Of a stretch of 64,000 nt of DNA, positions 1-64,000 are shown piece after piece. Location: positions 20,092 through 84,091 of the forward strand of contig JAQVCV010000002.1 of assembly GCA_028689615.1 (NCBI GenBank), read 5' to 3'. The notes beneath the pieces are model-generated. The model searched no databases, was not told the DNA's origin, and saw only the letters and a list, made by a program, of their open reading frames with translations. This stretch comes from Bacteroidales bacterium (lineage in GTDB: Bacteria; Bacteroidota; Bacteroidia; Bacteroidales; TTA-H9). Both the position numbers and the translations under genes were made by a program. Numbering within the stretch: the stretch's first letter is position 1; the number at the start of each line of letters is the position of its first letter.

Positions 1-1158
1 GCAACTATTGCTATTTACAACAGTTTGGGTGGAATCTGGAGCGACAAAAAAGATTACAAAAAAGCAGAAGCCTATTACGACACCATGTACCGGCTGGCCA
101 AGGAGGCTGGCTATGCCAAAGGGGTATTGACGGCCGTATCGGAAAGAGCACTCATGTTCATGAACCAGAGCAGGTACGATAAAGCTTTGCCACTAGCCAT
201 TGAGGCTCATCAGTTTGCGAGGAATGGCGACAGTGAATACAACAAAATATACAGTTCAACCCTGTTGGCTCGCATCTATCTTGTGACAGGGAGGCTTCAG
301 GAAGCTACCAGATTGCTGGAAGAAGCCAGTACCAGGGCTAAAGCAACCGGACTTGTACTCGAAGAAACTGAAGCTTGCAAATGGTTAAAAGAAGCCTATT
401 CGATGCAAGGCGATTGGAGAAAAGCCTTTAATACACAGGCGAGATGGGTTAGTCTTAAGGATTCGACAGATGGAATTGAGATCACACAAACCATCAACCA
501 GCTTCAAACCCAATATGAAACAGAAAAAAAGCAGCAACTCATCGATCGCCTTAGCGAGCAACACAACATACAACGAAAGCTTACAGGACGTTTACAGGCA
601 ATGTTGGGCGCATCGGCCATTGCCCTCCTCATGTTGTTTATGGTAGTTTGGCTCCTAAAAAAAGCTTTAAAACAAAATCAGGCTATCCACGACAAAGAAC
701 AAAAAATTCTTGTTCTTGAGAACGAAAGACTCACACTTGATGTCGAATACAAAGCGCGTGAGCTTACTGCGGCTACGCTGCACCTGATCAACAAAAATGA
801 AGTGCTGACTGAACTGAAAGAAAAGCTACAACAGACCGATGGCTCAGAACCAGATTTAAAACAGGTAGTCAGAAAGATTGATCAAAACATCAATCTTGAT
901 AACGATTGGATCAATTTCAGGAAGCATTTTGAACAGGTTCATCCCCATTTTTTCAATCGTCTGAAACAAAAATTCCCTGGACTGACACCAAACGAAGAGC
1001 GACTTTGTGCCTATTTGCGTATAAACCTCAACACCAAAGAGATATCGAATATGCTGAATGTTACAACAGCTGCAGTCGATAAAAGCCGAAACCGGCTAAG
1101 AAAGAAACTCGAGATATCACCAGAGGTCAATCTTACAGAATTTATAACTGCTATTTAG
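1..1158 (+). CDS. TPR-repeat membrane-anchored LuxR-family HTH transcriptional regulator (5' partial; the reading frame is open to the window edge)
   Basis: Frame is open from position 1 (no stop upstream of the TTG at 25). TPR-like repeats (AEAYYDTMYRLAKEAGYAKG...). Central hydrophobic segment (AIALLMLFMVVWLL). C-terminal LuxR/GerE-type HTH (NEERLCAYLRINLNTKEISNMLNVTTAAVDKSRNRLRKKL). Confidence 0.7.
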   Translation, partial: ATIAIYNSLGGIWSDKKDYKKAEAYYDTMYRLAKEAGYAKGVLTAVSERALMFMNQSRYDKALPLAIEAHQFARNGDSEYNKIYSSTLLARIYLVTGRLQEATRLLEEASTRAKATGLVLEETEACKWLKEAYSMQGDWRKAFNTQARWVSLKDSTDGIEITQTINQLQTQYETEKKQQLIDRLSEQHNIQRKLTGRLQAMLGASAIALLMLFMVVWLLKKALKQNQAIHDKEQKILVLENERLTLDVEYKARELTAATLHLINKNEVLTELKEKLQQTDGSEPDLKQVVRKIDQNINLDNDWINFRKHFEQVHPHFFNRLKQKFPGLTPNEERLCAYLRINLNTKEISNMLNVTTAAVDKSRNRLRKKLEISPEVNLTEFITAI

Positions 1159-1291
1159 ACAATAAAAGGGGGCACACCACTACCACAACAAATTAACTAA
1201 CAACAAAATACAAGCTGTCATAGCATTGTCATAGCAGCATATTTGATTGTTTGAGCAAAGAAAATCACCTTTGCATAAATTTATCACCCGT

Positions 1292-1966
1292 ATGATTTCG
1301 AAGCGCCACACATCAATTCTCACCTTGTTGCTGACTGCAGTGGCAAGTATGCTTCTTTCGCTTTCGGGATGCAAAACGAAACCAAAAATACGGTTAACCA
1401 CTCACCAACACAGCGTTTACATCGAGATTAAAGGGTTTATTTCAAACTGTAATTCAACAAAAAATTACACCCGAAAAATATACGTCGCTGAAAACGGAAA
1501 ACATAGACGAGCAGAAACAACCGTTCTAACCATCACGAGATTGAGGGACAGACAAATTACCAATACCAAACATTTAACTGAAGTTTTTGCGAACGACACA
1601 CTTCAGCTTTTCGATTCAACCGACAGTACTGTCTGCCTGGCCACTACCTCATCGGTACTGAGTCTAACTGGCTTTCAGCCTTTGGACACCGATTTCTGGT
1701 TTCTAAAAGAGTTGCCAGCGTTGCAGCAATGGGAGGTTTGCCCCAGAGGAAATGAAAGTCAGACATCATCAAAACACCATCTCAATGGATACGTTTACCA
1801 GTTTTCTCCCGGGCTCCTGCTTTCAATCGAAACCGAGAATGGTAACTATTACGAGTCAGCAACAAGAATTTTAAACGATTCTGCATTGCCCGCTTCTCTC
1901 TTCACAATACCCGAAGCCCTCCGAAAAGTCTCCGCTAAGCAAATAAATAAAGTTTCAAACAATTAA
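1292..1966 (+). CDS. hypothetical lipoprotein
   Basis: ATG at 1292 followed by signal peptide with lipobox (LLSLSGC). No recognisable catalytic motif. Confidence 0.45.
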   Translation: MISKRHTSILTLLLTAVASMLLSLSGCKTKPKIRLTTHQHSVYIEIKGFISNCNSTKNYTRKIYVAENGKHRRAETTVLTITRLRDRQITNTKHLTEVFANDTLQLFDSTDSTVCLATTSSVLSLTGFQPLDTDFWFLKELPALQQWEVCPRGNESQTSSKHHLNGYVYQFSPGLLLSIETENGNYYESATRILNDSALPASLFTIPEALRKVSAKQINKVSNN

Positions 1967-1979
1967 TACATTACAAAAA

Positions 1980-3308
1980 ATGATGCGAGCTATGAAAAAC
2001 CTTTTCATCACCCTTTTGATGGTTACCCTGGTCATGATGACAGGAACCACCAACGCACAGATCAAAATCGATCTTAAAAAGAAAATCCAACGCGAGGCCA
2101 ACAAACGGGCCAACCAAAAGGCCGACAAAGCCGTGAAAAAAACTTTCGACGCGGCAGAAGAAGGGGTTAGTTCGGCTGTGTCTTCAGAAGAAAAAACCGG
2201 AACCGCGGAAGGAGAAACAGCCGAAGGCACTGAAAACGAACAAACTTCGGGTGAAGATGCCCCTAAAAGTAAAACCAAGGTTAAAGCAACTAAAACACAA
2301 AAAGAACTATCAGAAGAGCCTCAGGATGAACCTAAACCTGAGCTGACCTGGTCCAAATACGATTTCGTACCGGGCACTGAAATCATTTTCGAGGACAACC
2401 AGGAAGGAGAACAAAACGGCGAATTTCCGTCGAAGTGGGATCTAAAAAACGGTGTTATAGAAAATGCAACATTTGATGGTAGCAACGTGATCTATTTTCG
2501 AGAAACTGGAAATGCGCCTAACGGAATTGTTCCTTTAATAACAGAAAACAACGCAGATTATCTCCCCGAAGAATTTACCATTGAGTTTGATGCATATTTT
2601 GAGGCGAACAAATTCAGTCAATCCTACTCCGTTTTTTTCTATGATGCCAAAAATCAGAAAAACAACAAGATGAAACGTACCAGAATTAGTATTAATGAAG
2701 CAGAATATGGTGAAAACCAGAAGATGTATCCAGGTGCAGCCCGCTCAAATATTGATAAAAAAGCCAAATGGAGGCACATAGCTATTTCTTTCAACAAACG
2801 TGCCCTCAAAATTTATATGGATGATACCCGGTTGATCAACATTCCGAATATCACTGAAAACCCAACCGGAATCACGATCAGCGCATACAACCATCGTGAA
2901 GGGCAGTACTTTATCAAAAACATCCGTATTGCCAAAGGTGCAGTGCCTCTCTATGACAAGGTGCTGACCGACGGCAAATTCATCACCACCGGCATCAAGT
3001 TCGACGTGAACAAAGCCACCATCAAAGCCGAATCAATGGGAACCATCAACTACGTGGTGAAAATGATGAACGACAACCCGACGCTGAATTTCACAGTTGA
3101 AGGACATACCGACAGCGATGGCGATGATGCCCGCAATCAAACCCTCTCCGAGGCACGCGCTAAAGCTATCAGCGACAAGCTTCAGGAACTGGGGATAGCC
3201 TCATCGCGCCTGAAAACCAAGGGCTGGGGCGAAAGCAAGCCCATGGCCGGAAACGACACACCCGAAGGAAAAGCCCAAAACAGACGGGTTGAATTTGTGA
3301 AATTTTAA
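1980..3308 (+). CDS. OmpA-family protein (signal peptide, Lys/Glu-rich low-complexity N-terminal region, C-terminal OmpA peptidoglycan-binding domain)
   Basis: C-terminus NFTVEGHTDSDGDDARNQTLSEARAKAISDKL...RRVEF is the canonical OmpA_C motif. N-terminal signal peptide MKNLFITLLMVTLVMMTGTTNAQ. Confidence 0.8.
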   Translation: MMRAMKNLFITLLMVTLVMMTGTTNAQIKIDLKKKIQREANKRANQKADKAVKKTFDAAEEGVSSAVSSEEKTGTAEGETAEGTENEQTSGEDAPKSKTKVKATKTQKELSEEPQDEPKPELTWSKYDFVPGTEIIFEDNQEGEQNGEFPSKWDLKNGVIENATFDGSNVIYFRETGNAPNGIVPLITENNADYLPEEFTIEFDAYFEANKFSQSYSVFFYDAKNQKNNKMKRTRISINEAEYGENQKMYPGAARSNIDKKAKWRHIAISFNKRALKIYMDDTRLINIPNITENPTGITISAYNHREGQYFIKNIRIAKGAVPLYDKVLTDGKFITTGIKFDVNKATIKAESMGTINYVVKMMNDNPTLNFTVEGHTDSDGDDARNQTLSEARAKAISDKLQELGIASSRLKTKGWGESKPMAGNDTPEGKAQNRRVEFVKF

Positions 3309-3327
3309 TAGCGGACTTTCCAACAAT

Positions 3328-5835
3328 ATGAAAACAAAAAAACTAATCCCCTGGCTCCTGGGCTTAACACTCTTCTCGCTGATAGTCAACACAAGTTGCT
3401 CTAAAAAGGAAGAACCTGCCCCCGAACCGACGCCAACAACTGAGGTAAAAATTGCCGAAAACGTTCGCGTGCTCGACACAACCATCCTCAACGGCATGGC
3501 GCCCCTGGACACCAATACCTACAACCTGGTGTTCACAACCTGGCCCGCTGGTATTGCCGCGCCCAAAACCGGCGAAATTGCAGTTGGCGGAATCAGCGAG
3601 AGCACCCCTTACGGCGTGTTGCGCAAAATAACCGGGGTAACCCCGACAGGAAGTGGCTTCGTTTGCACCACTGAGTTTGCACAGTTGGATGAAGTAATCT
3701 TGCAAGGGAAAATCTCGTTGCACCAGCAAAAGCTCACCCCCGCCAAAATTAAAGCGATGCACCTCGAACCCGGTGTGACCTTTAACAACCAGAAACGCCC
3801 CGACCTGTTGGGTTTCGATATGTATTTCGAATCAGACCTTGATAATGCAGGCAATGCGCAGGCTTATGGCTCTTTCTATTTCGATATGGGCTTCGATTTC
3901 GACTTCTCGATTGGGCTGACAACAGGCATTCAAATGGAGTCGGCCCTTAACATCAAGCAGGAAGCCGGATTGGGTGTAAGAGCCGCCGGAAGCTGGAGTG
4001 GTAAAGAAATGGAAATAGGCGAGATGGAATTCATGCCCTGGGTGATTCAGGTAGGTCCGGTGCCAGTAGTTTTTGTTCCAAAAGCCAAACTGAAACTTAA
4101 AACAGGTGGCGGCGTGAGCGCCGAAGTAGAAACCTTTGCCTGGGAACGCCTCGAAACCAGATTGGGAATAAAGTACGACTCAGGCAACGACGATGAGTGG
4201 GATTTGATTAACGAGTGCAACCCCCAATACGAGCTGCAATGGCCGAGCCTTACGGCTGGCTCCAATTTTTGGGTGAAAGCAGGCCCCGAAGTGAGCCTGA
4301 AACTCTACGGACAAGCTGGCCCGTTCTTCGACGTAATGGCCCGAACAAATCTGGAAGCTTCCGTTACCGCGAAATCGGTAAAAAGCAGCTTCAACCTCAC
4401 TTACGAACTCTGGCTTGAGGCCAATGCCGGCATCGACATCACCCTCCTGGGATTCTTCGACTACAATGAGAGCTTCAATTTATTCGAAAAAAAGATCCAC
4501 TTCCTCACACGAACAGGCGAACCGATCCCCGACGGACTTCAAATCACCACGCCATCGGCCAATTCAACCGTTATCATTGGCAATACAGTACCAATAGCCG
4601 TGCTCGTAAACGGGCAACCTTCCGATGGCCTCAAAATCTACATCGATGATGTGTTGAAAGTGACCCTGTCGCAAGCCCCTTATTCATGGGACTGGCTGGT
4701 TCAGGAGGCTGAAGGAGAGCATACCATCAAGGCTGAGGCTACGATAGGCGGCGAAGTAAAAACCCATTCCATTACACTCAACGTAGCCATGGCTTCGTGG
4801 TCGGAAGTGGCTATCAGCGGACTTACCACGTGGGAAACGATCAATGCCATTCAGTTTTCGGGCTATGCGTCAGGCATGGCGGTAGGTTACGGCGACGAAC
4901 CATTTACCAACAACAGCTATGGTTTTGTTGCCACTACCTCTGATGGAGGCACGTCGTGGTCGAAGGTGTTCACCCTCGACAACGGCTTCAATGGCTTCGA
5001 CGATCTGGTGATGAATGGCAGTTCGCCCATTGTATGCGGAAACGACATCGGCGTGTACTGGCTTAAGGAGGGTAATTGGGTGCACATGAACGACCAGTAT
5101 GGTGAATACATCAGTGCCGATATGGTTGAGGTGAGCGGCGAAGGAGCGCTGGTGTTTGCCGAAGGTGCTGACATAAAGGTGTTTGCCGATGAACAACTGT
5201 TTACCTCAGGCAATGGTGAAGTGATCATTTCGCCTGAAATATGGGGAGGCACCTCACAGCCAAAAATTGTTGACATGACTTTTGATGGCACTGAAGGGTA
5301 TTTTGTAGGCTATTCCTCAGGACCCGAGAGTTGGATGTACAAAACCACCGACGGGGGCTTTCACTGGTATCAGGTTACAACGCCCGGAGGAGCCAACTTT
5401 GAATTAAGTTCGGTTGCCATCAGCGAAGGCAGATTGGTGGTAACAGGACGTTCGCTCAACGACGGCCCCGAAATCTATTGGTCGGCCAATGGCGGCAATT
5501 CTTGGAACAAGGCAACGCTTCCCGGCTACTTTTCAGGCCCTTACTACGATCTTTACACATTGAAAGATGTGGTGATGATCGACGAAAACCTGGGCTATGC
5601 CGCGGGTGTTTTCGGGACAACCTTCCCCGGCTCCTCCATCCTGTCAACCACCGACGGTGGCCAAACCTGGACAACCGAAGACCTCACCCCGCAATATCCC
5701 TATTATGAAATCAAAAGCCTTTTCTTCGCCGACAAATACCATGGCTGGGCAGGAGGCTACGCGTATCCCAATCCCACCGGAGGCAGCAATGGATTGCTTT
5801 TCCCATCGGTATTCCGATTTGGACTGGGGAACTAA
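3328..5835 (+). CDS. large secreted lipoprotein with BNR/Asp-box (sortilin/Ycf48-like) repeats
   Basis: Lipoprotein signal (LIVNTSC). Repeated S/T-x-D-G-G-x-(S/T)-W motifs (TSDGGTSWSKV, TTDGGFHWYQV, SANGGNSWNKA, TTDGGQTWTTE) in the C-terminal third. Confidence 0.6.
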   Translation: MKTKKLIPWLLGLTLFSLIVNTSCSKKEEPAPEPTPTTEVKIAENVRVLDTTILNGMAPLDTNTYNLVFTTWPAGIAAPKTGEIAVGGISESTPYGVLRKITGVTPTGSGFVCTTEFAQLDEVILQGKISLHQQKLTPAKIKAMHLEPGVTFNNQKRPDLLGFDMYFESDLDNAGNAQAYGSFYFDMGFDFDFSIGLTTGIQMESALNIKQEAGLGVRAAGSWSGKEMEIGEMEFMPWVIQVGPVPVVFVPKAKLKLKTGGGVSAEVETFAWERLETRLGIKYDSGNDDEWDLINECNPQYELQWPSLTAGSNFWVKAGPEVSLKLYGQAGPFFDVMARTNLEASVTAKSVKSSFNLTYELWLEANAGIDITLLGFFDYNESFNLFEKKIHFLTRTGEPIPDGLQITTPSANSTVIIGNTVPIAVLVNGQPSDGLKIYIDDVLKVTLSQAPYSWDWLVQEAEGEHTIKAEATIGGEVKTHSITLNVAMASWSEVAISGLTTWETINAIQFSGYASGMAVGYGDEPFTNNSYGFVATTSDGGTSWSKVFTLDNGFNGFDDLVMNGSSPIVCGNDIGVYWLKEGNWVHMNDQYGEYISADMVEVSGEGALVFAEGADIKVFADEQLFTSGNGEVIISPEIWGGTSQPKIVDMTFDGTEGYFVGYSSGPESWMYKTTDGGFHWYQVTTPGGANFELSSVAISEGRLVVTGRSLNDGPEIYWSANGGNSWNKATLPGYFSGPYYDLYTLKDVVMIDENLGYAAGVFGTTFPGSSILSTTDGGQTWTTEDLTPQYPYYEIKSLFFADKYHGWAGGYAYPNPTGGSNGLLFPSVFRFGLGN

Positions 5836-5904
5836 TCAAAGAATCGTTCCAAAAATTTAAATGAAGTTGTTCGGATTTAATTAAAAAAAAATAAATTATT
5901 GATT

Positions 5905-6585
5905 ATGAAAAACTTATTAATCATTCTATCCTTTGTTTTCATCAGTCAGATGGCTCAGGCACAGAATAAATCGTTAAAAGACGAAAAGGTATTTGAAGTC
6001 AAATCCGGGGTGGTTGAATACCAGCTCGACGGGATGACCAAAGGGACAAAAACCCTCTGGTTCGATGATTACGGCAGGTTACAATGCACCCATACAACGA
6101 CTACTACAAAACTGATGGGGATCACCAACAAAGAGGAGAAACTCGAAATCAGAAACCACCAATGGGTTTACACCATCAACCTGATGGACAAGACCGGGAC
6201 CAAAAGCAAAATCGAATCGGCGATGGCTCCAACCGATGCCATGTACTCTGGTTTGAGCGAAGAGGAAAAAGCTCAATTTGTCGAAAATGTAAAAAAGAGC
6301 TTCAATGCGCGCGAAGTTGGAACCGGTGAGGTGATTGGCAAAACCTGTGTAATCACCGAAATTGGCTCTGGCAACAAGGTTTGGGGTTACAAAAACATAA
6401 CCCTGAAATCAGAGATTGGGTCAGGTATGATGAAATCATCCGAAGTTGCAACGAAATTTACCGAGAATGCTTCCGTACCCGCATCCAAATTTCAGCCACC
6501 GGCCGGCATCGAGATTCAGGATGTGACCGATATGATGAACAACCTGCCTGGAATGCCCGGCATGGACGACGAAGAGGAAGAATAG
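5905..6585 (+). CDS. hypothetical secreted protein (acidic C-terminus)
   Basis: ATG at 5905 (the track's start at 5899 is TTG). Signal peptide LLIILSFVFISQMAQAQ. No recognised domain. Confidence 0.45.
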   Translation: MKNLLIILSFVFISQMAQAQNKSLKDEKVFEVKSGVVEYQLDGMTKGTKTLWFDDYGRLQCTHTTTTTKLMGITNKEEKLEIRNHQWVYTINLMDKTGTKSKIESAMAPTDAMYSGLSEEEKAQFVENVKKSFNAREVGTGEVIGKTCVITEIGSGNKVWGYKNITLKSEIGSGMMKSSEVATKFTENASVPASKFQPPAGIEIQDVTDMMNNLPGMPGMDDEEEE

Positions 6586-6729
6586 CCTTAATTGACTCAA
6601 TCACAAAACTCTATGAAGCAGGATCCATTGTGGACCCTGCTTTTTTGTATAAAGAGATCCAACACATTAAACCCAAAACATCCTTTTCTTAAAAAACTGT
6701 ATATTTGCGGCAGGGAAAACTTAAAAGAA

Positions 6730-6984
6730 ATGAACGAGACAAGCAGACAAGTTGAGATGTTCCTGAGCATCGCAGCCCTCTCTAAAACTGATCAGGAGAA
6801 AGTTATGGAAACGGTTCACAAACTTTCTGAAAACAAAAAAGCTGCATTAAAAAAAACCAATCCACGCCCAAAGGCAGGTTTTCTGAAGGGAGCCTTTCAG
6901 CCCCCGGTAGAAGACGTTGTTGAAACGTCGGCCGAAAACCCGGATCAAACCCAAAACATTACTGATACTCAAAGCGAATTATGA
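6730..6984 (+). CDS. putative antitoxin of a type II TA pair (small protein whose stop overlaps the PIN toxin start)
   Basis: Internal ATG at 6730 (MNETSRQVEMFLSIAALSKTDQEKVMETVHKLSE...). The ATGA overlap at 6981-6984 with the downstream PIN gene is the typical translational coupling of TA pairs. The product assignment rests on gene context only. Confidence 0.4.
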   Translation: MNETSRQVEMFLSIAALSKTDQEKVMETVHKLSENKKAALKKTNPRPKAGFLKGAFQPPVEDVVETSAENPDQTQNITDTQSEL

Positions 6985-7376
6985 AAATTTTACTTGACAC
7001 CCAAGTCTTTGTTTGGTTTGCAGAAGACGACCCCAGGCTGCCTAACGAGATGAAAAGAATCATCGAAAAGCCTTGGCATCAGGTCTGTGTAAGCTATGCC
7101 TCTTTTTGGAAAATCGCCCTGATGATTCAATCAGGCGAATTGCCTTCCTCACGACCGCTTGATCTGATTATGAACCAAACCATAAAAAGTGGCATCGAAA
7201 TCGTCCCACTAAAACTCGACCACATCAATAGGCTGGGATGGCTTCCACAGCATCACGATGAAACTTTTGAAAGAATGCTGGCCGCGCAAGCATTGGTTGA
7301 AAACATGATGATTGTTTCTGACAACCCGGTTTACAATACCTATGGTGCAGTAAGGCTTTGGAGCAATCCAAAATAG
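6981..7376 (+). CDS. PIN-domain ribonuclease toxin, VapC-like
   Basis: N-terminus MKILLDTQVFVWF... matches the PIN-domain motif (LLDTnV...) with the first acidic residue in place. Size is 131 aa. Overlaps the upstream small ORF. Confidence 0.65.
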   Translation: MKILLDTQVFVWFAEDDPRLPNEMKRIIEKPWHQVCVSYASFWKIALMIQSGELPSSRPLDLIMNQTIKSGIEIVPLKLDHINRLGWLPQHHDETFERMLAAQALVENMMIVSDNPVYNTYGAVRLWSNPK

Positions 7377-7452
7377 CTTTTCATCAGATTACCTTTCTTC
7401 AATTGCACATAAGCGAGGGGTGAGCAGATATTAGGTCTTCTCACCCCCTTCT

Positions 7453-8916
7453 TCATTTAAAATCGAGGTTACCGCAAGGCGTTGAATCATCGCCACCAAG
7501 GCAATGACCCTTAAGAATGCTAAACTTCAGCGAGGCATAAAAATCCATCCCGTAAAAATCGCCCATTCCCAATAATGTCCCCAACTTTTCGGTACCTAAA
7601 GTAAAGCCCATAAACCTCAACGACAAACCAATCCTGGGTTCGCGATAATCGAACAATGCAACAGGAAAATTAACCTCCCATAGATCCGTTTCATAACGTG
7701 GCGCTACTGCCAGCCAGGAGCTTCGGCGAACCTGCCTTGAAGCCGGTGCCTGGATTCCCTGAACCCAGGAGGCATTCAAATACCAGTTTTCGCGAAGAAA
7801 ATAGTCGAACTGAACACTGAGCGCAGTTGGCAAACCCATTGAAAAAGAATTACTTATCAACGATCGGGTACTGTCTCCATAAAAACGCTGGCTCAACTCA
7901 TGAAAAGTCTGGTTGATGCTGGAGAAAGCTATGGTATCAATCCTATCCCAGAAATGAGCCACATTTTTGAAAGAATGCACTTGAGCATTATCAGAAAATG
8001 AAGCCCAACCAAAATCGATCAGCGACACTCCCAATCGGTAGCGATAAGGGACAAACCTCCATTCGCAGGCAGCCCGCCCCATATTCATTCGCTTCACTTC
8101 GCGCAGAGTTCGAATAAATGTAACACCAAGATCAACAGAGAACCCCGATCCTGTGAAGAGACCTTGCGAACTGTTGTACTCGTTGGAATTGTAATCAATC
8201 GGCAACGACAACCCGAATTCGGCATTCAGCGACCGAATATCGACTGTCGAGTCGTTGAGAACCATATACCTTATCTTATCAACGTCAAGAAAAGCTCCCC
8301 CCGTTGCTAAAACCCTTTTAACCGAGAACCCGGCATTGACAATCGAGTAACGCTTGTAGCGGACAGTCCGGGCATAAGTCAGCCCCAATTCAAACCAATT
8401 GAGTGCTGCTGCAGAAATGTCATAATCAGTATATTCTACATATTGTTGTGGCGGATATCCCAGATCGAAGTAGGCAAAATTGAATGCCTCATAAGGCAAC
8501 CGCCGTCCAGAAACAGCCGTACGAAGTGCTAAATGAAACCCATAAGCATTTTGGTGATTAACATAGATTAAACCAGGCAACTGAACCCTTTCAGTAACAT
8601 TCAAACTGTGCAATTGTGGCTGGCTTTTCACCAGATATGGACGCTCGTACTTCCCATATTTAGGCATGAGGTATGAACTGCTAAGAAGGTTGTACCAGGC
8701 AAAATCGCTGCCTGGTATGTAAAAAGCTGTATTATAGCCAAAAACGCCTACAGCCATCTGAGCCTCGAACCAGGGTTTGCCGTGCAAGGGCGACGAAGGG
8801 TTGATCCACACTGACGCTGTGGGTTGATAGTTCCCGTTAACCAAACCTGGCATTTCTTGGCCCGTAAGACGAAGGGACAACAAAACCAATAAAATGGAAT
8901 ATCGAAATGAATTCAT
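7453..8916 (-). CDS. hypothetical outer-membrane protein (signal peptide; aromatic-rich, beta-barrel-like composition)
   Basis: ATG at 8916 (MNSFRYSILLVLLSLRLTGQ signal). About 490 aa, rich in Y/F/G/N with alternating hydrophobic pattern, ending in a Phe-containing C-terminus. Lies 82 nt downstream of the cyclase-homology gene on the same strand. Confidence 0.45.
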   Translation of the reverse strand: MNSFRYSILLVLLSLRLTGQEMPGLVNGNYQPTASVWINPSSPLHGKPWFEAQMAVGVFGYNTAFYIPGSDFAWYNLLSSSYLMPKYGKYERPYLVKSQPQLHSLNVTERVQLPGLIYVNHQNAYGFHLALRTAVSGRRLPYEAFNFAYFDLGYPPQQYVEYTDYDISAAALNWFELGLTYARTVRYKRYSIVNAGFSVKRVLATGGAFLDVDKIRYMVLNDSTVDIRSLNAEFGLSLPIDYNSNEYNSSQGLFTGSGFSVDLGVTFIRTLREVKRMNMGRAACEWRFVPYRYRLGVSLIDFGWASFSDNAQVHSFKNVAHFWDRIDTIAFSSINQTFHELSQRFYGDSTRSLISNSFSMGLPTALSVQFDYFLRENWYLNASWVQGIQAPASRQVRRSSWLAVAPRYETDLWEVNFPVALFDYREPRIGLSLRFMGFTLGTEKLGTLLGMGDFYGMDFYASLKFSILKGHCLGGDDSTPCGNLDFK

Positions 8917-9049
8917 CGTAGGTGGTTTGAATACTAGCTGTGGGCATAGCCCTCTGGCTTGATACAACTTAACGTTCTACCAATTCAATAAGTATAAACC
9001 ACAACATCGGTTAAAAGTTGCCGTTACTCGGGGTTGGATGATTAGCTAC

Positions 9050-9703
9050 CTAACCTTTCAGATCAATAAACCGGTAGGCAACAGGGAACGGCACCCCTTT
9101 GAAATCCTCATGATACATTGGAGAAACCTGCTTCAGCACAGTATCATCACCACCATTCCCAGAGTTTTGTGAGTCGGCCACTACTAAGTTAAAAAAGTCC
9201 TGACTCATGACTATTCGATTGGGGCGGCCTTTTTGCATAAACCTGGCAGCCAAATCAATACCACGACCATAGTAATCGTTAGCCCCTTTCAGGAAAGTAA
9301 TGTTGTACACCTCATGGCTGTGATGAATTGCCACTTTACACTGCAAGAAATGGTCGGTAAGGGGATGGTTGCGTAAGTTATCGAGGGTGGCATAAATCTC
9401 GTGTAACAACGAGAGATACGAATTGATCCCTTGTTTTCGCGACAATTCTTCATCGGGAATGTAGAGCATGATTTCATCGCCAATCCCTTTCACGATATTG
9501 GTGGGGAAATCGTTGAGAAAGGAGATGAAATTGAAAGTGTTGTTAAGCATACGGCCCCAGGTTTCAATGCCTGTTCGGTATTTCAAATCGGTTGAATTAA
9601 TGATATCAATGAAAATACAAGTACCTGGGCAAACGGGTAAAGAGTTCAACTGCGACTCAAGCTCGGCTGATAACGGATTTTTGGAATGGATGAAGGTTGC
9701 CAT
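9050..9703 (-). CDS. class III nucleotidyl-cyclase homology domain (CHD) protein, stand-alone, non-canonical active site
   Basis: Aligns by eye to adenylyl/guanylyl cyclase catalytic domains. CIFIDIINSTDL resembles the FADIVGFT metal-Asp strand. KGIGDEIMLYIP resembles FIGDAVMAVFG (second metal Asp). KVAIHHSHEV resembles the RIGIHTG strand. YGRGIDLAARF resembles IGDTVNLAARL, but with Arg/Asp where canonical enzymes have the substrate-specifying Asp and the catalytic Asn. Confidence 0.55.
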   Translation of the reverse strand: MATFIHSKNPLSAELESQLNSLPVCPGTCIFIDIINSTDLKYRTGIETWGRMLNNTFNFISFLNDFPTNIVKGIGDEIMLYIPDEELSRKQGINSYLSLLHEIYATLDNLRNHPLTDHFLQCKVAIHHSHEVYNITFLKGANDYYGRGIDLAARFMQKGRPNRIVMSQDFFNLVVADSQNSGNGGDDTVLKQVSPMYHEDFKGVPFPVAYRFIDLKG

Positions 9704-9717
9704 AGGCAGAAGTTATG

Positions 9718-10068
9718 TCAATCTTTTGTCTGATCAAAAAAACCGAGAGCTTTCTCAACATCAGGGGCAATGTTGAAGATAGAAAGAAACCCCGAAATCT
9801 CGAAAACATTATGAATTGGAGCTTGCAAGCCACAAATGACCAGGGTGCCATTTTCGCTCTTCATTTTTTTAAGCATCATCAAAAATACACGAAGCCCTGA
9901 ACTGCTAACATAGTCCATTTGCGAACAATCGATTACCAATTGCCGTGTCCCTGTTGCGAATAATTGGTTCAGACATTCTTCAAGCGAAGGGTATGTTGTA
10001 GTATCGAGTCGTCCAAGAATGGCTACTGATTTGATTTTGTTTAAATCGGATGTAATTAATTGCATCAT
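9718..10068 (-). CDS. STAS-domain anti-sigma-factor antagonist (RsbV/SpoIIAA-like)
   Basis: 116 aa. The motif QLVIDCSQMDYVSSSGLRVFLMMLKK is typical of STAS/SpoIIAA proteins, with the serine in the phosphorylatable position. Gap of 1 nt to the upstream kinase gene. Confidence 0.75.
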   Translation of the reverse strand: MMQLITSDLNKIKSVAILGRLDTTTYPSLEECLNQLFATGTRQLVIDCSQMDYVSSSGLRVFLMMLKKMKSENGTLVICGLQAPIHNVFEISGFLSIFNIAPDVEKALGFFDQTKD

Positions 10069-10069
10069 T

Positions 10070-10519
10070 TTACAATTGTTGTGAGGAGCCCGTAGGCTGA
10101 TACCACAAAGTTAGTTTATTATTTTCATTCACCCTTTCATAGGTGATTCTTTTCATAAAGGTTTTGACGAAATGAATTCCGAGTCCGCCAATCTCTCGTT
10201 CTTCAGCTGGTTTATCAACAGAATCAGCATCAGGAGCCTGAAGAATGTTGAAGGGTTTTCCATCATCGGTCATCACAATGGTGATGAGGTCTGAGTCGTC
10301 GCGGGCGAAATCGAGTTGGATGAAATGGGGTAGTTTATCGGCATAACCATAGAATATAGTATTGGTAACCAACTCTTCTAAGGCAAGATTCATAGCAAAA
10401 AGGGCCTCATGGTCCAATGCCCACATCTGCGACAGTTCCTCCAGGAAAGTTTGCAATCTGAGCAGTTGCCTGGTGTCAGCAGGCAGCACAAGTGTCATAT
10501 TTTTAGATTGTTGTGCCAT
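10070..10519 (-). CDS. RsbW/SpoIIAB-like anti-sigma regulatory factor (HATPase_c serine protein kinase)
   Basis: 149 aa. N-box ALEELVTNTIFYGY and G-box EIGGLGIHFVKTFM are characteristic of the GHKL-type partner-switching kinases. Confidence 0.75.
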   Translation of the reverse strand: MAQQSKNMTLVLPADTRQLLRLQTFLEELSQMWALDHEALFAMNLALEELVTNTIFYGYADKLPHFIQLDFARDDSDLITIVMTDDGKPFNILQAPDADSVDKPAEEREIGGLGIHFVKTFMKRITYERVNENNKLTLWYQPTGSSQQL

Positions 10520-10522
10520 TTT

Positions 10523-12460
10523 TTATTTTTTATAATCTAAAAGCTGAAATACTAACAAAGTAATATCATCAGATTGAGGTGCAATGCCCACAAACTTTTT
10601 TGTTTGGCCATACACCTCGCTGATTATCTGTTTGGGAGGAGCCCCGTTACAAGCGCGTAGGGCTTCGATCAGTTGTTCATCGCCAAACAACTCTCCCTGT
10701 GAGTTCATAGCTTCAGTAACGCCATCGGTATAAAGAACCACGGAAGAACCTTTGCCAAGAACGACCGAACTACAGCCATACTTCATGTCGTCAAACAATC
10801 CGAGCGGAGTTCCATGAGTTTGAGGAAGCTGGCTGATTGCACCATTTGAATCGAGCATCCAAGGCCGGTTATGACCGGCGTTGCAATAATCAAGTTGCCC
10901 TGTTTTCAAATTAACAATTCCGATAAAGAATGTGACAAACATGGCATTATCGTTCTCGCGGCAAAGCTCGATATTGATGCTGCTGGTAATCTGACATGGT
11001 TTCATATCAGGAGCCGTGCGGGCGCGAAGCAAAGTACGCGTGATGGCCATAAGGAGCGAAGCCGGGATTCCTTTTCCTGAAACATCGCCAACGGCAAAAC
11101 ACAAATGAACATCATCGATGAAAAAGAAATCATAGAGATCGCCTCCAACCTCTCTGGCCGAATCGAGAACAGCATGGAGATCAATCTCGGGGTGATCGGC
11201 AAAAGGGGGAAACACCTTGGGGACAATCCCCTGCTGAATATCGCGGGCGATTTTCAGTTCACTCTCAATTTTCTCACGAGCCGCCGTGGCATCGCTTATG
11301 GCCGCAATATGAATCCGAAGATCAGTTTGCATTTTCCGAAATGAATTGGCCAAATCGGTTATCTCGTTGTGAAATGAAAACTGGGGCACCTTATGTTCCA
11401 GATTTCCACTTCCTATTTCATGGGCAGCTTCCGCAAGTTCTTTCACCGGATTGGTAAGGCGACGTGCAATAGCTGAAATCAACACCAGCAAAAGAAACAA
11501 ACCCGCTGCAGCTAACGCAATCATCAAACGCTGAAGCCTGTACACCGGAGCATACAACTCGTCTTTAGGTATAAGCACTGCAACACTCCATCCGCTGGCA
11601 GGGATGGGCATGTAGGTCATCAAATATTTATCCCCTTTGCGTGTAACGGGTTCAACTTCCTGATAACCCGAGCCACCGCTTATCATATCGCGGCCAGCTT
11701 CGCGTAAATAGGGTTGGTTGTACTCTTCGGCAAGTGTAAAAACTGTTTCATTGCTGATGAAATCCTTTACAGGATGGGTAATAAATGTTCCCTGCTTCGA
11801 CACCAGAAAGGCATATCCATGATCAAAAATCCTGATATCGCTTACCATCCGTGAAAGATACTGCAAATCAATATCGATGGTAACAATTGCCAAAATCTCC
11901 GGCTTTCCGTTTCTGACATGCCAAATAGGAGCAGAATAAGTGGCCATCATAATATTACCGGCATTTGCATCGAAGTAGGGTTCAGACCACAACGGTTGGT
12001 TGAGTTCCCTTGGGATTTGGTACCAATCGAGATAAAAGTAGTTGTAAGAATCGTTCCCTATTTGCATGAAGGAAACCGTATCGCCCGAATGGAATGCATA
12101 GGGGGCATAATAAAGCGAATCGCGAAAAAAACTGTAAGGTTCGTATGCTACACAGCATCCAAAAATTTCGGGATTGGCAAAGACAAGGGTTTTGATCCGC
12201 TCTTCCAATTGCATCTGGCTGATACCAGGTTGCTTTTCGAGCAAACGAGCCAGGTTAAAAGCTATCTCTTCTGCCCCTCTAAGCACCGATTCTATACGAT
12301 AAGCCGTTGATTGACTGATATAATACGATTCTCTCTTCATATTCTCAAGGGCATCCTTTCGCGACTCGGAAAGATTGAACAGGAAGATCACAACAAATGT
12401 AACTGAAACAGTAGTAAGAATATAAAGGCTGAGTTTAAACGAAAGGCTTTTGATTTTCAT
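10523..12460 (-). CDS. membrane sensor PP2C-type (SpoIIE/RsbU-like) serine phosphatase with periplasmic Cache-like domain and HAMP linker
   Basis: TM1 (LYILTTVSVTFVVIFLF). A periplasmic domain of about 280 aa. TM2 (MIALAAAGLFLLLVLISAI). HAMP-like segment (RRLTNPVKELAEAAHEIGSGNL). C-terminal PP2C motifs (GDVSGKG...FFIDDVHLCFAVGDVSGKG; YTDGVTEA). Confidence 0.8.
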   Translation of the reverse strand: MKIKSLSFKLSLYILTTVSVTFVVIFLFNLSESRKDALENMKRESYYISQSTAYRIESVLRGAEEIAFNLARLLEKQPGISQMQLEERIKTLVFANPEIFGCCVAYEPYSFFRDSLYYAPYAFHSGDTVSFMQIGNDSYNYFYLDWYQIPRELNQPLWSEPYFDANAGNIMMATYSAPIWHVRNGKPEILAIVTIDIDLQYLSRMVSDIRIFDHGYAFLVSKQGTFITHPVKDFISNETVFTLAEEYNQPYLREAGRDMISGGSGYQEVEPVTRKGDKYLMTYMPIPASGWSVAVLIPKDELYAPVYRLQRLMIALAAAGLFLLLVLISAIARRLTNPVKELAEAAHEIGSGNLEHKVPQFSFHNEITDLANSFRKMQTDLRIHIAAISDATAAREKIESELKIARDIQQGIVPKVFPPFADHPEIDLHAVLDSAREVGGDLYDFFFIDDVHLCFAVGDVSGKGIPASLLMAITRTLLRARTAPDMKPCQITSSINIELCRENDNAMFVTFFIGIVNLKTGQLDYCNAGHNRPWMLDSNGAISQLPQTHGTPLGLFDDMKYGCSSVVLGKGSSVVLYTDGVTEAMNSQGELFGDEQLIEALRACNGAPPKQIISEVYGQTKKFVGIAPQSDDITLLVFQLLDYKK

Positions 12461-12473
12461 CTCTCACTATCAT

Positions 12474-13460
12474 TTATAAAGAGTTTGACATGGGGCAAAA
12501 TTCGCTGAAAGGATGAAGACTTTTGATTTGCCCTTGTTCAAACAAAAGGTTGTTAACAAACTGGTAAACTTCGCGAGTCAACGGGGGGCACAAAACCGAA
12601 TTTTTATACATTAAATCCTTCATCCGGTTGAGCATCCAGCGCTGATGCGCTCTGTTGTATGGCACATGAGCCTGTTTCATCTGTTCGATCACCAAATCCA
12701 AAGCATTCTCCTGGTTTTTGAATGCCCAGTCCCAGCCTTTCATGGTGGCCCTAACAAACTTATTCACAACCTCCTTGTTTTGGGCAAGATACTGGCTGGT
12801 ACAATACAAGCCATCTTCTGGAACATCTAGTCCGTAATCGGCAAAGAAAAACACGTTCAATTCACTGGTATCGATCCCGGCAGCATACAATTGATGAAAC
12901 TCATTGTACCACATCACCGTTAATACATCTATTCCACCTTTTAAAAACAAACTGATGGTGGCATTGATAGGGACAATGCGTGATGGTTCAACCTGATGAA
13001 TTTTCAGGAAAGTACGCGGGAGCTCCTGAAATCCACTTCTCCATATACCAATTCGTTTGCCGTTCATATCAACAGGCCGTTCGATTCCACTGCCTTTGCG
13101 CATCACAAAAGCCAGAGCCGACCGTTGCGTAATCTGCGCCACGTTTACCAAGGGGATTCCGGCATCGCGGGCCTCAACAGCCCCCGAGAGGAAACCACTT
13201 ACAATTTGGGCTTCATTACTGAGCAAAGCATCGTAAACAGGTGCTCCGGGGCCTCCTGTTAAAATTTTCACATCCAACCCTTCTGCACTGTAGAAACCCA
13301 TTTTTTCCGCAGCATAATAGCCGGCAAATTGTGCCTGTGGCAACCAATGCGGTAAAAATGTCACAGCCGTTTGCTGTGCATCAACAGTTATAAACAAGAT
13401 TAATTGCAACAAAGCAGTACCCATTAACTTTGAATAACTTAACCTAAAAATTCCCGACAT
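12474..13460 (-). CDS. periplasmic NMT1/THI5-like (nitrate/sulfonate/bicarbonate ABC-type) substrate-binding protein
   Basis: Signal peptide. SsuA/NMT1-like fold signature (LPHWLPQAQFAGYYAAEKMGFY..GLDVKIL). No ABC permease or ATPase follows. Sits 13 nt upstream of the sensor phosphatase. Confidence 0.65.
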   Translation of the reverse strand: MSGIFRLSYSKLMGTALLQLILFITVDAQQTAVTFLPHWLPQAQFAGYYAAEKMGFYSAEGLDVKILTGGPGAPVYDALLSNEAQIVSGFLSGAVEARDAGIPLVNVAQITQRSALAFVMRKGSGIERPVDMNGKRIGIWRSGFQELPRTFLKIHQVEPSRIVPINATISLFLKGGIDVLTVMWYNEFHQLYAAGIDTSELNVFFFADYGLDVPEDGLYCTSQYLAQNKEVVNKFVRATMKGWDWAFKNQENALDLVIEQMKQAHVPYNRAHQRWMLNRMKDLMYKNSVLCPPLTREVYQFVNNLLFEQGQIKSLHPFSEFCPMSNSL

Positions 13461-13470
13461 GATTGGTGAC

Positions 13471-14499
13471 TTATTTTAGTTCTAAAATATCATTGCTGTA
13501 AAGCATTCCCTGCCCGGCCATAACAAACCTGAATCCGGGTATATGCAGCGACTTCAATTGATTTTCGATAATTAAGGTGTTGCTTCTTCCTGCAACCGGT
13601 TTAACATGAGTGATCACAAACAAAACCTTTTCCAGTTTTTTCTCAGGATGTTCACCCGGGATTAACTCTGTTAGATTTTGAATCTCACCGGCTAACAGTG
13701 AGGGAGTAAGATGCCCGAAGAGAAGGTTATCGGGACGGGGGGCGGGATAACTCACTTCAATCACAACAATCTCGAGTACCTGCTTCGCGATGAGAGGAGC
13801 AACCTCCTGCCATACATCCCTAAGGAGAGATGAAGACTCTTTGACATCGGCACCAGTATCACCAAAGTAAAGCATGTAATTGTTGCAGTGATTCAGGAGA
13901 AACGCTGACGAGCGCATACCGCCGTGGCTCAAAGGAAACTCAGTTACCACCACTCCCTGATCCCCTACCCTGGTTGGACACTTTTCAAAGATCTCAACAA
14001 ACCGGTACTTCCCTATCCGTGGAGATTCTCCCTGATCAGAAAAATTGGCCCAAACAGCATTGTTAAAAACATGTTTCTGCAACAAAAGCAAAGTAGAAGG
14101 TGATCCATAAACAGGTTTTGGGACATCGTCGGGCGAAACAGCCACCAGACCGGCAAAGTGATCAAAATGAGGGTGAGAAATCAGACAGGCTTCAATCCCT
14201 TCTTTGAGGGTCCAATCGAGCGGGGAGCGTGAACCATCAACGGGAAATCCGGAAAGCAGACCGTTAGCACAAGCCTTATCTATCCCGTGTGTCAACGAAC
14301 CAGCGTCGAGCAACAGGTAACGCTGGCAATCAGCCGGTTTAATAAGCCAGGCAGATAAATTGTTGTCAGTAATTCCTCCGTTACACCCCAGGGCAATTAC
14401 AGAAAACTGCTGGCCGGATGCAGGAAAAGCCAGCGCTAGAAGAACCAGGAAAGCACCTAACCTTTTGAAAAACGGATAATACACTGTAATATAAATCAT
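13471..14499 (-). CDS. secreted class II 3',5'-cyclic-nucleotide phosphodiesterase (CpdP-like, MBL fold)
   Basis: ATG at 14499 with signal peptide (LGAFLVLLALAFPASGQQ). HPHFDHFAGLVAVSPD matches the class-II cAMP phosphodiesterase signature H-x-H-L-D-H-x-x-G-x(4)-S-P. Starts 10 nt upstream of the solute-binding-protein gene. Confidence 0.6.
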   Translation of the reverse strand: MIYITVYYPFFKRLGAFLVLLALAFPASGQQFSVIALGCNGGITDNNLSAWLIKPADCQRYLLLDAGSLTHGIDKACANGLLSGFPVDGSRSPLDWTLKEGIEACLISHPHFDHFAGLVAVSPDDVPKPVYGSPSTLLLLQKHVFNNAVWANFSDQGESPRIGKYRFVEIFEKCPTRVGDQGVVVTEFPLSHGGMRSSAFLLNHCNNYMLYFGDTGADVKESSSLLRDVWQEVAPLIAKQVLEIVVIEVSYPAPRPDNLLFGHLTPSLLAGEIQNLTELIPGEHPEKKLEKVLFVITHVKPVAGRSNTLIIENQLKSLHIPGFRFVMAGQGMLYSNDILELK

Positions 14500-14607
14500 T
14501 ATACAAGAATCATAACAAAATCGGTTGAAAACTTTTATCCAAATTGTGAATAAGTTTTCCAAAAGTAAACTATTTTGATGTTAATTTTGCCATCCAAACT
14601 ATAACGG

Positions 14608-15756
14608 ATGCGAAGATTTCGATTTCTAATTGTTTTTTTACCTCTATACTTCTCGTCGTTACTGACGACCCTTTACCATACCGATTCCTCCCATTTTTCA
14701 CTCAACCAGATACACGCAAGTCTGGCCAACACCCCGCCGTTGGTTCCCGACGAGATGCAACTGGTTCAACAGCGAATGGAAAAAATCCTAAAAAAGCATC
14801 GGTTCAATGGTAGCATCGTTATATCGTTTAAGGGATTTCCCATCTATTCAAATGCTGTGGGGTTGGCTGATTTTTCACGCCGCGACAGCCTAACCACTCA
14901 GGCACCCTTTCAATTGGCAAGTGTAAGCAAATCGTTTACTGCAATGGCAGTCATGATTTTGAAGGAGCGCGGTTTGGTTCAGTTCGACGACACACTCACA
15001 ACACACATTCCCGAGTTCCCTTATAAAAACATCACCATCAGGCATTTGCTCAACCATACCTCAGGGTTACCCAATTACATGTATCTGGCCGACAAATATT
15101 GGCCAAAAGAACTGGAAATGAGCAATGAAGACATGCTAGAACTCCTTATCAGGCGCAAACAACCTCTCTATTTTAAACCTGGCAGTCGTTTCGACTACTC
15201 CAACACAGGATATGCCATACTTGCGTTGCTGGTTGAGAGAAAAGCAGGGATATCGTTTGGTGATTTCGCAAGAAAAAACATCTTTGAACCAATTGGGATG
15301 TTCCATACCTTTACTTACAACCCCGGATTGTTAGATACAATCGCAGTTCAGGTAAAAGGTTACCGTTATCCGGCACGGCGAGGCAACGAATACCCCAACG
15401 ACCCGGTAAACAACGTCCTGGGCGACAAAAGCATTTATTCCACTGCCGAAGATCTGGCCTTGTATGAGCGGGCGTGGGTAAGCCCTGTTCTGGTGAGCGA
15501 CAGCACTTTGCAAGAAGCCTACACCAAGCCTGTTCTGAAGAACAAGCGCGAAGTGAACTACGGTTTCGGCTGGCGGTTTAAAGAAGTAAACGGCAAAGAG
15601 GTGGTATTTCACAACGGACTGTGGCATGGCTTTACCTCAACCATCACAAGGTTTGTTGAATCAGATCTTACCGTTATTGTGCTCACCAATACCAGCTCAA
15701 AAGTAGGCTCGATAGTATTTGACGTTGCCCGAGATTTTGATGGCATCCTGCTCTAA
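14608..15756 (+). CDS. serine hydrolase, beta-lactamase (class C/penicillin-binding-protein) family
   Basis: S-x-x-K motif (FQLASVSKSF). YSN motif (FDYSNTGY). HxG-like motif (WHGF) near the C-terminus. Confidence 0.8.
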   Translation: MRRFRFLIVFLPLYFSSLLTTLYHTDSSHFSLNQIHASLANTPPLVPDEMQLVQQRMEKILKKHRFNGSIVISFKGFPIYSNAVGLADFSRRDSLTTQAPFQLASVSKSFTAMAVMILKERGLVQFDDTLTTHIPEFPYKNITIRHLLNHTSGLPNYMYLADKYWPKELEMSNEDMLELLIRRKQPLYFKPGSRFDYSNTGYAILALLVERKAGISFGDFARKNIFEPIGMFHTFTYNPGLLDTIAVQVKGYRYPARRGNEYPNDPVNNVLGDKSIYSTAEDLALYERAWVSPVLVSDSTLQEAYTKPVLKNKREVNYGFGWRFKEVNGKEVVFHNGLWHGFTSTITRFVESDLTVIVLTNTSSKVGSIVFDVARDFDGILL

Positions 15757-15954
15757 AATACCTCAGAGAATCGTGCGTTATAATTTCTACGGCAGCGCAG
15801 GTTTTTTTGCAAGGTTTTTACCTGGTTCAAGGCTCTGCACATACGCTGTTAATGGGCATCTCCTGTTTAGAAAAATATTTTTGAAAATCATACAAGTTCC
15901 TATTTTTTCTCTACTTTTGTGGTAGTTGATAATACCCAGAAAATTATATCCTCT

Positions 15955-16797
15955 ATGGAAACTCCAATGAACAATGTCATTCTGGTGCCGACCGACTTCA
16001 GTGAAGTGGCCGCCAACGCAGTAGATCAGGCTGTTAAAGCCGCCGGTTATCTAAATTATAACCTATATCTTCTTCACGTCATTGACAAGAACACCAAATC
16101 GACGCTGAAAAAAGAAAACCTCTCTTCAGATGCTATTAGCGAGAAATTGGAAGCTATAGCTGCGGAGATCAGAGAGAAATACAACATAGAGGTGTTCACC
16201 CTATCACGTGAGGGGTCGATTTTCACTACCATTGCAGAAGTTGCCAAAGAGATTGGCGCCCGCTTGCTTTACATGGGAACCCATGGCAAAGTTGGTTTGG
16301 AGCAAAAACTTACCGGAAGCTTTGCTATTAAAGTAGTTACATCGTCACCCGCGCCTGTTATCGTGGTTCAGAAACGATCATTTGATCAAGGCTACCACAA
16401 CATTGTGCTTCCGATTACTTCAGACGCCGGCCCTTGGGAAAAAACCAAATGGGCTACTTATATTGCACAGCGTTTTCAATCGTCGATCCACATTTATCAG
16501 TTGCCAGGCGAAGTAATGCAAGGAGCAGTTAAAACCATTACCGATCATTTCGATAAAAACGGAGTGCAATACACGGTGAAAGTAGCCGACAAGTCGGGCG
16601 ACTTCAGCAAGCAGGTGATCGACTATGCCACTTCACAAAATGCTGACATGATTATGATTATGACCAATCCCGACAAAGGTTTGTCAACATTCATCCTTGG
16701 CAGCTACGACGAGGAGATGATCTTCAACACATCACAAATTCCTGTTATGTGTATCAATCCACGCGAACTCAACTGGACAAAAATTGTTGATTATTGA
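15955..16797 (+). CDS. tandem-domain universal stress protein (UspA family)
   Basis: ATG at 15955. Two Usp-like halves, each with the pattern ILVPTDFSEVAANA...LLHV and a G-x-x-G...G ATP-binding-like segment (MGTHGKVGLEQKLTGS). Confidence 0.7.
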   Translation: METPMNNVILVPTDFSEVAANAVDQAVKAAGYLNYNLYLLHVIDKNTKSTLKKENLSSDAISEKLEAIAAEIREKYNIEVFTLSREGSIFTTIAEVAKEIGARLLYMGTHGKVGLEQKLTGSFAIKVVTSSPAPVIVVQKRSFDQGYHNIVLPITSDAGPWEKTKWATYIAQRFQSSIHIYQLPGEVMQGAVKTITDHFDKNGVQYTVKVADKSGDFSKQVIDYATSQNADMIMIMTNPDKGLSTFILGSYDEEMIFNTSQIPVMCINPRELNWTKIVDY

Positions 16798-16804
16798 TAT
16801 CTAT

Positions 16805-16876
16805 CAACCCGGCAAAAAAACCGGGTTGATTTGACAACTGTTAATCTGCACCGGGCTTTTTGCCCGGTTTTTTTTC
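16805..16876 (+). terminator. tandem hairpins downstream of the usp gene; the second is a canonical rho-independent terminator
   Basis: Hairpin 1 is caacccgg-caaaaaaa-ccgggttg. Hairpin 2 is ccgggc-ttttt-gcccgg followed by a T8 run. Confidence 0.6.
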
Positions 16877-17006
16877 GGCCTGATCGTGGCTGCCTTTAAA
16901 CCATGAAATAAACAACGGGTCACATAAAAGTTTTTTTCTGGTATGCACAGGAAAAACAAAACAATATTGCCCAATAATATCATTTTTTGTTTCACAACGC
17001 CATTTT

Positions 17007-19490
17007 ATGAAACACCTTATAAATTTAACGACCCTAACGACACTCATGATAGTGTTCGTGTGGCCCTTGTTTGGCCAGAACCGACCAGCAGGCGGTGGTT
17101 CAGGACGCATGCCCGCCGCTCGGGTGGGAGTTCTGGCCGGAACAGTAACCGATGCACAGACAGGTGTATCCCTTGAATATGTTAACATCGCGCTGTACCG
17201 CAAACGCGACAGTTCGCTTGTTGATGGGAGCATTACCGATGCAAAAGGTGCTTTCCGAATTGAGAAACTGCCTCCGGGTAAATTTTATGCTAAACTTCAC
17301 TTCATTGGTTACCCGGTGAGGGTTATCGATTCGGTTTTTATTCGCCCCGACAAACCAGAAGTCAATCTGGGGATAATCAAAATGCACCTTTCAGCGGCAG
17401 CCCTTTCGGGAGTTGAAATAACCGAGAAAAGATCAAATCTGGAATTCAATCTCGACAAAAAAGTGATCAATGTCGAACAAAACATTGCCAATTCAGGGGG
17501 AACTGCAGTAGATATTATGAGAACCATCCCTGCTGTTCAGGTAGATATTGATGGCAATGTAAGTATGCGCGGGTCATCCAATGTAACCATACTGGTTGAT
17601 GGACGCCCCAGTGCCATTGTTAGCCTCGACGAACTACCTGCCAACATGATAGAACGCGTAGAATTGGTTACTAACCCTTCGGCACGCTACGATCCTGAAG
17701 GGACTTCAGGACTCATCAACATTGTTCTCAAAAAACAGAAAACTCCCGGCATCAATGGTCAGGTTTCAGCCAACGCGGGAACAGGCGATAAATACATGGG
17801 ATCCGTAAACCTAAACTTCAGAAAGAACAGGTTCAACATCTTCACTGCTTACGACTTCCGTAAATTCAGCCACAACGGAACTAATTTCTCCCAACGAACA
17901 ACCACCACCAACGACACAGCATCTATTCTGACACAAAGTGGTGATAACAAACGTAGTGGCTATTTTCATAACGTACGACTGGGAACCGACTTCTTTATCA
18001 ACCCCAAAAACACCCTCTCGCTGACAACCCTTGTAAACTGGCGGAATTTCTCAGGTATTGATTCAAGCAGCAACCTCACCGAAAGGCTCTCCAAATCGAC
18101 CTATTTCGACAGGACCTCAGAAAGTGAGTCGAAAAGCAAGGGAGCAGAAGCAACACTTAGCTACAAGAAAACTTTCGACAACCGTATTCAGGAACTCACC
18201 GCCGATGTGTTCTACAGCTACTCCGAGAACGACAATGAGAGCTTTATTGAACAGTATTACCCACCGGTTGCCAACCCTGAGGCCTGGAGTGATTATCAGC
18301 AAACCCTGTCAAACACTTACCGCAACGCCCTAACAGCTCAATCAGATTACGTTCATCCTCTGGGTTCGGGGCGGCTTGAAACGGGTTACAAACTCTCACT
18401 TAGCCGCAACGACATGAATTACAAATACTTCAAAACCGACAATCCAACTGCAGGATGGATTATCGACCAAAATAAAACCAATCATTACGTATATGAAGAG
18501 ATGCTTAACTCGGTTTATGGTATTTACAGCAACATGTTAGGAGAAAAATTCACGTATCAGGCGGGCCTCAGAATTGAACAAGCAAACACACAGTCAAACC
18601 AGATTACCCAGGACAGCCTCTACGACAAAAGCTATTTCAGCCTTTTCCCATCACTTCATTTAAAATACGAAGCATGGAAAGATCATAGTTTTCAGATAAG
18701 CTATTCAAGGCGGGTAAACCGACCGGGTCCCCGAGTATTGAATCCATTTATCGATTATTCCGATCCTTTGAACCTTTCGGCTGGTAACCCGGCTTTAAAC
18801 CCCGAATACATCAATGCCCTCGAACTGGGTTATTATGCACAAATTGGCAAAACAACCCTCAACACGAACCTTTTTTACCGCCATACCGACGATGTTATTG
18901 CGAGAATAATGACGGTAAAGAACGATACCTCATTCACTACTTATCGCAACCAGGATAAAGCTTATGCCTATGGTGCTGAACTGATTGTAACCCAACAGAT
19001 TTTAAAATGGTGGAGAGTGAATGCCAACTGGAGCTACTTCAGAACGAAATTTGAAGGTGCCGATTTAAGCTCCGAGACCAAAGAAAACGATTCATGGACA
19101 TTCAGAACCAACTCGATGATGCAAATCCCAAAATGGTTTGATGTTCAGGTAAGCTTTGAGTACAACGCACCTGTGGTTTACACGCCATCAATCAGCGGAT
19201 TCAGAGGGGGCGGAGGAACTCAGGGAAAAAGAGAAGAGCAATACAGTGTTGATATGGGAATTAAGCGCGATTTCTTCAAAGGGAAGGGATCGCTCAATAT
19301 CCGCATTCGCGACATCTTCGACACCGAGGTGATGAAAACGACATCGTATGGTGAAAACTTCATTTCGTTTCAGGAAAGAAAGCGCGACAGCCGTATGGTT
19401 TTTGTCGGTTTCACTTACCGTTTCAACGACTTTAAACGACGCCAGGAAAGAGAAAGAGCCATGCAGGATATGGATGACTTTGAAGGATAA
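17007..19490 (+). CDS. TonB-dependent outer-membrane receptor (carboxypeptidase-regulatory-like N-domain, plug and 22-strand barrel)
   Basis: Signal peptide. CarbopepD_reg-like stretch (GTVTDAQTGVSLEYVNIALY). Plug-domain motifs (VINVEQ...MRTIPAVQVD...VSMRGSS...ILVDGRP). C-terminal aromatic residue on the last strand (TYRF). Confidence 0.85.
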   Translation: MKHLINLTTLTTLMIVFVWPLFGQNRPAGGGSGRMPAARVGVLAGTVTDAQTGVSLEYVNIALYRKRDSSLVDGSITDAKGAFRIEKLPPGKFYAKLHFIGYPVRVIDSVFIRPDKPEVNLGIIKMHLSAAALSGVEITEKRSNLEFNLDKKVINVEQNIANSGGTAVDIMRTIPAVQVDIDGNVSMRGSSNVTILVDGRPSAIVSLDELPANMIERVELVTNPSARYDPEGTSGLINIVLKKQKTPGINGQVSANAGTGDKYMGSVNLNFRKNRFNIFTAYDFRKFSHNGTNFSQRTTTTNDTASILTQSGDNKRSGYFHNVRLGTDFFINPKNTLSLTTLVNWRNFSGIDSSSNLTERLSKSTYFDRTSESESKSKGAEATLSYKKTFDNRIQELTADVFYSYSENDNESFIEQYYPPVANPEAWSDYQQTLSNTYRNALTAQSDYVHPLGSGRLETGYKLSLSRNDMNYKYFKTDNPTAGWIIDQNKTNHYVYEEMLNSVYGIYSNMLGEKFTYQAGLRIEQANTQSNQITQDSLYDKSYFSLFPSLHLKYEAWKDHSFQISYSRRVNRPGPRVLNPFIDYSDPLNLSAGNPALNPEYINALELGYYAQIGKTTLNTNLFYRHTDDVIARIMTVKNDTSFTTYRNQDKAYAYGAELIVTQQILKWWRVNANWSYFRTKFEGADLSSETKENDSWTFRTNSMMQIPKWFDVQVSFEYNAPVVYTPSISGFRGGGGTQGKREEQYSVDMGIKRDFFKGKGSLNIRIRDIFDTEVMKTTSYGENFISFQERKRDSRMVFVGFTYRFNDFKRRQERERAMQDMDDFEG

Positions 19491-19517
19491 TATCTCCCCG
19501 AAACAATTGTTTTCAGA

Positions 19518-19550
19518 AGAGGCCCTCGCTCAAAGGGGGCCTCTTTTTTT
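19518..19550 (+). terminator. rho-independent terminator after the TonB receptor gene
   Basis: Perfect 8-bp stem agaggccc/gggcctct with an 11-nt loop, followed by a T7 run. Confidence 0.7.
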
Positions 19551-19850
19551 GCGGACAGCGCATGTGGGTTGTCATGGCGCCCTTTTAATTCAACAAAACA
19601 CATCTTAATCTGCTCAGTTTTTCATTTATCAACAAAAAGTACTGACGTCAAACCGTTTAACAAAACATCAGAAGGCTAACAAAAAACAAATCGTCGCAGC
19701 GACATGATCGTTAAGCAATCTCTTCAACCAAGTGAAGGGTACATTCAAGAGAACAATCAGAATGGAACTCCCGCAAGAACCAACATACAGAACCGTTGAA
19801 AATGAGATAACAACAATCTACACACGGGTTCAGGAAGAAATAACGTGACG

Positions 19851-19887
19851 AAAAAAAACCACCCCTAAAGGAGTGGTTTTTTTATGA
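19851..19887. terminator. A-run/hairpin/T-run element, probable bidirectional terminator (serves the minus-strand peptidase gene)
   Basis: aaaaaaaaccacccctaaaggagtggttttttt. It lies immediately 3' of the stop of the minus-strand gene 19900..22017. Confidence 0.55.
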
Positions 19888-19899
19888 AAGAGAAGAATG

Positions 19900-22017
19900 C
19901 TATTTCACGATGACTTTCTTGGTAAATGTTCCCCTGTCGCCAGTGATGTTGAGGAAGTAAATACCACGAGCCAGGTTGGATACATTGATCTTGGCTTCAT
20001 AACGACCCACGAAAGCATTTACCAGGTCGTTATAAACTGTTTCTCCGGTAAGGTCAACCAGCTTGATCTGAAAAGTTTGCGCTTTATCAACATCAAAGGC
20101 AAGATTGAAAGAAGTTTGAGCCGGATTGGGCCACAACTGGAACCCACTTAACAACTCGCGTGATTCAACTCCCACGTTGAGTGTTTCCCAATGAATCTGC
20201 CAACCGTTGTTTTGTTTCCAATCGTTGGTACGCCACATCAGATAAGCTTTACCTCCGGGCACAGTGATGGGCGAAGGAGGAGTAGCATAAGTTCCACTTA
20301 AGGTTGCTATGGTCGTATTGGTAGAATTGTTGTTGATTCTCAAATAATCGTTTTCTGCCTCTGTATCAAAATAATCAAAATAGAGAGTAATTTCAGACGC
20401 GAAAGTAGGCTGAATCTTGAAAAAACAACTGGTATTGTATTTATAGTTGAAATCGCCACTACCATCGTTCAACACACCAGTGACATCTGTAAAGGTCTTG
20501 GTTCCGGTGCAGAACATTGGCAATACTGAAGTGTATTCAAAAAGGAAGCCATTCCCTGCTGACGATCCGTCAGAAGTAAAATGAACCAAAGCTTTGTTAC
20601 CAGTGGTAGTAACGTCGGTTGGAGGGTTGGAGGCGTTAAACTCAGCAAGAAGCGGGGCATTAACATCAGCACCATCGTAAATTTTCACCACGTCGCCGGC
20701 ACCTAGTTCAAAACGTTTGCTGGTGATCATAATTTTGACTACCGAATCTTGTTGTTGGGGATTGATAAGCCATTTATAATCAATATTAGAAGCATAGTCA
20801 GCAACAGGGCCGCTACCATCCTCTATCGTTCCATCGAGGAAAGTCATTTCGTTTACAGCAAGCGGAGCAACCGGGTAACCTGTTCCGGGAACAATTTGAT
20901 AAACCATTGCCTGACCGTTGTAAAATCCACCCACGTTTGAAAGTGTGTACCAACCATCACCAGAAGAACTCCAGCCAAAATTGAAATAATAGTTGGTAGG
21001 GGTGTTATCGTCATAACCACAGAGCACGAAAGCATGTCCACCATTGCTGGCATCACGTCCCGAATAGAAAATAGGACGTCCCAGATCGAGGTCGGCTTTG
21101 ATCTTGCTCTCCCAAACTGATTGCGAAAAATTCTGTTTTTCGAGGTAGGTAGTAGAATTAGAATACCGGAAATAGTTCACCATAGCGTTGGGCACGTTGT
21201 AAGAAAAAGCACCCGAGCCATCAGGAGCATAATCCATACGAACCGACACACCTGCATGAAACTGCAACTCAGCATCGTAATAATTGTATTTGGAATCGCT
21301 GTTGTGAAGCATTCCTTCAAAATGGTAATCGGTCTGACCGTAATTAGCCGAAAGGGTTCCGTAATTAATATGGTAATAGGACGACGAGCCCTGTCCGGTG
21401 TTGGGCCAACGCCAGTAATACATCACCTGACTCATGGCTGTGGCTACACAACCGGAATAAACGTGTCCGCCCGGACCTGCTTCATCTTCGGGGCAATGGT
21501 AATTGTAAGGGTCGTCCTGATTCCAGGTTCCTATAAGCAATGGCTGAACCCCTTTTGCTCCATTTTTGGGGAGCTGGGTATTTTGGCGCAAAGCATTCCA
21601 ATTCTGGGCTATTTCAGAAGTTTGTTCGATTGGATTTTGCCTCAGAAAATCGATCTGATCGGTATAATTCTGGAGAAAACTTCTGTAATTATCCGAAATT
21701 CTTGATGGATTGTATTGCCCATGAGTTGAATAGCCAATAACAGGAACGTAGGTGTCTTCGGCAGAAAAAAGGATGAACCCACCCTCGCTAAAATTGAAAA
21801 TGTAATAAGCATCACCGGTTTGCCCTTTGATTGTGAATTGCTCACCAATTCGCAGATTTTCTGCCGGAACACCGGTGTTTTGCGAATAATACCTGACAGC
21901 CAGAGATTTAGCGTCGTCAACCTCAACTTTAGAGGCTGATATCCCCAGCGAGAGAAATGCCAGAGAAACTAAAAGTAGAAATCTGTTCTTCATGAATTTT
22001 GAAATGTATGTTATCAA
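19900..22017 (-). CDS. secreted peptidase C10 (streptopain/PrtT-like) cysteine protease with T9SS C-terminal sorting domain
   Basis: Signal peptide. N-terminal Spi-like prodomain region. Catalytic Cys context SGCVATAMSQVMYYWRWP. Catalytic His context GGHAFVLCGYDD. C-terminal ~80 aa (LWPNPAQTSFNLAF...GIYFLNITGDRGTFTKKVIVK) matches the type-A CTD of Por/T9SS cargo. Confidence 0.8.
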   Translation of the reverse strand: MITYISKFMKNRFLLLVSLAFLSLGISASKVEVDDAKSLAVRYYSQNTGVPAENLRIGEQFTIKGQTGDAYYIFNFSEGGFILFSAEDTYVPVIGYSTHGQYNPSRISDNYRSFLQNYTDQIDFLRQNPIEQTSEIAQNWNALRQNTQLPKNGAKGVQPLLIGTWNQDDPYNYHCPEDEAGPGGHVYSGCVATAMSQVMYYWRWPNTGQGSSSYYHINYGTLSANYGQTDYHFEGMLHNSDSKYNYYDAELQFHAGVSVRMDYAPDGSGAFSYNVPNAMVNYFRYSNSTTYLEKQNFSQSVWESKIKADLDLGRPIFYSGRDASNGGHAFVLCGYDDNTPTNYYFNFGWSSSGDGWYTLSNVGGFYNGQAMVYQIVPGTGYPVAPLAVNEMTFLDGTIEDGSGPVADYASNIDYKWLINPQQQDSVVKIMITSKRFELGAGDVVKIYDGADVNAPLLAEFNASNPPTDVTTTGNKALVHFTSDGSSAGNGFLFEYTSVLPMFCTGTKTFTDVTGVLNDGSGDFNYKYNTSCFFKIQPTFASEITLYFDYFDTEAENDYLRINNNSTNTTIATLSGTYATPPSPITVPGGKAYLMWRTNDWKQNNGWQIHWETLNVGVESRELLSGFQLWPNPAQTSFNLAFDVDKAQTFQIKLVDLTGETVYNDLVNAFVGRYEAKINVSNLARGIYFLNITGDRGTFTKKVIVK

Positions 22018-22259
22018 ATGATCCTTCAGTGTTCAGGTGCAAAGATAAAGATTCTCTTGGGATTAGAGACAGGCGGGTGTTAAAAAGAAATCACCGCATC
22101 CAGGAGGCTTTACTATGCCTTTAACAAACACCTTACAGGGGCTAAGGTTGCCGGAAAAGACTGATATGAATGAACATTTTTTGGGTTACTACCGGAATTC
22201 CCTGTTGTTGCAAGGTGTCCAAAAAACTGTTAGCAATCAACGAGACTCCTTATGCAGAA

Positions 22260-22676
22260 TCAAATTCCTGCATCGCGCCTTCGTTCTTTCTTTTCCGACA
22301 GCCGTTTTTTCGAATCGAGTCGCTTACGTTTGGCCGCGGCAGATGGAGCGGTAGGCTTCCTTTTCTTCACTGGCGTTAACGCTTTGGCAATCATCTCAAG
22401 AAACCTTTGTGTAACTTTCTCTTTATTTCCAAGTTGTGTACGTTCGGTTTGTGACCACATCAGCAACTCTCCATTAAGATTGATGCGATTGGCGAGGTTA
22501 GCCAACAGCATCTCCTTCTCCGAATTGTCAAAAACCGACGAATGAACAACATTGAATCGAAGTTCAACTCTTGTGTTAACTTTGTTAACATTCTGACCAC
22601 CAGCACCGCTGCTGCGGGTTGCTGAAAAGTCAATTTCATAAATCAACCCTCGTTGCTCAAGTTCTTGTGTAGTCAT
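22260..22676 (-). CDS. arfB: alternative ribosome-rescue factor ArfB (peptidyl-tRNA hydrolase, YaeJ family)
   Basis: 138 aa. GGQ motif (SGAGGQNVNKVNT). Basic C-terminal tail (KKRKPTAPSAAAKRKRLDSKKRLSEKKERRR) typical of ArfB. Confidence 0.8.
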   Translation of the reverse strand: MTTQELEQRGLIYEIDFSATRSSGAGGQNVNKVNTRVELRFNVVHSSVFDNSEKEMLLANLANRINLNGELLMWSQTERTQLGNKEKVTQRFLEMIAKALTPVKKRKPTAPSAAAKRKRLDSKKRLSEKKERRRDAGI

Positions 22677-22679
22677 AGC

Positions 22680-22844
22680 CTATTGCTCTTCCTCGTAAAA
22701 CTGCGCTTTAGATGCCCCACACTTTGGGCAGGTCCAGTCGTCGGGTAATTGATCAAACCCGGTTCCTGGTTCAACATCCTGCGACGGGTCGCCTGTTTCA
22801 GGATCGTAAGCATAATCGCATAATGTGCAAGCATAAAGAATCAT
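22680..22844 (-). CDS. rubredoxin (54 aa; below the 60-aa cutoff of the supplied ORF track)
   Basis: Hand-translated from the reverse complement of 22680-22844: [54 protein letters not shown]. It has both rubredoxin Cys knuckles (CTLC...CPKCG) and the conserved YxYD and DDW motifs. It lies 3 nt upstream of arfB. Confidence 0.8.
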
Positions 22845-22874
22845 AGCAACAGTATTGAAAAGATTTTTATGTTT

Positions 22875-24413
22875 TTACCGTCCCCAGGAATCCCTGTCGA
22901 GACTCCTGTAGTTGATGGCTTCGGCCATATGTTCAGTCCTAATGTTTTCGCTTTCGTCGAGGTCGGCAATAGTTCGGGCAACTTTCAGGATTCTGTCGTA
23001 GGCACGTGCTGAAAGGCCCAGCCTTTCCATGGCGGTTTTAAGGATCGCGCTGCCGGCACTATCAAGGCGACAAAATTCGCGTTGCATACGCGACGACATC
23101 TGCGCATTGCAATGCACTCCCAAACAATCGTGATATCGTTTTTCCTGAATTTCGCGGGCCTTCACCACACGTTCGCGTACAATAGCGCTTTTTTCACCGG
23201 GTTGCATCTCAGACAGGTCGCGGAAAGGAACCGGGGTAACCTCCACATGCAGGTCGATACGATCCATCAAAGGCCCCGAAATGCGGTTCAGATACTTCTG
23301 CACGATACCCGGACCGCAACTGCATTCAACCTCCGGATGGTTGTAATACCCACACGGACAAGGATTCATAGCAGCTACCAACATGAAGCTCGCAGGGTAC
23401 TCAACGGTATGACGTGCTCTGGAAATGGTTACTACCCTGTCTTCCATGGGTTGCCTCATAACTTCAAGCACAGTTCGTTTGAATTCAGGCAACTCATCAA
23501 GAAACAGCACACCGTTCTGTGCAAGACTGATCTCTCCGGGTTGCGGAAAAGTTCCGCCGCCCACAAGGCCTGCATCGGAGATGGTGTGGTGTGGCGAACG
23601 AAAAGGGCGAACAGAAAGCAACGCAGTATCACGACTCAGCTTCCCTGCCACAGAATGTATCTTGGTGGTTTCCAATGCCTCCTCGAGGCTAAGAGGAGGG
23701 AGAATTGATGGCAACCGCTTGGCCAGCATCGTTTTACCAGCTCCCGGGGGACCAATCAAAATAACATTGTGACCGCCTGCGGCGGCAATTTCAAGCGCCC
23801 GCTTGATGTTCTCCTGCCCTTTCACATCGCAGAAATCGAACTCATAGCTGTTTAAGCGGTTGTAAAACTCCTCTCTGGTATTAACAACAGTTGGCTCAAT
23901 TTGAACATCGCCCTTCATAAAATCAACCACCTGCCTTATCGACGACGCCCCATACACCTGCAATCCACCAACAATGGCGGCCTCACGAGCATTCTCCTCG
24001 GGCAGAATAAAATTCTTAAACCCTTGATCACGAGCTTCAATAGCAATCACCAGAGCCCCTTTAACAGGTTTAAGCGAACCATCGAGCGATAGTTCTCCCA
24101 TGATGATGGTTTCGGAAAGCAAAGTGTCTGGAATCTGTTCGCTGGCTGCTAAAATGCCGATGGCTATGGTAAGATCGTAGGCCGAACCCTCTTTCCTGAT
24201 ATCGGCCGGAGCCATGTTGATAACAATCTTTTGGTGAGGAAATCGCAATCCATTGTTGGTAAATGCCGAAATGATGCGATGCTGGCTCTCCTTCACGGCA
24301 CTGTCGGGCAATCCAACCATTAAGAAGTTTATCCCGGCGTCCACGTCCACCTCTACAGTTATTGGGATAGCATTCACCCCGACAACTGCACTACCATAAG
24401 TCTTAACTAACAT
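22875..24413 (-). CDS. yifB: YifB/ComM family Mg-chelatase-like AAA+ ATPase
   Basis: N-terminal Lon-like domain. Walker A (IGPPGAGKT). Walker B (LFLDELPEF). C-terminal Mg-chelatase subunit-like domain. Length 512 aa, typical of ComM. Confidence 0.9.
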   Translation of the reverse strand: MLVKTYGSAVVGVNAIPITVEVDVDAGINFLMVGLPDSAVKESQHRIISAFTNNGLRFPHQKIVINMAPADIRKEGSAYDLTIAIGILAASEQIPDTLLSETIIMGELSLDGSLKPVKGALVIAIEARDQGFKNFILPEENAREAAIVGGLQVYGASSIRQVVDFMKGDVQIEPTVVNTREEFYNRLNSYEFDFCDVKGQENIKRALEIAAAGGHNVILIGPPGAGKTMLAKRLPSILPPLSLEEALETTKIHSVAGKLSRDTALLSVRPFRSPHHTISDAGLVGGGTFPQPGEISLAQNGVLFLDELPEFKRTVLEVMRQPMEDRVVTISRARHTVEYPASFMLVAAMNPCPCGYYNHPEVECSCGPGIVQKYLNRISGPLMDRIDLHVEVTPVPFRDLSEMQPGEKSAIVRERVVKAREIQEKRYHDCLGVHCNAQMSSRMQREFCRLDSAGSAILKTAMERLGLSARAYDRILKVARTIADLDESENIRTEHMAEAINYRSLDRDSWGR

Positions 24414-24447
24414 TGTTTCTGAGTTTTAATTACCTATTAACTTATTT

Positions 24448-25209
24448 TTAAAATATCATTCCCAAACTAAGGACCATGAAATGGAGGTTAAATTTTTGCG
24501 AAAAATAGTAATCGTTCACCGGTGGGTAAATCTCGTTGGCGGGCAAGTCAACCTCAAGAGCATAAACCATCTCTTCGGAAACTACCCTTTGATAACGATA
24601 GGAAGCACTTACGTAAAAGTAATTTTCGGCACTTGCAGGGAACCGCAATCCAAACTCAGCATTGTACATCATCCCCCCCTTTTTCAAAAAATACTCATCA
24701 TGAATCAGCGACGTATAACCCATGCTCAACGCCATGAAGGGCCCTTCCGACTGAATTTTAAGAGTTCCATACAAGGGAAGCCAGGTAGCTTCGTTGAAGC
24801 GTTCAATACCCATTCCAATTCCCAAACTTACTGTTGAATTCAGGTTGTAATAGCCTGAAGCATGCAACTGAAAACCACTTTCAGATTTATCAGCCATGCC
24901 AATCATCAACCCCGGAGCTATCTGAAAACTCATATCACTCTCAAAACCTGAATTCTGAAGAGCATAAGGGGCGTTTGACGGGATCTCTTCCCTCTGCATG
25001 AAGCTGATTTCGGTGGTATTGATTGTGATTTCACCCTTCTCCGGATTCCTAAGCACCAGAAAACCATTGGGTTCCTTTTTGATGAATACACCTCGGAGGG
25101 TAATCCCGCTTTTAAGGGTTACTACATACTCATAGCCTTTATCTTGTGCTGCAACTGAGCCCACCAGCAACATTGCCAAAACAACCAAAACAGGTACTGC
25201 CCTTTTCAT
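24448..25209 (-). CDS. hypothetical outer-membrane beta-barrel protein
   Basis: ATG at 25209 with signal peptide (VLVVLAMLLVGSVAAQ). Alternating hydrophobic pattern and terminal aromatic residue (GMIF). Confidence 0.45.
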   Translation of the reverse strand: MKRAVPVLVVLAMLLVGSVAAQDKGYEYVVTLKSGITLRGVFIKKEPNGFLVLRNPEKGEITINTTEISFMQREEIPSNAPYALQNSGFESDMSFQIAPGLMIGMADKSESGFQLHASGYYNLNSTVSLGIGMGIERFNEATWLPLYGTLKIQSEGPFMALSMGYTSLIHDEYFLKKGGMMYNAEFGLRFPASAENYFYVSASYRYQRVVSEEMVYALEVDLPANEIYPPVNDYYFSQKFNLHFMVLSLGMIF

Positions 25210-25398
25210 AACATAAAAATTTTGACAAATATAAACAGAGATTCGATAAAACCGCTTAAAAGACAAAAGATTTACGAACATCTGGCTCTCAATAAGAATC
25301 ATTAATCAAAGAAACAAATGCAGTTCTACCCAAAAGCCAAGGCGTGATGGAGCAATCAGACCATGACCCAATTCGCAGAATGCCCCGGGAAAGCAACA

Positions 25399-26421
25399 CT
25401 ATCGATTCCTTGGCTTATAGGCAGACTGCCTCAAAAACTCTTGTCCTTCAGGCATTTTAAACAATTGTGAGGGCATTACCCCCGTATTTTTTTCCAGAAA
25501 CGAACTAACTATCTGGTAGCCCACCCATTCACCTATCCGGGATGGTGAAGATTTATCAAGCCCTGAAGTGAATGGTCCGTCACTCATTATAGTCCTGACA
25601 ACAGCCGGGTCGGATGAAAAAAGATAATCCTTCTCGATGAGCATGGCCCATATATGGGTTTCGTTCATGCTGCACCAATCCAATTGCTCCTTTGTGTAGC
25701 GAAAAAGGGACCAGGGCTTGGCTTGAGGTAACACAAACTCGAGCAAAGCCTGAATTTTGCCAGCCTCTATCATCTGATCAACCAAGGGTTTTTGTGTAAC
25801 ATCTTTCCAGAAATAAAAGAAAAGAATCTGTCGGATTACCTCAGGAACAACATCTTCGGGAGTCATGTTTCGCTGGATGTAAGCAGGTATCTTCAGTTGA
25901 TTGTAAGCTTCAAAACCACTTCCCAGAAAGAGATCCAGAGGAATTATAACAACACTGTCGTTTACGAACACACCTGTTTGAGTGTCGAAACCAGACACAT
26001 AGGTAAAAACCTGGGGAACGCGAAATTCGGGTATCGCTACCTGCAAACGCTGAAATGCTTTTGAAAGTTCAACTTCGCATCCCGACATATCGGTAAAGGT
26101 TTTCTCAACTGCATCGAAACCATCCCTGATTACAGGATCGCTCAAATAAGCTTTCATTTGAATCAGAGCCTGCTCACTTCCATAATCCGACCCTATGAAA
26201 AGCGGGTACCTTGGAGCCAGGCCGGCCAAACCTTCTTCCAGCTTGTTGGTTGGGATTTGGAACAGATCAAGCTCATAACGCAATATAACAACCTCTGGCT
26301 TGAAGGTTTTTGAAAAATCAACCGACTGCCAATGAGACTCTTTCTGGCGGCATGAAAACTGAAAAATCATCAATGATGCCACCACGATGCTGATTACACT
26401 TCCGGCTCTGAATGCTTTCAT
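25399..26421 (-). CDS. hypothetical lipoprotein
   Basis: Lipobox (MIFQFSC). About 340 aa. No recognised catalytic motif. Confidence 0.4.
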   Translation of the reverse strand: MKAFRAGSVISIVVASLMIFQFSCRQKESHWQSVDFSKTFKPEVVILRYELDLFQIPTNKLEEGLAGLAPRYPLFIGSDYGSEQALIQMKAYLSDPVIRDGFDAVEKTFTDMSGCEVELSKAFQRLQVAIPEFRVPQVFTYVSGFDTQTGVFVNDSVVIIPLDLFLGSGFEAYNQLKIPAYIQRNMTPEDVVPEVIRQILFFYFWKDVTQKPLVDQMIEAGKIQALLEFVLPQAKPWSLFRYTKEQLDWCSMNETHIWAMLIEKDYLFSSDPAVVRTIMSDGPFTSGLDKSSPSRIGEWVGYQIVSSFLEKNTGVMPSQLFKMPEGQEFLRQSAYKPRNR

Positions 26422-26624
26422 AATCTGCTCAATTAATCAATATATCAACTACAATTTTCGAAATCCACGAATGCTCATTCAATTTCAGCTCTCACTTAAA
26501 ACGGATTCGGTATGCTCTCTTGATTGAACACACAGGCAAAAATAAGACGGTTTCTGCTAACAAAGGCTAAGAAAGAAAAAAAGCCACAGCAGGCTGTGGC
26601 TTCACGATATACTATCAATCTGCA

Positions 26625-27236
26625 TTAAAACACCTTCCAACCCAGACTCACATTGAAAGTGTTGCTCTTCATGCTGCTAAACGAAGCCTCATCGTCGGAG
26701 ATGTTGTTCAGGCCAAATTCATAACGAACATCGAATGTAAACATCATAACATCAACCCCGGCACCAATAGCAGCACTCCAAATGGCATTTTTCAACTTGA
26801 TATCATCCTTTTCAGGAACTAAGTTACCAATAGTAAGATCTTTGCTAATGATGAAAGAGGCAATTGGTCCTGCAAAAGCCCTGACATTTACCATGGGGAG
26901 GCTAAAAAGTTTGGTACCCACCAAAACTGGAATGTCCATGGTTCCCATTTTGTACTCACTTTTAGTCAGAGGGTTAACCGCATCGCCAGCCACTTCCAGC
27001 ACCCCGCCCTTCACGCTGTAAAGGAGCTCAGGCTGAAGGTAATACTTGGTGCCAATACGAAGATAAGCACCAATCTGAAATCCAGTTTTACTGCTCTCCT
27101 TCAGGCTGGTCAGGTCGGAGGCCAGATCTGTTGAAAGCTTCGAAACGTTCAAGCCAATTTTAGGGCCGAATGAAATCTGAGAATACACAGTGCCGGCAAC
27201 AAAAAGAGCGGCAAACAGAAATGCAATTTTTTTCAT
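26625..27236 (-). CDS. PorT-family / OmpA-like small outer-membrane beta-barrel protein
   Basis: Signal peptide. About 200 aa. Pattern FGPKIGLNVSK...IGAYLRIG...NVSLGWKVF is typical of the 8-strand porin-family barrels of Bacteroidota. A rho-independent terminator (gccacagc-aggc-tgtggc plus a T run) lies downstream at 26578-26606. Confidence 0.6.
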   Translation of the reverse strand: MKKIAFLFAALFVAGTVYSQISFGPKIGLNVSKLSTDLASDLTSLKESSKTGFQIGAYLRIGTKYYLQPELLYSVKGGVLEVAGDAVNPLTKSEYKMGTMDIPVLVGTKLFSLPMVNVRAFAGPIASFIISKDLTIGNLVPEKDDIKLKNAIWSAAIGAGVDVMMFTFDVRYEFGLNNISDDEASFSSMKSNTFNVSLGWKVF

Positions 27237-27432
27237 AATTTGAGAGTTTTACAATGCAAACATAGCGTTTTTCCTCAATGAAAGGTATCCATACGATCGA
27301 AAACTATGCAATAATGTTGTTCTTACAACTTTTCATTAATTTTGTTCATCGGGAAAACAAGGCTGATATAAGTTCCTATTCAACATACAAACAATCGTTT
27401 CCGTTTTGACATTTCATTATTAATAAACTCAT

Positions 27433-28125
27433 ATGAAAAAGAATCTTCTGGTCTGCTTTTTAGTATTAGCAACAACTTTTACATCGTTGGCTCAGGCCGA
27501 CAACCGTCCGTTCCAGTTTGGCATTCAACTGGCTCCAAACCTTGGTTGGCTAAGTCCCGATACCAAGGGCTACAACAGTGATGGAATTCAGGCAGGTTTT
27601 TCGTGGGGTTTTGTGAGCGATATTGCCATTGCCCAAAACTACTATTTTAACACAGGATTCAACCTAAACTACCTGAACGGCAAGATGGTATTCGACTCAC
27701 AAATAACTACCAATGGAGATACGACCCTGGGAACCATGCACCGGAAATACAACATGCGGTATCTCGAAATTCCACTTCAATTCAAGATGAAAACCAATAC
27801 TTTCGGGCTCTACAGGTTTTGGGCCAACATTGGATTTGTAGCAGGGATCAACATCAAAGCCAAATCATCAGATAATTTCGTGAGTGAAACCGGAAAGGTT
27901 GTATCTACCGAGGACGATGCTTTCGACGATATTTCAACGGCACGCCTTGCCCTCCAGTTTGGTATTGGAGTTGATTATCTGATTGATAAATCGACATTTC
28001 TTTTTGCGGGGATTCATTTCAACAACGGGCTGACCAACGTGATGAACGGAGTAAATCCACGCACACGCGAGACCCAACGTGCAGTACCCAACTATCTGGC
28101 ACTATCGGTAGGCATTATGTTTTAA
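27433..28125 (+). CDS. PorT-family / OmpA-like small outer-membrane beta-barrel protein (paralogous in type to 26625..27236)
   Basis: Signal peptide. Pattern FGIQLAPNLGW...FGIGVDYLI...ALSVGIMF, with a terminal Phe. It is divergently oriented from the preceding barrel gene. Confidence 0.6.
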   Translation: MKKNLLVCFLVLATTFTSLAQADNRPFQFGIQLAPNLGWLSPDTKGYNSDGIQAGFSWGFVSDIAIAQNYYFNTGFNLNYLNGKMVFDSQITTNGDTTLGTMHRKYNMRYLEIPLQFKMKTNTFGLYRFWANIGFVAGINIKAKSSDNFVSETGKVVSTEDDAFDDISTARLALQFGIGVDYLIDKSTFLFAGIHFNNGLTNVMNGVNPRTRETQRAVPNYLALSVGIMF

Positions 28126-28135
28126 CTCTCACAGC

Positions 28136-29773
28136 ATGAAAATAGCACTTTGCCAACTCAACTACCATATAGGTCATTTCGATCAGAACATCCAACGCAT
28201 TACAGATGCCATTCAAAAAGCAAAAAAGGCCGGTGCAAATCTGGCAGTTTTTGCCGAATTGGCTGTTTCGGGGTATCCGCCACGCGATTTTCTCGATTTT
28301 GATGACTTTATTACCCGATGCGAAACAGCCGTTCAGCACATTGCCTCCTTTGCCACGGGAATCGGGGTTATACTAGGTGCTCCTGTTTTTAACAAAACGG
28401 GTAAAGGCAAAAGACTCTTCAATGCGGCCCTGTTCTTAAACAATGGTAAAGTTGAGGCCGTCAGCCACAAGGCACTTCTGCCAAACTACGATATTTTTGA
28501 CGAGTACCGCTATTTCGAACCAGGCCGTGAATTCGCAACCATCGATTTCATGGGCGAACGAATAGCCCTCACCGTGTGCGAAGATCTTTGGAACGTGGGA
28601 TCAAAGCCGCTTTACACCTTTTCGCCCATGGACGAACTTATAAAACAGAGCCCTACACTGATGATCAACATAGCGGCCTCTCCTTTCCACAGCCAACAGG
28701 CCGAAATCCGCCGAAAGGTGCTTACCGAAAATGTGGATCGTTATAAAATTCCCCTGCTCTATGTCAACCATGTTGGCGCCCAAACCGAACTGTTATTCGA
28801 CGGGGGATCCGTGGCAATTGCCTCCGATGGTTCGGTGGCCGGCGAAGCCTGCTACTTTGAACCCGATATGCTGCTTACCGACACCCAACAACTTCGCACC
28901 CCTAACCATCTGTTTCAACCAGTACCACAAAACCGCATTGGCAATATTCACGATGCACTGGTAATGGGAATAAAAAATTACTTTGAAAAACTTGGTTTTA
29001 CCAAAGCCATCCTGGGGCTGTCGGGAGGCATCGATTCCGCTGTAGTTCTGGCTTTGGCTGCCAGAGCGCTGGGGCCTGAGAATGTTCTGGGAGTCCTTCT
29101 CCCATCGAGATTCTCCAGCGATCATTCCGTTGACGACGCCCTCGAACTCACGGCAAATCTCGGAACACAACACGCTGTTGTGTCAATAGAAGACGCTTTT
29201 CAAGCATTCGAAAAAACCCTTTCGCCTCACTTCAAGGGACTTCCGTTCGGATTGGCAGAAGAAAACCTGCAGGCCAGAAGCAGAGCAGTGATTCTGATGG
29301 CTCTGTCGAATAAATTTGGGCACATACTCTTGAACACCAGCAACAAAAGTGAGGCTGCCGTTGGTTATGGAACACTTTACGGCGATATGAGCGGAGGCCT
29401 TTCGGTGATTGGCGATGTTTACAAAACCGATGTTTTTGCTCTGGCTCACTACATCAATAAGCAGGGAATCATCATTCCGACAAATATTATCACAAAACCA
29501 CCATCGGCCGAACTCCGCCCCGACCAGAAAGATTCCGACTCGCTGCCCGATTACGAAATTCTCGACAAAATACTCTGCCATTACATCGAAGAGTTTAAAG
29601 GCCCAAACGATCTGATTGAAATGGGATTCGAAAAAACTCTGGTAGAAAGGGTGCTCAGGATGGTAAACCAAAACGAATACAAACGACACCAAACACCACC
29701 AATCCTTCGGATCAGTCAAAAAGCCTTCGGTATGGGTCGTCGGATGCCAATCGTTGCCCGGTATCTATCGTAA
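28136..29773 (+). CDS. nadE: glutamine-dependent NAD+ synthetase (N-terminal nitrilase/CN-hydrolase domain plus NadE synthetase domain)
   Basis: N-terminus MKIALCQLN (carbon-nitrogen hydrolase) with the catalytic Cys context (LTVCEDLW). C-terminal PP-loop SGGIDS of NAD synthetase. Length 545 aa. Confidence 0.9.
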   Translation: MKIALCQLNYHIGHFDQNIQRITDAIQKAKKAGANLAVFAELAVSGYPPRDFLDFDDFITRCETAVQHIASFATGIGVILGAPVFNKTGKGKRLFNAALFLNNGKVEAVSHKALLPNYDIFDEYRYFEPGREFATIDFMGERIALTVCEDLWNVGSKPLYTFSPMDELIKQSPTLMINIAASPFHSQQAEIRRKVLTENVDRYKIPLLYVNHVGAQTELLFDGGSVAIASDGSVAGEACYFEPDMLLTDTQQLRTPNHLFQPVPQNRIGNIHDALVMGIKNYFEKLGFTKAILGLSGGIDSAVVLALAARALGPENVLGVLLPSRFSSDHSVDDALELTANLGTQHAVVSIEDAFQAFEKTLSPHFKGLPFGLAEENLQARSRAVILMALSNKFGHILLNTSNKSEAAVGYGTLYGDMSGGLSVIGDVYKTDVFALAHYINKQGIIIPTNIITKPPSAELRPDQKDSDSLPDYEILDKILCHYIEEFKGPNDLIEMGFEKTLVERVLRMVNQNEYKRHQTPPILRISQKAFGMGRRMPIVARYLS

Positions 29774-29775
29774 TA

Positions 29776-30591
29776 CTAGAATTCGATAAAGCTTCTCAGT
29801 TGCCGCATAAATTCGGAAAGCTGATCAACATGCAATGCGTGACCGGCTCCCTCAACTACAACCAATTTAGCATGAGGTATTTCGGCAGCTAAACCTGTGG
29901 CACATTTTGAATCAAATACCAGATCGTGACTCCCTGCCATAACAAGCACCGGTATGTGAATTGCTGCCAGATCGCCAGCCATGAAAGCTCCGATACACTC
30001 TATCTGCCTGCGAAAAGCCGCTCTCGACGGATTGTAGGAATACGATACAGAAAGATCAACGGCAGCCTCCACCACCGACGATTTCTCGAAGAATGACGGG
30101 TGGAAAAGCCAAAAAAAGAGGTTGAGAAACCATGAACTGCTCCCACCCGACTCATCATAAAGATTTGCAAAAGTTCCAAACAAGAATTTGTTTCGTGCGG
30201 ATACTGAAGCCGATGTAGCTTCTAAAACGAGTTTCTTCACCAGACTGGGGTAACGCAGAGCCAGCGTCATGGCGATGAAACCACCCATGGAGTGACCAAC
30301 CACTATAGCCTCTTCAACCTGAAGATGACGCAACAAGGCCGCCGCATCGTCGGCCATTTGTTCAATTGAAATATCAGGCAATTCGGGCTGTGTGCGACCA
30401 CAGCAACGGTTATCGAAAGCAACAACGCGATAGCTTTTCGATAGTTGATTCATAACTGTCAGCCAACTTTGTGAATCAGAGGCAAGTCCGCCAATCAACA
30501 AAACAACCGGCCCGGTTCCTTTTTCCTCGTAGTAGAGTTGAATACCATTTAATGCAACGAATGACATTGGTTTTTTCGGCAATGATAACAA
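29776..30591 (-). CDS. alpha/beta-fold hydrolase
   Basis: Nucleophile elbow GHSMGG. HGxxxH-type C-terminal region (AGHALHVDQ). Confidence 0.8.
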   Translation of the reverse strand: MLSLPKKPMSFVALNGIQLYYEEKGTGPVVLLIGGLASDSQSWLTVMNQLSKSYRVVAFDNRCCGRTQPELPDISIEQMADDAAALLRHLQVEEAIVVGHSMGGFIAMTLALRYPSLVKKLVLEATSASVSARNKFLFGTFANLYDESGGSSSWFLNLFFWLFHPSFFEKSSVVEAAVDLSVSYSYNPSRAAFRRQIECIGAFMAGDLAAIHIPVLVMAGSHDLVFDSKCATGLAAEIPHAKLVVVEGAGHALHVDQLSEFMRQLRSFIEF

Positions 30592-30782
30592 AATCGGGGC
30601 GTTTAAGCAAAAAACGCTTTACCTGCAAAAGAAATTACAGACCATCAAGCCCGTTAAAACAAAAAAACAACAAGCTGCAACCTCCAAAACAACGAGAACT
30701 AACCTCCTCAAAAACAACCATACTACTGCATCAAAAGAGTTTTTACCAGCAATTGACGGAATTGCTTAAATTTGCGATCCAC

Positions 30783-31196
30783 TTACAGAAAATGGCATCA
30801 CTCCCCGAATTCATCACCCGCGAACTGGTTCTCAAGTTTTTAAAATTTGGGATGGTTGGATTTTCCGGATTGGTGGTTGACTTTGGGATTACCTGGTTGT
30901 TCAAGGAAAAAATCAAGATAGAGCGATTCATAGCCAATGCCATCGGGTTTTCTGTAGCTGCCACTTCCAACTATTTTCTCAACAGAATCTGGACCTACGA
31001 AAGCCACAACCCCAAGGTGATGGTTGAATTCACTCAATTTTTCATAATTGCCATGATGGGACTGGTTATCAACACCATAATAATATGGCTGCTCGACCGG
31101 AAGTTTTCGTTTAACTTTTATCTGGCCAAACTCATCGCCATAGGGGTTGTTACCCTGTGGAATTTCATGGCAAATACCTACATTACATTTGCATAA
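30783..31196 (+). CDS. GtrA-family membrane protein
   Basis: ATG at 30783. About 137 aa with four TM segments and the GtrA-like motifs (KFGMVGFSGLVVDFGITWL...NRIWTYE). Confidence 0.7.
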   Translation, partial: LQKMASLPEFITRELVLKFLKFGMVGFSGLVVDFGITWLFKEKIKIERFIANAIGFSVAATSNYFLNRIWTYESHNPKVMVEFTQFFIIAMMGLVINTIIIWLLDRKFSFNFYLAKLIAIGVVTLWNFMANTYITFA

Positions 31197-31230
31197 AACC
31201 AGGGTTGCCCTTGCGGGCAACCCTGGTTTG
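31195..31230. terminator. bidirectional rho-independent terminator between convergent GtrA and flotillin genes
   Basis: Perfect 12-bp stem ccagggttgccc/gggcaaccctgg flanked by aaaa and ttt. Confidence 0.75.
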
Positions 31231-31247
31231 ATCTCAACAAGAATCAC

Positions 31248-32753
31248 TTATTCAACAGGTTTCTTATCAGACGGTTCGTTTTCTGAAGCCTCGTCTCCTT
31301 TCAGATAGGATGGAAGGTTCAGTCCGGCCATGTTGAAAAGGTCGTTCAAAGGAGGAACGGTTTTCATCAAATTAGAAACAAAATGGGATGTGCTTGAAGT
31401 TCCGTTTTCTGAGCCAGAGTCCCAAACTGTAATTTTATCAATTTTGATGTTTTTAACTGCCTCTACCTGAGTACGAACCAATTCGGGAAGTTTTTCAATC
31501 AATAAAAGTTGGAAGGCTTTGGAAGGATCGCCGCCGGCTGCACTCACCACTTCACGGTAACCTTCGGCTTGTTTGGTTAAGATTTCGTACAAGCCTCTGG
31601 CTTCTGCATCCATTTTTGCAAAAATAGCATCGGCCTCACCTTGGGCATTTACCCTGATGCGTTCGGCATCGGCTTGTGCTTCGATAATAAGTTTATCCTT
31701 AGCAATTTCGGCAGGAACCACAACGTTTGCAACCTGCGTTGCCCTTTCGCGTGCAGAGCGTGCCGATTCAGCTTTTTGCTCTGCCTGGTAGGCCTCTTCC
31801 AAAGCCTTAGCCTGTTGAACTTTCTCGGCCGAGATGGCTATGCGCAAAGCTTCAGCCTCTTTTTCACGTCGCTGCGCATCAGAATTTGCGATATCAATTT
31901 TTGCTTCGTTTTCACCTCTCACAGCAACAGCATTGGCTTCCGATGTTTTAATACGGGTATCACGCTGGGCCTCAGCTCTTCCGATGGCTTCGTCTTTTGC
32001 AGCCACGGCAATGCTAACCTCTTTATCCTTGTTGGTAATAGCAATCTTAACGTCACGATCGCGATGTGTTTCAGCAATTTGAACATCGCGTTCCCGATCG
32101 GCTAAAGCCTTTCCTGTTTCTCCGATTTTCTCTTGCTCTGCAACGCTGATTTTGGCTTCGTTGATAGCTTTCGCAGCAGCCTCCTTACCCAATGCCTCTA
32201 TATAACCCGATTCGTCACGAATATCGGTAACGTTGACATTGATAAGTTTCAGACCAATTTTCTTTAATTCGGTATCAACATTTTTCGATATGTTATCGAG
32301 GAATTTATCGCGATCGGAGTTGATCTCTTCGATGGTCATTGTAGCAATCACCAAGCGCAACTGGCCGAAAAGAATGTCTTTGGACAACTCCTGAATTTGT
32401 TCGGGCGACAACCCAAGCAACCTCTCGGCGGCGTTGTTCATGTTATCGGCTTCGGTAGAAATGGCAATAGTGAATCGGCAAGGGACATCAACCCTGATAT
32501 TTTGCCGGCTCAAAGCATTGGTCAAATTGGCTTCGATGCTTATGGGCTTGAGATCCAGATAGGCATAATCCTGAATGACAGGCCATATAAAAGCACCTCC
32601 TCCATGAATACACCGGGCTGAGGTGCCGCCGGTTTTGCCATAAACAACCAATATTTTATCGGAAGGGCAGCGCTTGAAGCGCGAGAGCAGCGTTATAACT
32701 GTTACAAAAACAACAATTGCTGCTACAACAACAATGATAAACGGATCAATCAT
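31248..32753 (-). CDS. flotillin-family SPFH/band-7 protein
   Basis: N-terminal TM. SPFH domain. Long Ala/Glu/Lys-rich coiled-coil 'flotillin' region (EAQRDTRIKTSEANAVAVRGENEAKIDIANSDAQRREKEAE...). Confidence 0.85.
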   Translation of the reverse strand: MIDPFIIVVVAAIVVFVTVITLLSRFKRCPSDKILVVYGKTGGTSARCIHGGGAFIWPVIQDYAYLDLKPISIEANLTNALSRQNIRVDVPCRFTIAISTEADNMNNAAERLLGLSPEQIQELSKDILFGQLRLVIATMTIEEINSDRDKFLDNISKNVDTELKKIGLKLINVNVTDIRDESGYIEALGKEAAAKAINEAKISVAEQEKIGETGKALADRERDVQIAETHRDRDVKIAITNKDKEVSIAVAAKDEAIGRAEAQRDTRIKTSEANAVAVRGENEAKIDIANSDAQRREKEAEALRIAISAEKVQQAKALEEAYQAEQKAESARSARERATQVANVVVPAEIAKDKLIIEAQADAERIRVNAQGEADAIFAKMDAEARGLYEILTKQAEGYREVVSAAGGDPSKAFQLLLIEKLPELVRTQVEAVKNIKIDKITVWDSGSENGTSSTSHFVSNLMKTVPPLNDLFNMAGLNLPSYLKGDEASENEPSDKKPVE

Positions 32754-32771
32754 ATTGAATAATTTTGGAAA

Positions 32772-33341
32772 TTAAATTTTCTCGACAACCAGTATTTCGT
32801 CTGATTCCATACCTTTAACCTTTACCAGACTGCCTGACGGTATGGCCTCACCTCGTGAAACAGCCGACAACTCGTGCATACTTCCTTTGATGCTTACCAA
32901 CACTTTGCCCATTCCACCCCCCGAGGCCGGAATCATTAAGTACACTTCTGCTGTTTTTCCAACCGCCTCGGCTGCCCTGGTGGTGTTGTTTTCGTTGAGG
33001 CGGTTCATCTGTTTCATCACATAGAAAAAAATGACGATCAACGCGATACCTGCAAGCAACGAAAGCACCACAACGATGCTCTTTTGCGGGAACAGGCCAT
33101 AAAATGAAATACCACCCCAGCCAAATCCCAGCAAGAAATTGATGAGATTACGAAACGAAAAAAGCTGAAACGGCACTCCAGCGTCGCCATCGAGATTGCT
33201 GTCAAAGTCAGCAACAGCCCCGTCGGAATTGTCCATTCCCACAAAAGTGACGATGGTTTGAATAACAAAGATAACACTGGCAGGCAAAGCCACATACCAG
33301 AACATTTTGAGCAGCGGATCGAGTTGTGATAGAAATTCCAT
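32772..33341 (-). CDS. NfeD-like (YqiJ-type) membrane protein with C-terminal OB-fold, partner of flotillin
   Basis: Multiple TM helices followed by a beta-rich C-terminus (VYLMIPASGGGMGKVLVSIKGSMHELSAVSRGEAIPSGSLVKVKGMESDEILVVE) characteristic of the NfeD OB-fold. Gene is immediately upstream of flotillin, as in yqiJK. Confidence 0.55.
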   Translation of the reverse strand: MEFLSQLDPLLKMFWYVALPASVIFVIQTIVTFVGMDNSDGAVADFDSNLDGDAGVPFQLFSFRNLINFLLGFGWGGISFYGLFPQKSIVVVLSLLAGIALIVIFFYVMKQMNRLNENNTTRAAEAVGKTAEVYLMIPASGGGMGKVLVSIKGSMHELSAVSRGEAIPSGSLVKVKGMESDEILVVEKI

Positions 33342-33430
33342 GACTTACAGTTTTTTAACTAACAAAAGGATGCACAGGATTGATTCTTGATCCCGGTATC
33401 CAAAGATAGTGTTTTTTAATGCAATAAATA

Positions 33431-33462
33431 AAAAACGGGGAACGTAACAACACTCCCCGTTT
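33431..33462 (-). terminator. rho-independent terminator downstream of the thioredoxin-like gene
   Basis: On the minus strand: acggggagtgttgttacgttccccgt followed by TTTTTT. Confidence 0.6.
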
Positions 33463-33485
33463 CCGATTCCTTGGTATGAACAATC

Positions 33486-34583
33486 TTATTTTATGACCTC
33501 TGCCAGTTTCTTTTTCAACTCATCGCCACGAAGATTCTTGGCAATAATAACGCCGTCAGGACCAATCAAAACCGAATGAGGAATGCTGTTAACACCATAG
33601 AGTTTTGCAGGTGCACACCCCCATCCCTTGAGATCGGAAATATGGAGCCAACCCATCGAGTCGTCTTGAATTGCTTTCATCCATTTGCCTTTATCATTAT
33701 CGAGCGAAACACCCAATATTTCAAGCCCTTTAGGATTGAACTCGGCATAGGCTGCAACCAGATTTGGATTTTCGGCGCGACAAGGGCCACACCATGAAGC
33801 CCAGAAATCTATCAACACATACTTACCCTTAAGAGATTCAAGGCTAAGCGGATTACCAAGTGTATCGTTGAGTGAAAAATTCGGAGCCACTTTCCCAATA
33901 GCCACGTTGCGAAGAATATCGGCTCTTTCCTTCAACTTCTTCACGTAAATATTTTCGGCAATTGAAGGATCGAAAATAGCTATAATGGAGTCGAGCTGCA
34001 CATCGGACAGATCGTAGATAAGTTCACGACGAACCAGGTAGGGAGCCACTGCAGAGCCTTTATTCTCAGAAATAAAAGACTTTACTTTCGCTTTATTCTC
34101 TTTATCAGCTTTTTCATATGCATCGTAAACCTCTTTCTGTTTAACCGAATCACCAGCAGCTTCGGCTGCTGCATATTCCTGATAGAGAGAGGCTGAAAGT
34201 TTTTCAAAATCCCGTTTACCAGCAAGGTATTGGTTGTAAACATCCTGAGTAGGACCTCCCTTAATGGTGGCATTCTTTAGACTATCAAGTTTACCAATAA
34301 CCTGAATTTCTGCATTCTCAAGAAACAAAGTAAGGGTTCCTGCTGCTTTGGTGAAAGTGATATAGACCAACTCAGGATCAGCCTTTGATCCGGTAAACAC
34401 AAACTTACCACCCACAACATCCACTGTATCAACAGGAACAAGTGCTGTATCGGTGGCCACCTGCATCACAGCTTTACCGTCGGTAAGCCCGTCGATTGTG
34501 GCTGTGAGATTGTATTTCCCTGATTTACCACAAGAGGCTACCACGATGACCAATACAATTAGATAACTGATTTTACGCAACAT
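33486..34583 (-). CDS. TlpA/ResA-like thiol-disulfide oxidoreductase lipoprotein (N-terminal DUF4369-like domain plus thioredoxin fold)
   Basis: Lipobox (VVASC). Thioredoxin active site WASWCGPCRAE. C-terminal region typical of periplasmic redoxins. Confidence 0.8.
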   Translation of the reverse strand: MLRKISYLIVLVIVVASCGKSGKYNLTATIDGLTDGKAVMQVATDTALVPVDTVDVVGGKFVFTGSKADPELVYITFTKAAGTLTLFLENAEIQVIGKLDSLKNATIKGGPTQDVYNQYLAGKRDFEKLSASLYQEYAAAEAAGDSVKQKEVYDAYEKADKENKAKVKSFISENKGSAVAPYLVRRELIYDLSDVQLDSIIAIFDPSIAENIYVKKLKERADILRNVAIGKVAPNFSLNDTLGNPLSLESLKGKYVLIDFWASWCGPCRAENPNLVAAYAEFNPKGLEILGVSLDNDKGKWMKAIQDDSMGWLHISDLKGWGCAPAKLYGVNSIPHSVLIGPDGVIIAKNLRGDELKKKLAEVIK

Positions 34584-34830
34584 ATTAACTTAATTTAATG
34601 AATAGATAGTTGATGAATTTTGTGCAAAGAAACAATAATTTCTGAAATCATTGGATTGAATTTACAGAGAGTTAAACAGAACGACGAGGGTTGTAAAAGC
34701 AAGCTTCACCTCTATAAACCTAAAAAATTAAGCTGAAAAAACCGCTGTAGTGGATGGTGATAAGCTCCAATGAAAATCCAGTAGGAAACCATACTTCTTA
34801 GGGTTATTTTAAAAACTCATCTGCATACGT

Positions 34831-35469
34831 TCAGAGCCCCTGTTTCTCTTCTTCCCCAAAAAAAGGGTCTTCCTCGTCATCCCATTGGTATTCTACCCGC
34901 TGCGGCCCCTCACCCCGAAACCAAACAGCAGCTATCAAGCCTGACACAATGCCAGAAAGGTGCGACTCCCAGGAAATATTTTGTCCGGGAAAAAATTGTG
35001 GAAAGATCCCCCAAACCATTCCTCCGTATAAAAATGTAATAAGCAACGACACAGCCATGAGCCCGGGATTTCTCCTAATCAGACCGCTAACAAAATGAAA
35101 TGTAGCAAGAGCATACACCACACCGCTGGCACCAATATGCACCGATTGCCTTGCCATCAACCAAACCAAAACACCAGTAAACAACCAACTCAAGACCAAT
35201 ACCGTGCTGGCTGCCTCACGATAAAAGTAGTAGAGCATGGCTGCCAAAAAAAGAAAAGGAACTGAATTAGACGCCAAATGAGAGAAATCGGAGTGTAGAA
35301 AAGGGGCGGCAAAAACGCCAACCAAACCTCTGGTTGTGAGCGGACTAATTCCGTAGGAGTAAAACGCTGCATGAAACTGCCATTCGATCAGTTTAACCAA
35401 CCACATAACAATCAGCAAAATCAGTGGAATGGTAAGGCTACGCAGTATTTTTCTTTTTTCTGCCTCCAT
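34831..35469 (-). CDS. rhomboid-family intramembrane serine protease
   Basis: Six TM helices. GxSG catalytic serine motif (HIGASGVVYAL). Conserved His in the last helix region (SHLSGIVSG). Confidence 0.8.
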   Translation of the reverse strand: MEAEKRKILRSLTIPLILLIVMWLVKLIEWQFHAAFYSYGISPLTTRGLVGVFAAPFLHSDFSHLASNSVPFLFLAAMLYYFYREAASTVLVLSWLFTGVLVWLMARQSVHIGASGVVYALATFHFVSGLIRRNPGLMAVSLLITFLYGGMVWGIFPQFFPGQNISWESHLSGIVSGLIAAVWFRGEGPQRVEYQWDDEEDPFFGEEEKQGL

Positions 35470-35488
35470 AATTCATGCTTCGGCACCA

Positions 35489-36931
35489 TTATTTTTTTTG
35501 CACGATCAGACGGTCGTACAAGAACAATGCCGCGAAGGTTACCACTCCAATACCTGTGAAAACAATCCAGATATTGCCCGGAAGATACGTATCCCAAAGA
35601 TATTGGCTAAGCTGCTGCTGATTCAGATGAAGAGCTGTTGCTGCCTCGTCGTAATACATGGTCTGTGTGAAATCGGCTGTCACTTGAGGAAGTTGCAGGC
35701 CACGTGAATCGAGTTCGAGTTGCAAAAGCGACATTTTGTCCGACATCGATTGATAGAGGCTCCCCGACAGGAAACCAGCAGCAAGGTTTCCCAATGCAAG
35801 AGGTATGTAGCTGCAACCCATATAGAGAGCAACCTTCCCTTCGGGGGCTATACGACCGATGTATTCACTCACCTTGGGTGAAGTTGTCATTTCGCCCAGG
35901 CCGAAGATCAGAATGCTGGCAAACAGATAAAAGGGGTTGTTGAAAGCGAACATCAACCCAATTCCAAGAGATGCAATCAAGATTCCCGACATCATGGTAT
36001 TCAACGGCTTGAACCGCATTACGAACCCAGAAACCATCACCTGGAACATCACTATAAAAAACGCGTCCATATTGGTGAGCATTTCGGGATTGATAAACCC
36101 ATCGGAGGTTCCAACGGCCTGTGCCAGAGTCGGACAAAAGTCACTTATCCAATTATAAATCAACGATGTATCCATCCATTGTTCAATAAAAACCGGCAAA
36201 CTGTAAAACAACTGAAGATACATAGACCAAAAACCAGCGATAATGACCAGAAAAAGCGTGAACTTCAAATCAACTACAACATGGAACACATTGCTCAGGA
36301 TGGTTTTTATCTCAGCAAACAGCGGCTCTGATTTGCGCATCGTAGCAGGTTCTTTGTAAAAGAATAGCATCAGTAGATTCAGGCCTATGATGAAGGTAGA
36401 AACATAAAACACATAATCCCAATCATACCCACGCAATTTGCTGGCAAACAACGGCCCGATAAAAGCACCAATATTCACTATCATATAAAAAATACCAAAA
36501 CCCAAACCTGAAGTCCGATCGTTGGTAGTTCGGGCGATGGTGGCACTTATAACGGGTTTGAACAACGATCCACCCACCGCTATGAGGACAAAAACCATAT
36601 AAACTGACCAATACGACTCGAACCTGCTCATGAGGAAATAGCCTGAGGCCAGGATCAGATAGGCCAATGCTAAAACTTTTCTGTAACCAAGCCTGTCGGC
36701 CAAAGCGCCGGTGAAAATGGGCAACAGATACAACATAAAGGTTACCGTACCCATCATTTGACCTTTTTGCGACTGACTGAACCCCAATGCCCCCTGATCG
36801 ACAGGGAGGGTTAAGTAGAGGGCCAGTACCATAAACATTCCGTACCATGCCCAACGCTCGAAAAGTTCCATAACATTGGCAATCCAAAAAGTGCGTGGAA
36901 ATTGCCGGATTACTGATTTAAGATTGGTCAT
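35489..36931 (-). CDS. POT/PTR2-family proton-dependent di/tripeptide MFS transporter
   Basis: PTR2 signatures ELFERWAWYGM (ExxERFxYYG) and GALADRLGYRKV. About 12 predicted TM helices. Length 480 aa. Confidence 0.8.
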   Translation of the reverse strand: MTNLKSVIRQFPRTFWIANVMELFERWAWYGMFMVLALYLTLPVDQGALGFSQSQKGQMMGTVTFMLYLLPIFTGALADRLGYRKVLALAYLILASGYFLMSRFESYWSVYMVFVLIAVGGSLFKPVISATIARTTNDRTSGLGFGIFYMIVNIGAFIGPLFASKLRGYDWDYVFYVSTFIIGLNLLMLFFYKEPATMRKSEPLFAEIKTILSNVFHVVVDLKFTLFLVIIAGFWSMYLQLFYSLPVFIEQWMDTSLIYNWISDFCPTLAQAVGTSDGFINPEMLTNMDAFFIVMFQVMVSGFVMRFKPLNTMMSGILIASLGIGLMFAFNNPFYLFASILIFGLGEMTTSPKVSEYIGRIAPEGKVALYMGCSYIPLALGNLAAGFLSGSLYQSMSDKMSLLQLELDSRGLQLPQVTADFTQTMYYDEAATALHLNQQQLSQYLWDTYLPGNIWIVFTGIGVVTFAALFLYDRLIVQKK

Positions 36932-37000
36932 AACAGCTAAAAAAAAACCGCCGGATAGCGGATGTATCAGACGGTATTAACAATTAAAATATCATATTAT

Positions 37001-37408
37001 TTACTGAAGCGAATACTCAACAGCAACCCTGTTGGTATCGCAGGTAATCGGCGTTGGACAGGTATCGACCATGGTAACTTTCAATGAGTCGTTCACATAG
37101 ATGGCCACAGAAAAATAAGCACTGTCGCGAACAGTAAATGCTTCAAGAAAAAGCCTGTCGAAAGTAGTACCTGTAAACTCGTAACTCCATTCCTGAATGG
37201 TATCGAAATACTCCGATACATGATTTGAATAGCGCGGGTTCATGTAGGTGATAAAGAAATTGGATTTGCTATTCATATAACTTTTCACCAAATACTTAAC
37301 ACGATAAACCTGGGTTGGACGATTCACATCCTCTTTGTCGCACGACCAAACAATTACCCCAAGTGAGACGATCAATGCTAATACAACGAATTGATATATT
37401 TTTTTCAT
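37001..37408 (-). CDS. hypothetical small lipoprotein
   Basis: Signal peptide plus lipobox (IVWSC). Length 135 aa. Confidence 0.45.
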   Translation of the reverse strand: MKKIYQFVVLALIVSLGVIVWSCDKEDVNRPTQVYRVKYLVKSYMNSKSNFFITYMNPRYSNHVSEYFDTIQEWSYEFTGTTFDRLFLEAFTVRDSAYFSVAIYVNDSLKVTMVDTCPTPITCDTNRVAVEYSLQ

Positions 37409-37520
37409 TTCCCAAAGAATTTAACTGAACGTTTACAAACTTACATCATTTTTTTATTCCGGCAACCTTGATTCAAACAACCCATCTGCCTTTGGATTAC
37501 AGCAGCCTACCAAAACAACA

Positions 37521-38930
37521 CTATCTGATGGCCTTTTTCAAACCATAAAAAAACAGATAAGCCATTAAAAAAACCCCAAAAACAACAGCAACCCATTGTA
37601 TAACAGTTAATTTATTCCAAACACTCTGGTTTCGTACTGCTGGATTATCGTGAGAAACCGGATCAAACTTTAAAACCTCATGAAGTCGTTTGGAAATACT
37701 GTCGGGCAATTCAGGCAGCAAGAAATCAGTTTCGTTGGTTCGCATTTTTACCATTGTTTCAGAGTACTTTTCGGAATAAACCATCGCGCTGTCAAACTGC
37801 CGCAAGGCTGCCCATGCCAAACTAATTTGCTGATAATTGACAGCCAGTTCAGGCATAGCCCCCAACGGATCAACCAATTGAATACTTTGGTTGAAGTAAT
37901 CAAGAGCTTTATCAAGATATCCCTTTTGCAACAAGCTAACTCCCATAGCGGTAAGGGTACTTCCTATCTTTTTTCTGCTTTCCAGTTCCTCATAAACTCT
38001 AAGAGCTTGAACAAAATGCTCGTTGGCCTCCGTAAGTTTGTTGTTTTGCTGCGCCAAACGTCCCATATTCACATGACAATCAGCAACAACCTCCGGGCTT
38101 TCAATATCGTGCGCCAGTTCCAAACCCTTTTGATAATGACTAAAGGCCGCTTCTGCCTCACCTCTATTCCTATAAACATCACCCATATTTATGGTAATCA
38201 CTGCTTCAGAAAAAAGATCATGAGCAGAACAGGCTTTGGATAATGCCGACTGATACAACGCCAGGGCTTCGGCATACTTTTTTTGCTCCAGATAAAGCAA
38301 ACCAGTATTGACCATCGTATTAACAATCAGCTCATAATCACCTGTTTGATCAGCCAGATTTTGTGCCATGGCAAAATAACGAAGTGCTGGTTTGTATTCT
38401 CCCTTATAAAGGTAGGCAGTTGCCAGATTGTTGAGGGTATATCCCCTGCCAACGGTGTCGCATGAAACACTATCAGCACGAAGAGCAGCAAGATACAAAA
38501 CAATGGCTTTGGTAAGGTTACCCTGATCCTGTTCAACAAGAGCGAGGTTGTTGCATGCAGAGCTTATACCTCTTTGGTTTTTCTCATCTTCGTATAAGTA
38601 AAGCGCTTTAAGGAGATATCCCCGTGCATTATCAAAATTACCACTGTAATAGTCGGCTAAACCCAAACATTCGGTGGCAACTGCAAAATTGTGATGATCA
38701 TGAGCTGCTTCGGAAAGCGACAGTGCCTGCAATGCAACACTTCGGGCTTTTCCTACATCGGTGTATCTAAGCTCAAAAAAAGCATCGAGCAGAGTATCGA
38801 TACGGTTATCGGCGCGTGACCCGACGCCGTATTGACCCTGAGCAACCAAAAACCTGGTAGCCAAAACCATAGCAATCAAACAAAAGTTACGATATTTGAA
38901 AAGCATCATCGGGAAAGATCGGAGGTGCAA
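37521..38930 (-). CDS. tetratricopeptide-repeat protein with C-terminal transmembrane anchor
   Basis: At least eight TPR units (AxxYxxLGxxYxxxGxYxxAxxYyxkAL pattern). C-terminal TM (VIQWVAVVFGVFLMAYLFFYGL). Confidence 0.7.
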   Translation of the reverse strand: MHLRSFPMMLFKYRNFCLIAMVLATRFLVAQGQYGVGSRADNRIDTLLDAFFELRYTDVGKARSVALQALSLSEAAHDHHNFAVATECLGLADYYSGNFDNARGYLLKALYLYEDEKNQRGISSACNNLALVEQDQGNLTKAIVLYLAALRADSVSCDTVGRGYTLNNLATAYLYKGEYKPALRYFAMAQNLADQTGDYELIVNTMVNTGLLYLEQKKYAEALALYQSALSKACSAHDLFSEAVITINMGDVYRNRGEAEAAFSHYQKGLELAHDIESPEVVADCHVNMGRLAQQNNKLTEANEHFVQALRVYEELESRKKIGSTLTAMGVSLLQKGYLDKALDYFNQSIQLVDPLGAMPELAVNYQQISLAWAALRQFDSAMVYSEKYSETMVKMRTNETDFLLPELPDSISKRLHEVLKFDPVSHDNPAVRNQSVWNKLTVIQWVAVVFGVFLMAYLFFYGLKKAIR

Positions 38931-39844
38931 ATGTAAGGCTCAATTTTCAGATAGAGCTCATGATAAATCAATTTAACCGACAGCAAATCTGTTTTTTGGT
39001 CAAATCCATGTCGTTTTTCACGTTCGTTGCATATTGCCTTCACGATGTAATATTCGAAATAAGGGTGCCTGAGAATTTCTTTAAACGAGGCCTTGTTGAT
39101 GTTGATTTTCACAACCAGTGAAGTATCAACAACCACTCTGTTTCTAATCAACTGATAGCGTGCGCTGTCCATTCCATAAACTTCGAGCAATTGCTCCGAT
39201 TTAACAAAGCCACCCAGCCTCTGTCGGTACTTCAGGATTCGTCGGGCAAAAGCGGGTCCAATACCTTGAAGAGAGGTCAGAAGCGTGGAGTCGGCACCAT
39301 TGAGTTCAACTATCTGGTTTCTTTCACTCTTGGAAGCAGCCCATTTCGCTGTTTGCAAGGTATCAAATTGTTTGCGGGTATCCGGAATCCTGATATAGGG
39401 CTCTATTCGTGAATAGTCATCGGGCTTAAGTGCATACAGCCTGGCCAGATCTTCCTTTTTGAAAAATTTACCCCCCTTTGCCTGGTAATTGCGGATCGAC
39501 TTTATCTGCCTATCAGTCAACCCAAGCCTCTTCCATCCGGCATCATCCAATTCGTTAGGATTAAAAGGGAAAGGTTCGAAAACCGAAGCGTTTTTGGTTG
39601 TCTGGTCATTAAAAAAATTATGCTCAACAGAATTGGATTGAATCGAGTCGTCAACCTTTTCCAAAAAAGCCCTCACGTCGTTTAAGAAAGCCTTTTCGGC
39701 CGATTTCTGGTTAGCCGGCATTTTTTTTTCAACAGGCCACCACCAATCAAACGTCATAGCTATGAGAAGGAGCAACAAAAGAACGGCAATCCCACGCTGT
39801 TGCCTGCGATTAAAGGAAAAAAGCTGCTTGTAGTATGTCTTCAT
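38906..39844 (-). CDS. ComEA-like tandem helix-hairpin-helix DNA-binding protein (membrane anchored)
   Basis: N-terminal TM. Two HhH-containing modules (LLTSLQGIGPAFARRILKYRQRLGGF and INKASFKEILRHPYF). Overlaps the TPR gene by 25 nt. Confidence 0.55.
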   Translation of the reverse strand: MKTYYKQLFSFNRRQQRGIAVLLLLLLIAMTFDWWWPVEKKMPANQKSAEKAFLNDVRAFLEKVDDSIQSNSVEHNFFNDQTTKNASVFEPFPFNPNELDDAGWKRLGLTDRQIKSIRNYQAKGGKFFKKEDLARLYALKPDDYSRIEPYIRIPDTRKQFDTLQTAKWAASKSERNQIVELNGADSTLLTSLQGIGPAFARRILKYRQRLGGFVKSEQLLEVYGMDSARYQLIRNRVVVDTSLVVKININKASFKEILRHPYFEYYIVKAICNEREKRHGFDQKTDLLSVKLIYHELYLKIEPYICTSDLSR

Positions 39845-39982
39845 TCAGGTTGGTTTAATAATCAAAAACAGGAAAACCCAGCCTTTGAATCGTCTTTTTT
39901 AGCTGAAGTTAACCCTCCCAATTAACCAGATGGTGAAACTTTTCGGTGCGAGCTATGTTTAATCAAAATTCAATTCAAAAAT

Positions 39983-40441
39983 ATGAAAATCTTTTACACC
40001 TTTTTCATCACGACATTGTTGGTCGTAACAACTCTTCCGACGGCAAAGGGGCAAAGCAATGCCGATCAAATAGCCGGATATTGGCTCAATCAGGACGGCG
40101 ATGCCAAAATTGAAATAACCAGCCGTGGCGGCAAGTACTTCGGGAAGCTTGTCTGGTTGAAAACCCCGATCGATCCTGAAACAAAGAAGCCCAAACTTGA
40201 CAAACACAACCCTGAAGTATCGTTGCAAAAGCGCCCTCTAATGAATCTTGAGATTCTCACCAATTTCGCATTTGATGGTAAAGATGAATGGAATGGCGGT
40301 AAAATTTACGATCCAAAAACAGGCAAAACTTACGACTGCCTGATGAAGTTTGAATCATCGAATAAACTCAAAATCAGAGGATACATCGGAGTTTCGTGGA
40401 TAGGCAAAACAACGGTCTGGACACGTACCACCCAGCCTTGA
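39983..40441 (+). CDS. DUF2147-family secreted protein
   Basis: Signal peptide. Pattern IAGYWLNQDGDAKIEITSRGGKYFGKLVWLK...GKIYDPKTGKTYDC is characteristic of DUF2147. Confidence 0.55.
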   Translation: MKIFYTFFITTLLVVTTLPTAKGQSNADQIAGYWLNQDGDAKIEITSRGGKYFGKLVWLKTPIDPETKKPKLDKHNPEVSLQKRPLMNLEILTNFAFDGKDEWNGGKIYDPKTGKTYDCLMKFESSNKLKIRGYIGVSWIGKTTVWTRTTQP

Positions 40442-40563
40442 GACATTGTATAAACACAGTCAGTTTAAAACAATATAACACCTGACAATCAGGCTCCTGT
40501 TTTTTTGTTGTCATTTTTTCTTTTCTTTGCACCGACGAATTATTAACCAAAAAAGTTCTTTTT

Positions 40564-41778
40564 ATGCGAAAGACTCTACTCGTGCTGACATGCATAGGCA
40601 TGATGGCTACTACCGCGATGGCCGGCGGTTATCAGGTCAGGCTGCAAGGTGCCCGCCAAACCGGGATGGGTTTGATTGGGACCCCTATGGCATTTGGTTC
40701 AAGTTCCATTTTTTACAACCCGGGGGCGATGGGTTTTCATGACTCTCGATTCGATTTTACAATTGGAGGTAGCACCATTCTGTCAAGAATATCCTACCAA
40801 GCCATCGGATCTGATTACTCGGCAAAAACCGATAACCCGGTGAGTACGCCTTTTTTCTTCTATGCACAGGCCAAGATTACCGAAAAACTGGTGGCAGGTG
40901 TAGGTGTTTATACCCCTTACGGAAGCAAAAGCGTGTGGCCCGACGACTGGAAAGGCCGTTATTTAATTCAGAACATTGGCCTTCAAGCCATCTACATTCA
41001 ACCCACGATCAGCTACAAACTGACCGATTGGCTGGGAATAGGTGCAGGCCTGGTTTTGGTAAACGGCAAAGTTGACCTCGAAAAGGGTGTTCCTTACAAC
41101 GAAGGCTCCAAAGCCACCCTATCAGGAACAGCCAACAGCATGGGTTTCAATGTAGGTGTGTTCATCAAACCATGCGAGAAACTTGCCATCGGAATTGACT
41201 ACAGGTCGCACATCGATACTGAAGTTGAGGGAGGTGATGCAACGTTTTCGGTTCCGGCATCGCTAAACACCCTGATTCCTGCATCAAATAAATTTAATGC
41301 ATCTCTACCCCTTCCGGCAAACCTCGATTTTGGAGTTTCATACAAGGTTAACGAAAAATGGACGGTTGCCTTTGAACTCGATTATGTTTTCTGGGGAAAG
41401 TACGATACTTTAAAATTTACCTTCGAGGAGTCCGGTGACAAACTCAACTCTGTTAATCCGCGCCTCTATTCCAATCGACTGATTCCGCGCATAGGTGCCG
41501 AATATACTTTAAATGAAAAGCTCCAGTTCCGTTTTGGCGCCTACTACGACCAAACCCCTACCAACCAGGACTATTTCAATCCTGAGACTGTAAGTTTAAA
41601 CACCCTTGCCCTTTCGGCAGGTGTAACCTACAAACCATTACCCAACCTTCGTATCGATGTTTCTTACCTGCAATTGCATGGCATGGAGAGCGAACGCTCT
41701 TATCTGCCGGCTAATTTCAGCGGCAAATACAGGTCGTTCACGGCCATTCCCGGCTTGGGAATTACTTACAGTTTTTAA
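40564..41778 (+). CDS. FadL/TodX/OMPP1-family outer-membrane transporter for hydrophobic compounds
   Basis: Signal peptide followed by GGYQVRLQGARQTGMGLIGT (FadL N-terminal hatch motif). About 400 aa. C-terminal Phe (ITYSF). Confidence 0.8.
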   Translation: MRKTLLVLTCIGMMATTAMAGGYQVRLQGARQTGMGLIGTPMAFGSSSIFYNPGAMGFHDSRFDFTIGGSTILSRISYQAIGSDYSAKTDNPVSTPFFFYAQAKITEKLVAGVGVYTPYGSKSVWPDDWKGRYLIQNIGLQAIYIQPTISYKLTDWLGIGAGLVLVNGKVDLEKGVPYNEGSKATLSGTANSMGFNVGVFIKPCEKLAIGIDYRSHIDTEVEGGDATFSVPASLNTLIPASNKFNASLPLPANLDFGVSYKVNEKWTVAFELDYVFWGKYDTLKFTFEESGDKLNSVNPRLYSNRLIPRIGAEYTLNEKLQFRFGAYYDQTPTNQDYFNPETVSLNTLALSAGVTYKPLPNLRIDVSYLQLHGMESERSYLPANFSGKYRSFTAIPGLGITYSF

Positions 41779-41790
41779 CCCGAAAAGACC

Positions 41791-43191
41791 ATGAAAATGA
41801 AAACAAGAAATTTTTTCTTTTTGCTAGCCACTTTGGCCATTGTTGCCTGCCAACCCGAAATCGATGAGTTCCAGGCTGCCCCCGGTACAGCAAATTTCAC
41901 AAAATATGTTTCGATAGGCAACTCACTTACAGCAGGTTACTCAGATGGAGCGTTATACCATTCAGCGCAAATGAACTCCTACCCCTCTATTATGGCAGCT
42001 CAGTTTGCCAAGGCAGGTGGCGGCAACTTTGTTCAGCCGGTTGTTGCCAGCGAGTATGGAGTGCTTCCAGGCAAAAGGGTACTTGGATTTGCAACTGACT
42101 GCAAAGGAGTGACTTCGCTGGCTCCCGTGGCCGCGACAGGAACCCCAGATGGACTGACTCCTGTTGGCTATGCCGTGAATAACTTTGGTGTTCCTGGTGC
42201 TAAATCATACCACCTGCTGGCAGGCCACTATGGCGATCCGGCAGGACTTGTGACTACCCCCATGACGGCCAACCCCTATTTCGTCCGTTTTGCTTCAACC
42301 ATTGAAACAAGTGTTATTGAGGATGTGATGGCTGCCCAACCCACCTTTTTCAGCCTTTGGATAGGCAACAACGACGTGCTTGGCTATGCACTGGCAGGAG
42401 GTGAAAACAACGCTGCCGGCGAAACAGTTACCGACCCTACTTTCTTTAGTACCGTGTACACCGGTATTGTCAACACATTGATGACCACCAAAGCCAAAGG
42501 GGTGCTCGCCAATATTCCCGACATTACATCCATCCCATTCTTCACAACAGTTCCCTACAACGGACTGGTACTCACCGCCGAACAAGCTGCTCAACTCAAC
42601 GGTGCTTATCAGTTGGTTGAAGCATATCTGGCGTCAATTGGTGTGCCTTACACCTACAATTTCAACTTTCAGGCCGGTCCTAATGCCTTCGTGATTGAAG
42701 ACCGCAATTTCCCCATCGCGGCCCTACCCGATTACCTAAAGGTAAGACAAATGAAGCCCGGCGAATTGTTGCTGCTTACCGTTCCGCAAGACGAACTGAA
42801 GTGCAACGGAATGGGATCGTTTGATGCAGTGAACTCCAAGCCATACGGAATACCTCAAAACTATGTTCTCGACGAAGATGAGGTGGCCGCTATCACCACA
42901 GCCACGGCGGCTTACAATGCAACCATTAAATCAGTTGCTCTTGCCAACAACCTGGCTCATGTTGACATGGCCCAAAAACTAAAGGATGCAAAATCGGGTT
43001 TGGTTTACGATGGAGTATCGTTTAACACAACATTTGTTACCGGAGGCATCTTCTCCTTGGACGGTGTGCATATGAACCAACAGGGTGCTGCCATAGTGGC
43101 CAATTATTTTATTGAAGCCATCAACGCTGCCTATTCAGCCACAGTTCCTATGGCCGAAGTAACAGCCTATCCTGGAATTGTTTTCCCGTAA
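41791..43191 (+). CDS. SGNH/GDSL-type hydrolase lipoprotein
   Basis: Lipobox (IVAC). Block I GNSLTAGY (GDSL-like, with Ser as nucleophile). Block III IGNNDVL. Block V DGVHMN (Asp-x-x-His). Immediately downstream of FadL. Confidence 0.65.
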   Translation: MKMKTRNFFFLLATLAIVACQPEIDEFQAAPGTANFTKYVSIGNSLTAGYSDGALYHSAQMNSYPSIMAAQFAKAGGGNFVQPVVASEYGVLPGKRVLGFATDCKGVTSLAPVAATGTPDGLTPVGYAVNNFGVPGAKSYHLLAGHYGDPAGLVTTPMTANPYFVRFASTIETSVIEDVMAAQPTFFSLWIGNNDVLGYALAGGENNAAGETVTDPTFFSTVYTGIVNTLMTTKAKGVLANIPDITSIPFFTTVPYNGLVLTAEQAAQLNGAYQLVEAYLASIGVPYTYNFNFQAGPNAFVIEDRNFPIAALPDYLKVRQMKPGELLLLTVPQDELKCNGMGSFDAVNSKPYGIPQNYVLDEDEVAAITTATAAYNATIKSVALANNLAHVDMAQKLKDAKSGLVYDGVSFNTTFVTGGIFSLDGVHMNQQGAAIVANYFIEAINAAYSATVPMAEVTAYPGIVFP

Positions 43192-43212
43192 AAAACATTT
43201 TAATCCATCGTG

Positions 43213-43245
43213 AAAGAGGCGGGGGTTTCTCCTGCCTCTTTTATT
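43213..43245 (+). terminator. rho-independent terminator after the SGNH hydrolase gene
   Basis: agaggcggg-ggtttctc-ctgcctct followed by tttatttt. Confidence 0.6.
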
Positions 43246-43696
43246 TTACCTCTAAAATTCCTTCAGAAACAACCAAATGCGTATAGTTGGGAATAAAAGG
43301 AACAGGATATGGCAGAGCCGACGACGGGAAAGTTGTTGTAAGAGCAATGCACCCCATACCAGCTGCCAGAGCCGCCTCTATTCCATGAGGGGCATCCTCA
43401 AAAACAAGGCAATTCCCGGGAACCACACCAAGCCTGTGAGCTGCCTTGATAAAGATCTCGGGATTGGGTTTCCCAAATTCGACGTGGGTTGCATCAACCA
43501 CAACATCAAACCAATGCCCCAATTTACCCTGTTCGAGCGTAAAACTGACATTCTCAACAGGAGCACTTGTAGCCAAAGCCAGCGGCAACCCCAACGACTT
43601 CAGTGTATAGCCCACAAAACCAAATGCTCTCCCATTTTTGCCGAAATTTCCTTCACAACTAATTGATTTTAGCCATTTTTGGCCGTTTTTAAACAA
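43241..43696 (-). pseudogene. 5'-truncated HAD-superfamily hydrolase gene (beta-phosphoglucomutase-like C-terminal half only), probably disrupted by prophage insertion
   Basis: Retains HAD motifs III and IV (GKPNPEIF; VFEDAPHGIEAALAAGMGCIAL). Lacks the N-terminal DxDGT nucleophile motif. The in-frame sequence upstream of the TTG 'start' runs only 15 codons to a stop and shows no HAD homology. Confidence 0.55.
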
Positions 43697-43925
43697 ACAG
43701 CGAAAACAGAAACCAATTGTATTCTCTTTAACCAGGCTTTAATTTATGACCCCGACACCGGGGCTAACGGTTATAGAGGTTAAAACAACCCCTCTAAAAG
43801 CCCCAAAAGCCCCGTAAATACAACATAAAACATGCCTCCAACTACACCCTTTTACTCCACCAATATGCTACCCCCACAGGTGGCTTTTTTTGTGATGTGT
43901 GGTACATTAAAAAGGGGCAAAAAAG

Positions 43926-43961
43926 GGGATGGGGATAGGGATGGGGATAGGGATGGGGATA
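43926..43961. repeat. perfect 3 x 12-bp G-rich tandem repeat (gggatggggata)
   Basis: Read directly at 43926-43961. It generates spurious ORFs on both strands (GDRDGDRDGD and IPIPIPIPIP) and forms GGG/GGGG runs separated by 2-3 nt. Confidence 0.9.
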
Positions 43962-44222
43962 GTAAAAAGCGTTTTTTTGGGGTGATTCAGGTATGGAAAC
44001 GACCCAAAAACAGCCAAAAACGGCACAAAAAACACGTTTTCGAGGGGGAAACTACCCCCCTGTTTGTGACGTATAACAGAAAAACACATATAAAAACAGG
44101 CTAGAAAACAGTTAATTACAACATATAAGGCTTGGTAGCACAGCAAAAAAGCGTGCGTGGCGTGGGCGCGTTTGGTTTTGCGCGCGGCTCGCGTTAATGG
44201 GCGAGGCTTATATATAGGTGTA

Positions 44223-44666
44223 CTACCCTGCCTTTCTTTTTTGCCCTTCGTGCGTGGCAAGTCTTTCGGCAAGGTCGGCATTGAGGGCCTTAAGGGTTTC
44301 GATGGTGGTGGTTTGCGAGGCGATGATCTGCTCTCGCAACTCGCACTGCTGGCACGGGCCTGGTGGACGCTCGGCGGCATGGCCAGATGCCTGAGGGTAA
44401 ACCGGTTCTGTGCGTGGGGTTGATTCTTCTTTACGCAACATTGTTCCGTTGCCTGTTAGAAGCCATGTTGTATCAATTTTTTCAGAAATATCTGTATTAA
44501 AGAAGCGTTCAAAGAAGTCGAAAGATGGTTTAGCTTTCTTGTTAAGGATGTCATAAATAGCTTGACTTCTTTTGTAACCTAATGCAACAGCAAAGGAGTT
44601 GGGGTTAAGGTTGTAAAAATCAATGATTTGATTAATTCTTTCAGAAATATTTGTAATATTCTTCAT
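44223..44666 (-). CDS. phage repressor-like HTH DNA-binding protein (Bacteroidota 'WLLTG' family) with C-terminal coiled coil
   Basis: ATG at 44666. HTH ([17 protein letters not shown]) followed by the TTWLLTGNG motif common in Bacteroidota prophage regulators. Divergent from the early operon, like Mu c. Confidence 0.55.
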
Positions 44667-44678
44667 TTTTTCTTGCAT

Positions 44679-44737
44679 TTACAGAAAATCTTGTATTATA
44701 TTTGCATCATGTTTAACACAGGCAAATGTAATTAATT
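44679..44737. promoter_or_regulatory. divergent promoter/operator region between repressor-like gene and early operon
   Basis: Contains TATATTTG (a match to the Bacteroidota sigma-A -7 consensus TAnnTTTG) about 30 nt upstream of the ATG at 44738. Also contains repeated TTTGCAT/ATGCAA-like half sites. Confidence 0.45.
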
Positions 44738-44977
44738 ATGGAAGGCAAGAAATTGAAACCAGTACTTTTCCCCGAAAATCGAAAGGTGTCCGCCGTTTTA
44801 CAAAAAGGCGATCGCCAACGGATAGCCACCGAAACGGGCTACACCATTATATCAATACGCGATATGCTGCAAGGCTACCGCCGTATGCCCGATAAGGTGA
44901 AGCAAGCCATAGTGAACCTGATGAACCAGCGGCGCGAACTCAACGCCACGCTCGAACAAATTGTGGAACAAGCTTAA
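44738..44977 (+). CDS. small early protein, Ner/Cro-like DNA-binding protein (putative)
   Basis: 79 aa and basic. It is the first gene of the rightward early operon, directly upstream of the transposase. Assignment is by position only. Confidence 0.35.
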   Translation: MEGKKLKPVLFPENRKVSAVLQKGDRQRIATETGYTIISIRDMLQGYRRMPDKVKQAIVNLMNQRRELNATLEQIVEQA

Positions 44978-45002
44978 AGCACTTTTGATATGGATATGAA
45001 AT

Positions 45003-45503
45003 TTAATTCAAAGGATAATCTTGTTCCTTTTCAATCACTTTCAGAAAGTGATCAGTATAAACTAATAGCCTTATATGGGAATCCTCGTGAAACTCAATGT
45101 ATGGGTAATTCAGGGGCCGGTAAAACCGATCCGGAAATGGATACTCCGGCAAGGCTTTGTAAAATTGAACCCCAACATCAACTCCCTCGAAAGACAACGA
45201 AGGCACTTTGTGAAATATGCAGTCAATTGTCGCCCGAAAATCTTTCCTCTCTACCCTCGTATTTTCATTTGACCGGAAATGGATCAGGTCATATGTGTTT
45301 GTGTCAAATGTTTGACCGGATAAATCGGGATCGAAAGCAAATTGGCATGCCTCAGATATCGCGTAGTCAAGCTTGTAAATTGATGCAAGATGTTTTAGTA
45401 ATTCTAAAATGTGGGGACGATAACAAGCAGCGCTTTCCTGGCCGCAGTAATAGTACACCAAAACATTTAATCTCCAATGTTTAACGCGATTCGTTTTTTT
45501 CAT
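45003..45503 (-). CDS. hypothetical protein (minus-strand ORF; a same-locus plus-strand ORF 44990..45484 is an alternative)
   Basis: 166 aa with aromatic-rich composition, which looks more protein-like than the plus-strand alternative. No motif recognised. Confidence 0.3.
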   Translation of the reverse strand: MKKTNRVKHWRLNVLVYYYCGQESAACYRPHILELLKHLASIYKLDYAISEACQFAFDPDLSGQTFDTNTYDLIHFRSNENTRVERKDFRATIDCIFHKVPSLSFEGVDVGVQFYKALPEYPFPDRFYRPLNYPYIEFHEDSHIRLLVYTDHFLKVIEKEQDYPLN

Positions 45504-45565
45504 GGCCCTTCAATAATATGCGGGTTAATAATCGAATAACGAAGATACAGTAAAAATTAATTGCT

Positions 45566-47572
45566 ATGGAAATCTATAACGGGAAATTGTGCATAACCGG
45601 TACTGAGTTAATTAAGTGCGAGGATAACACAGAGGGTGTGCTTACGTTGCCGAATTATAAATATCTAAAGAGTAATTGTAAACTCAAAGTCCTTCGCCGC
45701 GCTTCCTATGGCACTCCCGCCCTCATAGAGTTCGACAGCATGCCCGATAAGTACAAGCAAGAGTGGATCCGTTTGCACGGCGATCCGCGTAAGCTGCCCG
45801 AGATCGACCCGTGGCTGCGCTCCATCAAGCCCGACTCTGCCGCTTACACCTTCTACAGCCGCTACCGGCTGCCCGACGGGCGACCACTCCCTCCCGAAAA
45901 CATACAGCAGTATTGCGACGATGCCGCCGTGCTCAATGCCCTTCACGAACGCATCACCTCGCTACAGCGCAAGCGCAGCAGCATAGGGCTGACCACAACA
46001 GGCATCTGGCCCCTGGCGGCAGAGCTGGTGTTCAAGGCGCGCCTCCAATGGAAACACAAACTGCCCGAAAACGAGCTGCGCCTGCGCGATAAATACAAGA
46101 GGTATCACGAGGAGGGTTATCTGGCACTGGTGAGCAACAAGTTTGGCAACAGCAATTCGCGCAAGGTAACCTCCGAGATGGAGCGCCTGATCCTGTCGTT
46201 GTATTGCCGCCCCGAAAAACCGTATGTGGCCACCGTTCACCTCGATTACCTGCAATTTTTGGCGGGCAACATCGAGGTGGTCGATTTCAAAACCGGCGAA
46301 ATATTCTCGCCTGCCGATTTCATCAACGACGATGGCACCCCCATCACCGTGTCGGAAGGCACCATAGCCAACATCGTGAACGACCCGCGCAACAAACCGG
46401 TGGTGGGTAAGCTTCGCAACGGTGCCATGACTTACAACAACGAGCACCGGCCCCACCACCACCGCCACAGCCCCGTGTTTGCCCTGTCGAAAATATCGAT
46501 GGACGACCGCGACCTGCCGCGCAAGCTTCACGATGGCTCCCGCGTGAAGGCCTACTATGCCTACGATGTGGCATCGGGTGCCATAGTGGGAGCAGCCTAC
46601 TCGCGCAAGAAGAACCGGTCGCTGTTCGTTGATTGCATGCGCGATATGCTTCGCCGCCTCGATGGCATGGGCATGGGGCTGCCGCTTGAGGTTGAGGTGG
46701 AGCACCATTTGGTAAACGAGTTTGCCGACGACCTGATGAAGGCCGGCGTGGTGTTCCCGTTCGTGCGCTGGTGCAACCCCGGTAACTCGCAAGAGAAGCG
46801 TGCAGAGCATTTCAACAAAGAGAAGAAATATGGCTACGAGAAACGCTACCAGGAAGGCATTGGCCGCTGGTATGCCAAACGCGAGGCCAACCGCACCCGT
46901 AGCGAGAAGGTGTTCGACGAAAACAACGACACCTACCGCGAAAAAACCTACTCGTATGAGCAACTGGTTGCGGAAGACTTGCAGACGGTGGAGCTTTACA
47001 ACTCCGACAAGCGCAAAGGGCGCGATGTGTCGCGAATTGACTACCTGCGCGCCAACGTGAACCCCGGCGTGCTCACCACCATAGACCGCCCGCTGCTGGC
47101 GCGCTACATTGGCGAACGCACCGATTGTTCGGTGGTGCGCAACCAGTATGTGAAGGTGCAATATGGCAAATACGGTTTGCCATCGCCCGAGATGGTCGAT
47201 AGGCTTGAGCCTGGCAACTATGCCGTGCAGGCTTTTTGGATGCCCGGTACCACCATTGGCGAGGTGTACCTTTACCAGGACGACACCTTCATCTGCACAG
47301 CCCGCCCGATGGCCGAATACAACGAAGCCACAGCCGAACAAACCGACGACGACCGCCGCATCTACACCGAACAGGCCAAATACGTGAGCCAGTACGATGC
47401 CCGCGTGCGACAGCGTGCCGCCGAGCTGGCCAGGGTGGTGGTTTTTGATAAGAAGAAAACCACCGAAACGCTTAGCCAGGCATCGGAAGAGGTGGTGATA
47501 AAAGATTTTGTGGAACAACCACTCGAAATGGATGCCGAATACTACCGCCAATTGGCAAAAAACAACCTTTAA
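45566..47572 (+). CDS. DDE transposase, Mu A-like (rve/integrase-core superfamily)
   Basis: 668 aa. Candidate D-D-E triad in typical spacing (SMDDRD ... YAYDVASGAIV ... EVEVEHHLVNE). N-terminal helix-rich DNA-binding region. Followed by a MuB-like ATPase. Confidence 0.7.
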   Translation: MEIYNGKLCITGTELIKCEDNTEGVLTLPNYKYLKSNCKLKVLRRASYGTPALIEFDSMPDKYKQEWIRLHGDPRKLPEIDPWLRSIKPDSAAYTFYSRYRLPDGRPLPPENIQQYCDDAAVLNALHERITSLQRKRSSIGLTTTGIWPLAAELVFKARLQWKHKLPENELRLRDKYKRYHEEGYLALVSNKFGNSNSRKVTSEMERLILSLYCRPEKPYVATVHLDYLQFLAGNIEVVDFKTGEIFSPADFINDDGTPITVSEGTIANIVNDPRNKPVVGKLRNGAMTYNNEHRPHHHRHSPVFALSKISMDDRDLPRKLHDGSRVKAYYAYDVASGAIVGAAYSRKKNRSLFVDCMRDMLRRLDGMGMGLPLEVEVEHHLVNEFADDLMKAGVVFPFVRWCNPGNSQEKRAEHFNKEKKYGYEKRYQEGIGRWYAKREANRTRSEKVFDENNDTYREKTYSYEQLVAEDLQTVELYNSDKRKGRDVSRIDYLRANVNPGVLTTIDRPLLARYIGERTDCSVVRNQYVKVQYGKYGLPSPEMVDRLEPGNYAVQAFWMPGTTIGEVYLYQDDTFICTARPMAEYNEATAEQTDDDRRIYTEQAKYVSQYDARVRQRAAELARVVVFDKKKTTETLSQASEEVVIKDFVEQPLEMDAEYYRQLAKNNL

Positions 47573-47585
47573 AAATCAATGCAAT

Positions 47586-48482
47586 ATGGTTACAACAGAA
47601 GTTAAGTCGAAGATCATGGCGGCCATGCACGAAGCCCGCCGCAATTTCAACGGATCGGCCTCGCGCTTTGCCGTTACACTTGGCATTTCGCCAGCTCAAT
47701 ACAGCCGTGTGGCCAATGGCGACACCGAACACGTGCTATCTGACGCCAACTGGCTTTCGATTGCACGACGTCTTCAGGTAGAACTCAACCCTGCGGCCTC
47801 GTGGAAAGTGGCCAAGACGCCGGTTTACGAGTACATTTACACCCAGCTCACCCACTGCCAGATGCACAGCACATCGGGCTTGCTGTGCGATCTGCCCGAC
47901 ATTGGGAAAACGTTCACTGCAAAGCAGTACATCCGCGAAAACAAGAACGCTGTTTACATTGATTGTTCGCTGGTAAAAAGCAAGCAGCGCATGGTGCGCC
48001 AAATCGCCAAGGAGTTCGGGCTTGCACACCAGGGAAAGTACAGCGATGTGTTTGAAGACCTCATTTTCTTTCTCAAGGGCACTTCACACCCGGCACTCAT
48101 TGTGCTCGACGAGGCAGGCGACCTTTATTACGAAGCATTTTTGGAGCTAAAAGCCCTGTGGAACGCCACCGAACGCTCATGTGGCTGGTACATGATGGGA
48201 GCCGACGGCCTGCGCCACAAGATTGAGCTGGCCATAGAGCACAAGCGGGTGGGTTATGCCGAGTTGTTCAGCCGGTTCGGGTCGCGCTATGGGCGCATCA
48301 CCCCCGCCACAGCCGAGGAGTTGAAGCAGTTCAGGATGCTGCAGGGCAAGATGGTGGTTGATGTAAACTACCTCGCCGATATGAGCACACCAGGCCCCGA
48401 GTATATGCGCCAGGTGCTTGCCCGCACCGACATGTCGCTGCGCCGCATCTACACCGAGATCAAGAAAGTAAGCATAGCGTAA
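47586..48482 (+). CDS. MuB/TniB-like AAA+ transposition ATPase with N-terminal HTH
   Basis: ATG at 47586. HTH (AVTLGISPAQYSRVANG). Walker A (DLPDIGKTF). Walker B (ALIVLDEAGDL). Positioned immediately after the transposase. Confidence 0.6.
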   Translation: MVTTEVKSKIMAAMHEARRNFNGSASRFAVTLGISPAQYSRVANGDTEHVLSDANWLSIARRLQVELNPAASWKVAKTPVYEYIYTQLTHCQMHSTSGLLCDLPDIGKTFTAKQYIRENKNAVYIDCSLVKSKQRMVRQIAKEFGLAHQGKYSDVFEDLIFFLKGTSHPALIVLDEAGDLYYEAFLELKALWNATERSCGWYMMGADGLRHKIELAIEHKRVGYAELFSRFGSRYGRITPATAEELKQFRMLQGKMVVDVNYLADMSTPGPEYMRQVLARTDMSLRRIYTEIKKVSIA

Positions 48483-48492
48483 ACTGTAATTA

Positions 48493-49116
48493 ATGGCAAG
48501 GGCATTCACTATGTCAGAATTGATAAACAGGCGCTACGACGAGATTCAGTTACCCGGCAAGCTGGGCGACCTGGTAGGCTGCCCCGAGTTGTCGGGAAAC
48601 TGGATTATATGGGGCCCCTCTGGCAACGGCAAAACATCGTTCGTGCTTCAATTGCTCAAGGCTTTTGCACAGGCCGGCATCAAGTGCATCTACAACTCAC
48701 TTGAGGAGGGCGATGGCAAAACGCTACAGGCCGCCGCCATTCGCGAGGGTATGGGCGAGGTTTCGGACAAGATACTCGCCCTGCGGCGTGAACCCATCGA
48801 CGATTTGAAGCTTCGGCTTCAGCGGCACAAAAGCCCGCGCGTAATAGTGGTCGACTCGCTGCAATATACTGGCATCAGTTACCCACAGTACAAGGCCCTG
48901 AAGGAAGAGTTTAGCAACAAGCTGTTCATCTGGGTGAGCCATGCCGACGGGCGTGAGCCAGCCAGCCGCACAGCCCGCACCATCCGCTACGACTGCGACG
49001 TGAAGATTCGTATTGAAGGCTTCGTTGCCTACGCCACGAGCCGCTACGGCGGTGGTAAACATTACGTGATCTCCGAGGAGAAAGCACTGGAGCTTAACGG
49101 GAAATTACCTGAATAG
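48493..49116 (+). CDS. RecA-superfamily P-loop ATPase (DnaB C-terminal/KaiC-like fold)
   Basis: Walker A GPSGNGKTSF. A hydrophobic strand plus acidic residue, VIVVDSLQY, resembling the DnaB/RadA Walker B region. Confidence 0.5.
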   Translation: MARAFTMSELINRRYDEIQLPGKLGDLVGCPELSGNWIIWGPSGNGKTSFVLQLLKAFAQAGIKCIYNSLEEGDGKTLQAAAIREGMGEVSDKILALRREPIDDLKLRLQRHKSPRVIVVDSLQYTGISYPQYKALKEEFSNKLFIWVSHADGREPASRTARTIRYDCDVKIRIEGFVAYATSRYGGGKHYVISEEKALELNGKLPE

Positions 49117-49136
49117 AAACCATAAAAACCAGACAC

Positions 49137-49316
49137 ATGGCAAACAAGTCAATTACAAAACAAGTTACCGTGGTGCGTTACAATCCGGCCACGATGTCGC
49201 TCACCTACACGCGCGGAGGCCGCCCCATCGGGGGGCTTCGGGGGAGCGTTGCAGAGCGCACCTTTTTTAAGCATCTCGAAAGCGGGATGCGCATTGAATT
49301 TACAACCAATAATTAA
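49137..49316 (+). CDS. hypothetical small protein (59 aa; not in ORF track)
   Basis: Hand-translated: MANKSITKQVTVVRYNPATMSLTYTRGGRPIGGLRGSVAERTFFKHLESGMRIEFTTNN*. Starts 21 nt after the preceding gene. Confidence 0.25.
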   Translation: MANKSITKQVTVVRYNPATMSLTYTRGGRPIGGLRGSVAERTFFKHLESGMRIEFTTNN

Positions 49317-49322
49317 GATCAT

Positions 49323-49547
49323 ATGGATGAAGATAAAAACATTGTGCGCAATCATTTGCGTGTAAAAATAAACCGCTATAAAAGCGAAGCACTGGAAATA
49401 ACTGGTACTGATGAGGCTTCACAGAGACGGCTGTCGCTGTTGAACTATAAAATTTCAGCATACCAAAACCGTCTCTCAGAGCTAAACAGGCACTCACATG
49501 AATATGGAGAGCCAGGTAAAACATTGTGTGGTACTGATATATATTAA
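49323..49547 (+). CDS. hypothetical phage early protein
   Basis: 74-aa ORF in series with the early operon. No motif. Confidence 0.3.
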   Translation: MDEDKNIVRNHLRVKINRYKSEALEITGTDEASQRRLSLLNYKISAYQNRLSELNRHSHEYGEPGKTLCGTDIY

Positions 49548-49579
49548 AGAATGTTTTTTTTACTAAATGCTTACCTAAT

Positions 49580-49774
49580 ATGCCAAAAATTAAGAAGAAC
49601 TACACCGTTACAAGCCTTACCCCATGCCGCTCGTGCCAGGGCACCGGGCTTTACACCCGCAAGCCCAAAAACCTTGCAGAAAAATGCACCGTGTGCCAGG
49701 GAACCGGCATGCTCAAGGTTACCAAAGAGGTGCAAATGATAATTGAACCGGCTGACGCATTACATAATGATTAA
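49580..49774 (+). CDS. DnaJ-type zinc-finger mini-protein (two CxxCxGxG motifs)
   Basis: 64 aa containing CRSCQGTG and CTVCQGTG, the repeat unit of the DnaJ cysteine-rich zinc-finger domain. Confidence 0.45.
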   Translation: MPKIKKNYTVTSLTPCRSCQGTGLYTRKPKNLAEKCTVCQGTGMLKVTKEVQMIIEPADALHND

Positions 49775-49800
49775 ATAACCTTTTAAACACTTTTTAAAAC

Positions 49801-50415
49801 ATGATTCAAAATTCAAAACAAAAAACCTGGACCGATGAGGCAGGCATGGAGATTCCCTTCACCCGCATCACGGCAGAAGAAAAAAACAGGGAGCGGCAGG
49901 CCGCCAAGCTGCTTGCTGATGCTAAAAAAATCAATTCAATGCTGGCGGCCTTCAAAGATAACGTGAGCGAAACCTGCACACAAGTGTATGAGGCTTACAT
50001 GGCGTCGAGAAAAATTACTGCACCCATGAAGGGTAATTTTACCTGGTACAACTTTGACCGCTCTATCAAAATTGAGGTTAGCGTAAACGAACGGATTGAA
50101 TTTGATGACATGTCGCTTGCTGCATGCCGTTCAAAACTCAATGAGTTTCTCGAAGGGGCTATCGATTCGAAGGTGGAGTTTATTAAAGACCTGATAAATG
50201 AAGCATTCACTACATCGAGAGGCCGGCTTGATTCAAAAAAGGTGATGAGCCTGCTGAAGTACAAATCGAAGATCAAAGAGCCGGCTTTTTCTGAGGCTAT
50301 GGATTACCTGGAGCAATCAATAAGAAGATCGACAAGTAAAACTTACTTCCGAGTCTGGGAAAAAGGCAAATCGGGAGAATATGAAGCTATTGACCTTAAC
50401 TTTTCATCAATATGA
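49801..50415 (+). CDS. hypothetical phage early protein (about 200 aa, helical)
   Basis: No catalytic motif. Positionally equivalent to Mu early accessory genes. Confidence 0.4.
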   Translation: MIQNSKQKTWTDEAGMEIPFTRITAEEKNRERQAAKLLADAKKINSMLAAFKDNVSETCTQVYEAYMASRKITAPMKGNFTWYNFDRSIKIEVSVNERIEFDDMSLAACRSKLNEFLEGAIDSKVEFIKDLINEAFTTSRGRLDSKKVMSLLKYKSKIKEPAFSEAMDYLEQSIRRSTSKTYFRVWEKGKSGEYEAIDLNFSSI

Positions 50416-50681
50416 AACCATCGGCAGTAATTATGATGCACAGGGAGGCCGGCGTCGTAACCTTGCGCCCGCGGTTCAATAACAAGCTTGGTATGTTTGA
50501 GCTTGTAAAAAGCACGCTGACGGGTGGATGGGCCGTTTATGGTGGCAGGAAGTTCTACACCAAAGAGGAGGCCGCGAAAAACGCGGCGCAGCTTGCAGAG
50601 ATGATGCCCAAGCATTACAGGTTAGATGACCAGGCAACTGAATACGTGCCACAAAAAAGCTACCGCGATGCGCAAGTATAG
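50412..50681 (+). CDS. hypothetical phage protein
   Basis: 89 aa. ATGA overlap with the preceding gene. Confidence 0.35.
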   Translation: MKPSAVIMMHREAGVVTLRPRFNNKLGMFELVKSTLTGGWAVYGGRKFYTKEEAAKNAAQLAEMMPKHYRLDDQATEYVPQKSYRDAQV

Positions 50682-51087
50682 GATTACAACCGTAACCGAT
50701 CCGGTAACCACAACCGTCACCTTCATCAACAATGATTTGGTGATGGTTGAGGTGCCGGCAGAGATGGAACCGGTTCGGAAAAGCCGTTTTTTATCGGTAG
50801 TTCCGGTGACATTTGAAGAGTTTAAGGCTTGGATGCAAAACAAGAACTTCGTGGTGCAGGAAGTGCCACAGGATTTGAGTTTTGAAGCCTTCTGGCTTCG
50901 CTACAACTACAAGGTGGGCAAAAAAGAGCGGGCAAAGAAGCTTTGGCAGTCCATGACCGACGACGAACACGCCGCCGCTTTGCTGTCAATTAAGAAATAC
51001 AATGCCTATTTAATCAACCATCCTACAATCGAGCGTGCCTATCCAGAAACTTGGTTAAGCCAACGGCGGTGGGAAAATTCATTTTAA
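50668..51087 (+). CDS. hypothetical phage protein
   Basis: Internal ATG at 50668 (MRKYRITTV...). Overlaps the preceding gene's stop. Confidence 0.35.
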   Translation: MRKYRITTVTDPVTTTVTFINNDLVMVEVPAEMEPVRKSRFLSVVPVTFEEFKAWMQNKNFVVQEVPQDLSFEAFWLRYNYKVGKKERAKKLWQSMTDDEHAAALLSIKKYNAYLINHPTIERAYPETWLSQRRWENSF

Positions 51088-51088
51088 C

Positions 51089-51433
51089 ATGCAGAAGATT
51101 AAGCTATCATTCAGTTATCAGAAATACCAGGCTCTTTTTTTGATTATGAGGGCAATGAACTTTGATGCGATTAGCGACTATGGAGTGCGCATTATGTCAA
51201 GGTTTATACTTGAGAAGGTGTTTGCTAAAATAAGTCGCAAAGTGCTAAGCGGTTTTATATTCAAAGAGGTGACTCTTAGCCTGCATCCCGCCGAGGCTCA
51301 TGCTATGCACGAACTGTTGCTTTATGGAACGGCACCTCTTGGCGACTACGAGCGCGGTGTGGTTTATGAAATAATTGAAGCTATTGAGCAGCAAACACTG
51401 CAAATTAACGCAAACAGGCTGCTACATGGATAA
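51089..51433 (+). CDS. hypothetical phage protein
   Basis: 114 aa, starting 2 nt after the previous stop. Confidence 0.3.
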   Translation: MQKIKLSFSYQKYQALFLIMRAMNFDAISDYGVRIMSRFILEKVFAKISRKVLSGFIFKEVTLSLHPAEAHAMHELLLYGTAPLGDYERGVVYEIIEAIEQQTLQINANRLLHG

Positions 51434-51550
51434 AGTTATTGCTCTTTTGATGATTTGTGCCGCGCTGTGTTGGGTGATTAGCCCTGAGAGACGCCGCTCA
51501 AATACAATTTATAGTGAACGAATTAAACGCTATTTATACCCTAAGAAAAA

Positions 51551-51904
51551 ATGAGAACCCCAAAAATTTATATCGCCGGCAAGATAACCGGGCTTGATTT
51601 AAATGAGGCAAGAAAGGCCTTTGCAGATGCTGAAGCGTTTTTGCGCGAGGCGGCTCCAGAGTGTGCTATCGTAAACCCAATGACCTTGCCCCACCAGCAC
51701 GACCATTCTTATGAAAGCTACATGCAGGAGTGCCTCGAAGAGCTCAAGCAGTGCCAGGTTGTGTATGTGTTAAACGGATGGAGCGGTAGTAAAGGAGTTC
51801 TTACTGAAATACGGATGGCTGCAGAACGCAGGATGCTCATTATTTTTGAAACGGCAAACGCTGACAAGGTTGTGGCGTTTGAGTTAAACAAGATGATAAG
51901 ATGA
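51551..51904 (+). CDS. DUF4406-family (nucleoside 2-deoxyribosyltransferase-like) protein
   Basis: Pattern KIYIAGKITG...VNP...YMQECLEELKQCQVVYVLNGWSGSKGVLTEIRMA matches the DUF4406 / deoxyribosyltransferase-like fold signature (IYIAGpmtG ... l.GW..S.Ga..E). Confidence 0.5.
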   Translation: MRTPKIYIAGKITGLDLNEARKAFADAEAFLREAAPECAIVNPMTLPHQHDHSYESYMQECLEELKQCQVVYVLNGWSGSKGVLTEIRMAAERRMLIIFETANADKVVAFELNKMIR

Positions 51905-52332
51905 TGACAAGCGAGAAAGCAGAAAAAAACCGGCTGATCCGCATTATTCACGTGCTGCTTCGCGAAACAGGGCTTGAACAACGCAAATGCGACCTGCTTG
52001 AAGGTTATGGAGTTGAACACACAAACGAATTGAGTGTAGATCAAATGCGCGGTTTGGCCGCTTGGTTGCTCAAGCATCGCGATGGCACCAATGCACAGAT
52101 TAGGGCTGCTCGCTCGCAGGTGCTCTCGCAGCTTCAGCGCATAGGCATCTACACCGACAACCGCGACTGGGCACAGGTGAACCATTACCTGATGCAGCCC
52201 CGCATAGCCGGCAAATTGCTCTACCAGATGGACATTGCCGAGCTTGAAGCGCTATCGGTTAAGCTACGTGCAATTGAGCGCAAAACCGAATTAAAAACGC
52301 TCGAAACTCACCACCTTACCCGTAACAACTAG
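51901..52332 (+). CDS. hypothetical phage protein (GemA/gp16-like by position)
   Basis: 143 aa, helical. ATGA overlap with the previous gene. Confidence 0.3.
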   Translation: MMTSEKAEKNRLIRIIHVLLRETGLEQRKCDLLEGYGVEHTNELSVDQMRGLAAWLLKHRDGTNAQIRAARSQVLSQLQRIGIYTDNRDWAQVNHYLMQPRIAGKLLYQMDIAELEALSVKLRAIERKTELKTLETHHLTRNN

Positions 52333-52333
52333 C

Positions 52334-52546
52334 ATGAAACATGGCTGCTCTGCTCATTACCTCCGTAGGGTTAAACTGGTTGTTGAACTCTACCGATCAA
52401 AAAAACTACCCGGATACTCCGACGCGTATGTATATCGGGAGTTTATAAACCCTGTTTACCCTATGAGCCTGAGTACCTTCTATGAATATTTAAGCGTACC
52501 TGTTGAAAAATTAATGAAACTGAAAAATGAAAACCTACACGATTAA
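52334..52546 (+). CDS. hypothetical small phage protein
   Basis: 70 aa. Possible regulatory protein by position, ahead of the AT-rich block. Confidence 0.25.
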   Translation: MKHGCSAHYLRRVKLVVELYRSKKLPGYSDAYVYREFINPVYPMSLSTFYEYLSVPVEKLMKLKNENLHD

Positions 52547-52740
52547 GCAGATCGGCATTTCGCTAACGGGCTGGCGGTATGCGGTCGTTGCCGTGTATCA
52601 AATTAGTAATGACTTAATTAAAAGCAGAATATTATGAATACAGAATCAGTTTCAAAAAAGAAAAAAGGCAATGCCGTATTACCGCATGTTAGCGGTTCGG
52701 GCTTTTTTAAGTAGTTTTTAATCAGTTAAATAAAATCAAA

Positions 52741-53148
52741 ATGGATTACAAAGAAAAAATTAAATCAGCAATCGAAAGAGCTAATCAAAATTTAGCCTTT
52801 GATAGAAAATTAAGAGACGAAGCAATCGAAGCTTTCAAGAAAAGAGAGCAGGAAGAAGAAGAACCAATAAGGTTATTAATACAACAATACTTAGACGAAG
52901 AGCTGAAAGACATTAACGGCAACACAATCAGGGAAGGTTATATTATTGTTTCGCAAAACAATTACCCAGCCTATAAGGTAATTAAGAGAGGTATGCAGTT
53001 TCTCTTCGGAACTCCTCTGTTTAGTCCAAGCGTTCAAGTTGTGTCATACAGCCCAACCAAAGAGCCAAAATTTGGTAAAAAAGTAAAAACACTTCATAGA
53101 AGCGAATTATCAAAAATGGTTATAATGTTCGATGATGGCGCTTCTTAG
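52741..53148 (+). CDS. hypothetical protein in AT-rich moron
   Basis: 135 aa, Lys/Glu-rich. The local sequence is visibly more AT-rich than the rest of the prophage. Confidence 0.4.
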   Translation: MDYKEKIKSAIERANQNLAFDRKLRDEAIEAFKKREQEEEEPIRLLIQQYLDEELKDINGNTIREGYIIVSQNNYPAYKVIKRGMQFLFGTPLFSPSVQVVSYSPTKEPKFGKKVKTLHRSELSKMVIMFDDGAS

Positions 53149-53262
53149 CCTGACAGATAACGCATCGCAGGTATGAAGCGGCCTGTGTTGCTCCTGGGCA
53201 GGCTGATTTATACCTGCGGTTATCGCTTCGGTTTTTATTATTAATCTTTTAATCAAATATAT

Positions 53263-53667
53263 ATGTTAAACGAATTGTCAAAACAAATTCACGAAAATGC
53301 TAAATCAAAAGGCTTTTTCGACAATGAAAGAAATTTAGGTGAAATGCTTTGCCTTATTCATTCAGAAGTATCAGAGGCTTTAGAAGCCGTAAGAACTGAT
53401 AATTATTATTCAAATTGCTGTGATGAGCAAAAGTGGTTCATTAAAGGAATGGCAGACAAAAACTACGGCGCAACCTTTAATGATGACTCATTTTTCAAAG
53501 AACAATTTGAAAACAGAGTAAAAAATTCTTTTGAGGATGAACTTGCAGACGTTGTTATTAGGGTTCTCGATTTGTGTGCTTTCAAAGATATCGACATCGA
53601 AAGTCATATTAAGGCAAAAATGCGTTATAATGCACTCAGACCACATAAACACGGAAAGGCTTTTTAA
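53263..53667 (+). CDS. MazG-like nucleoside-triphosphate pyrophosphohydrolase
   Basis: Motifs EVSEALEA, EDELADVVIRVLDL and KMRYNALRPHKHGK match the all-alpha NTP-PPase (MazG/HisE) family signature (E.xEl.ea...EElaDvl..ll.la...). Confidence 0.6.
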   Translation: MLNELSKQIHENAKSKGFFDNERNLGEMLCLIHSEVSEALEAVRTDNYYSNCCDEQKWFIKGMADKNYGATFNDDSFFKEQFENRVKNSFEDELADVVIRVLDLCAFKDIDIESHIKAKMRYNALRPHKHGKAF

Positions 53668-53760
53668 ACTGAGCGATAACAAGCATATATACGCAAGTCC
53701 GTTTTTAAGCGATTAAAAACGACTTTTTATCAAACCTAATTTATACATTTGTAAAACCTA

Positions 53761-53796
53761 AAAAGAAAAGCCCCGGACATTCCGGGGCTTTTTTGT
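53761..53796. terminator. bidirectional hairpin terminator between convergent MazG-like and late (minus-strand) genes
   Basis: aagccccgga-ca-tccggggctt flanked by an A run and a T run. Confidence 0.7.
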
Positions 53797-53816
53797 TGTA
53801 TATCATCTTCCCGACA

Positions 53817-54335
53817 TCAGGAAGATGATTGTAAGATTGGGCTTGGCTTAATGATGCCCGCGTCCACGTCGGGGCTAAGGTCGGTGAATGTGAGCTGCGC
53901 CGTGGTGTCGGTTAGCAGGGTTTCAAACCGGAGGTGGTACTCGCGTATGCCATCGTCGCGCACCACGCGTTTGAACCCGGCGCGCGAAAGGGTGCCATAG
54001 TGCGAGTCGGTACCGTGCCAGCCATGCAGCTTCTGGTAAACGGTTTGTGCCAGGCCAAAGAAACTGTTAGCGTTGTTGCGCCCATTCACCGGAGCCTTTT
54101 GGCTGGTTTTGTTCAGGCGGGTATCGGCCAGCCTTATGAGCACCGTGCAATCAATCAACTGCACCTTGCTGCCCATGTTCGATGGCGCGGCGTCAACAAT
54201 ATCAACCAGGGCGCACGGCCACCGCACGGGCGGGTTCTGGCTGAACTCGTCGAGCTGGCCCCAGTCCTCGTCAATGTACAATATGCCGGCAATTTCGGTG
54301 AGGCGGTTTCTCACGTCTTCAATGAGTGTTACCAT
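53817..54335 (-). CDS. hypothetical phage structural/morphogenesis protein
   Basis: 172 aa. Last gene of the minus-strand head module. No motif. Confidence 0.35.
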   Translation of the reverse strand: MVTLIEDVRNRLTEIAGILYIDEDWGQLDEFSQNPPVRWPCALVDIVDAAPSNMGSKVQLIDCTVLIRLADTRLNKTSQKAPVNGRNNANSFFGLAQTVYQKLHGWHGTDSHYGTLSRAGFKRVVRDDGIREYHLRFETLLTDTTAQLTFTDLSPDVDAGIIKPSPILQSSS

Positions 54336-54336
54336 G

Positions 54337-54882
54337 TTAGCGGGGTTTTAATCGTGATTTAATGAAAGCATCAATATCGGCCTCGCGGCCTTTAACTACT
54401 CGTTCAATGGCGTTTTTTACCTGCGGGTGGTTGCCTATAAACTGCCTTTTGGGAAAGGTAAGCGTTTCCCCAACGGGTTTTAGAGCCAGGGCCTTCCACC
54501 AGGCGGCTTCGTCGGTCAGAGCCCGGTTGCGAGAGGTTTTGGCTGCGCCCTTTGTTTTTACACTATACGTTATGGCGTTGGTATTTTTGTAGTACATGGC
54601 CCAGAAAAATCGTTTCATTTTGGCCGTAAGCTTTACCTTGCCGCCGGCATTGTGCAGTTGAGCATACGGGGTGCTGCTGGTAAATACGACGGCACTGCCG
54701 GCAACCCGGGCGCGCAGGCTGCGGCGAAGTCTGCCGGTACGAAGCATCAGCGATCCGCGCTTATTAGGCATTCGCACACCGGGCCATGGATCGTCGAAAA
54801 AGGCCTTGCGCTCGAAGTTTTTGTCGAATTCATCGGCCAATTCCACCTTCAGGTCGTTCAACAGGTCACGTAAAAAGTTCAT
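54337..54882 (-). CDS. phage virion morphogenesis protein, Mu G-like (putative)
   Basis: 181 aa. Follows the F-like gene as in Mu (F then G). Pattern FDDPWPGV...MLRTGRLRRSL resembles morphogenesis-family proteins. Assignment is mainly positional. Confidence 0.4.
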   Translation of the reverse strand: MNFLRDLLNDLKVELADEFDKNFERKAFFDDPWPGVRMPNKRGSLMLRTGRLRRSLRARVAGSAVVFTSSTPYAQLHNAGGKVKLTAKMKRFFWAMYYKNTNAITYSVKTKGAAKTSRNRALTDEAAWWKALALKPVGETLTFPKRQFIGNHPQVKNAIERVVKGREADIDAFIKSRLKPR

Positions 54883-55007
54883 TTTTTTTGATCAAATTGT
54901 CGGTTATGCGAAAATGTGATGTATCTTTGTAGCGGCTGGGGACAGAGCAGGCGTTTTACTCCTGCCCCCCGGCCCCCCAAAAAGCATCCGCAAGGGTGCT
55001 TTTTGCT

Positions 55008-56390
55008 TTATAAGGCAAAGGAATCGGATAATATGTAACCACGCTGGAATTTTTTATCGTTTCCGTTTCTGAAAATAGTGATAGCATTAATACTGCCCTC
55101 GCGCAAAACACGGCTTTTAATTGCCCGTGATAAAGTATTGTTGTCAATATCTGACTTGACGTGAATGATAACGTGTTCTGCTTTCTTCGCTGCATCTCTT
55201 ATGGCAAGGTCAATAGCGTTTTTTGTTGGTTTTCGGTTAGTCTTAAACTCGAGTATTTCTGAAGTAGTGTAATTGTAGGCATCGGCGGTTTTAGTGTTAA
55301 AGCCACTTGCTAAGAGTTTGATGTGGTGCCCGTACTTGTTTGCAAAGTGCCGGGCGATCTCAATGTTTTCGGCTTTCTCGTTTTTTCCATGCAGTGAGCT
55401 TATTTCTAGTTTTCCCGCTTTTGTTTCGACGGTTGTAACCGTTTCTCCGCTAACAGCAAGTTGTTTTTCAACCTGTTCGCGTAGTTTAAAGTACGGATGG
55501 TGAGGAGGGAAGATCACGGCCTGCTTCCCAGGGTTGAAGCGGAACATCTCAAGCCTGTTTGCCCTATTTTTATCAATATGGGTAGTGGCTTTTTTCCCCT
55601 CTTCGATGGCTTTGGCGGGGTCGCTCTCAGGGTATTTGTTTTTGAGTACCTGTACTACGGTGCACCGGCATCTCCAGCCATTTGGAGGGTAATACGAGTT
55701 CCAGAATTCGTCGGTGGCAGGCAGGGTTGTGCGGTTCAGTCGTTCGTGGCTTTCGCGCACGCGGTCGTCGGCTGCCGTGCGGTACTGGAGGTTGTAGCGG
55801 TCGCCATCGGTAGCCTGGTCAGCCCACCGGGCGGCCATCTCCGCGCTTTGAGTCGCGAAGTTGTACTCGGCCTCCAGGTAGTGTTCGTTGTAGCGTTTAT
55901 GCACCTTGAGTACGGCTACTTTGAAGGTGTTCCACTCCACGGGTTTCCCTTCAGCGTCGAGTAGCATGGCCGAAGCTTCGCGCAGCTCCACCTCCGTTTT
56001 GCACCCGGAGAACACAAACACATCGCTCTTCAGTTTTTGAAGCAGCTCAGGCGGTACCACCGTTTCCACGGTGCTGAGCGATGCCGACAGCGATCGGTTT
56101 ACTTCGCTCACCAGTGCTTTCACAGGCTTATGGCTGAGCATCCCGGTGTTGTAACCTCCTTTGCCGTGTAAGTACTTCACTGCTCCAATAAACACCTGCC
56201 TGTTGATGCCCGGGGCGGCTGCAAGGTTTGCAGGGCCGCACACAGGGCAATCGGCATACAACAACTCAAGGTGGCGGTTAAGCCCCGGCAGGGCGGGGCT
56301 GCTTAAAAAAAACTCTGGTTGTTCCTTCCTGCCGGTAAGGCCTGTGTTTTTTCGCCTGTTACCTCTATGCCAAACTTTCGCTTGATCCAT
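55008..56390 (-). CDS. phage head morphogenesis protein, Mu F / SPP1 gp7 family, with ~130-aa C-terminal extension (start uncertain; long overlap with the portal gene)
   Basis: Conserved F-family core (DDRVRESHERLNRTTLPATDEFWNSYYPPNGWRCRCTV). Immediately downstream of the portal. The first in-frame ATG after the overlap region is at 56141. Confidence 0.6.
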   Translation of the reverse strand: MDQAKVWHRGNRRKNTGLTGRKEQPEFFLSSPALPGLNRHLELLYADCPVCGPANLAAAPGINRQVFIGAVKYLHGKGGYNTGMLSHKPVKALVSEVNRSLSASLSTVETVVPPELLQKLKSDVFVFSGCKTEVELREASAMLLDAEGKPVEWNTFKVAVLKVHKRYNEHYLEAEYNFATQSAEMAARWADQATDGDRYNLQYRTAADDRVRESHERLNRTTLPATDEFWNSYYPPNGWRCRCTVVQVLKNKYPESDPAKAIEEGKKATTHIDKNRANRLEMFRFNPGKQAVIFPPHHPYFKLREQVEKQLAVSGETVTTVETKAGKLEISSLHGKNEKAENIEIARHFANKYGHHIKLLASGFNTKTADAYNYTTSEILEFKTNRKPTKNAIDLAIRDAAKKAEHVIIHVKSDIDNNTLSRAIKSRVLREGSINAITIFRNGNDKKFQRGYILSDSFAL

Positions 56391-57511
56391 TCCGGATCGA
56401 TTGAGTAATACTGCATGGCATCTTTCACCATGCCCCAGAGAACCTCAAGGTCTTCGGTAGGTTCATATTCGTAGGTGAGCCCATCGGGCAACAACCCCAG
56501 CTTCACCAGACCGGGCATCACGATGGTGTTGAACCAGGCCTCGATGATGGTTTTATCGGCCTCTACCAGTTTAGAAAGGGCCTTGTTTGATTCCTTTTCT
56601 TTGCTCTCGTTGCCGTTTTTGGTATCCTGGCCAATGATGGCACCGGTTACGAGCATACAAAATTCATCGTTGCAAAGCTTGATCAGGTTGTTGTAAACAT
56701 CGCCATTTGTTACGGCCCCCTGGGCGAATTCAAGCTCCTCGGCATCGTCGATAATAAACCATGCTGCGGCACCCATGTCGCGCATCATCTGTTCGCCACA
56801 CGAGAGTATTACCGGGTCCTGGGTGTTTGTTTTCAAATACCTCGGAGGTATTCCGTATATCTCGGCCAACTCGCTCCAGCAGGTTTGAGCAAACCCCTTC
56901 AGCAAAACGTGCGGTACCACTTTGTTGAGCAACCCCAGATCGTTTGCTTTCCCGAATTCATAAACCCACCAGCCAAATTCACGGGCATCGCGGTAGCGTA
57001 TGCCGGAGGTGTCGTTTTCGTCCTTCAGCAGGATGCCGGCACGAGGTTCTATGTTGCGCCGGTTGATGAGTGTGAGCTTGAGGCCGCCTCCCGGATTGTC
57101 GAATTCGACCAGCGAATGACCATACCACCGGGCCTCCCACATATAAGCGATCAGATCGGCGAACCAGTGTGCTTTCTTCAGGGCTTTTGTCAAATCCTCG
57201 TCAATGGTGCCAGAAGCATCTTTTAGCGAGAAGGTGGCACCCAGAACCTGATTTTTCCTGTTTTCGAGCTGCGAGGTCAATTTGGCATCAATACAAATGT
57301 CGTCGTAAAGAGCCTGAATTCTGGCACGGCGTGGAGTCTCGACTGCGAGCGCGGCTCTGATTGCGGTTTTCCATGAAGCGATGTCTTGCCGGGTTTGCGA
57401 TACGGCTTTAAGTTGGATAGACGAGTTCCAGGTTTCCTTCCGTTTTGGTGCCTCCGGAAGTGTTTGTTTTTGAGCAACAGCGAGGTTGGTGTTACGGCGT
57501 TTTTTTGTCAT
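56303..57511 (-). CDS. phage portal protein (Mu gp29 / DUF935-like, putative)
   Basis: 402 aa between the terminase and F-like genes. Acidic stretch typical of portals. Assignment rests on gene order TerL, portal, F. Confidence 0.5.
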   Translation of the reverse strand: MTKKRRNTNLAVAQKQTLPEAPKRKETWNSSIQLKAVSQTRQDIASWKTAIRAALAVETPRRARIQALYDDICIDAKLTSQLENRKNQVLGATFSLKDASGTIDEDLTKALKKAHWFADLIAYMWEARWYGHSLVEFDNPGGGLKLTLINRRNIEPRAGILLKDENDTSGIRYRDAREFGWWVYEFGKANDLGLLNKVVPHVLLKGFAQTCWSELAEIYGIPPRYLKTNTQDPVILSCGEQMMRDMGAAAWFIIDDAEELEFAQGAVTNGDVYNNLIKLCNDEFCMLVTGAIIGQDTKNGNESKEKESNKALSKLVEADKTIIEAWFNTIVMPGLVKLGLLPDGLTYEYEPTEDLEVLWGMVKDAMQYYSIDPEWIKRKFGIEVTGEKTQALPAGRNNQSFF

Positions 57512-57529
57512 TTAAACAGTCTTTAAATG

Positions 57530-58003
57530 TTAATACTCGTGGTTGAACTTCTCTCGGCTTCCGGCTCGGAACGGGAGTGATGTGTCGGACTCGGGGTCGG
57601 ATTCGAGCACAGGCAGGTTTGCACTTATTGGGGTTTGCCCGGCGTATTTGCCTGTGGCCGATACCTTCTCAAGCCAGTCTATTGCTCTGTCATATCTTTG
57701 CTTTACCTGCTCGTGAATGATGTCAACATTGGCCAGGCGGCAGATGTAATACACGGCCATGCTCTTGCATAGTTCAAGAATGAGTGGATTGCGGGCTTCC
57801 TCCTCGGCGTTGAATATGGCGCTGATGTCGTATCGCTTTCGCCCGTCGCGGTAATGAGTTTGGGAGTTTGGCTCCAGGTAGCTTTTCATCTCCTCTATGG
57901 CAGCCCCAATTGCCATAGAGGGGATGTCAGCATTCCCTTCGGTAATTTGCTCGAGCTGGTAGGCGTAAATTGCGCTCGATAACTCTTCGGTTGTGATAAA
58001 CAT
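57530..58003 (-). CDS. hypothetical phage protein
   Basis: 157 aa between terminase and portal. Confidence 0.35.
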   Translation of the reverse strand: MFITTEELSSAIYAYQLEQITEGNADIPSMAIGAAIEEMKSYLEPNSQTHYRDGRKRYDISAIFNAEEEARNPLILELCKSMAVYYICRLANVDIIHEQVKQRYDRAIDWLEKVSATGKYAGQTPISANLPVLESDPESDTSLPFRAGSREKFNHEY

Positions 58004-58005
58004 AA

Positions 58006-58308
58006 TTAATGAGTTATATAAATAGCCTGTTTTTCGATATGTTGAATTGTAACTCCCTTTTTAAAAACCCTTTTTGCGATCCAGTTTTTGAGTTTGTATT
58101 TGGGTATTGCTACCGGCTTGCCAGCATAATTTATTACAATGTATTTGCAGCCGTGCAAGCTTGCAAGCCGTTTGGCCTCTTTTATTTTTCGCTCAGAGGC
58201 TGTTTTGTAACGCCAGACTTTGTATTTATACCATTGTGTTTTGATCCAGGCTACCGGTTTGCTCTGCCGCCTAAGTAATGGCGTAGGGATGGGTGTTTGT
58301 TTTTCCAT
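58006..58308 (-). CDS. hypothetical small basic phage protein
   Basis: 100 aa, Lys-rich. Located 3 nt downstream of TerL. Confidence 0.3.
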   Translation of the reverse strand: MEKQTPIPTPLLRRQSKPVAWIKTQWYKYKVWRYKTASERKIKEAKRLASLHGCKYIVINYAGKPVAIPKYKLKNWIAKRVFKKGVTIQHIEKQAIYITH

Positions 58309-58310
58309 GG

Positions 58311-59864
58311 TTAGTATTTATGGGAGGCTCTTACGCCGAAGCGAAACAGCCCTTTTGATTTGCGTGTAACAATGTTGAGTTTGCTTATGGCTCCTTCCAC
58401 GGCGTCGGGGCCGTCTTTAGGCGCGCCGCTTCCTTTCTCGAAGGCCAGGTACTGATCTACAAGCTCTATCTGATCGGCTGAGTCTTTCTCGTCGATGTTG
58501 AAATAGACGTTGCGCCGCTCGAAGTATGGTTCGGTGGCTTCAATGCGTTCGTCCTTATCGGCCTTGGGTCGTTTGTCGGCGGTAACCGGGATGTAGTATC
58601 CCCGGTCGTCGCCTTCGGTATCGAAGTCGTTTACGAATTCATCCATGGCGAAGAGGCCTTCAATGTAGTAGCGGATTTTAGAAACCTCTTTTAGGTTTTT
58701 GTCCTGGTAGAGGTCGTAGAGCCATTTGGCCAGTTTAGCCCGGCTGGTTTGGCGCAGAAAGGAGTGAATGATATGGATTTCGCGGTCTTTTTTACCAACC
58801 AGGAACATGCCTTTGTGGCAGGCGTTATCCTTAAAACTCAAGTCGCCGTAGAAATTAAGGGCGTCGTACTCTTTATAAGGGAGCATTTTCTTCCACTGCA
58901 TATCCGATGCTTTGAAAATCTTGCCATCGGCCACGTGCTCGTGCATATACTCGCGCAGGAAAGAGCGGGTTGGTGTGTTGCGGTACTTCCGTCGCCAGTA
59001 GTCGGCACTGGTTTTCTCGGGCCATTCAGGCGTAAAGCTCACCAGGTCTTTTACAGCCTTTACTTTTAGTATATGGTGAACAATGCGTTGCCCCTCTTCC
59101 CTAGCCCGCTCTATCAACACGCTGAACTGTTTTTCGAGTCGGTTGGTGATCGAGTTTTTGTGAAAGTTGTTGTTGGTATATACAAACCGTTTCACGGCAT
59201 TGTCGGCTTCGTCGAAGCAGCCCCATATTTCTTCAGTAATATAATCAACCCCCTCTGTCATCAGAGAGTCATTTTTAACATGTTTTTTATTATCCACATC
59301 GTCCACGTTGATGTAGTCGGGCCGGTCGGCTCCTTCGCGGATGCCCCTCGGCGATTGGCCGAAGCCTAATGCCGTGAACCGGGCCCCGGTGCTGGTAACA
59401 AAGTCGCCGGTTGACCAGTCGCCGGCTTTGTAGCGTGGCCCATAATCGTTTTCAAGCCTTTTGTTGAACTCAAATTCACTTTGGATGCTCGACAGAAGCT
59501 TCTTGGCTTTTATTTCGGTTTCTCCCACCAGCAGCATGAACCGGAGCCTGTTGGTGAAGTAAAGGAATAAGGGAATGCCCATCCCGGCATGAACCGACTT
59601 AGCCGACGACCTGAAGCCCTCAAACTCCAAATAGCACTCCTGCTCCTGTAGCAAAAGGGCCGCCTTTTTGTGAAACCATGCGCACTTTGCTTTGGCGTAG
59701 TGGGGGAAATAATACTCGAACCAACTGTTATACTCGGCCTCCAGGCGCGCCTTCCGATCGTTGAGGGCTCTGGCCGTTTCGGCAATATTGACCGATGTGG
59801 CGTTGGCAACTTTGCGGCAGTGATCTTCATACTGCAGCAATAGTTTCTCCATCTGTTTATTCAT
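58311..59864 (-). CDS. phage terminase large subunit
   Basis: Degenerate terminase Walker A (EGFRSSAKS). C-terminal RNase-H-like nuclease acidic motif (KDGPDAVEGA). Length 517 aa. Preceded by an HTH small subunit, with an 8-nt overlap. Confidence 0.7.
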   Translation of the reverse strand: MNKQMEKLLLQYEDHCRKVANATSVNIAETARALNDRKARLEAEYNSWFEYYFPHYAKAKCAWFHKKAALLLQEQECYLEFEGFRSSAKSVHAGMGIPLFLYFTNRLRFMLLVGETEIKAKKLLSSIQSEFEFNKRLENDYGPRYKAGDWSTGDFVTSTGARFTALGFGQSPRGIREGADRPDYINVDDVDNKKHVKNDSLMTEGVDYITEEIWGCFDEADNAVKRFVYTNNNFHKNSITNRLEKQFSVLIERAREEGQRIVHHILKVKAVKDLVSFTPEWPEKTSADYWRRKYRNTPTRSFLREYMHEHVADGKIFKASDMQWKKMLPYKEYDALNFYGDLSFKDNACHKGMFLVGKKDREIHIIHSFLRQTSRAKLAKWLYDLYQDKNLKEVSKIRYYIEGLFAMDEFVNDFDTEGDDRGYYIPVTADKRPKADKDERIEATEPYFERRNVYFNIDEKDSADQIELVDQYLAFEKGSGAPKDGPDAVEGAISKLNIVTRKSKGLFRFGVRASHKY

Positions 59865-60285
59865 CGGCTTGGGCTAAATGGTGCAGGTAGCGTTTGTGCA
59901 TCTCAGTAAAGGGTACGGCCATCTGAGGCGCATTTTCAACCAACCAATTGTCGAATGCCTTAAACACCGACATTGTTACCGGAATGCTGGTCGATTGCCG
60001 CTCGAACGACAAGAACACCTTCTGAATTTTACTAAGTGCGTCAGCATCGATGTTCGACTTTTTCCCCTCGGCGATTGACTTGAGCTCGGTAAGCAGCAGT
60101 TCCCGTATTTTGCCAGGGGACGCCAGGTAGTCGTCGCGCTTCTTGTCCCATCCGTATTTTTTTCGCCACCCTGAGAGAGTGACTTCCGATATAGACAGTG
60201 TTTCGCTGATTCCAACGGCATTAAGCCCGCCTTCCACGAACAGCGTCTCGGCGTCGGCGTATAGTTTGTGTCGCGGTAGTTTCAT
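59857..60285 (-). CDS. phage terminase small subunit (HTH)
   Basis: 142 aa. HTH (GISETLSISEVTLSGWRKKYGW). Overlaps TerL start. Confidence 0.5.
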   Translation of the reverse strand: MKLPRHKLYADAETLFVEGGLNAVGISETLSISEVTLSGWRKKYGWDKKRDDYLASPGKIRELLLTELKSIAEGKKSNIDADALSKIQKVFLSFERQSTSIPVTMSVFKAFDNWLVENAPQMAVPFTEMHKRYLHHLAQADE

Positions 60286-60449
60286 GCTACTGTTAATTAA
60301 AATGACAAAGTTCAGTTACATTCGGCGTGTTTCGCTTCTTTTTTCTGTTGCTCGGTTGTTTTGTCCTATTATCGGACAAAGTCTTGCTTTGAGCATAAGC
60401 GCGCTATAAGTTTGCGCTTTCATTTGCAGTATGCACAAACAAAAATTAT

Positions 60450-61409
60450 TTGCCTATGCCTACCCCCTCATTTGTGTTTAATGACGAAACGGTAAAAAAC
60501 AGCCATGGATTCAGGTTGCTGAATTCCGGAGGCCGATTTGAGCGTTTCAACGACAACCCGGTGATGCTCGACACCCACGACCCGAAAAGCGTGATAGGGA
60601 AATGGGGCAACCTGAAAGTGGAAGGCAGCAAACTGATAGCAGAGCCCGTGTTTGACCTCGATGATGACCTGGGAAAGCGAATTGCCGGCAAAGTGGAGCG
60701 TGGCTTCCTGAAGGCCGTTTCGATGGGCATCTACATTGAGGAAGCGCAATATATGAGTCTGCCAAATGGCGATCTTGACCTTGTGGTTACAGCCTGGGAA
60801 CTGCTTGAAGGCAGTGTGCTGGGTGTACCAAGTAACCGCTCGGCATTGGCGTTTTACTCGCGCGAGGGAACACAGCTTAGTGCCGATCAGGTACTATCTA
60901 CAGTGCAACAGCTTGCTGCTCCCACTCACCCGAACCCTAATTTACCTTTTAATATGAACAAAATCGTTTTGAGTGCCGAGGCAGCTACTGTCCTCGGTGT
61001 TGCCATGGAGCACGATGACCCTAAGGCCATTAATGCTGGCATTATGGCACTTGGTGCCAGAGCCGAAAAGGCTGAAGCAGACCTCACCGCTTTTAAAAAA
61101 GAGCGCGCTACCACGATGGTCGATCTGGCTATTGCCGAAGGCCGTCTCGACGCAACGCGTAAGGAAAGTTTCATTTCACTTGCAACTGATGACTTTAAAC
61201 AAGCCAGCGACATTCTTGCCGCCATCCCGGCTAAGCAAAACCTTTCCGGAAACGTGAAACAAGGCGAACAGGGCTTAGCGGGCGACCGTGCCGGCTGGGA
61301 CTGGAAGCGTTACGAGAAAGAAGACCCCAAAGGGCTTGAGCAACTTCGGATGCGCAACCCCGAAGAGTACGACAGGCTTCGGTTTGCCTACAAAGGCCAG
61401 TATAGCTAA
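60450..61409 (+). CDS. HK97-family prohead serine protease fused to an Ala-rich coiled-coil scaffold-like C-terminal domain
   Basis: N-terminal region with the His context (LDTHDPKSVIGKW) and the Ser context (LLEGSVLGVPSNRSALA) resembling Peptidase S78/U35. C-terminal 150 aa is A/E/K-rich coiled coil. Confidence 0.6.
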   Translation: MPMPTPSFVFNDETVKNSHGFRLLNSGGRFERFNDNPVMLDTHDPKSVIGKWGNLKVEGSKLIAEPVFDLDDDLGKRIAGKVERGFLKAVSMGIYIEEAQYMSLPNGDLDLVVTAWELLEGSVLGVPSNRSALAFYSREGTQLSADQVLSTVQQLAAPTHPNPNLPFNMNKIVLSAEAATVLGVAMEHDDPKAINAGIMALGARAEKAEADLTAFKKERATTMVDLAIAEGRLDATRKESFISLATDDFKQASDILAAIPAKQNLSGNVKQGEQGLAGDRAGWDWKRYEKEDPKGLEQLRMRNPEEYDRLRFAYKGQYS

Positions 61410-61439
61410 TCATTTTTGTTAAACCAATTAAATACCGTT

Positions 61440-62450
61440 ATGAAACGTTTTTCGTTTAAAAATTTTCTGTTCAATGTGATGTTTGGCCTTTTGTTGGCCA
61501 TGTTTACCCCGTTGCCGGCTGCTGCTGCCATCGGTCTTACCCTTGCTGGTGGAACCACCATGTCGTTTATCCCTCAATCATCGGTACTAAGAGCCGGTGT
61601 GGCTAAGGAGATATGGACCGACCAGATCATGGAGGGGTTTTATCCCAAGGATGATTTCCTGGCATGGTCACGCGATATGTCGAGTTTGGTAGAATACAAC
61701 CAATTGAACCTTGCCGAGGCTGGTGCTGATCCGTTGTTGCTTATTGATAATACCGACTACCCTATTACTTCGGCTGTTCGTACCGACGTGCCCAAAACCA
61801 TTGCGTTGCGCACCCTTGACACCAACAGTACCATTGTTCGTAATCTGGAAGCTCTGGAAGCCTCATACGATAAAAGAGAGAGCGTTCTTCGTGGCCATAG
61901 AAATGTGTTGCGCAAAGGATCTGTTCAGCTTGCGGCACACTACTGGGCACCTCAATCAAACGGCACCTACACTCCGGTGCTTGCAACAACTGGCGCGGTA
62001 ATCAACAGCAGGAAGCGGCTACAGTTTGAAGACGTGCTTGAGCTTCGCAGTAAATTGCTCGCCCTTGATGCCGATCTCTCCTCGTTCGCCATGTGCTTAC
62101 ATCCATTGCATGAAGGCGATCTGATGGCGCAGGACATGAAACTCTATAAAGAAATGATGGCTAACGGGAAGCTTTGGGAGTTTACTTACTTTGTGAACAG
62201 CCAGGTGCCACGCTTCAATGCCAGCACAGGTGCTAAAGTGGCCTTTCAGGCAGCCGCAGCCGGAACCGATACTGTAGCAACCATATTCTGGTCGCGTGAC
62301 GAAGTGATGCGCGCAGATGGCACGGTTGAAATGTTCGCCAAATTTAAAGACCCTGATCAGAAAGGGGACGTGTTCAACTTTCAGAAGCGTTTCGTGGCTT
62401 TACCCTTCCGCAATAAGTTGCAGGGAGCAATCTACAGCCCTCAGTCATAA
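61440..62450 (+). CDS. putative major capsid protein
   Basis: ATG at 61440 (the track's start at 61416 is TTG). About 336 aa, directly downstream of the protease/scaffold gene. No diagnostic motif. Confidence 0.45.
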   Translation: MKRFSFKNFLFNVMFGLLLAMFTPLPAAAAIGLTLAGGTTMSFIPQSSVLRAGVAKEIWTDQIMEGFYPKDDFLAWSRDMSSLVEYNQLNLAEAGADPLLLIDNTDYPITSAVRTDVPKTIALRTLDTNSTIVRNLEALEASYDKRESVLRGHRNVLRKGSVQLAAHYWAPQSNGTYTPVLATTGAVINSRKRLQFEDVLELRSKLLALDADLSSFAMCLHPLHEGDLMAQDMKLYKEMMANGKLWEFTYFVNSQVPRFNASTGAKVAFQAAAAGTDTVATIFWSRDEVMRADGTVEMFAKFKDPDQKGDVFNFQKRFVALPFRNKLQGAIYSPQS

Positions 62451-62473
62451 AATAACCCCATTTACCCCGCGAG

Positions 62474-62944
62474 ATGACCACATTGCAATTGCTCGTGATA
62501 CACTGCACCGCCACGCCAGGCGGGCTCGAAGTGACGGCAGCCGACATCAGGCGCTGGCACCTGTCGCCCCCGCCGGCTGGCCGGGGTTGGCACCGGGTAG
62601 GTTACACCGACCTGGTACACCTCGATGGCAGGGTAGAGCGGCTTGTGCAAAACAACGAGGACTCACAGGTTGATCCGTGGGAGGTGACCAATGGAGCCAT
62701 GGGGTTTAATCAGATAGCAAGGCATATAGTTTACGCTGGTGGAATTGGTGTCGGGGGGAAGCCCTCCGACACCAGAACCCCGGCACAGAAAGATGCGTTG
62801 CGAAATTATGTGCTCTCGTTTCTTCAGGTACACCCACAGTGTAAAGTAGCCGGACACAACCAGCTCGCACCAAAAGCCTGCCCCTCGTTCGATGTGCCCC
62901 AGTGGCTCAGATCGATCGGAGTAAACCACCAAAACATCTACTAA
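62474..62944 (+). CDS. N-acetylmuramoyl-L-alanine amidase endolysin (Amidase_2/PGRP family)
   Basis: Zn-ligand contexts LLVIHCTATPGG (first His) and KVAGHNQLAPKACPSF (second His plus Cys) match the AmpD/T7-lysozyme amidase fold. Confidence 0.75.
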   Translation: MTTLQLLVIHCTATPGGLEVTAADIRRWHLSPPPAGRGWHRVGYTDLVHLDGRVERLVQNNEDSQVDPWEVTNGAMGFNQIARHIVYAGGIGVGGKPSDTRTPAQKDALRNYVLSFLQVHPQCKVAGHNQLAPKACPSFDVPQWLRSIGVNHQNIY

Positions 62945-63309
62945 TGCTCGAAATCATTAGCTTTATATTGAATGCACTGCTTAGCAGCGGGTTGGTTATA
63001 ACGCTGCTTAACCTGCGATCGGAGCGTAGGCGCGCCAGGACAGAAAACTACAAGTCGGAAATTGACCTGGTAACCACCTCGGTTGAGACCATGATTGAAG
63101 CACAGAAAAAGCTAATGGCGCACAACCAGGAGCTAATTGTTGCACTCACCGACTCAAGGCGTGAAAACGCCCAACTTGCAAGTAAAATTGATGAGTTGGA
63201 GAAGAAAATAAGCGACATGATTTGCACGAACAAAGAAATCGTGAAAATCCTTCGGAAAATGAAAATTGATGATGCCATTATCAGCCGACTCAATGATACT
63301 CAAAATTAA
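62944..63309 (+). CDS. i-spanin-like protein (N-terminal TM anchor plus periplasmic coiled coil)
   Basis: ATG at 62944 overlapping the amidase stop. TM (LEIISFILNALLSSGLVITLL) then a heptad-rich segment (ENAQLASKIDELEKKISDM). Confidence 0.4.
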   Translation: MLEIISFILNALLSSGLVITLLNLRSERRRARTENYKSEIDLVTTSVETMIEAQKKLMAHNQELIVALTDSRRENAQLASKIDELEKKISDMICTNKEIVKILRKMKIDDAIISRLNDTQN

Positions 63310-63820
63310 AACCCTCGTTATCGCTTTTGCTATCGTGGTTGCAGTAACGGGCTGCCGTCCCGTAAAGCACGTCACTACCGATCAACGACACGACAGCGTG
63401 GTGTATCTTGAGCGTACTGTTGTGAAAGATTCGTTAATCAGGGTGCCAGTACCTGCCGATTCGGCTTTAATAGAGGCCATCGTAGAGTGCGACTCTTTGA
63501 ACCAGGCACACATAGCCTACATTGTTTCGCTTACCGATGGCGCACGGGCGCAGATAAGCATGAAGTTAGACAACAACGTGCTCACGTTGGGTTGCCGTTG
63601 CGATTCGCTCACCATTTACTCGATCTACCACAGCCGTTATCAGCAGATCGCTGAGTCGGCTACCAATACCACCGTTATGGCATCGACCACCGAGGTGCGT
63701 CAATCACTGCTCGAAAACTGGGTGGTGATACTGGCCCTGGCATTTCTGTCAGTTGTATCCCTTTTTTTATCAATTAACTATCTATTAGACCATGTCAAAA
63801 GGAACCAAGAAAGAAATTGA
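63293..63820 (+). CDS. lipoprotein with C-terminal TM helix, embedded/overlapping the previous gene (o-spanin- or u-spanin-like)
   Basis: ATG at 63293 lies inside the 3' end of the coiled-coil gene in another frame. Lipobox AVTGC. C-terminal TM VVILALAFLSVVSLFLSI. Confidence 0.4.
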   Translation: MILKIKTLVIAFAIVVAVTGCRPVKHVTTDQRHDSVVYLERTVVKDSLIRVPVPADSALIEAIVECDSLNQAHIAYIVSLTDGARAQISMKLDNNVLTLGCRCDSLTIYSIYHSRYQQIAESATNTTVMASTTEVRQSLLENWVVILALAFLSVVSLFLSINYLLDHVKRNQERN

Positions 63821-64000
63821 GCCAGCCAACCAGCCGGCCATCAAGAAAGATCAAGCCGCTGCCGGCCCCGGAACAGTTCCAGGCGAAGGAGGCGGAAATC
63901 CGACTGAACCATCCGCTGAATTACCATTCAGGAAGAAGCGAGCCGCAGAAGTGTTCGCCACACACACGGTTGATGAATTGTATTTCACCACCGACGATCA
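63792..64000 (+). CDS. hypothetical phage protein (3' partial, runs off window)
   Basis: ATG at 63792. Gly/Pro-rich N-terminus. No motif. Confidence 0.3.
   Translation, partial: MSKGTKKEIEPANQPAIKKDQAAAGPGTVPGEGGGNPTEPSAELPFRKKRAAEVFATHTVDELYFTTDD

Follow-up and report, generated by a model that had tools for sequence, protein, structure and literature searches.

The six-gene operon described here is read, with a modest preference, as a sigma-independent partner switch with a second-messenger output, in which a dCache-HAMP-PP2C phosphatase, an RsbW-like kinase, and a STAS protein are joined to a mini class-III cyclase. A partner switch that lacks a sigma factor and has the cyclase-homology protein (CHD) as its output is well supported, not proven. 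The operon lies in the window, the whole stretch of 64,000 nucleotides analyzed from a Bacteroidales bacterium, and consists of six tandem minus-strand ORFs, separated in the ORF list by spacers of 14, 1, 3, 13, and 10 nt from 9050 upward:

9050..9703, minus strand: class-III cyclase-homology protein (CHD), 217 aa, stand-alone, the proposed output enzyme
9718..10068, minus strand: STAS protein, single domain, anti-sigma-antagonist type, 116 aa
10070..10519, minus strand: RsbW/SpoIIAB-like serine kinase, 149 aa, HATPase_c_2
10523..12460, minus strand: membrane sensor phosphatase, 645 aa, with TM, periplasmic dCache, TM, HAMP, and PP2C (SpoIIE)
12474..13460, minus strand: NMT1/THI5-type solute-binding protein, 328 aa, predicted to be exported
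13471..14499, minus strand: class-II 3',5'-cNMP phosphodiesterase, predicted to be exported; its ATG at 14499 is a more likely start than the TTG at 14562 given by the ORF caller

All six proteins scored above the Pfam gathering threshold for their labels, and the six genes stood in unchanged order on an independent contig (L081) that comes from a different assembly and is 98% identical, which bears out the layout and domain labels of the initial annotation. From the spacing alone, we infer that the six genes are co-transcribed; scans for sigma-70 promoters and terminators returned matches at chance level. The absence of a sigma factor, also part of that annotation, held throughout the operon, the Pfam-scanned ORFs of at least 150 aa between about 19.9 and 49 kb of the window, and the precomputed annotation of a near-identical contig spanning the left flank. 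No cNMP receptor was found within the window. Two candidate promoter elements were noted:

14560..14567, minus strand: TACTTTTG, possible -7 element of Bacteroidota type; the phosphodiesterase ATG follows about 60 nt downstream
10106..10113, minus strand: TAACTTTG, possible internal promoter for STAS-CHD, within the kinase gene at its 3' end; STAS starts 37 nt downstream

TACTTTTG fits TAnnTTTG and sits in a divergent intergenic region of 45-108 nt, and the TAACTTTG octamer recurs in two sister genomes, L001 and L002, which carry STAS-CHD without kinase and phosphatase; there it sits in a non-coding spacer of 330 nt, about 50 nt ahead of STAS. Both elements are treated only as leads because TAnnTTTG occurs at chance frequency in the window (56 observed, 52 expected).

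The STAS protein matched PF01740 with 71.6 bits and TIGR00377 with 74.8 bits (cutoff 53.45), and its motif DYVSSSGLR was invariant or nearly so across 57 CHD-adjacent orthologues. The predicted phospho-acceptor is Ser56, which corresponds to Ser58 of SpoIIAA in a manual alignment. The kinase matched PF13581 (HATPase_c_2, 75.6 bits) and, weakly, the SpoIIAB and RsbW equivalogs; it has kept its N-box (LEELxTN) and G2 (GGLGIHFVK) motifs, and in about 19 relatives it forms a C-terminal fusion to the PP2C protein. The domains dCache_1, MCP-like_PDC_1, HAMP, and SpoIIE (E=6e-50) were assigned to the phosphatase, and its metal-binding motifs GGDLYDF, GDVSGKG, YTDG, and DDIT were conserved in 37 orthologues. 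SiaA was its top NCBIfam match, but with 64.9 bits, far short of the 700-bit cutoff, it does not qualify as a SiaA orthologue. In Bacillus, RsbU/RsbV/RsbW-SigB and SpoIIE/SpoIIAA/SpoIIAB-SigF are partner switches controlling sigma factors. The window operon has the three protein families with their catalytic and phospho-acceptor motifs in common with these systems, but it lacks a sigma factor and its conserved fourth gene encodes a cyclase-fold protein.

The fourth protein, CHD, matched PF00211 (Guanylate_cyc) with 29.7 bits (cutoff 21.9). Its AlphaFold model reached a pLDDT of 86.5 and a pTM of 0.85, and the best 50 Foldseek matches listed against the PDB were all class-III cyclases, e.g., CyaB with 6e-11. 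Among the matches listed, the nearest solved relative was Ma1120 of Mycobacterium avium (4wp8), likewise small and single-domain, with a TM-score of 0.84 by fold, an E-value of 1.4e-9 by sequence profile, and an identity of about 16%. The modeled structure thereby confirmed the class-III cyclase fold that had been predicted for the 217-aa protein.

Linkage was evaluated in CHD-centered neighborhoods of 75 relatives. Partner-switch genes lay directly upstream of CHD in 61 of the 75, and STAS was adjacent in 55. PP2C, RsbW, STAS, and CHD stood in line at 18 loci, a PP2C~RsbW fusion preceded STAS and CHD at 15 (plus two cut by the contig end), RsbW, STAS, and CHD occurred at 10, and the STAS-CHD pair only at 8. 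A kinase followed by CHD without STAS was counted at six loci, five of them clear (L036, L063, L066, L069, L076) and one tentative (L033), module and CHD were divergent at two, and CHD had no module nearby at 14. The linked loci were spread across the entire CHD tree, CHD was the most conserved gene within the cassette, and the distance matrices of all four genes were correlated pairwise with r = 0.71-0.88. No conserved gene was found downstream of CHD, where QueD-like, ZIP, and DUF5723 genes alternate. A second CHD-like family of about 270 aa, remote from the first, occurs in Proteobacteria. Its model (pLDDT 88.3; CyaB match 3.9e-10) has the same fold, both families share the motifs D..KxxGD..DxxGxx[IV]DxxxR..KG, and the gene directly follows STAS at six of six loci. 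Its inputs, receiver-, Amt/GAF/PAS- or HAMP/GAF/PAS-PP2C-kinase proteins, are unrelated to the dCache sensor of the window operon, and one locus (L173) has only STAS and no local kinase. The linkage of CHD to partner-switch genes is ancient and cross-phylum.

Direct binding of cyclases by STAS proteins or antagonists has precedents in HsbA-HsbD, BgrV-BgrR, and SiaC-SiaD. In SiaABCD of Pseudomonas aeruginosa, the small antagonist-like protein SiaC owes its phosphorylation state to a membrane HAMP-PP2C phosphatase acting with a kinase; in its unphosphorylated form it binds the diguanylate cyclase SiaD and activates it by favoring the active dimer (PMC7647112, PMC8457831). The STAS antagonists HsbA of P. 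aeruginosa (PMC5085249) and, as cited in PMC8457831, BgrV of Sinorhizobium meliloti are likewise under PP2C/kinase control and interact with the cyclases HsbD and BgrR, respectively. HsbR-HsbA-HsbD, named in the initial annotation as the closest analogy, is a fair one, and the HsbR architecture (receiver-PP2C-HATPase_c_2) recurs at the family-2 locus L168; SiaABCD and BgrU/W/V-BgrR are closer in operon logic. SiaABCD shares the four-gene logic and the SiaA resemblance of the phosphatase, but its output is a GGDEF protein making c-di-GMP, and SiaC is a DUF1987 protein with phospho-Thr68, whereas the window encodes a class-III cyclase fold and a true STAS protein with Ser in a DSSG-type motif. 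The Hsb and Bgr systems also have GGDEF outputs, and they differ from the window operon, in which the input is a periplasmic dCache domain plus a binding protein without a phosphorelay; HsbA additionally acts on an anti-sigma factor.

By analogy with SiaABCD and HsbA-HsbD, the likeliest reading is that ligand-set phosphorylation of STAS Ser56 would control the cyclase, here with a class-III output. We infer all protein-protein contacts, the regulatory direction, and the nature of substrate, product, and ligand as follows. A periplasmic ligand, presented by the orphan NMT1-type protein and/or bound by dCache, would alter PP2C activity through HAMP, and phosphatase and kinase would jointly set the phosphorylation of Ser56. 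STAS is regarded as the mobile element because it is the sole free component where phosphatase and kinase are fused in a membrane protein; one of its states, by analogy the unphosphorylated one, would bind CHD and control formation of the active homodimer. Because of the Lys72/Asp143 pair, ATP is the predicted substrate and cAMP the predicted product.

A classical wiring, in which an RsbW-like dimer holds CHD monomers inactive until dephosphorylated STAS takes the kinase and the cyclase dimerizes, is considered unlikely. It matches the canonical RsbW/SpoIIAB logic of a kinase holding the output and an antagonist freeing it, the kinase motifs are conserved, and the 5-6 loci with PP2C(~)RsbW directly before CHD without STAS fit it at least equally well. 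However, loci where the STAS-CHD pair has no kinase nearby are equally frequent in family 1 (L001, L002, L010, L019, L038, L061) and recur in family 2 at L173, STAS touches the CHD gene at all six family-2 loci, and about 19 loci encode the kinase as part of a membrane protein. With the periplasmic domain controlled for, the partial correlation, suggestive only, was also lower for CHD-RsbW than for CHD-STAS (0.33 vs 0.48).

It is improbable that CHD is co-transcribed without being the target, with the module regulating a sigma/anti-sigma factor, enzyme or channel elsewhere and the cyclase acting in parallel or as feedback. Among 57 evaluable STAS-centered loci, CHD was the next gene in only 13, and related STAS modules preceded genes for a cNMP-gated K+ channel, RsbW-GNAT, a binding-protein/permease fusion, an MCP, TssB and, at one locus (L127), an ECF sigma factor; adjacency is therefore weaker evidence than it would be with a dedicated module, and trans targets may lie beyond the 64-kb window. 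Against this stand the linkage at 61 of 75 loci over the whole tree, its recurrence with swapped sensors in a second family and phylum, the persistence of STAS-CHD alone where the remaining genes were lost, and the lack of any other conserved gene downstream of CHD. SigB/SigF-type sigma factors are not known in Bacteroidota. The opposite pattern weighed in the initial annotation, with CHD as a sporadic neighbor and a sigma factor as the usual follower, was not found (61 of 75 linked; sigma factor in one of 57).

A CHD that is not a cAMP synthase but an inactive adaptor, or an enzyme of other chemistry or substrate, is doubtful to a similar degree. At the position of the canonical transition-state Asn, both families have an invariant Asp (D150) down to about 22% identity, which leaves activity and product uncertain. 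The family is also small and remote from mainstream cyclases, with a modest Pfam score and a profile reaching 259 cluster representatives among 1.84 billion, and it shows weak matches to pyrimidine cyclases (PycC, E=8e-4; uridylate cyclase 8jsz, 6.6e-4). Yet K72, D76, D143, D150, and R154 are invariant, K202 is mostly conserved, and D33 never varies among close members and shows at least 90% conservation across the wider set. Strong purifying selection has preserved the two metal aspartates, the Lys/Asp purine pair of ATP type, the Arg, and the Lys-Gly motif, unlike in pseudoenzymes, which usually lose such residues. Ma1120, which shares the Lys/Asp pair and has Ala164 rather than Asp in place of the Asn, is active as an adenylate cyclase, and putting Asn back reduces its activity (PMC4215837). 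A Pycsar-like anti-phage cyclase beside the module by chance is highly improbable, as the weak PADLOC PycC matches (E=8e-4 to 7e-3) do not exceed what cyclase domains share in general, no neighboring gene encodes a cNMP-binding effector, downstream genes vary, the other five operon proteins had no defence-model match, and CHD is co-inherited vertically with a sensory module over the whole order, unlike defence islands.

In the proposed switch, the binding protein is a likely co-sensor of the dCache phosphatase. It matched PF09084 (NMT1) with 149.6 bits, its nearest solved relatives were 4nmy and the FAMP-binding ThiY (3ix1), and signal peptides were present in every homologue checked; those of the two exported window proteins were called by eye and hydropathy. 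No transporter genes were found near its gene, which travels with the phosphatase at some loci and immediately precedes the PP2C gene at 10 CHD-centered and several STAS-centered ones.

The phosphodiesterase matched PF02112 (PDEase_II) with 137.6 bits and yeast PDE1 (4ojv) with E=1.1e-21 in an alignment beginning just past its N-terminal extension, a signal-peptide-like segment kept in the homologues of L001, L002, and L047. With its HPHFDH metal motif (HxHxDH) it resembles PDE1 and CpdP of Vibrio fischeri, a periplasmic class-II cNMP phosphodiesterase, and it is apparently exported like CpdP; in contrast to them, its cNMP substrate is predicted, and it is linked to a partner-switch operon, though in few genomes only. 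Its gene adjoined the module in 3 of 80 relatives, and it is accessory rather than core because of this sparse linkage and its predicted export, which would place it in another compartment, where it therefore could not reach the cytoplasmic pool fed by the cyclase. It may be a lineage-specific add-on that clears extracytoplasmic cNMP outside the core switch. The interpretation in the initial annotation is hence partly supported as a whole: the cyclase gene is linked to the switch genes, and the proposed wiring of synthesis to degradation is the weaker part.

In the literature searched, no report placed a class-III cyclase under the control of a partner switch or a STAS protein, in agreement with the earlier statement that no such version has been characterized, and for cAMP and class-III cyclases of Bacteroidetes the search brought up one unrelated review. 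The pairing of partner switch and CHD in dozens of genomes of two phyla points to an undescribed gating of a cyclic-nucleotide signal.

The putative operon consists of six minus-strand open reading frames separated by 1-14 nt, and all six products scored above the gathering score of their Pfam families.

13471-14562 as called, or 13471-14499 from an ATG, minus strand: PDEase_II phosphodiesterase (class-II cNMP phosphodiesterase, PDE)
12474-13460, minus strand: NMT1-type binding protein, 328 aa
10523-12460, minus strand: sensor phosphatase (dCache_1, HAMP and SpoIIE domains), 645 aa
10070-10519, minus strand: RsbW-like kinase (HATPase_c_2), 149 aa
9718-10068, minus strand: STAS protein, 116 aa
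9050-9703, minus strand: class-III cyclase-homology protein (CHD; Guanylate_cyc), 217 aa

The tight six-gene layout and the domain labels of the initial annotation were thereby confirmed, and a sigma factor, which it had described as lacking, was found neither in the operon nor in the scanned or annotated parts of the window. The same six genes occur on contig L081, which comes from another data set and is 98% identical, and the genomes closest to the window are uncultured Bacteroidales-type MAGs. Downstream, at a distance of 82 nt and in the same orientation, is a DUF5723 gene, while a serine beta-lactamase-family gene followed by a Usp gene is divergently oriented upstream; none of the three is related to the operon. 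Scans for sigma-70 promoters and intrinsic terminators gave as many matches as expected from shuffled sequence. For the Bacteroidota -7 motif TAnnTTTG, the window contains 56 copies where chance predicts 52, and the two well-placed copies upstream of the PDE gene (14560..14567, minus strand) and the STAS gene (10106..10113, minus strand) are therefore leads only. Rfam and tRNA scans of the window returned 0 RNA genes, and the Rfam scan found no riboswitch ahead of the NMT1/THI5-like gene.

Several other loci in the window were recorded. Past the DUF5723 gene, a PIN-domain toxin gene at 6981-7376 (plus strand) and an 84-aa partner just upstream, annotated on L081, probably form a VapBC-type toxin-antitoxin pair. 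At 45566-49116 (plus strand), a 668-aa protein without Pfam match is followed by an HTH_3 and AAA_22 protein and a second AAA-type protein, a set which resembles a Mu-type transposase and ATPase module. A Peptidase_C10 and CUB protein that ends in a T9SS sorting domain (19900-22017, minus strand) and the gliding-motility lipoprotein GldB (25399-26421, minus strand) assign the window to Bacteroidota and mark its host as one equipped for type IX secretion.

The AlphaFold model of the CHD, calculated with 18 homologues, reached a pLDDT of 86.5 and a pTM of 0.85. The best 50 Foldseek matches listed against the PDB were all class-III adenylate or guanylate cyclases, for example CyaB (E=6e-11) and Ma1120 (target TM-score 0.84), so that the cyclase fold assumed for the 217-aa protein was borne out. 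The profile of its relatives, here called family 1, matched Ma1120 with E=1.4e-9. The metal-binding aspartates D33 and D76 align with the metal residues of Ma1120; D76 is invariant in both family-1 alignments (18 close members, and a wider set down to ~22% identity), and D33 never varies in the first of these and reaches at least 90% conservation in the second. The ATP-specifying pair K72 and D143 is invariant and aligns with K101 and D157 of Ma1120, while R154 and the FKG motif are conserved down to ~22% identity. The transition-state Asn-Arg pair is incomplete, with the Arg present and the Asn absent: D150, four residues before R154, is an invariant Asp where canonical cyclases have the Asn, as it also is in the second family described below. 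Ma1120 carries Ala164 at this position and is an active cyclase, and its activity is lowered when the Asn is restored (PMC4215837). Because Ma1120 is active with Ala, the canonical Asn is not strictly required and the change to Asp does not speak against catalysis, although the reaction may differ. Family 1 is small and isolated: out of 1.84 billion proteins, its profile reaches only 259 cluster representatives, nearly all single-domain and 200-220 aa long. The CHD is the best-conserved gene of the cassette.

In the phosphatase, two transmembrane segments, the first of them N-terminal, flank a periplasmic dCache domain and are followed by HAMP and PP2C; the protein matches PF07228 (SpoIIE) with E=6e-50, and its Asp-containing metal motifs GGDLYDF, GDVSGKG, YTDG and DDIT are conserved in 37 orthologues. 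The kinase scores 75.6 bits against PF13581 (HATPase_c_2), with the boxes LEELxTN (N box), DDGKxF and GGLGIHFVK present and conserved. Its scores against the SpoIIAB and RsbW equivalogs are far under the cutoffs, and it is therefore a member of the family and no orthologue of either. The STAS protein reaches 74.8 bits against TIGR00377 (cutoff 53.45); S55, S56, G58, L59 and R60 are invariant and the DYVSSSGLR loop is invariant or nearly so. Ser56 is presumably the phospho-acceptor, as aligned by hand to the SpoIIAA sequence. With these motifs intact, the three switch proteins look fully functional. Judged by its domains, the system is a partner switch in three of four defining parts (PP2C phosphatase, kinase and STAS protein), and no sigma-factor partner lies in the operon or the scanned parts of the window, though the module may act on a target in trans.

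For gene linkage, 80 loci encoding family-1 members were fetched and the six window proteins mapped onto them; 75 were evaluable upstream of the CHD. Gene calls in these loci are greedy ORF calls, and nearly all relatives are MAGs, so that binning errors may lie behind a few taxon labels.

Table. Gene arrangements upstream of the CHD in the 75 evaluable family-1 loci
PP2C, RsbW, STAS, CHD: 18 of 75 loci
dCache-HAMP-PP2C-kinase fusion (confirmed), STAS, CHD: 15 of 75 loci, plus 2 truncated
RsbW, STAS, CHD: 10 of 75 loci
STAS, CHD only: 8 of 75 loci
Kinase directly before CHD, without STAS: 6 of 75 loci, one of them less certain
Divergent PP2C-kinase adjoining STAS-CHD: 2 of 75 loci
No module: 14 of 75 loci

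Partner-switch genes were thus present at most loci, and the CHD is no sporadic neighbour of them; the gene touching the CHD was STAS in 55 of the 75. All branches of the CHD tree include linked loci, and the linkage is therefore ancestral with scattered losses. Contigs of the most distant family-1 representatives (P0128, P0143 and P0131) are short or uninformative on context. The distance matrices of the four genes correlate with r = 0.71-0.88, which points to co-inheritance; mirror-tree partial correlations among the cassette genes give a hint only. Downstream of the CHD the genes are variable (6-pyruvoyl-tetrahydropterin synthase-like, ZIP transporter, DUF5723), and no conserved effector or sigma factor was found there across the loci examined.

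The closest relatives of the window, L001 and L002, keep the PDE, STAS, CHD and DUF5723 genes and are without the binding protein, phosphatase and kinase. In place of these lies a 330-nt non-coding spacer at about 9310-9640, which contains a conserved TAACTTTG box and in which a relic search found no remains of the three missing genes. As a local kinase and phosphatase are missing, the STAS-CHD pair seems to work or be regulated without them in these two loci.

The reverse test started from the STAS protein, with 80 metagenomic loci fetched and 57 evaluable downstream. A family-1 CHD was the next gene in 13 of the 57, concentrated among the STAS proteins closest to the query. An ECF sigma gene followed the module in only one (L127, 266-nt gap); a sigma factor is therefore not its routine output with the CHD as an incidental neighbour, and CHD linkage is recurrent. 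Other genes after related modules encode a chemoreceptor, TssB, a binding-protein/permease fusion, a HATPase_c_2-GNAT protein and, in five loci (L104, L106, L126, L131 and L148), a K+ channel with Ion_trans and cNMP_binding domains. From these varied downstream genes, the module is best described as a promiscuous cassette of which the CHD is one recurrent output.

Some of these loci merit separate description. In the channel loci the module is PP2C-RsbW-STAS, its STAS protein is 35-42% identical to that of the window and the channel gene comes next on the same strand, usually within ~10-50 nt. The channel (for example L106, 6356-7732) is 458 aa long, has the filter sequence TTVGYGD and carries a cyclic-nucleotide-binding domain at its C-terminus, while the L131 ORF is shorter (374 aa) and starts ~280 nt past STAS. 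By gene order, partner switches and cyclic nucleotides are connected here in a second way, distinct from the CHD. The L127 locus (6545-8029) comprises an NMT1-PP2C-STAS module, the ECF sigma gene, a 150-aa protein and a DUF6108 protein. In L102 (6333-7838), L021 (8055-9566) and L030, a protein of ~500 aa has both an RsbW-like HATPase_c_2 and a GNAT acetyltransferase domain; its gene sits after STAS, or between kinase and STAS, in some modules, and the protein may serve as another output, instead of or besides the usual one.

Independent support came from a second, remote CHD-like family, here family 2, first met in the STAS-centred locus L136, where a 250-aa protein without Pfam match (859-1611) directly follows RsbW-STAS. 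The family of this protein comprises about 200 matches (202 at E <= 0.001 in a word-indexed search), mostly from Gammaproteobacteria/Xanthomonadales MAGs, of ~270 aa and mostly annotated as hypothetical. Its motif series, D..KxxGD..DxxGxx[IV]DxxxR..KG, is that of family 1, the Asn-to-Asp change included. The family-2 model reached a pLDDT of 88.3, and the best 50 Foldseek matches listed were again all class-III cyclases. Profile comparison gave a probability of 93.9% for the family-1 profile against the single L136 protein and of 18.8% for profile-profile comparison of the two families; given these mixed scores, their relation rests on the shared motifs and the independently predicted fold. 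STAS lies immediately upstream of the family-2 gene in six of six loci (L136 and five further sampled), and in one locus the STAS and CHD-like genes overlap by 4 bp. The upstream input varies: receiver-PP2C-kinase, which is the HsbR architecture; a giant ammonium-transporter-GAF-PAS-PP2C-kinase protein in L170; HAMP-GAF-PAS-PP2C-kinase; an incomplete, unannotated 680-residue protein; and, in one locus, none. As the same STAS-CHD pairing persists despite different sensors, CHD family and phylum, it provides the strongest case for the cyclase-fold protein as functional partner of the module, and it suggests that STAS is the component touching that protein.

In the mechanism we propose, a periplasmic ligand would modulate the phosphatase, phosphatase and kinase would together set the state of STAS Ser56, and STAS in one of its states would bind the mini-cyclase and control its dimerisation, and hence cAMP synthesis. 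The main rival holds that the kinase sequesters the cyclase, as RsbW does SigB, and it can draw on the five or six loci without STAS between kinase and CHD. We prefer direct contact of STAS with the cyclase over contact of the kinase, because STAS adjoins the CHD in 55 of 75 family-1 and all six family-2 loci, because STAS-CHD pairs persist alone, because the fused membrane phosphatase-kinase of many loci leaves STAS as the sole diffusible element, and because HsbA-HsbD, BgrV-BgrR and SiaC-SiaD work in this way. Control of a cyclase by the antagonist is documented for SiaC-SiaD (PMC7647112, PMC8457831) and for HsbA-HsbD and BgrV-BgrR (PMC5085249; cited in PMC8457831). A Pycsar anti-phage system was rejected, as PycC matches are weak (E=8e-4 or worse), a cNMP-binding effector is not adjacent, and the downstream genes are variable.

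The two remaining products are predicted to act outside the cytoplasm. A signal peptide is predicted on the NMT1-type protein and on every homologue checked. No transporter genes lie beside its gene, and in 10 CHD loci as well as several STAS-centred loci the PP2C gene comes directly after it. This position suggests to us a co-sensor role alongside the dCache phosphatase. Among solved structures, the nearest are ThiY, which binds formylaminopyrimidine, and an uncharacterised binding protein. The PDE scores 137.6 bits against PF02112 (cutoff 23.7), carries HPHFDH (the HxHxDH metal motif) and matches yeast PDE1 with E=1.1e-21. Translated from the ATG at 14499, it has an N-terminal signal-peptide-like segment, right past which the PDE1 alignment begins, and this start is more likely than 14562. 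Of 80 relatives, just 3 have the PDE gene next to the module, always as a divergent pair with the serine beta-lactamase-family gene (14608-15756, plus strand, in the window). L001, L002 and the distant L047 all retain this pair, whatever genes lie between PDE and STAS. Synthesis and degradation had initially been proposed as two halves of one circuit; with a PDE that is exported by its predicted signal peptide and rarely linked, the degradation half is weakened, and the enzyme is an accessory outside the cytoplasm and no brake on the cyclase-made pool.

An outside-in relay can be drawn from these parts, in which exported PDE, orphan binding protein (its closest solved structures bind pyrimidine heterocycles) and dCache sensor would jointly read extracellular cNMP or a breakdown product, loosely comparable to the cyclase, secreted phosphodiesterase and receptor loop of Dictyostelium. 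The Asp that invariantly takes the place of the Asn could also be a sign of a non-canonical product. The full proposal, a widespread unrecognised class of partner-switch-gated mini-cyclases with STAS as allosteric subunit, joined here to an outside-in cNMP relay and possibly making a non-canonical product, is a long shot.

Partner-switching modules control sigma factors and, in a few proteobacteria, also GGDEF diguanylate cyclases. SiaABCD and HsbR-HsbA-HsbD are similar in working, but the window system is a member of neither: its phosphatase scores 64.9 bits against the SiaA equivalog model (cutoff 700), its antagonist is a true STAS protein whereas that of SiaABCD is the DUF1987 protein SiaC, and its output is PF00211 instead of the GGDEF protein SiaD. 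The initial annotation named no characterised version with a CHD output and an operon-encoded class-II PDE. In the full-text literature covered, which leaves out many subscription papers, no report was found of a partner switch or STAS protein controlling a class-III cyclase, a result that is no proof of absence. A full-text query on class-III cyclases and cAMP in Bacteroidetes gave one unrelated review, and to our knowledge cAMP signalling in this abundant phylum is essentially unstudied.

The finding is not categorically new; its interest is for signalling specialists, as it is conserved, cross-phylum and easy to test. That the architecture recurs in two phyla and in two cyclase families remote from each other, while the sensors are exchanged, suggests a general design over a local curiosity. 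The system is small, and in vitro reconstitution from three soluble proteins and a separately expressible phosphatase domain should be easy. If the module controls the class-III cyclase, this would be a third type of output, extending the partner-switch principle to messengers of the cAMP/cGMP type. It would also supply a regulatory rule for stand-alone mini-cyclases, which have no sensory domain of their own, and a concrete, testable way into cyclic-nucleotide signalling in Bacteroidota.

Follow-up and report, generated by a model that had tools for sequence, protein, structure and literature searches.

The window, the whole 64,000-nt stretch of DNA analyzed here, contains the left 20.4 kb of a Mu-like prophage of 33,936 bp, a single element that runs from position 43606 to window-equivalent position 77541 when the window is joined to identical contigs. 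We put at about 0.92 the probability that this is a complete, intact-looking prophage of the lineage of Hankyphage and the P. gingivalis phages, which entered by transposition and split a HAD hydrolase gene. The rightward continuation of the window was taken from MAG and Logan contigs whose overlaps were 99.97-100% identical to it, and the two junction contigs (L005 and L008) were 100% identical to the window. A sequence-only reading of the window had correctly placed the right end outside it; an identical MAG contig supplied this end, which lies 13.5 kb beyond the window edge. The left end, given in that reading as 43630, was found at 43606. Features are listed in Table 1.

Table 1. Features of the prophage and its flanks (window positions; aa, amino acids)
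Feature	Position	Strand	Evidence or remark
HAD (beta-phosphoglucomutase-family) C-terminal fragment	43241-43605	-	Codons ~108-227; motifs II-IV, without DxDGT nucleophile motif
Target-site duplication AGTG, 4 bp, left copy	43602-43605	.	Both junctions read directly
Left terminal inverted repeat TATAGCCCACAAAACCAAATGC	43606-43627	+	16/22 identical to inverted right end TATAATCAAAAAAACGAAATGT
Putative transposase-binding motif AAAACCAAATG	43616-43626		Within left terminal repeat
Three perfect tandem copies of 12-bp unit GGGATGGGGATA	43926-43962	.	Left-end non-coding region
Inverted internal copy of terminal motif	44168-44185	-	83% complementary to 43610-43627; just downstream of repressor gene
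Repressor candidate	44223-44678	-	PHROG transcriptional regulator/repressor families, E ~1e-5
First rightward early gene, 79 aa	44738-44977	+	Position of Mu ner; identical protein called in MAG and Logan contigs
Variable low-GC segment	44990-45503	.	GC 0.39; overlapping ORFs, 164 aa (+) and 166 aa (-)
MuA-like DDE-superfamily transposase, 668 aa	45566-47572	+	phrog_310 transposase, E 6e-52 over full length
MuB-like AAA+ transposition ATPase, 298 aa (MAG gene call)	47586-48482	+	phrog_296 DNA transposition protein, E 1e-37; Pfam AAA_22, HTH_3
P-loop ATPase, conserved after MuB in lineage	48493-49116	+	phrog_6891, E 6e-61
DUF3164 protein	49801-50415	+	Pfam DUF3164, E 1e-28
DUF4406/nucleoside 2-deoxyribosyltransferase-like accessory gene	51551-51904	+	Family match
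MazG-like pyrophosphatase accessory gene	53263-53667	+	phrog_3301, E 5e-33; weak Pfam MazG match
Last gene of minus-strand morphogenesis block	53817-54335	-	phrog_6911
Mu G-like virion morphogenesis/neck protein	54337-54882	-	Pfam Phage_tail_S, phrog_26
Mu F-like minor head protein with C-terminal extension	55008-56390	-	Pfam Phage_Mu_F, E 3e-13; PHROG matches
Mu-type portal protein	56303-57511	-	Pfam Portal_Mu, E 2.8e-65
Mu gp36-like head-tail adaptor	57530-58003	-	Pfam Phage_Mu_Gp36, phrog_195
Large terminase subunit (TerL), 513 aa	58311-59852	-	phrog_38, E 3e-59
Small DNA-binding protein, small-terminase position	59857-60285	-	phrog_4151 DNA binding protein
Prohead protease/scaffold	60456-61409	+	Pfam Peptidase_S78; phrog_11321, E 3e-63
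Major capsid protein	61440-62450	+	phrog_267; position as in related phages
N-acetylmuramoyl-L-alanine amidase endolysin	62474-62944	+	Pfam Amidase_2; phrog_822, E 5e-45
Two small proteins after lysin	62944-63820	+	Gene calls; family matches very weak
Target-site duplication AGTG, right copy	77542-77545 (window-equivalent; L008 15344-15347)		Junction reading

The two junctions read ...TTCAGTG/TATAG...GATTATA/AGTGCG..., where slashes mark the ends of the element. Mu-type TG...CA termini and a 5-bp target duplication had been predicted; the element instead ends in 5'-TATA...TATA-3', within imperfect 22-bp inverted repeats, and is flanked by a 4-bp duplication. A relative at 50% identity begins at exactly TATA beside three different host genes, and the flank of a closer relative (L017, 81% identity) differs from that of the prophage. 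Close relatives are thus inserted at other sites. The exact sequence AAAAC(C/G)AAATG occurs three times in the 33.9 kb, each time ≤45 bp from an end and facing inward. At the place of the left-end tandem repeat, L017 likewise carries three units of 12 bp (GATGGGCTTACT). It also keeps the inverted motif copy near the repressor gene (GTTTGGTTTTG), but not the low-GC segment.

Analysis of the flanking gene identified the target of the insertion. The HAD fragment lacks motif I, as the earlier reading had noted, because its match to the Pfam HAD profile (HAD_2/Hydrolase; 191 positions) is confined to positions 109-191. The other half, which that reading proposed to seek at the far end of the element, lies directly outside the right end, carries the DMDGT motif and has the orientation of the C-terminal fragment. 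Deleting the element and one AGTG in silico yielded an in-frame beta-phosphoglucomutase-family protein of 227 aa that aligned with two homologues (P0002 and P0003; 217 and 210 aa) with no gaps across the junction, which falls at codons 107-108. Since the rejoined ORF is intact, the two halves have not decayed. One alternative would make the fragment a short paralogue of the ordinary kind, or else an old pseudogene, with site-specific integration of the phage nearby. We found no support for this after testing it, and consider its probability negligible: the N-terminal half sits exactly at the opposite end in matching orientation and restores the frame, which refutes an unrelated paralogue or pseudogene; neither an integrase (among the scanned ORFs) nor a tRNA was found in our searches; and relatives occupy unrelated sites. 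The proposals of a Mu-type insertion into a gene rather than a tRNA, and of a phage without a tyrosine integrase, agree with these results.

The 668-aa protein, which had been called a transposase from its sequence, is a MuA-type transposase as judged by its PHROG profile and predicted fold. In tblastn searches it matched annotated MuA-like transposases of Hankyphage and of P. gingivalis and Elizabethkingia phages. The best PDB fold match of its AlphaFold model (pLDDT 79.8) was the Mu transpososome (4FCY, E 1e-15), with MuA (1BCM) also among the best, followed by TnsB, IstA and retroviral integrases. No match was obtained to Pfam, including the rve and Mu-transposase models, sequence searches against the PDB found nothing, and phmmer and hhalign detected no sequence-level similarity between the transposase core and MuA. 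Residues D313 and E414, which align with D269 and E392 of MuA, are probably catalytic; the middle residue may be either the invariant E379 or the 80%-conserved D388. The strong structural matches to TnsB and IstA would also suit a separate Tn7/Tn552/IS21-like transposon, made up of transposase and ATPase, that lies beside an unrelated prophage and alone disrupted the HAD gene. This arrangement is very improbable, since the matched ends and AGTG bracket all 33.9 kb, with the head, tail and lysis genes between them, the exact terminal motifs are confined to the two extremes with no second internal ends, and the same layout from transposase to tail is present in Elizabethkingia phage TCUEAP3 and Hankyphage.

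The Mu-like gene set described from 44.2 kb onward is present, with family-level support from Pfam and PHROG. The TerS-TerL-adaptor-portal-F-G block is encoded on the minus strand, a point that the earlier description did not state. The gene in the small-terminase position is annotated TerS in the Hankyphage, P. gingivalis and TCUEAP3 phages. The P-loop ATPase has positional counterparts whose annotations differ: 'helicase' for Hankyphage, 'ATPase' for the P. gingivalis phage and 'ATP-dependent serine protease' for TCUEAP3. Where the minus-strand block of the prophage has its last gene, the P. gingivalis phage has an annotated 'tail completion protein'. Residues 378-443 of the F-like protein gave a weak, sub-threshold match to CdiA_C. 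The two small proteins after the lysin may be holin- or spanin-like, as judged from position; in the P. gingivalis phage a gene annotated 'holin' follows the endolysin. Past the window, the continuation has a fibre gene and, by family matches, genes for a tail sheath, a tape measure protein, a baseplate hub, a tail protein and a Dam-like DNA methylase.

In the early region, the leftward gene may encode a repressor; its position and strand are those of the annotated repressors of the P. gingivalis phage and Mu (c). The label 'Ner-like' for the 79-aa gene holds for its position and not for homology, as no Pfam or PHROG match was obtained. No family matches were found for the two overlapping ORFs of the low-GC segment. 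Other transposable phages also carry DUF3164 proteins in their early regions. Family searches gave no GemA or Mor in the prophage, two proteins that are conserved among classical Saltoviridae.

The undecayed HAD halves suggest a recent insertion. We regard it as unlikely, though far from negligible, that the prophage is a defective, fixed remnant that has lost excision, replication and particle formation. The exact sequence was seen at one insertion site only, common to the three assemblies that carry it, which probably represent one population; moreover, the MAG and Logan assemblies break up within the element and provide nothing positive on activity. On the other side, all expected modules, beginning with the repressor and ending with tail fibre and methylase, consist of uninterrupted ORFs, the terminal motifs are kept at both ends, and the duplication and the HAD halves show no decay. 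An intact prophage could still be active today. The phage very probably entered the chromosome by transposition, not site-specific recombination: the MuA-type transposase, aided by the adjoining MuB-like ATPase, would have bound the repeated motifs in the terminal inverted repeats and joined the 3' ends (...TATA-3') to cuts staggered by 4 bp in the HAD gene, which both split the gene and duplicated AGTG. Lysogeny is presumably held by the leftward repressor, and induction would be expected to lead to replication by transposition and headful packaging. The virion would combine Mu-type portal, F, G and gp36 head proteins with a tail that is probably contractile, given the sheath gene.

Escherichia phage Mu (AF083977) shares with the prophage a leftward repressor (a candidate gene in the prophage), a transposase of MuA-like fold adjoining an AAA+ ATPase, repeated CGAAA-containing transposase-site motifs at the termini (putative sites in the prophage), Mu-type portal, F, G and gp36 proteins, a contractile tail (probable in the prophage), a DNA-modification gene at the right end and insertion into genes, where a short duplication results. 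The ends of Mu are TG...CA, however, its duplication is 5 bp long, and no homologues of its GemA, Mor, Gam and Ner were detected in the prophage. The late genes of Mu are all rightward, whereas the packaging and portal block of the prophage is inverted.

Closer counterparts occur in Bacteroidota. The prophage shares its gene order, minus-strand packaging block included, with P. gingivalis phage007a_Bg4 (PP754929), Hankyphage p00 (BK010646) and TCUEAP3. Phage007a_Bg4, like the prophage, falls within 33-35 kb and runs from a leftward repressor through transposase, MuB-like protein and ATPase to the minus-strand TerS-TerL-adaptor-portal-neck genes and then protease, capsid, endolysin and tail. 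Its curated termini (TATAGGGCACAAAAC and TATAATCGGCAAAAC; TATAG...CACAAAAC and TATAATC...AAAAC) and that of TCUEAP3 (TATAATCGCC) are homologous to the prophage ends. Transposable phages of P. gingivalis are bounded by 4-bp repeats and insert non-specifically (Matrishin et al. 2023, PMC10367356), in agreement with the 4-bp duplication found here; the TATA ends match this group as well. The transposases are only ~22% identical overall, with tblastn detecting no more than the N-terminal 212 residues. The prophage encodes a tail sheath; for the P. gingivalis phage a 'major tail protein' and a long tape measure are annotated, and its host is an oral pathogen while that of the prophage is an uncultured Bacteroidales bacterium. 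Hankyphage, also from a Bacteroidales host, has the MuA-MuB operon, the minus-strand TerS-TerL-adaptor-portal-F block, the order protease, capsid, lysin and an N6 DNA methylase adjoining the right end. It is larger (42.8 kb), has two features that the prophage lacks (a diversity-generating retroelement and a thymidylate synthase), ends in TAAGG.../TAAATCC... rather than TATAG/TATAAT, and has a divergent transposase core.

Flavobacterium columnare phage fF4, a myovirus likened here by its description, and TCUEAP3, a phage genome deposited from a wastewater sample, are Bacteroidota transposable phages of ~32-33 kb with the Mu A/B/F/G/gp36 orthologue set and no GemA. Their hosts are Flavobacteriia, a different class. 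TCUEAP3 also resembles the prophage in overall architecture, in having DUF3164 and in its right terminus, TATAATC. Protein identity is low: the TCUEAP3 transposase is 32% identical to that of the prophage in the N-terminal third only. Thousands of Bacteroidales Mu-like prophages have been proposed as a family, 'Candidatus Mubacviridae' (bioRxiv 10.64898/2026.05.11.724261), which the prophage, by comparison with Hankyphage, resembles in gene content and order. With these phages already described, the view that active Mu-like phages are rarely characterized in Bacteroidota is no longer current, and the prophage adds to a known and abundant lineage of phages common in this phylum.

The ORFs from ~43.6 kb up to the end of the window form a phage genome, as judged by Pfam and PHROG scans, and the Mu-like gene set that the sequence-only reading had described from 44.2 kb onward was borne out by family matches. 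Coordinates are collected in the table. Mu-type head genes are present, represented by the Pfam families Portal_Mu, Phage_Mu_F, Phage_tail_S and Phage_Mu_Gp36. No integrase family was matched in the scanned ORFs and no tRNA is present, in agreement with the earlier statement that this is not a tyrosine-integrase phage. Among the early-region ORFs, no Pfam or PHROG match to GemA or Mor was found. The Mu F-like protein carries a C-terminal extension of ~120 residues in its C-terminal third. Against the CdiA_C toxin domain this extension scores weakly and below threshold (E 3e-4), and it is reminiscent of MuF-fused polymorphic toxins; an immunity gene is not evident after the Mu F-like gene.

Features of the prophage and its flanks (window coordinates unless stated otherwise; L008 is contig JAQVGW010000051.1)
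Feature	Position	Strand	Remarks
HAD fragment in the window	43241-43605	-	
Left junction	43606		host ACGACTTCAGTG, element TATAGCCCACAAAACCAAATGC
Tandem array	43926-43962		three copies of GGGATGGGGATA
Inverted copy of left terminal site	44168-44185		83% complementary
HTH regulator	44223-44678	leftward	Pfam/PHROG scans
Candidate early promoter	44697-44704		TATATTTG
79-aa first rightward gene, ner position	44738-44977	+	without homologues
Segment with long overlapping ORFs	44990-45503	both	GC 0.39
Transposase, 668 aa	45566-47572	+	phrog_310 over full length, E 6e-52
Part of transposase gene resembling the L017 gene 1526-1871	45798-46143		~70% similar
MuB-like AAA+	47586-48482	+	adjoins transposase, same orientation; phrog_296 E 1e-37, Pfam AAA_22
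Second ATPase, DUF3164, DUF4406 and MazG-like accessory genes	after MuB-like gene		
TerS-position protein, TerL, Mu gp36-like adaptor, Portal_Mu, Mu F-like, Mu G-like	53817-60285	-	Portal_Mu E 3e-65
Extension of Mu F-like protein	55008-55400	-	
Prohead protease/scaffold, capsid, amidase, two small holin/spanin-position proteins	after minus-strand block	rightward	
Tail sheath, tube-like protein, tape measure, baseplate hub proteins	L008, after lysis genes		sheath phrog_907, DUF2586
Fibre-position tail protein, then Dam-like N6 methylase	L008, right part of element		
Right junction	77541 (window-equivalent); L008 15343		element TTTTTTTGATTATA, host AGTGCGAAAAGA
Host minus-strand cluster ending in the HAD gene	L008 15344-19488	-	
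AAAAC[CG]AAATG, left	element 11-21		1 copy
AAAAC[CG]AAATG, right	element 33926-33916, 33905-33895	opposite	2 copies

The right end had been placed outside the window, and it was found there. An exact-protein look-up located the same sequence in the MAG GCA_028696535.1 and in the Logan assemblies SRR22315504 and SRR22315505. Across their overlaps these contigs match the window at 99.97-100% identity, and at 100% in the case of the junction contigs L005 and L008; contig L008 therefore extends the window, the window coordinate being the L008 coordinate + 62198. The insertion site is the same in all copies found. The short-read assemblies (contigs L001-L009 of the MAG and the two Logan sets) break at several points inside the prophage and not at its ends, and a tail-protein variant of 95% identity (P0122) is present on small Logan contigs. 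These two observations suggest that related phage variants co-occur in the SRR22315504 and SRR22315505 samples. The region had no megablast match among 50,697 phage records; at the DNA level, therefore, no sequenced phage is closely related to the element. A scan of IMG/VR with the transposase returned a single distant contig. Searching with a tail protein gave no match in a genome-contig collection without the host species, and the tail-protein relatives of 85% and 58% identity lie on contigs that stop before any right end.

Both halves of the interrupted host gene were recovered. The HAD ORF at the left flank covers just positions 109-191 of the 191 in the Pfam HAD profiles; the earlier observation that it lacks its N-terminal catalytic motif is therefore correct. 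On L008, directly past the methylase, a minus-strand ORF with a HAD_2 match starts MNKQ...FDMDGTL and is the missing N-terminal half, on the same strand as the window fragment. When the element and one copy of AGTG were removed in silico, the halves rejoined in frame as a 227-aa ORF (containing DGLTDFLFALKSLGLPLALATS). The rejoined protein aligns gap-free across the junction with two full-length HAD homologues (P0002 and P0003), and shares 45% identity with P0002 across 210 residues. The insertion point lies at HAD codons 107-108. Motif I (FDMDGT) is on the right-flank fragment and the S/T, K and ED motifs are on the window fragment, so that motif I and motifs II-IV of this beta-phosphoglucomutase-like HAD stand in one polypeptide only after in-silico excision. 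The predicted sequence of the uninterrupted HAD site is GACTTCAGTGCGAAAAG. At only 55% identity, the nearest intact HAD homologue provides no empty site at the DNA level; the right junction was used instead.

The element so bounded is 33,936 bp long and is flanked on both sides, within the coding gene, by the 4-bp direct repeat AGTG. When its ends are read from outside in, 16 of 22 positions are identical between TATAGCCCACAAAACCAAATGC and TATAATCAAAAAAACGAAATGT. Thus the sequence-only reading was essentially right about the insertion, while the details it had given for coordinates, end sequence and duplication length did not hold: in place of terminal TG...CA and a 5-bp target duplication, the ends are TATA...TATA and the duplication is the 4-bp AGTG. 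Our first readings of the junctions, with TTTT as the repeat and the right end 3 bp further out, were discarded since the terminal repeat they implied was poor and the HAD alignment contained a gap.

The HAD gene is the last of a minus-strand cluster that also encodes a four-domain phosphoglucomutase/phosphomannomutase and an unannotated 660-aa protein. The insertion probably knocks out a step of a sugar-phosphate pathway, and loss of the last gene of such an operon may carry a small metabolic cost to the host.

The position of the termini was also examined in relatives. The curated genome of P. gingivalis phage007a_Bg4 starts with TATAGGGCACAAAACGAC and its inverted right end reads TATAATCGGCAAAACGAC, while the right end of Elizabethkingia TCUEAP3 carries TATAATCGCC. 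The P. gingivalis transposable group has been described as having conserved termini, with bounding repeats of 4 bp that lie outside the phage genome (PMC10367356). In a relative whose transposase is 81% identical (L017), homology begins at the same terminus beside an unrelated 28-nt flank. Another relative (P0131; transposase 50% identical) adjoins RND-MFP, hybrid sensor kinase and Omp85 genes, and similarity begins exactly at TATACCCCTTAAAACCAAATG in all three flanks; a fourth contig starts exactly at the same TATA. The dinucleotide TG immediately upstream, which L017 has too, was considered as part of the element. This is ruled out by the three insertions of the P0131 relative, where TATA is preceded by tc, ca or cg. 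From these flanks and the termini of the other phages we therefore place the terminus at TATA and assign the TG in the window to host DNA. Since the relatives have different flanks, the lineage inserts at many sites. The proposed comparison with related genomes produced relatives at other sites, but no DNA-level empty site. The lineage shows non-site-specific insertion with a short duplication, of 4 bp here versus 5 bp in Mu.

Repeated transposase-binding sites at the ends had also been anticipated, and candidates were found. In the whole 33.9 kb there are just three exact matches to AAAAC[CG]AAATG, always within 45 bp of an end and always pointing inward. Such a distribution would be expected of transposase-binding sites at the ends, and we regard the copies as putative sites of this kind. 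The left terminal site recurs in inverted form ~560 bp into the element, immediately beyond the stop codon of the repressor gene. Here GTTTGGTTTTG is kept in L017, and the inverted copy may be an internal transposase site.

Several other features were noted in the early region. The non-coding left-end region contains a perfect, G-tract-rich tandem array, and at the same position L017 has three 12-bp units of other sequence (GATGGGCTTACT), with the GATGGG core and the 12-bp phase in common. The array could be protein-binding, for example an operator or enhancer. In Bacteroides the -7 promoter consensus is TAnnTTTG. This consensus is matched by an octamer, also kept in L017, in the 60 bp that separate the divergent repressor and first early genes, and the octamer is plausible as an early promoter. 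The low-GC segment that separates the transposase from the ner-position gene has long overlapping ORFs on both strands, none with a family match. The segment is not kept in L017, where the counterpart gene resembles part of the transposase gene.

The assignment of the 668-aa protein as a transposase does not come from Pfam, which gives no match. PDB sequences also gave none, with either a single-sequence phmmer search or a 40-sequence profile. When the MuA sequence alone was the hhalign target, local mode gave one match of low probability, in the region of the C-terminal barrel, and global mode gave nothing. More than 4,600 relatives were found at E <= 1e-10, nearly all unnamed or 'hypothetical', from Alistipes, Bacteroides, Parabacteroides, Pedobacter, Labilibaculum, Thermophagus and many metagenomes. 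An AlphaFold2 model built from 40 homologues (mean pLDDT 79.8) has the Mu transpososome 4FCY as its best fold match in the PDB (E 1e-15), followed by TnsB of Tn7 and CAST, the MuA core (1BCM, 1BCO), IstA and retroviral integrases. Together with the PHROG match, this agrees with the earlier identification; judged by its modeled fold, the protein is a DDE-superfamily (RNase H-fold) transposase of the MuA / Tn552 / TnsB type. By tblastn, only residues 1-212 match in the Hankyphage and P. gingivalis phages, and the only matches over the full length are to three unannotated contigs from faeces.

The alignments place the catalytic residues in part. In a MAFFT alignment the invariant D313 and E414 pair with MuA D269 and E392. 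The middle residue is ambiguous. MAFFT pairs MuA D336 with D388, which is kept in only 97 of 121 family members. In contrast, hhalign against the Hankyphage, P. gingivalis and TCUEAP3 transposases (E 8e-64) matches the aspartate of their TDNQGG to E379, which is invariant and stands where the predicted fourth beta-strand ends, 35 residues ahead of E414. Because of this pairing and the invariance and spacing of E379, a D-E-E triad (D313-E379-E414) is possible. We tentatively suggest, at somewhat worse than even odds, that these proteins are a large, Pfam-invisible clade of MuA fold that differs from Mu jointly in its reactive ends (TA-3' versus CA-3'), its stagger (4 bp versus 5 bp) and possibly its triad (D-E-E versus D-D-E). 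If so, the clade would be a natural variant of the Mu transpososome in both chemistry and geometry.

The integration anatomy fits the Mu type. The transposase would bind the ends and the 3' ends would be transferred to a 4-bp staggered target, repair of which would yield the duplication. From knowledge of the family, induction would be expected to lead to replicative transposition and headful packaging. A duplication that is still perfect, and HAD halves without decay, suggest a recent insertion. The finding is real and its original interpretation essentially right: this is a cleanly bounded, apparently complete transposable prophage from an uncultured Bacteroidales, with exact ends, duplication and restored target. 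It can serve as a reference copy for annotating the many unannotated transposase relatives.

The statement that active Mu-like phages are still rarely characterised in Bacteroidota overstated their rarity, as Mu-like phages are numerous and already well documented there; knowledge of phage biology is unaltered by the present element. A 2026 preprint defines 'Ca. Mubacviridae', a Mu-like family in Bacteroidales that takes in Hankyphage and comprises thousands of prophages, of which many are active (bioRxiv 10.64898/2026.05.11.724261). Flavobacterium fF4, a ~32-kb Bacteroidota myovirus, has the same set of Mu orthologues and lacks GemA, and fF4-like Bacteroidota phages lack both GemA and Mor (PMC7761591), as does the element so far as detected. 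Hankyphage p00, P. gingivalis phage007a and TCUEAP3 have the same architecture, with an inverted packaging/portal block and a DNA-modification gene beside the right end. Set side by side with PP754929, BK010646 and OK632026, the gene order agrees: a MuA-MuB operon, an inverted TerS-TerL-adaptor-portal block, and rightward protease, capsid, lysin and tail genes. By these pairwise and profile comparisons the element is a further member of the known Bacteroidota Mu-like lineage. Unlike Hankyphage, it has no diversity-generating retroelement, encodes a sheath and has a divergent transposase core. It shares conserved termini and 4-bp bounding repeats with the P. gingivalis transposable group, and thereby extends the signature of TATA ends and a 4-bp duplication, first curated for the P. 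gingivalis phages, to a second, sheath-encoding branch.
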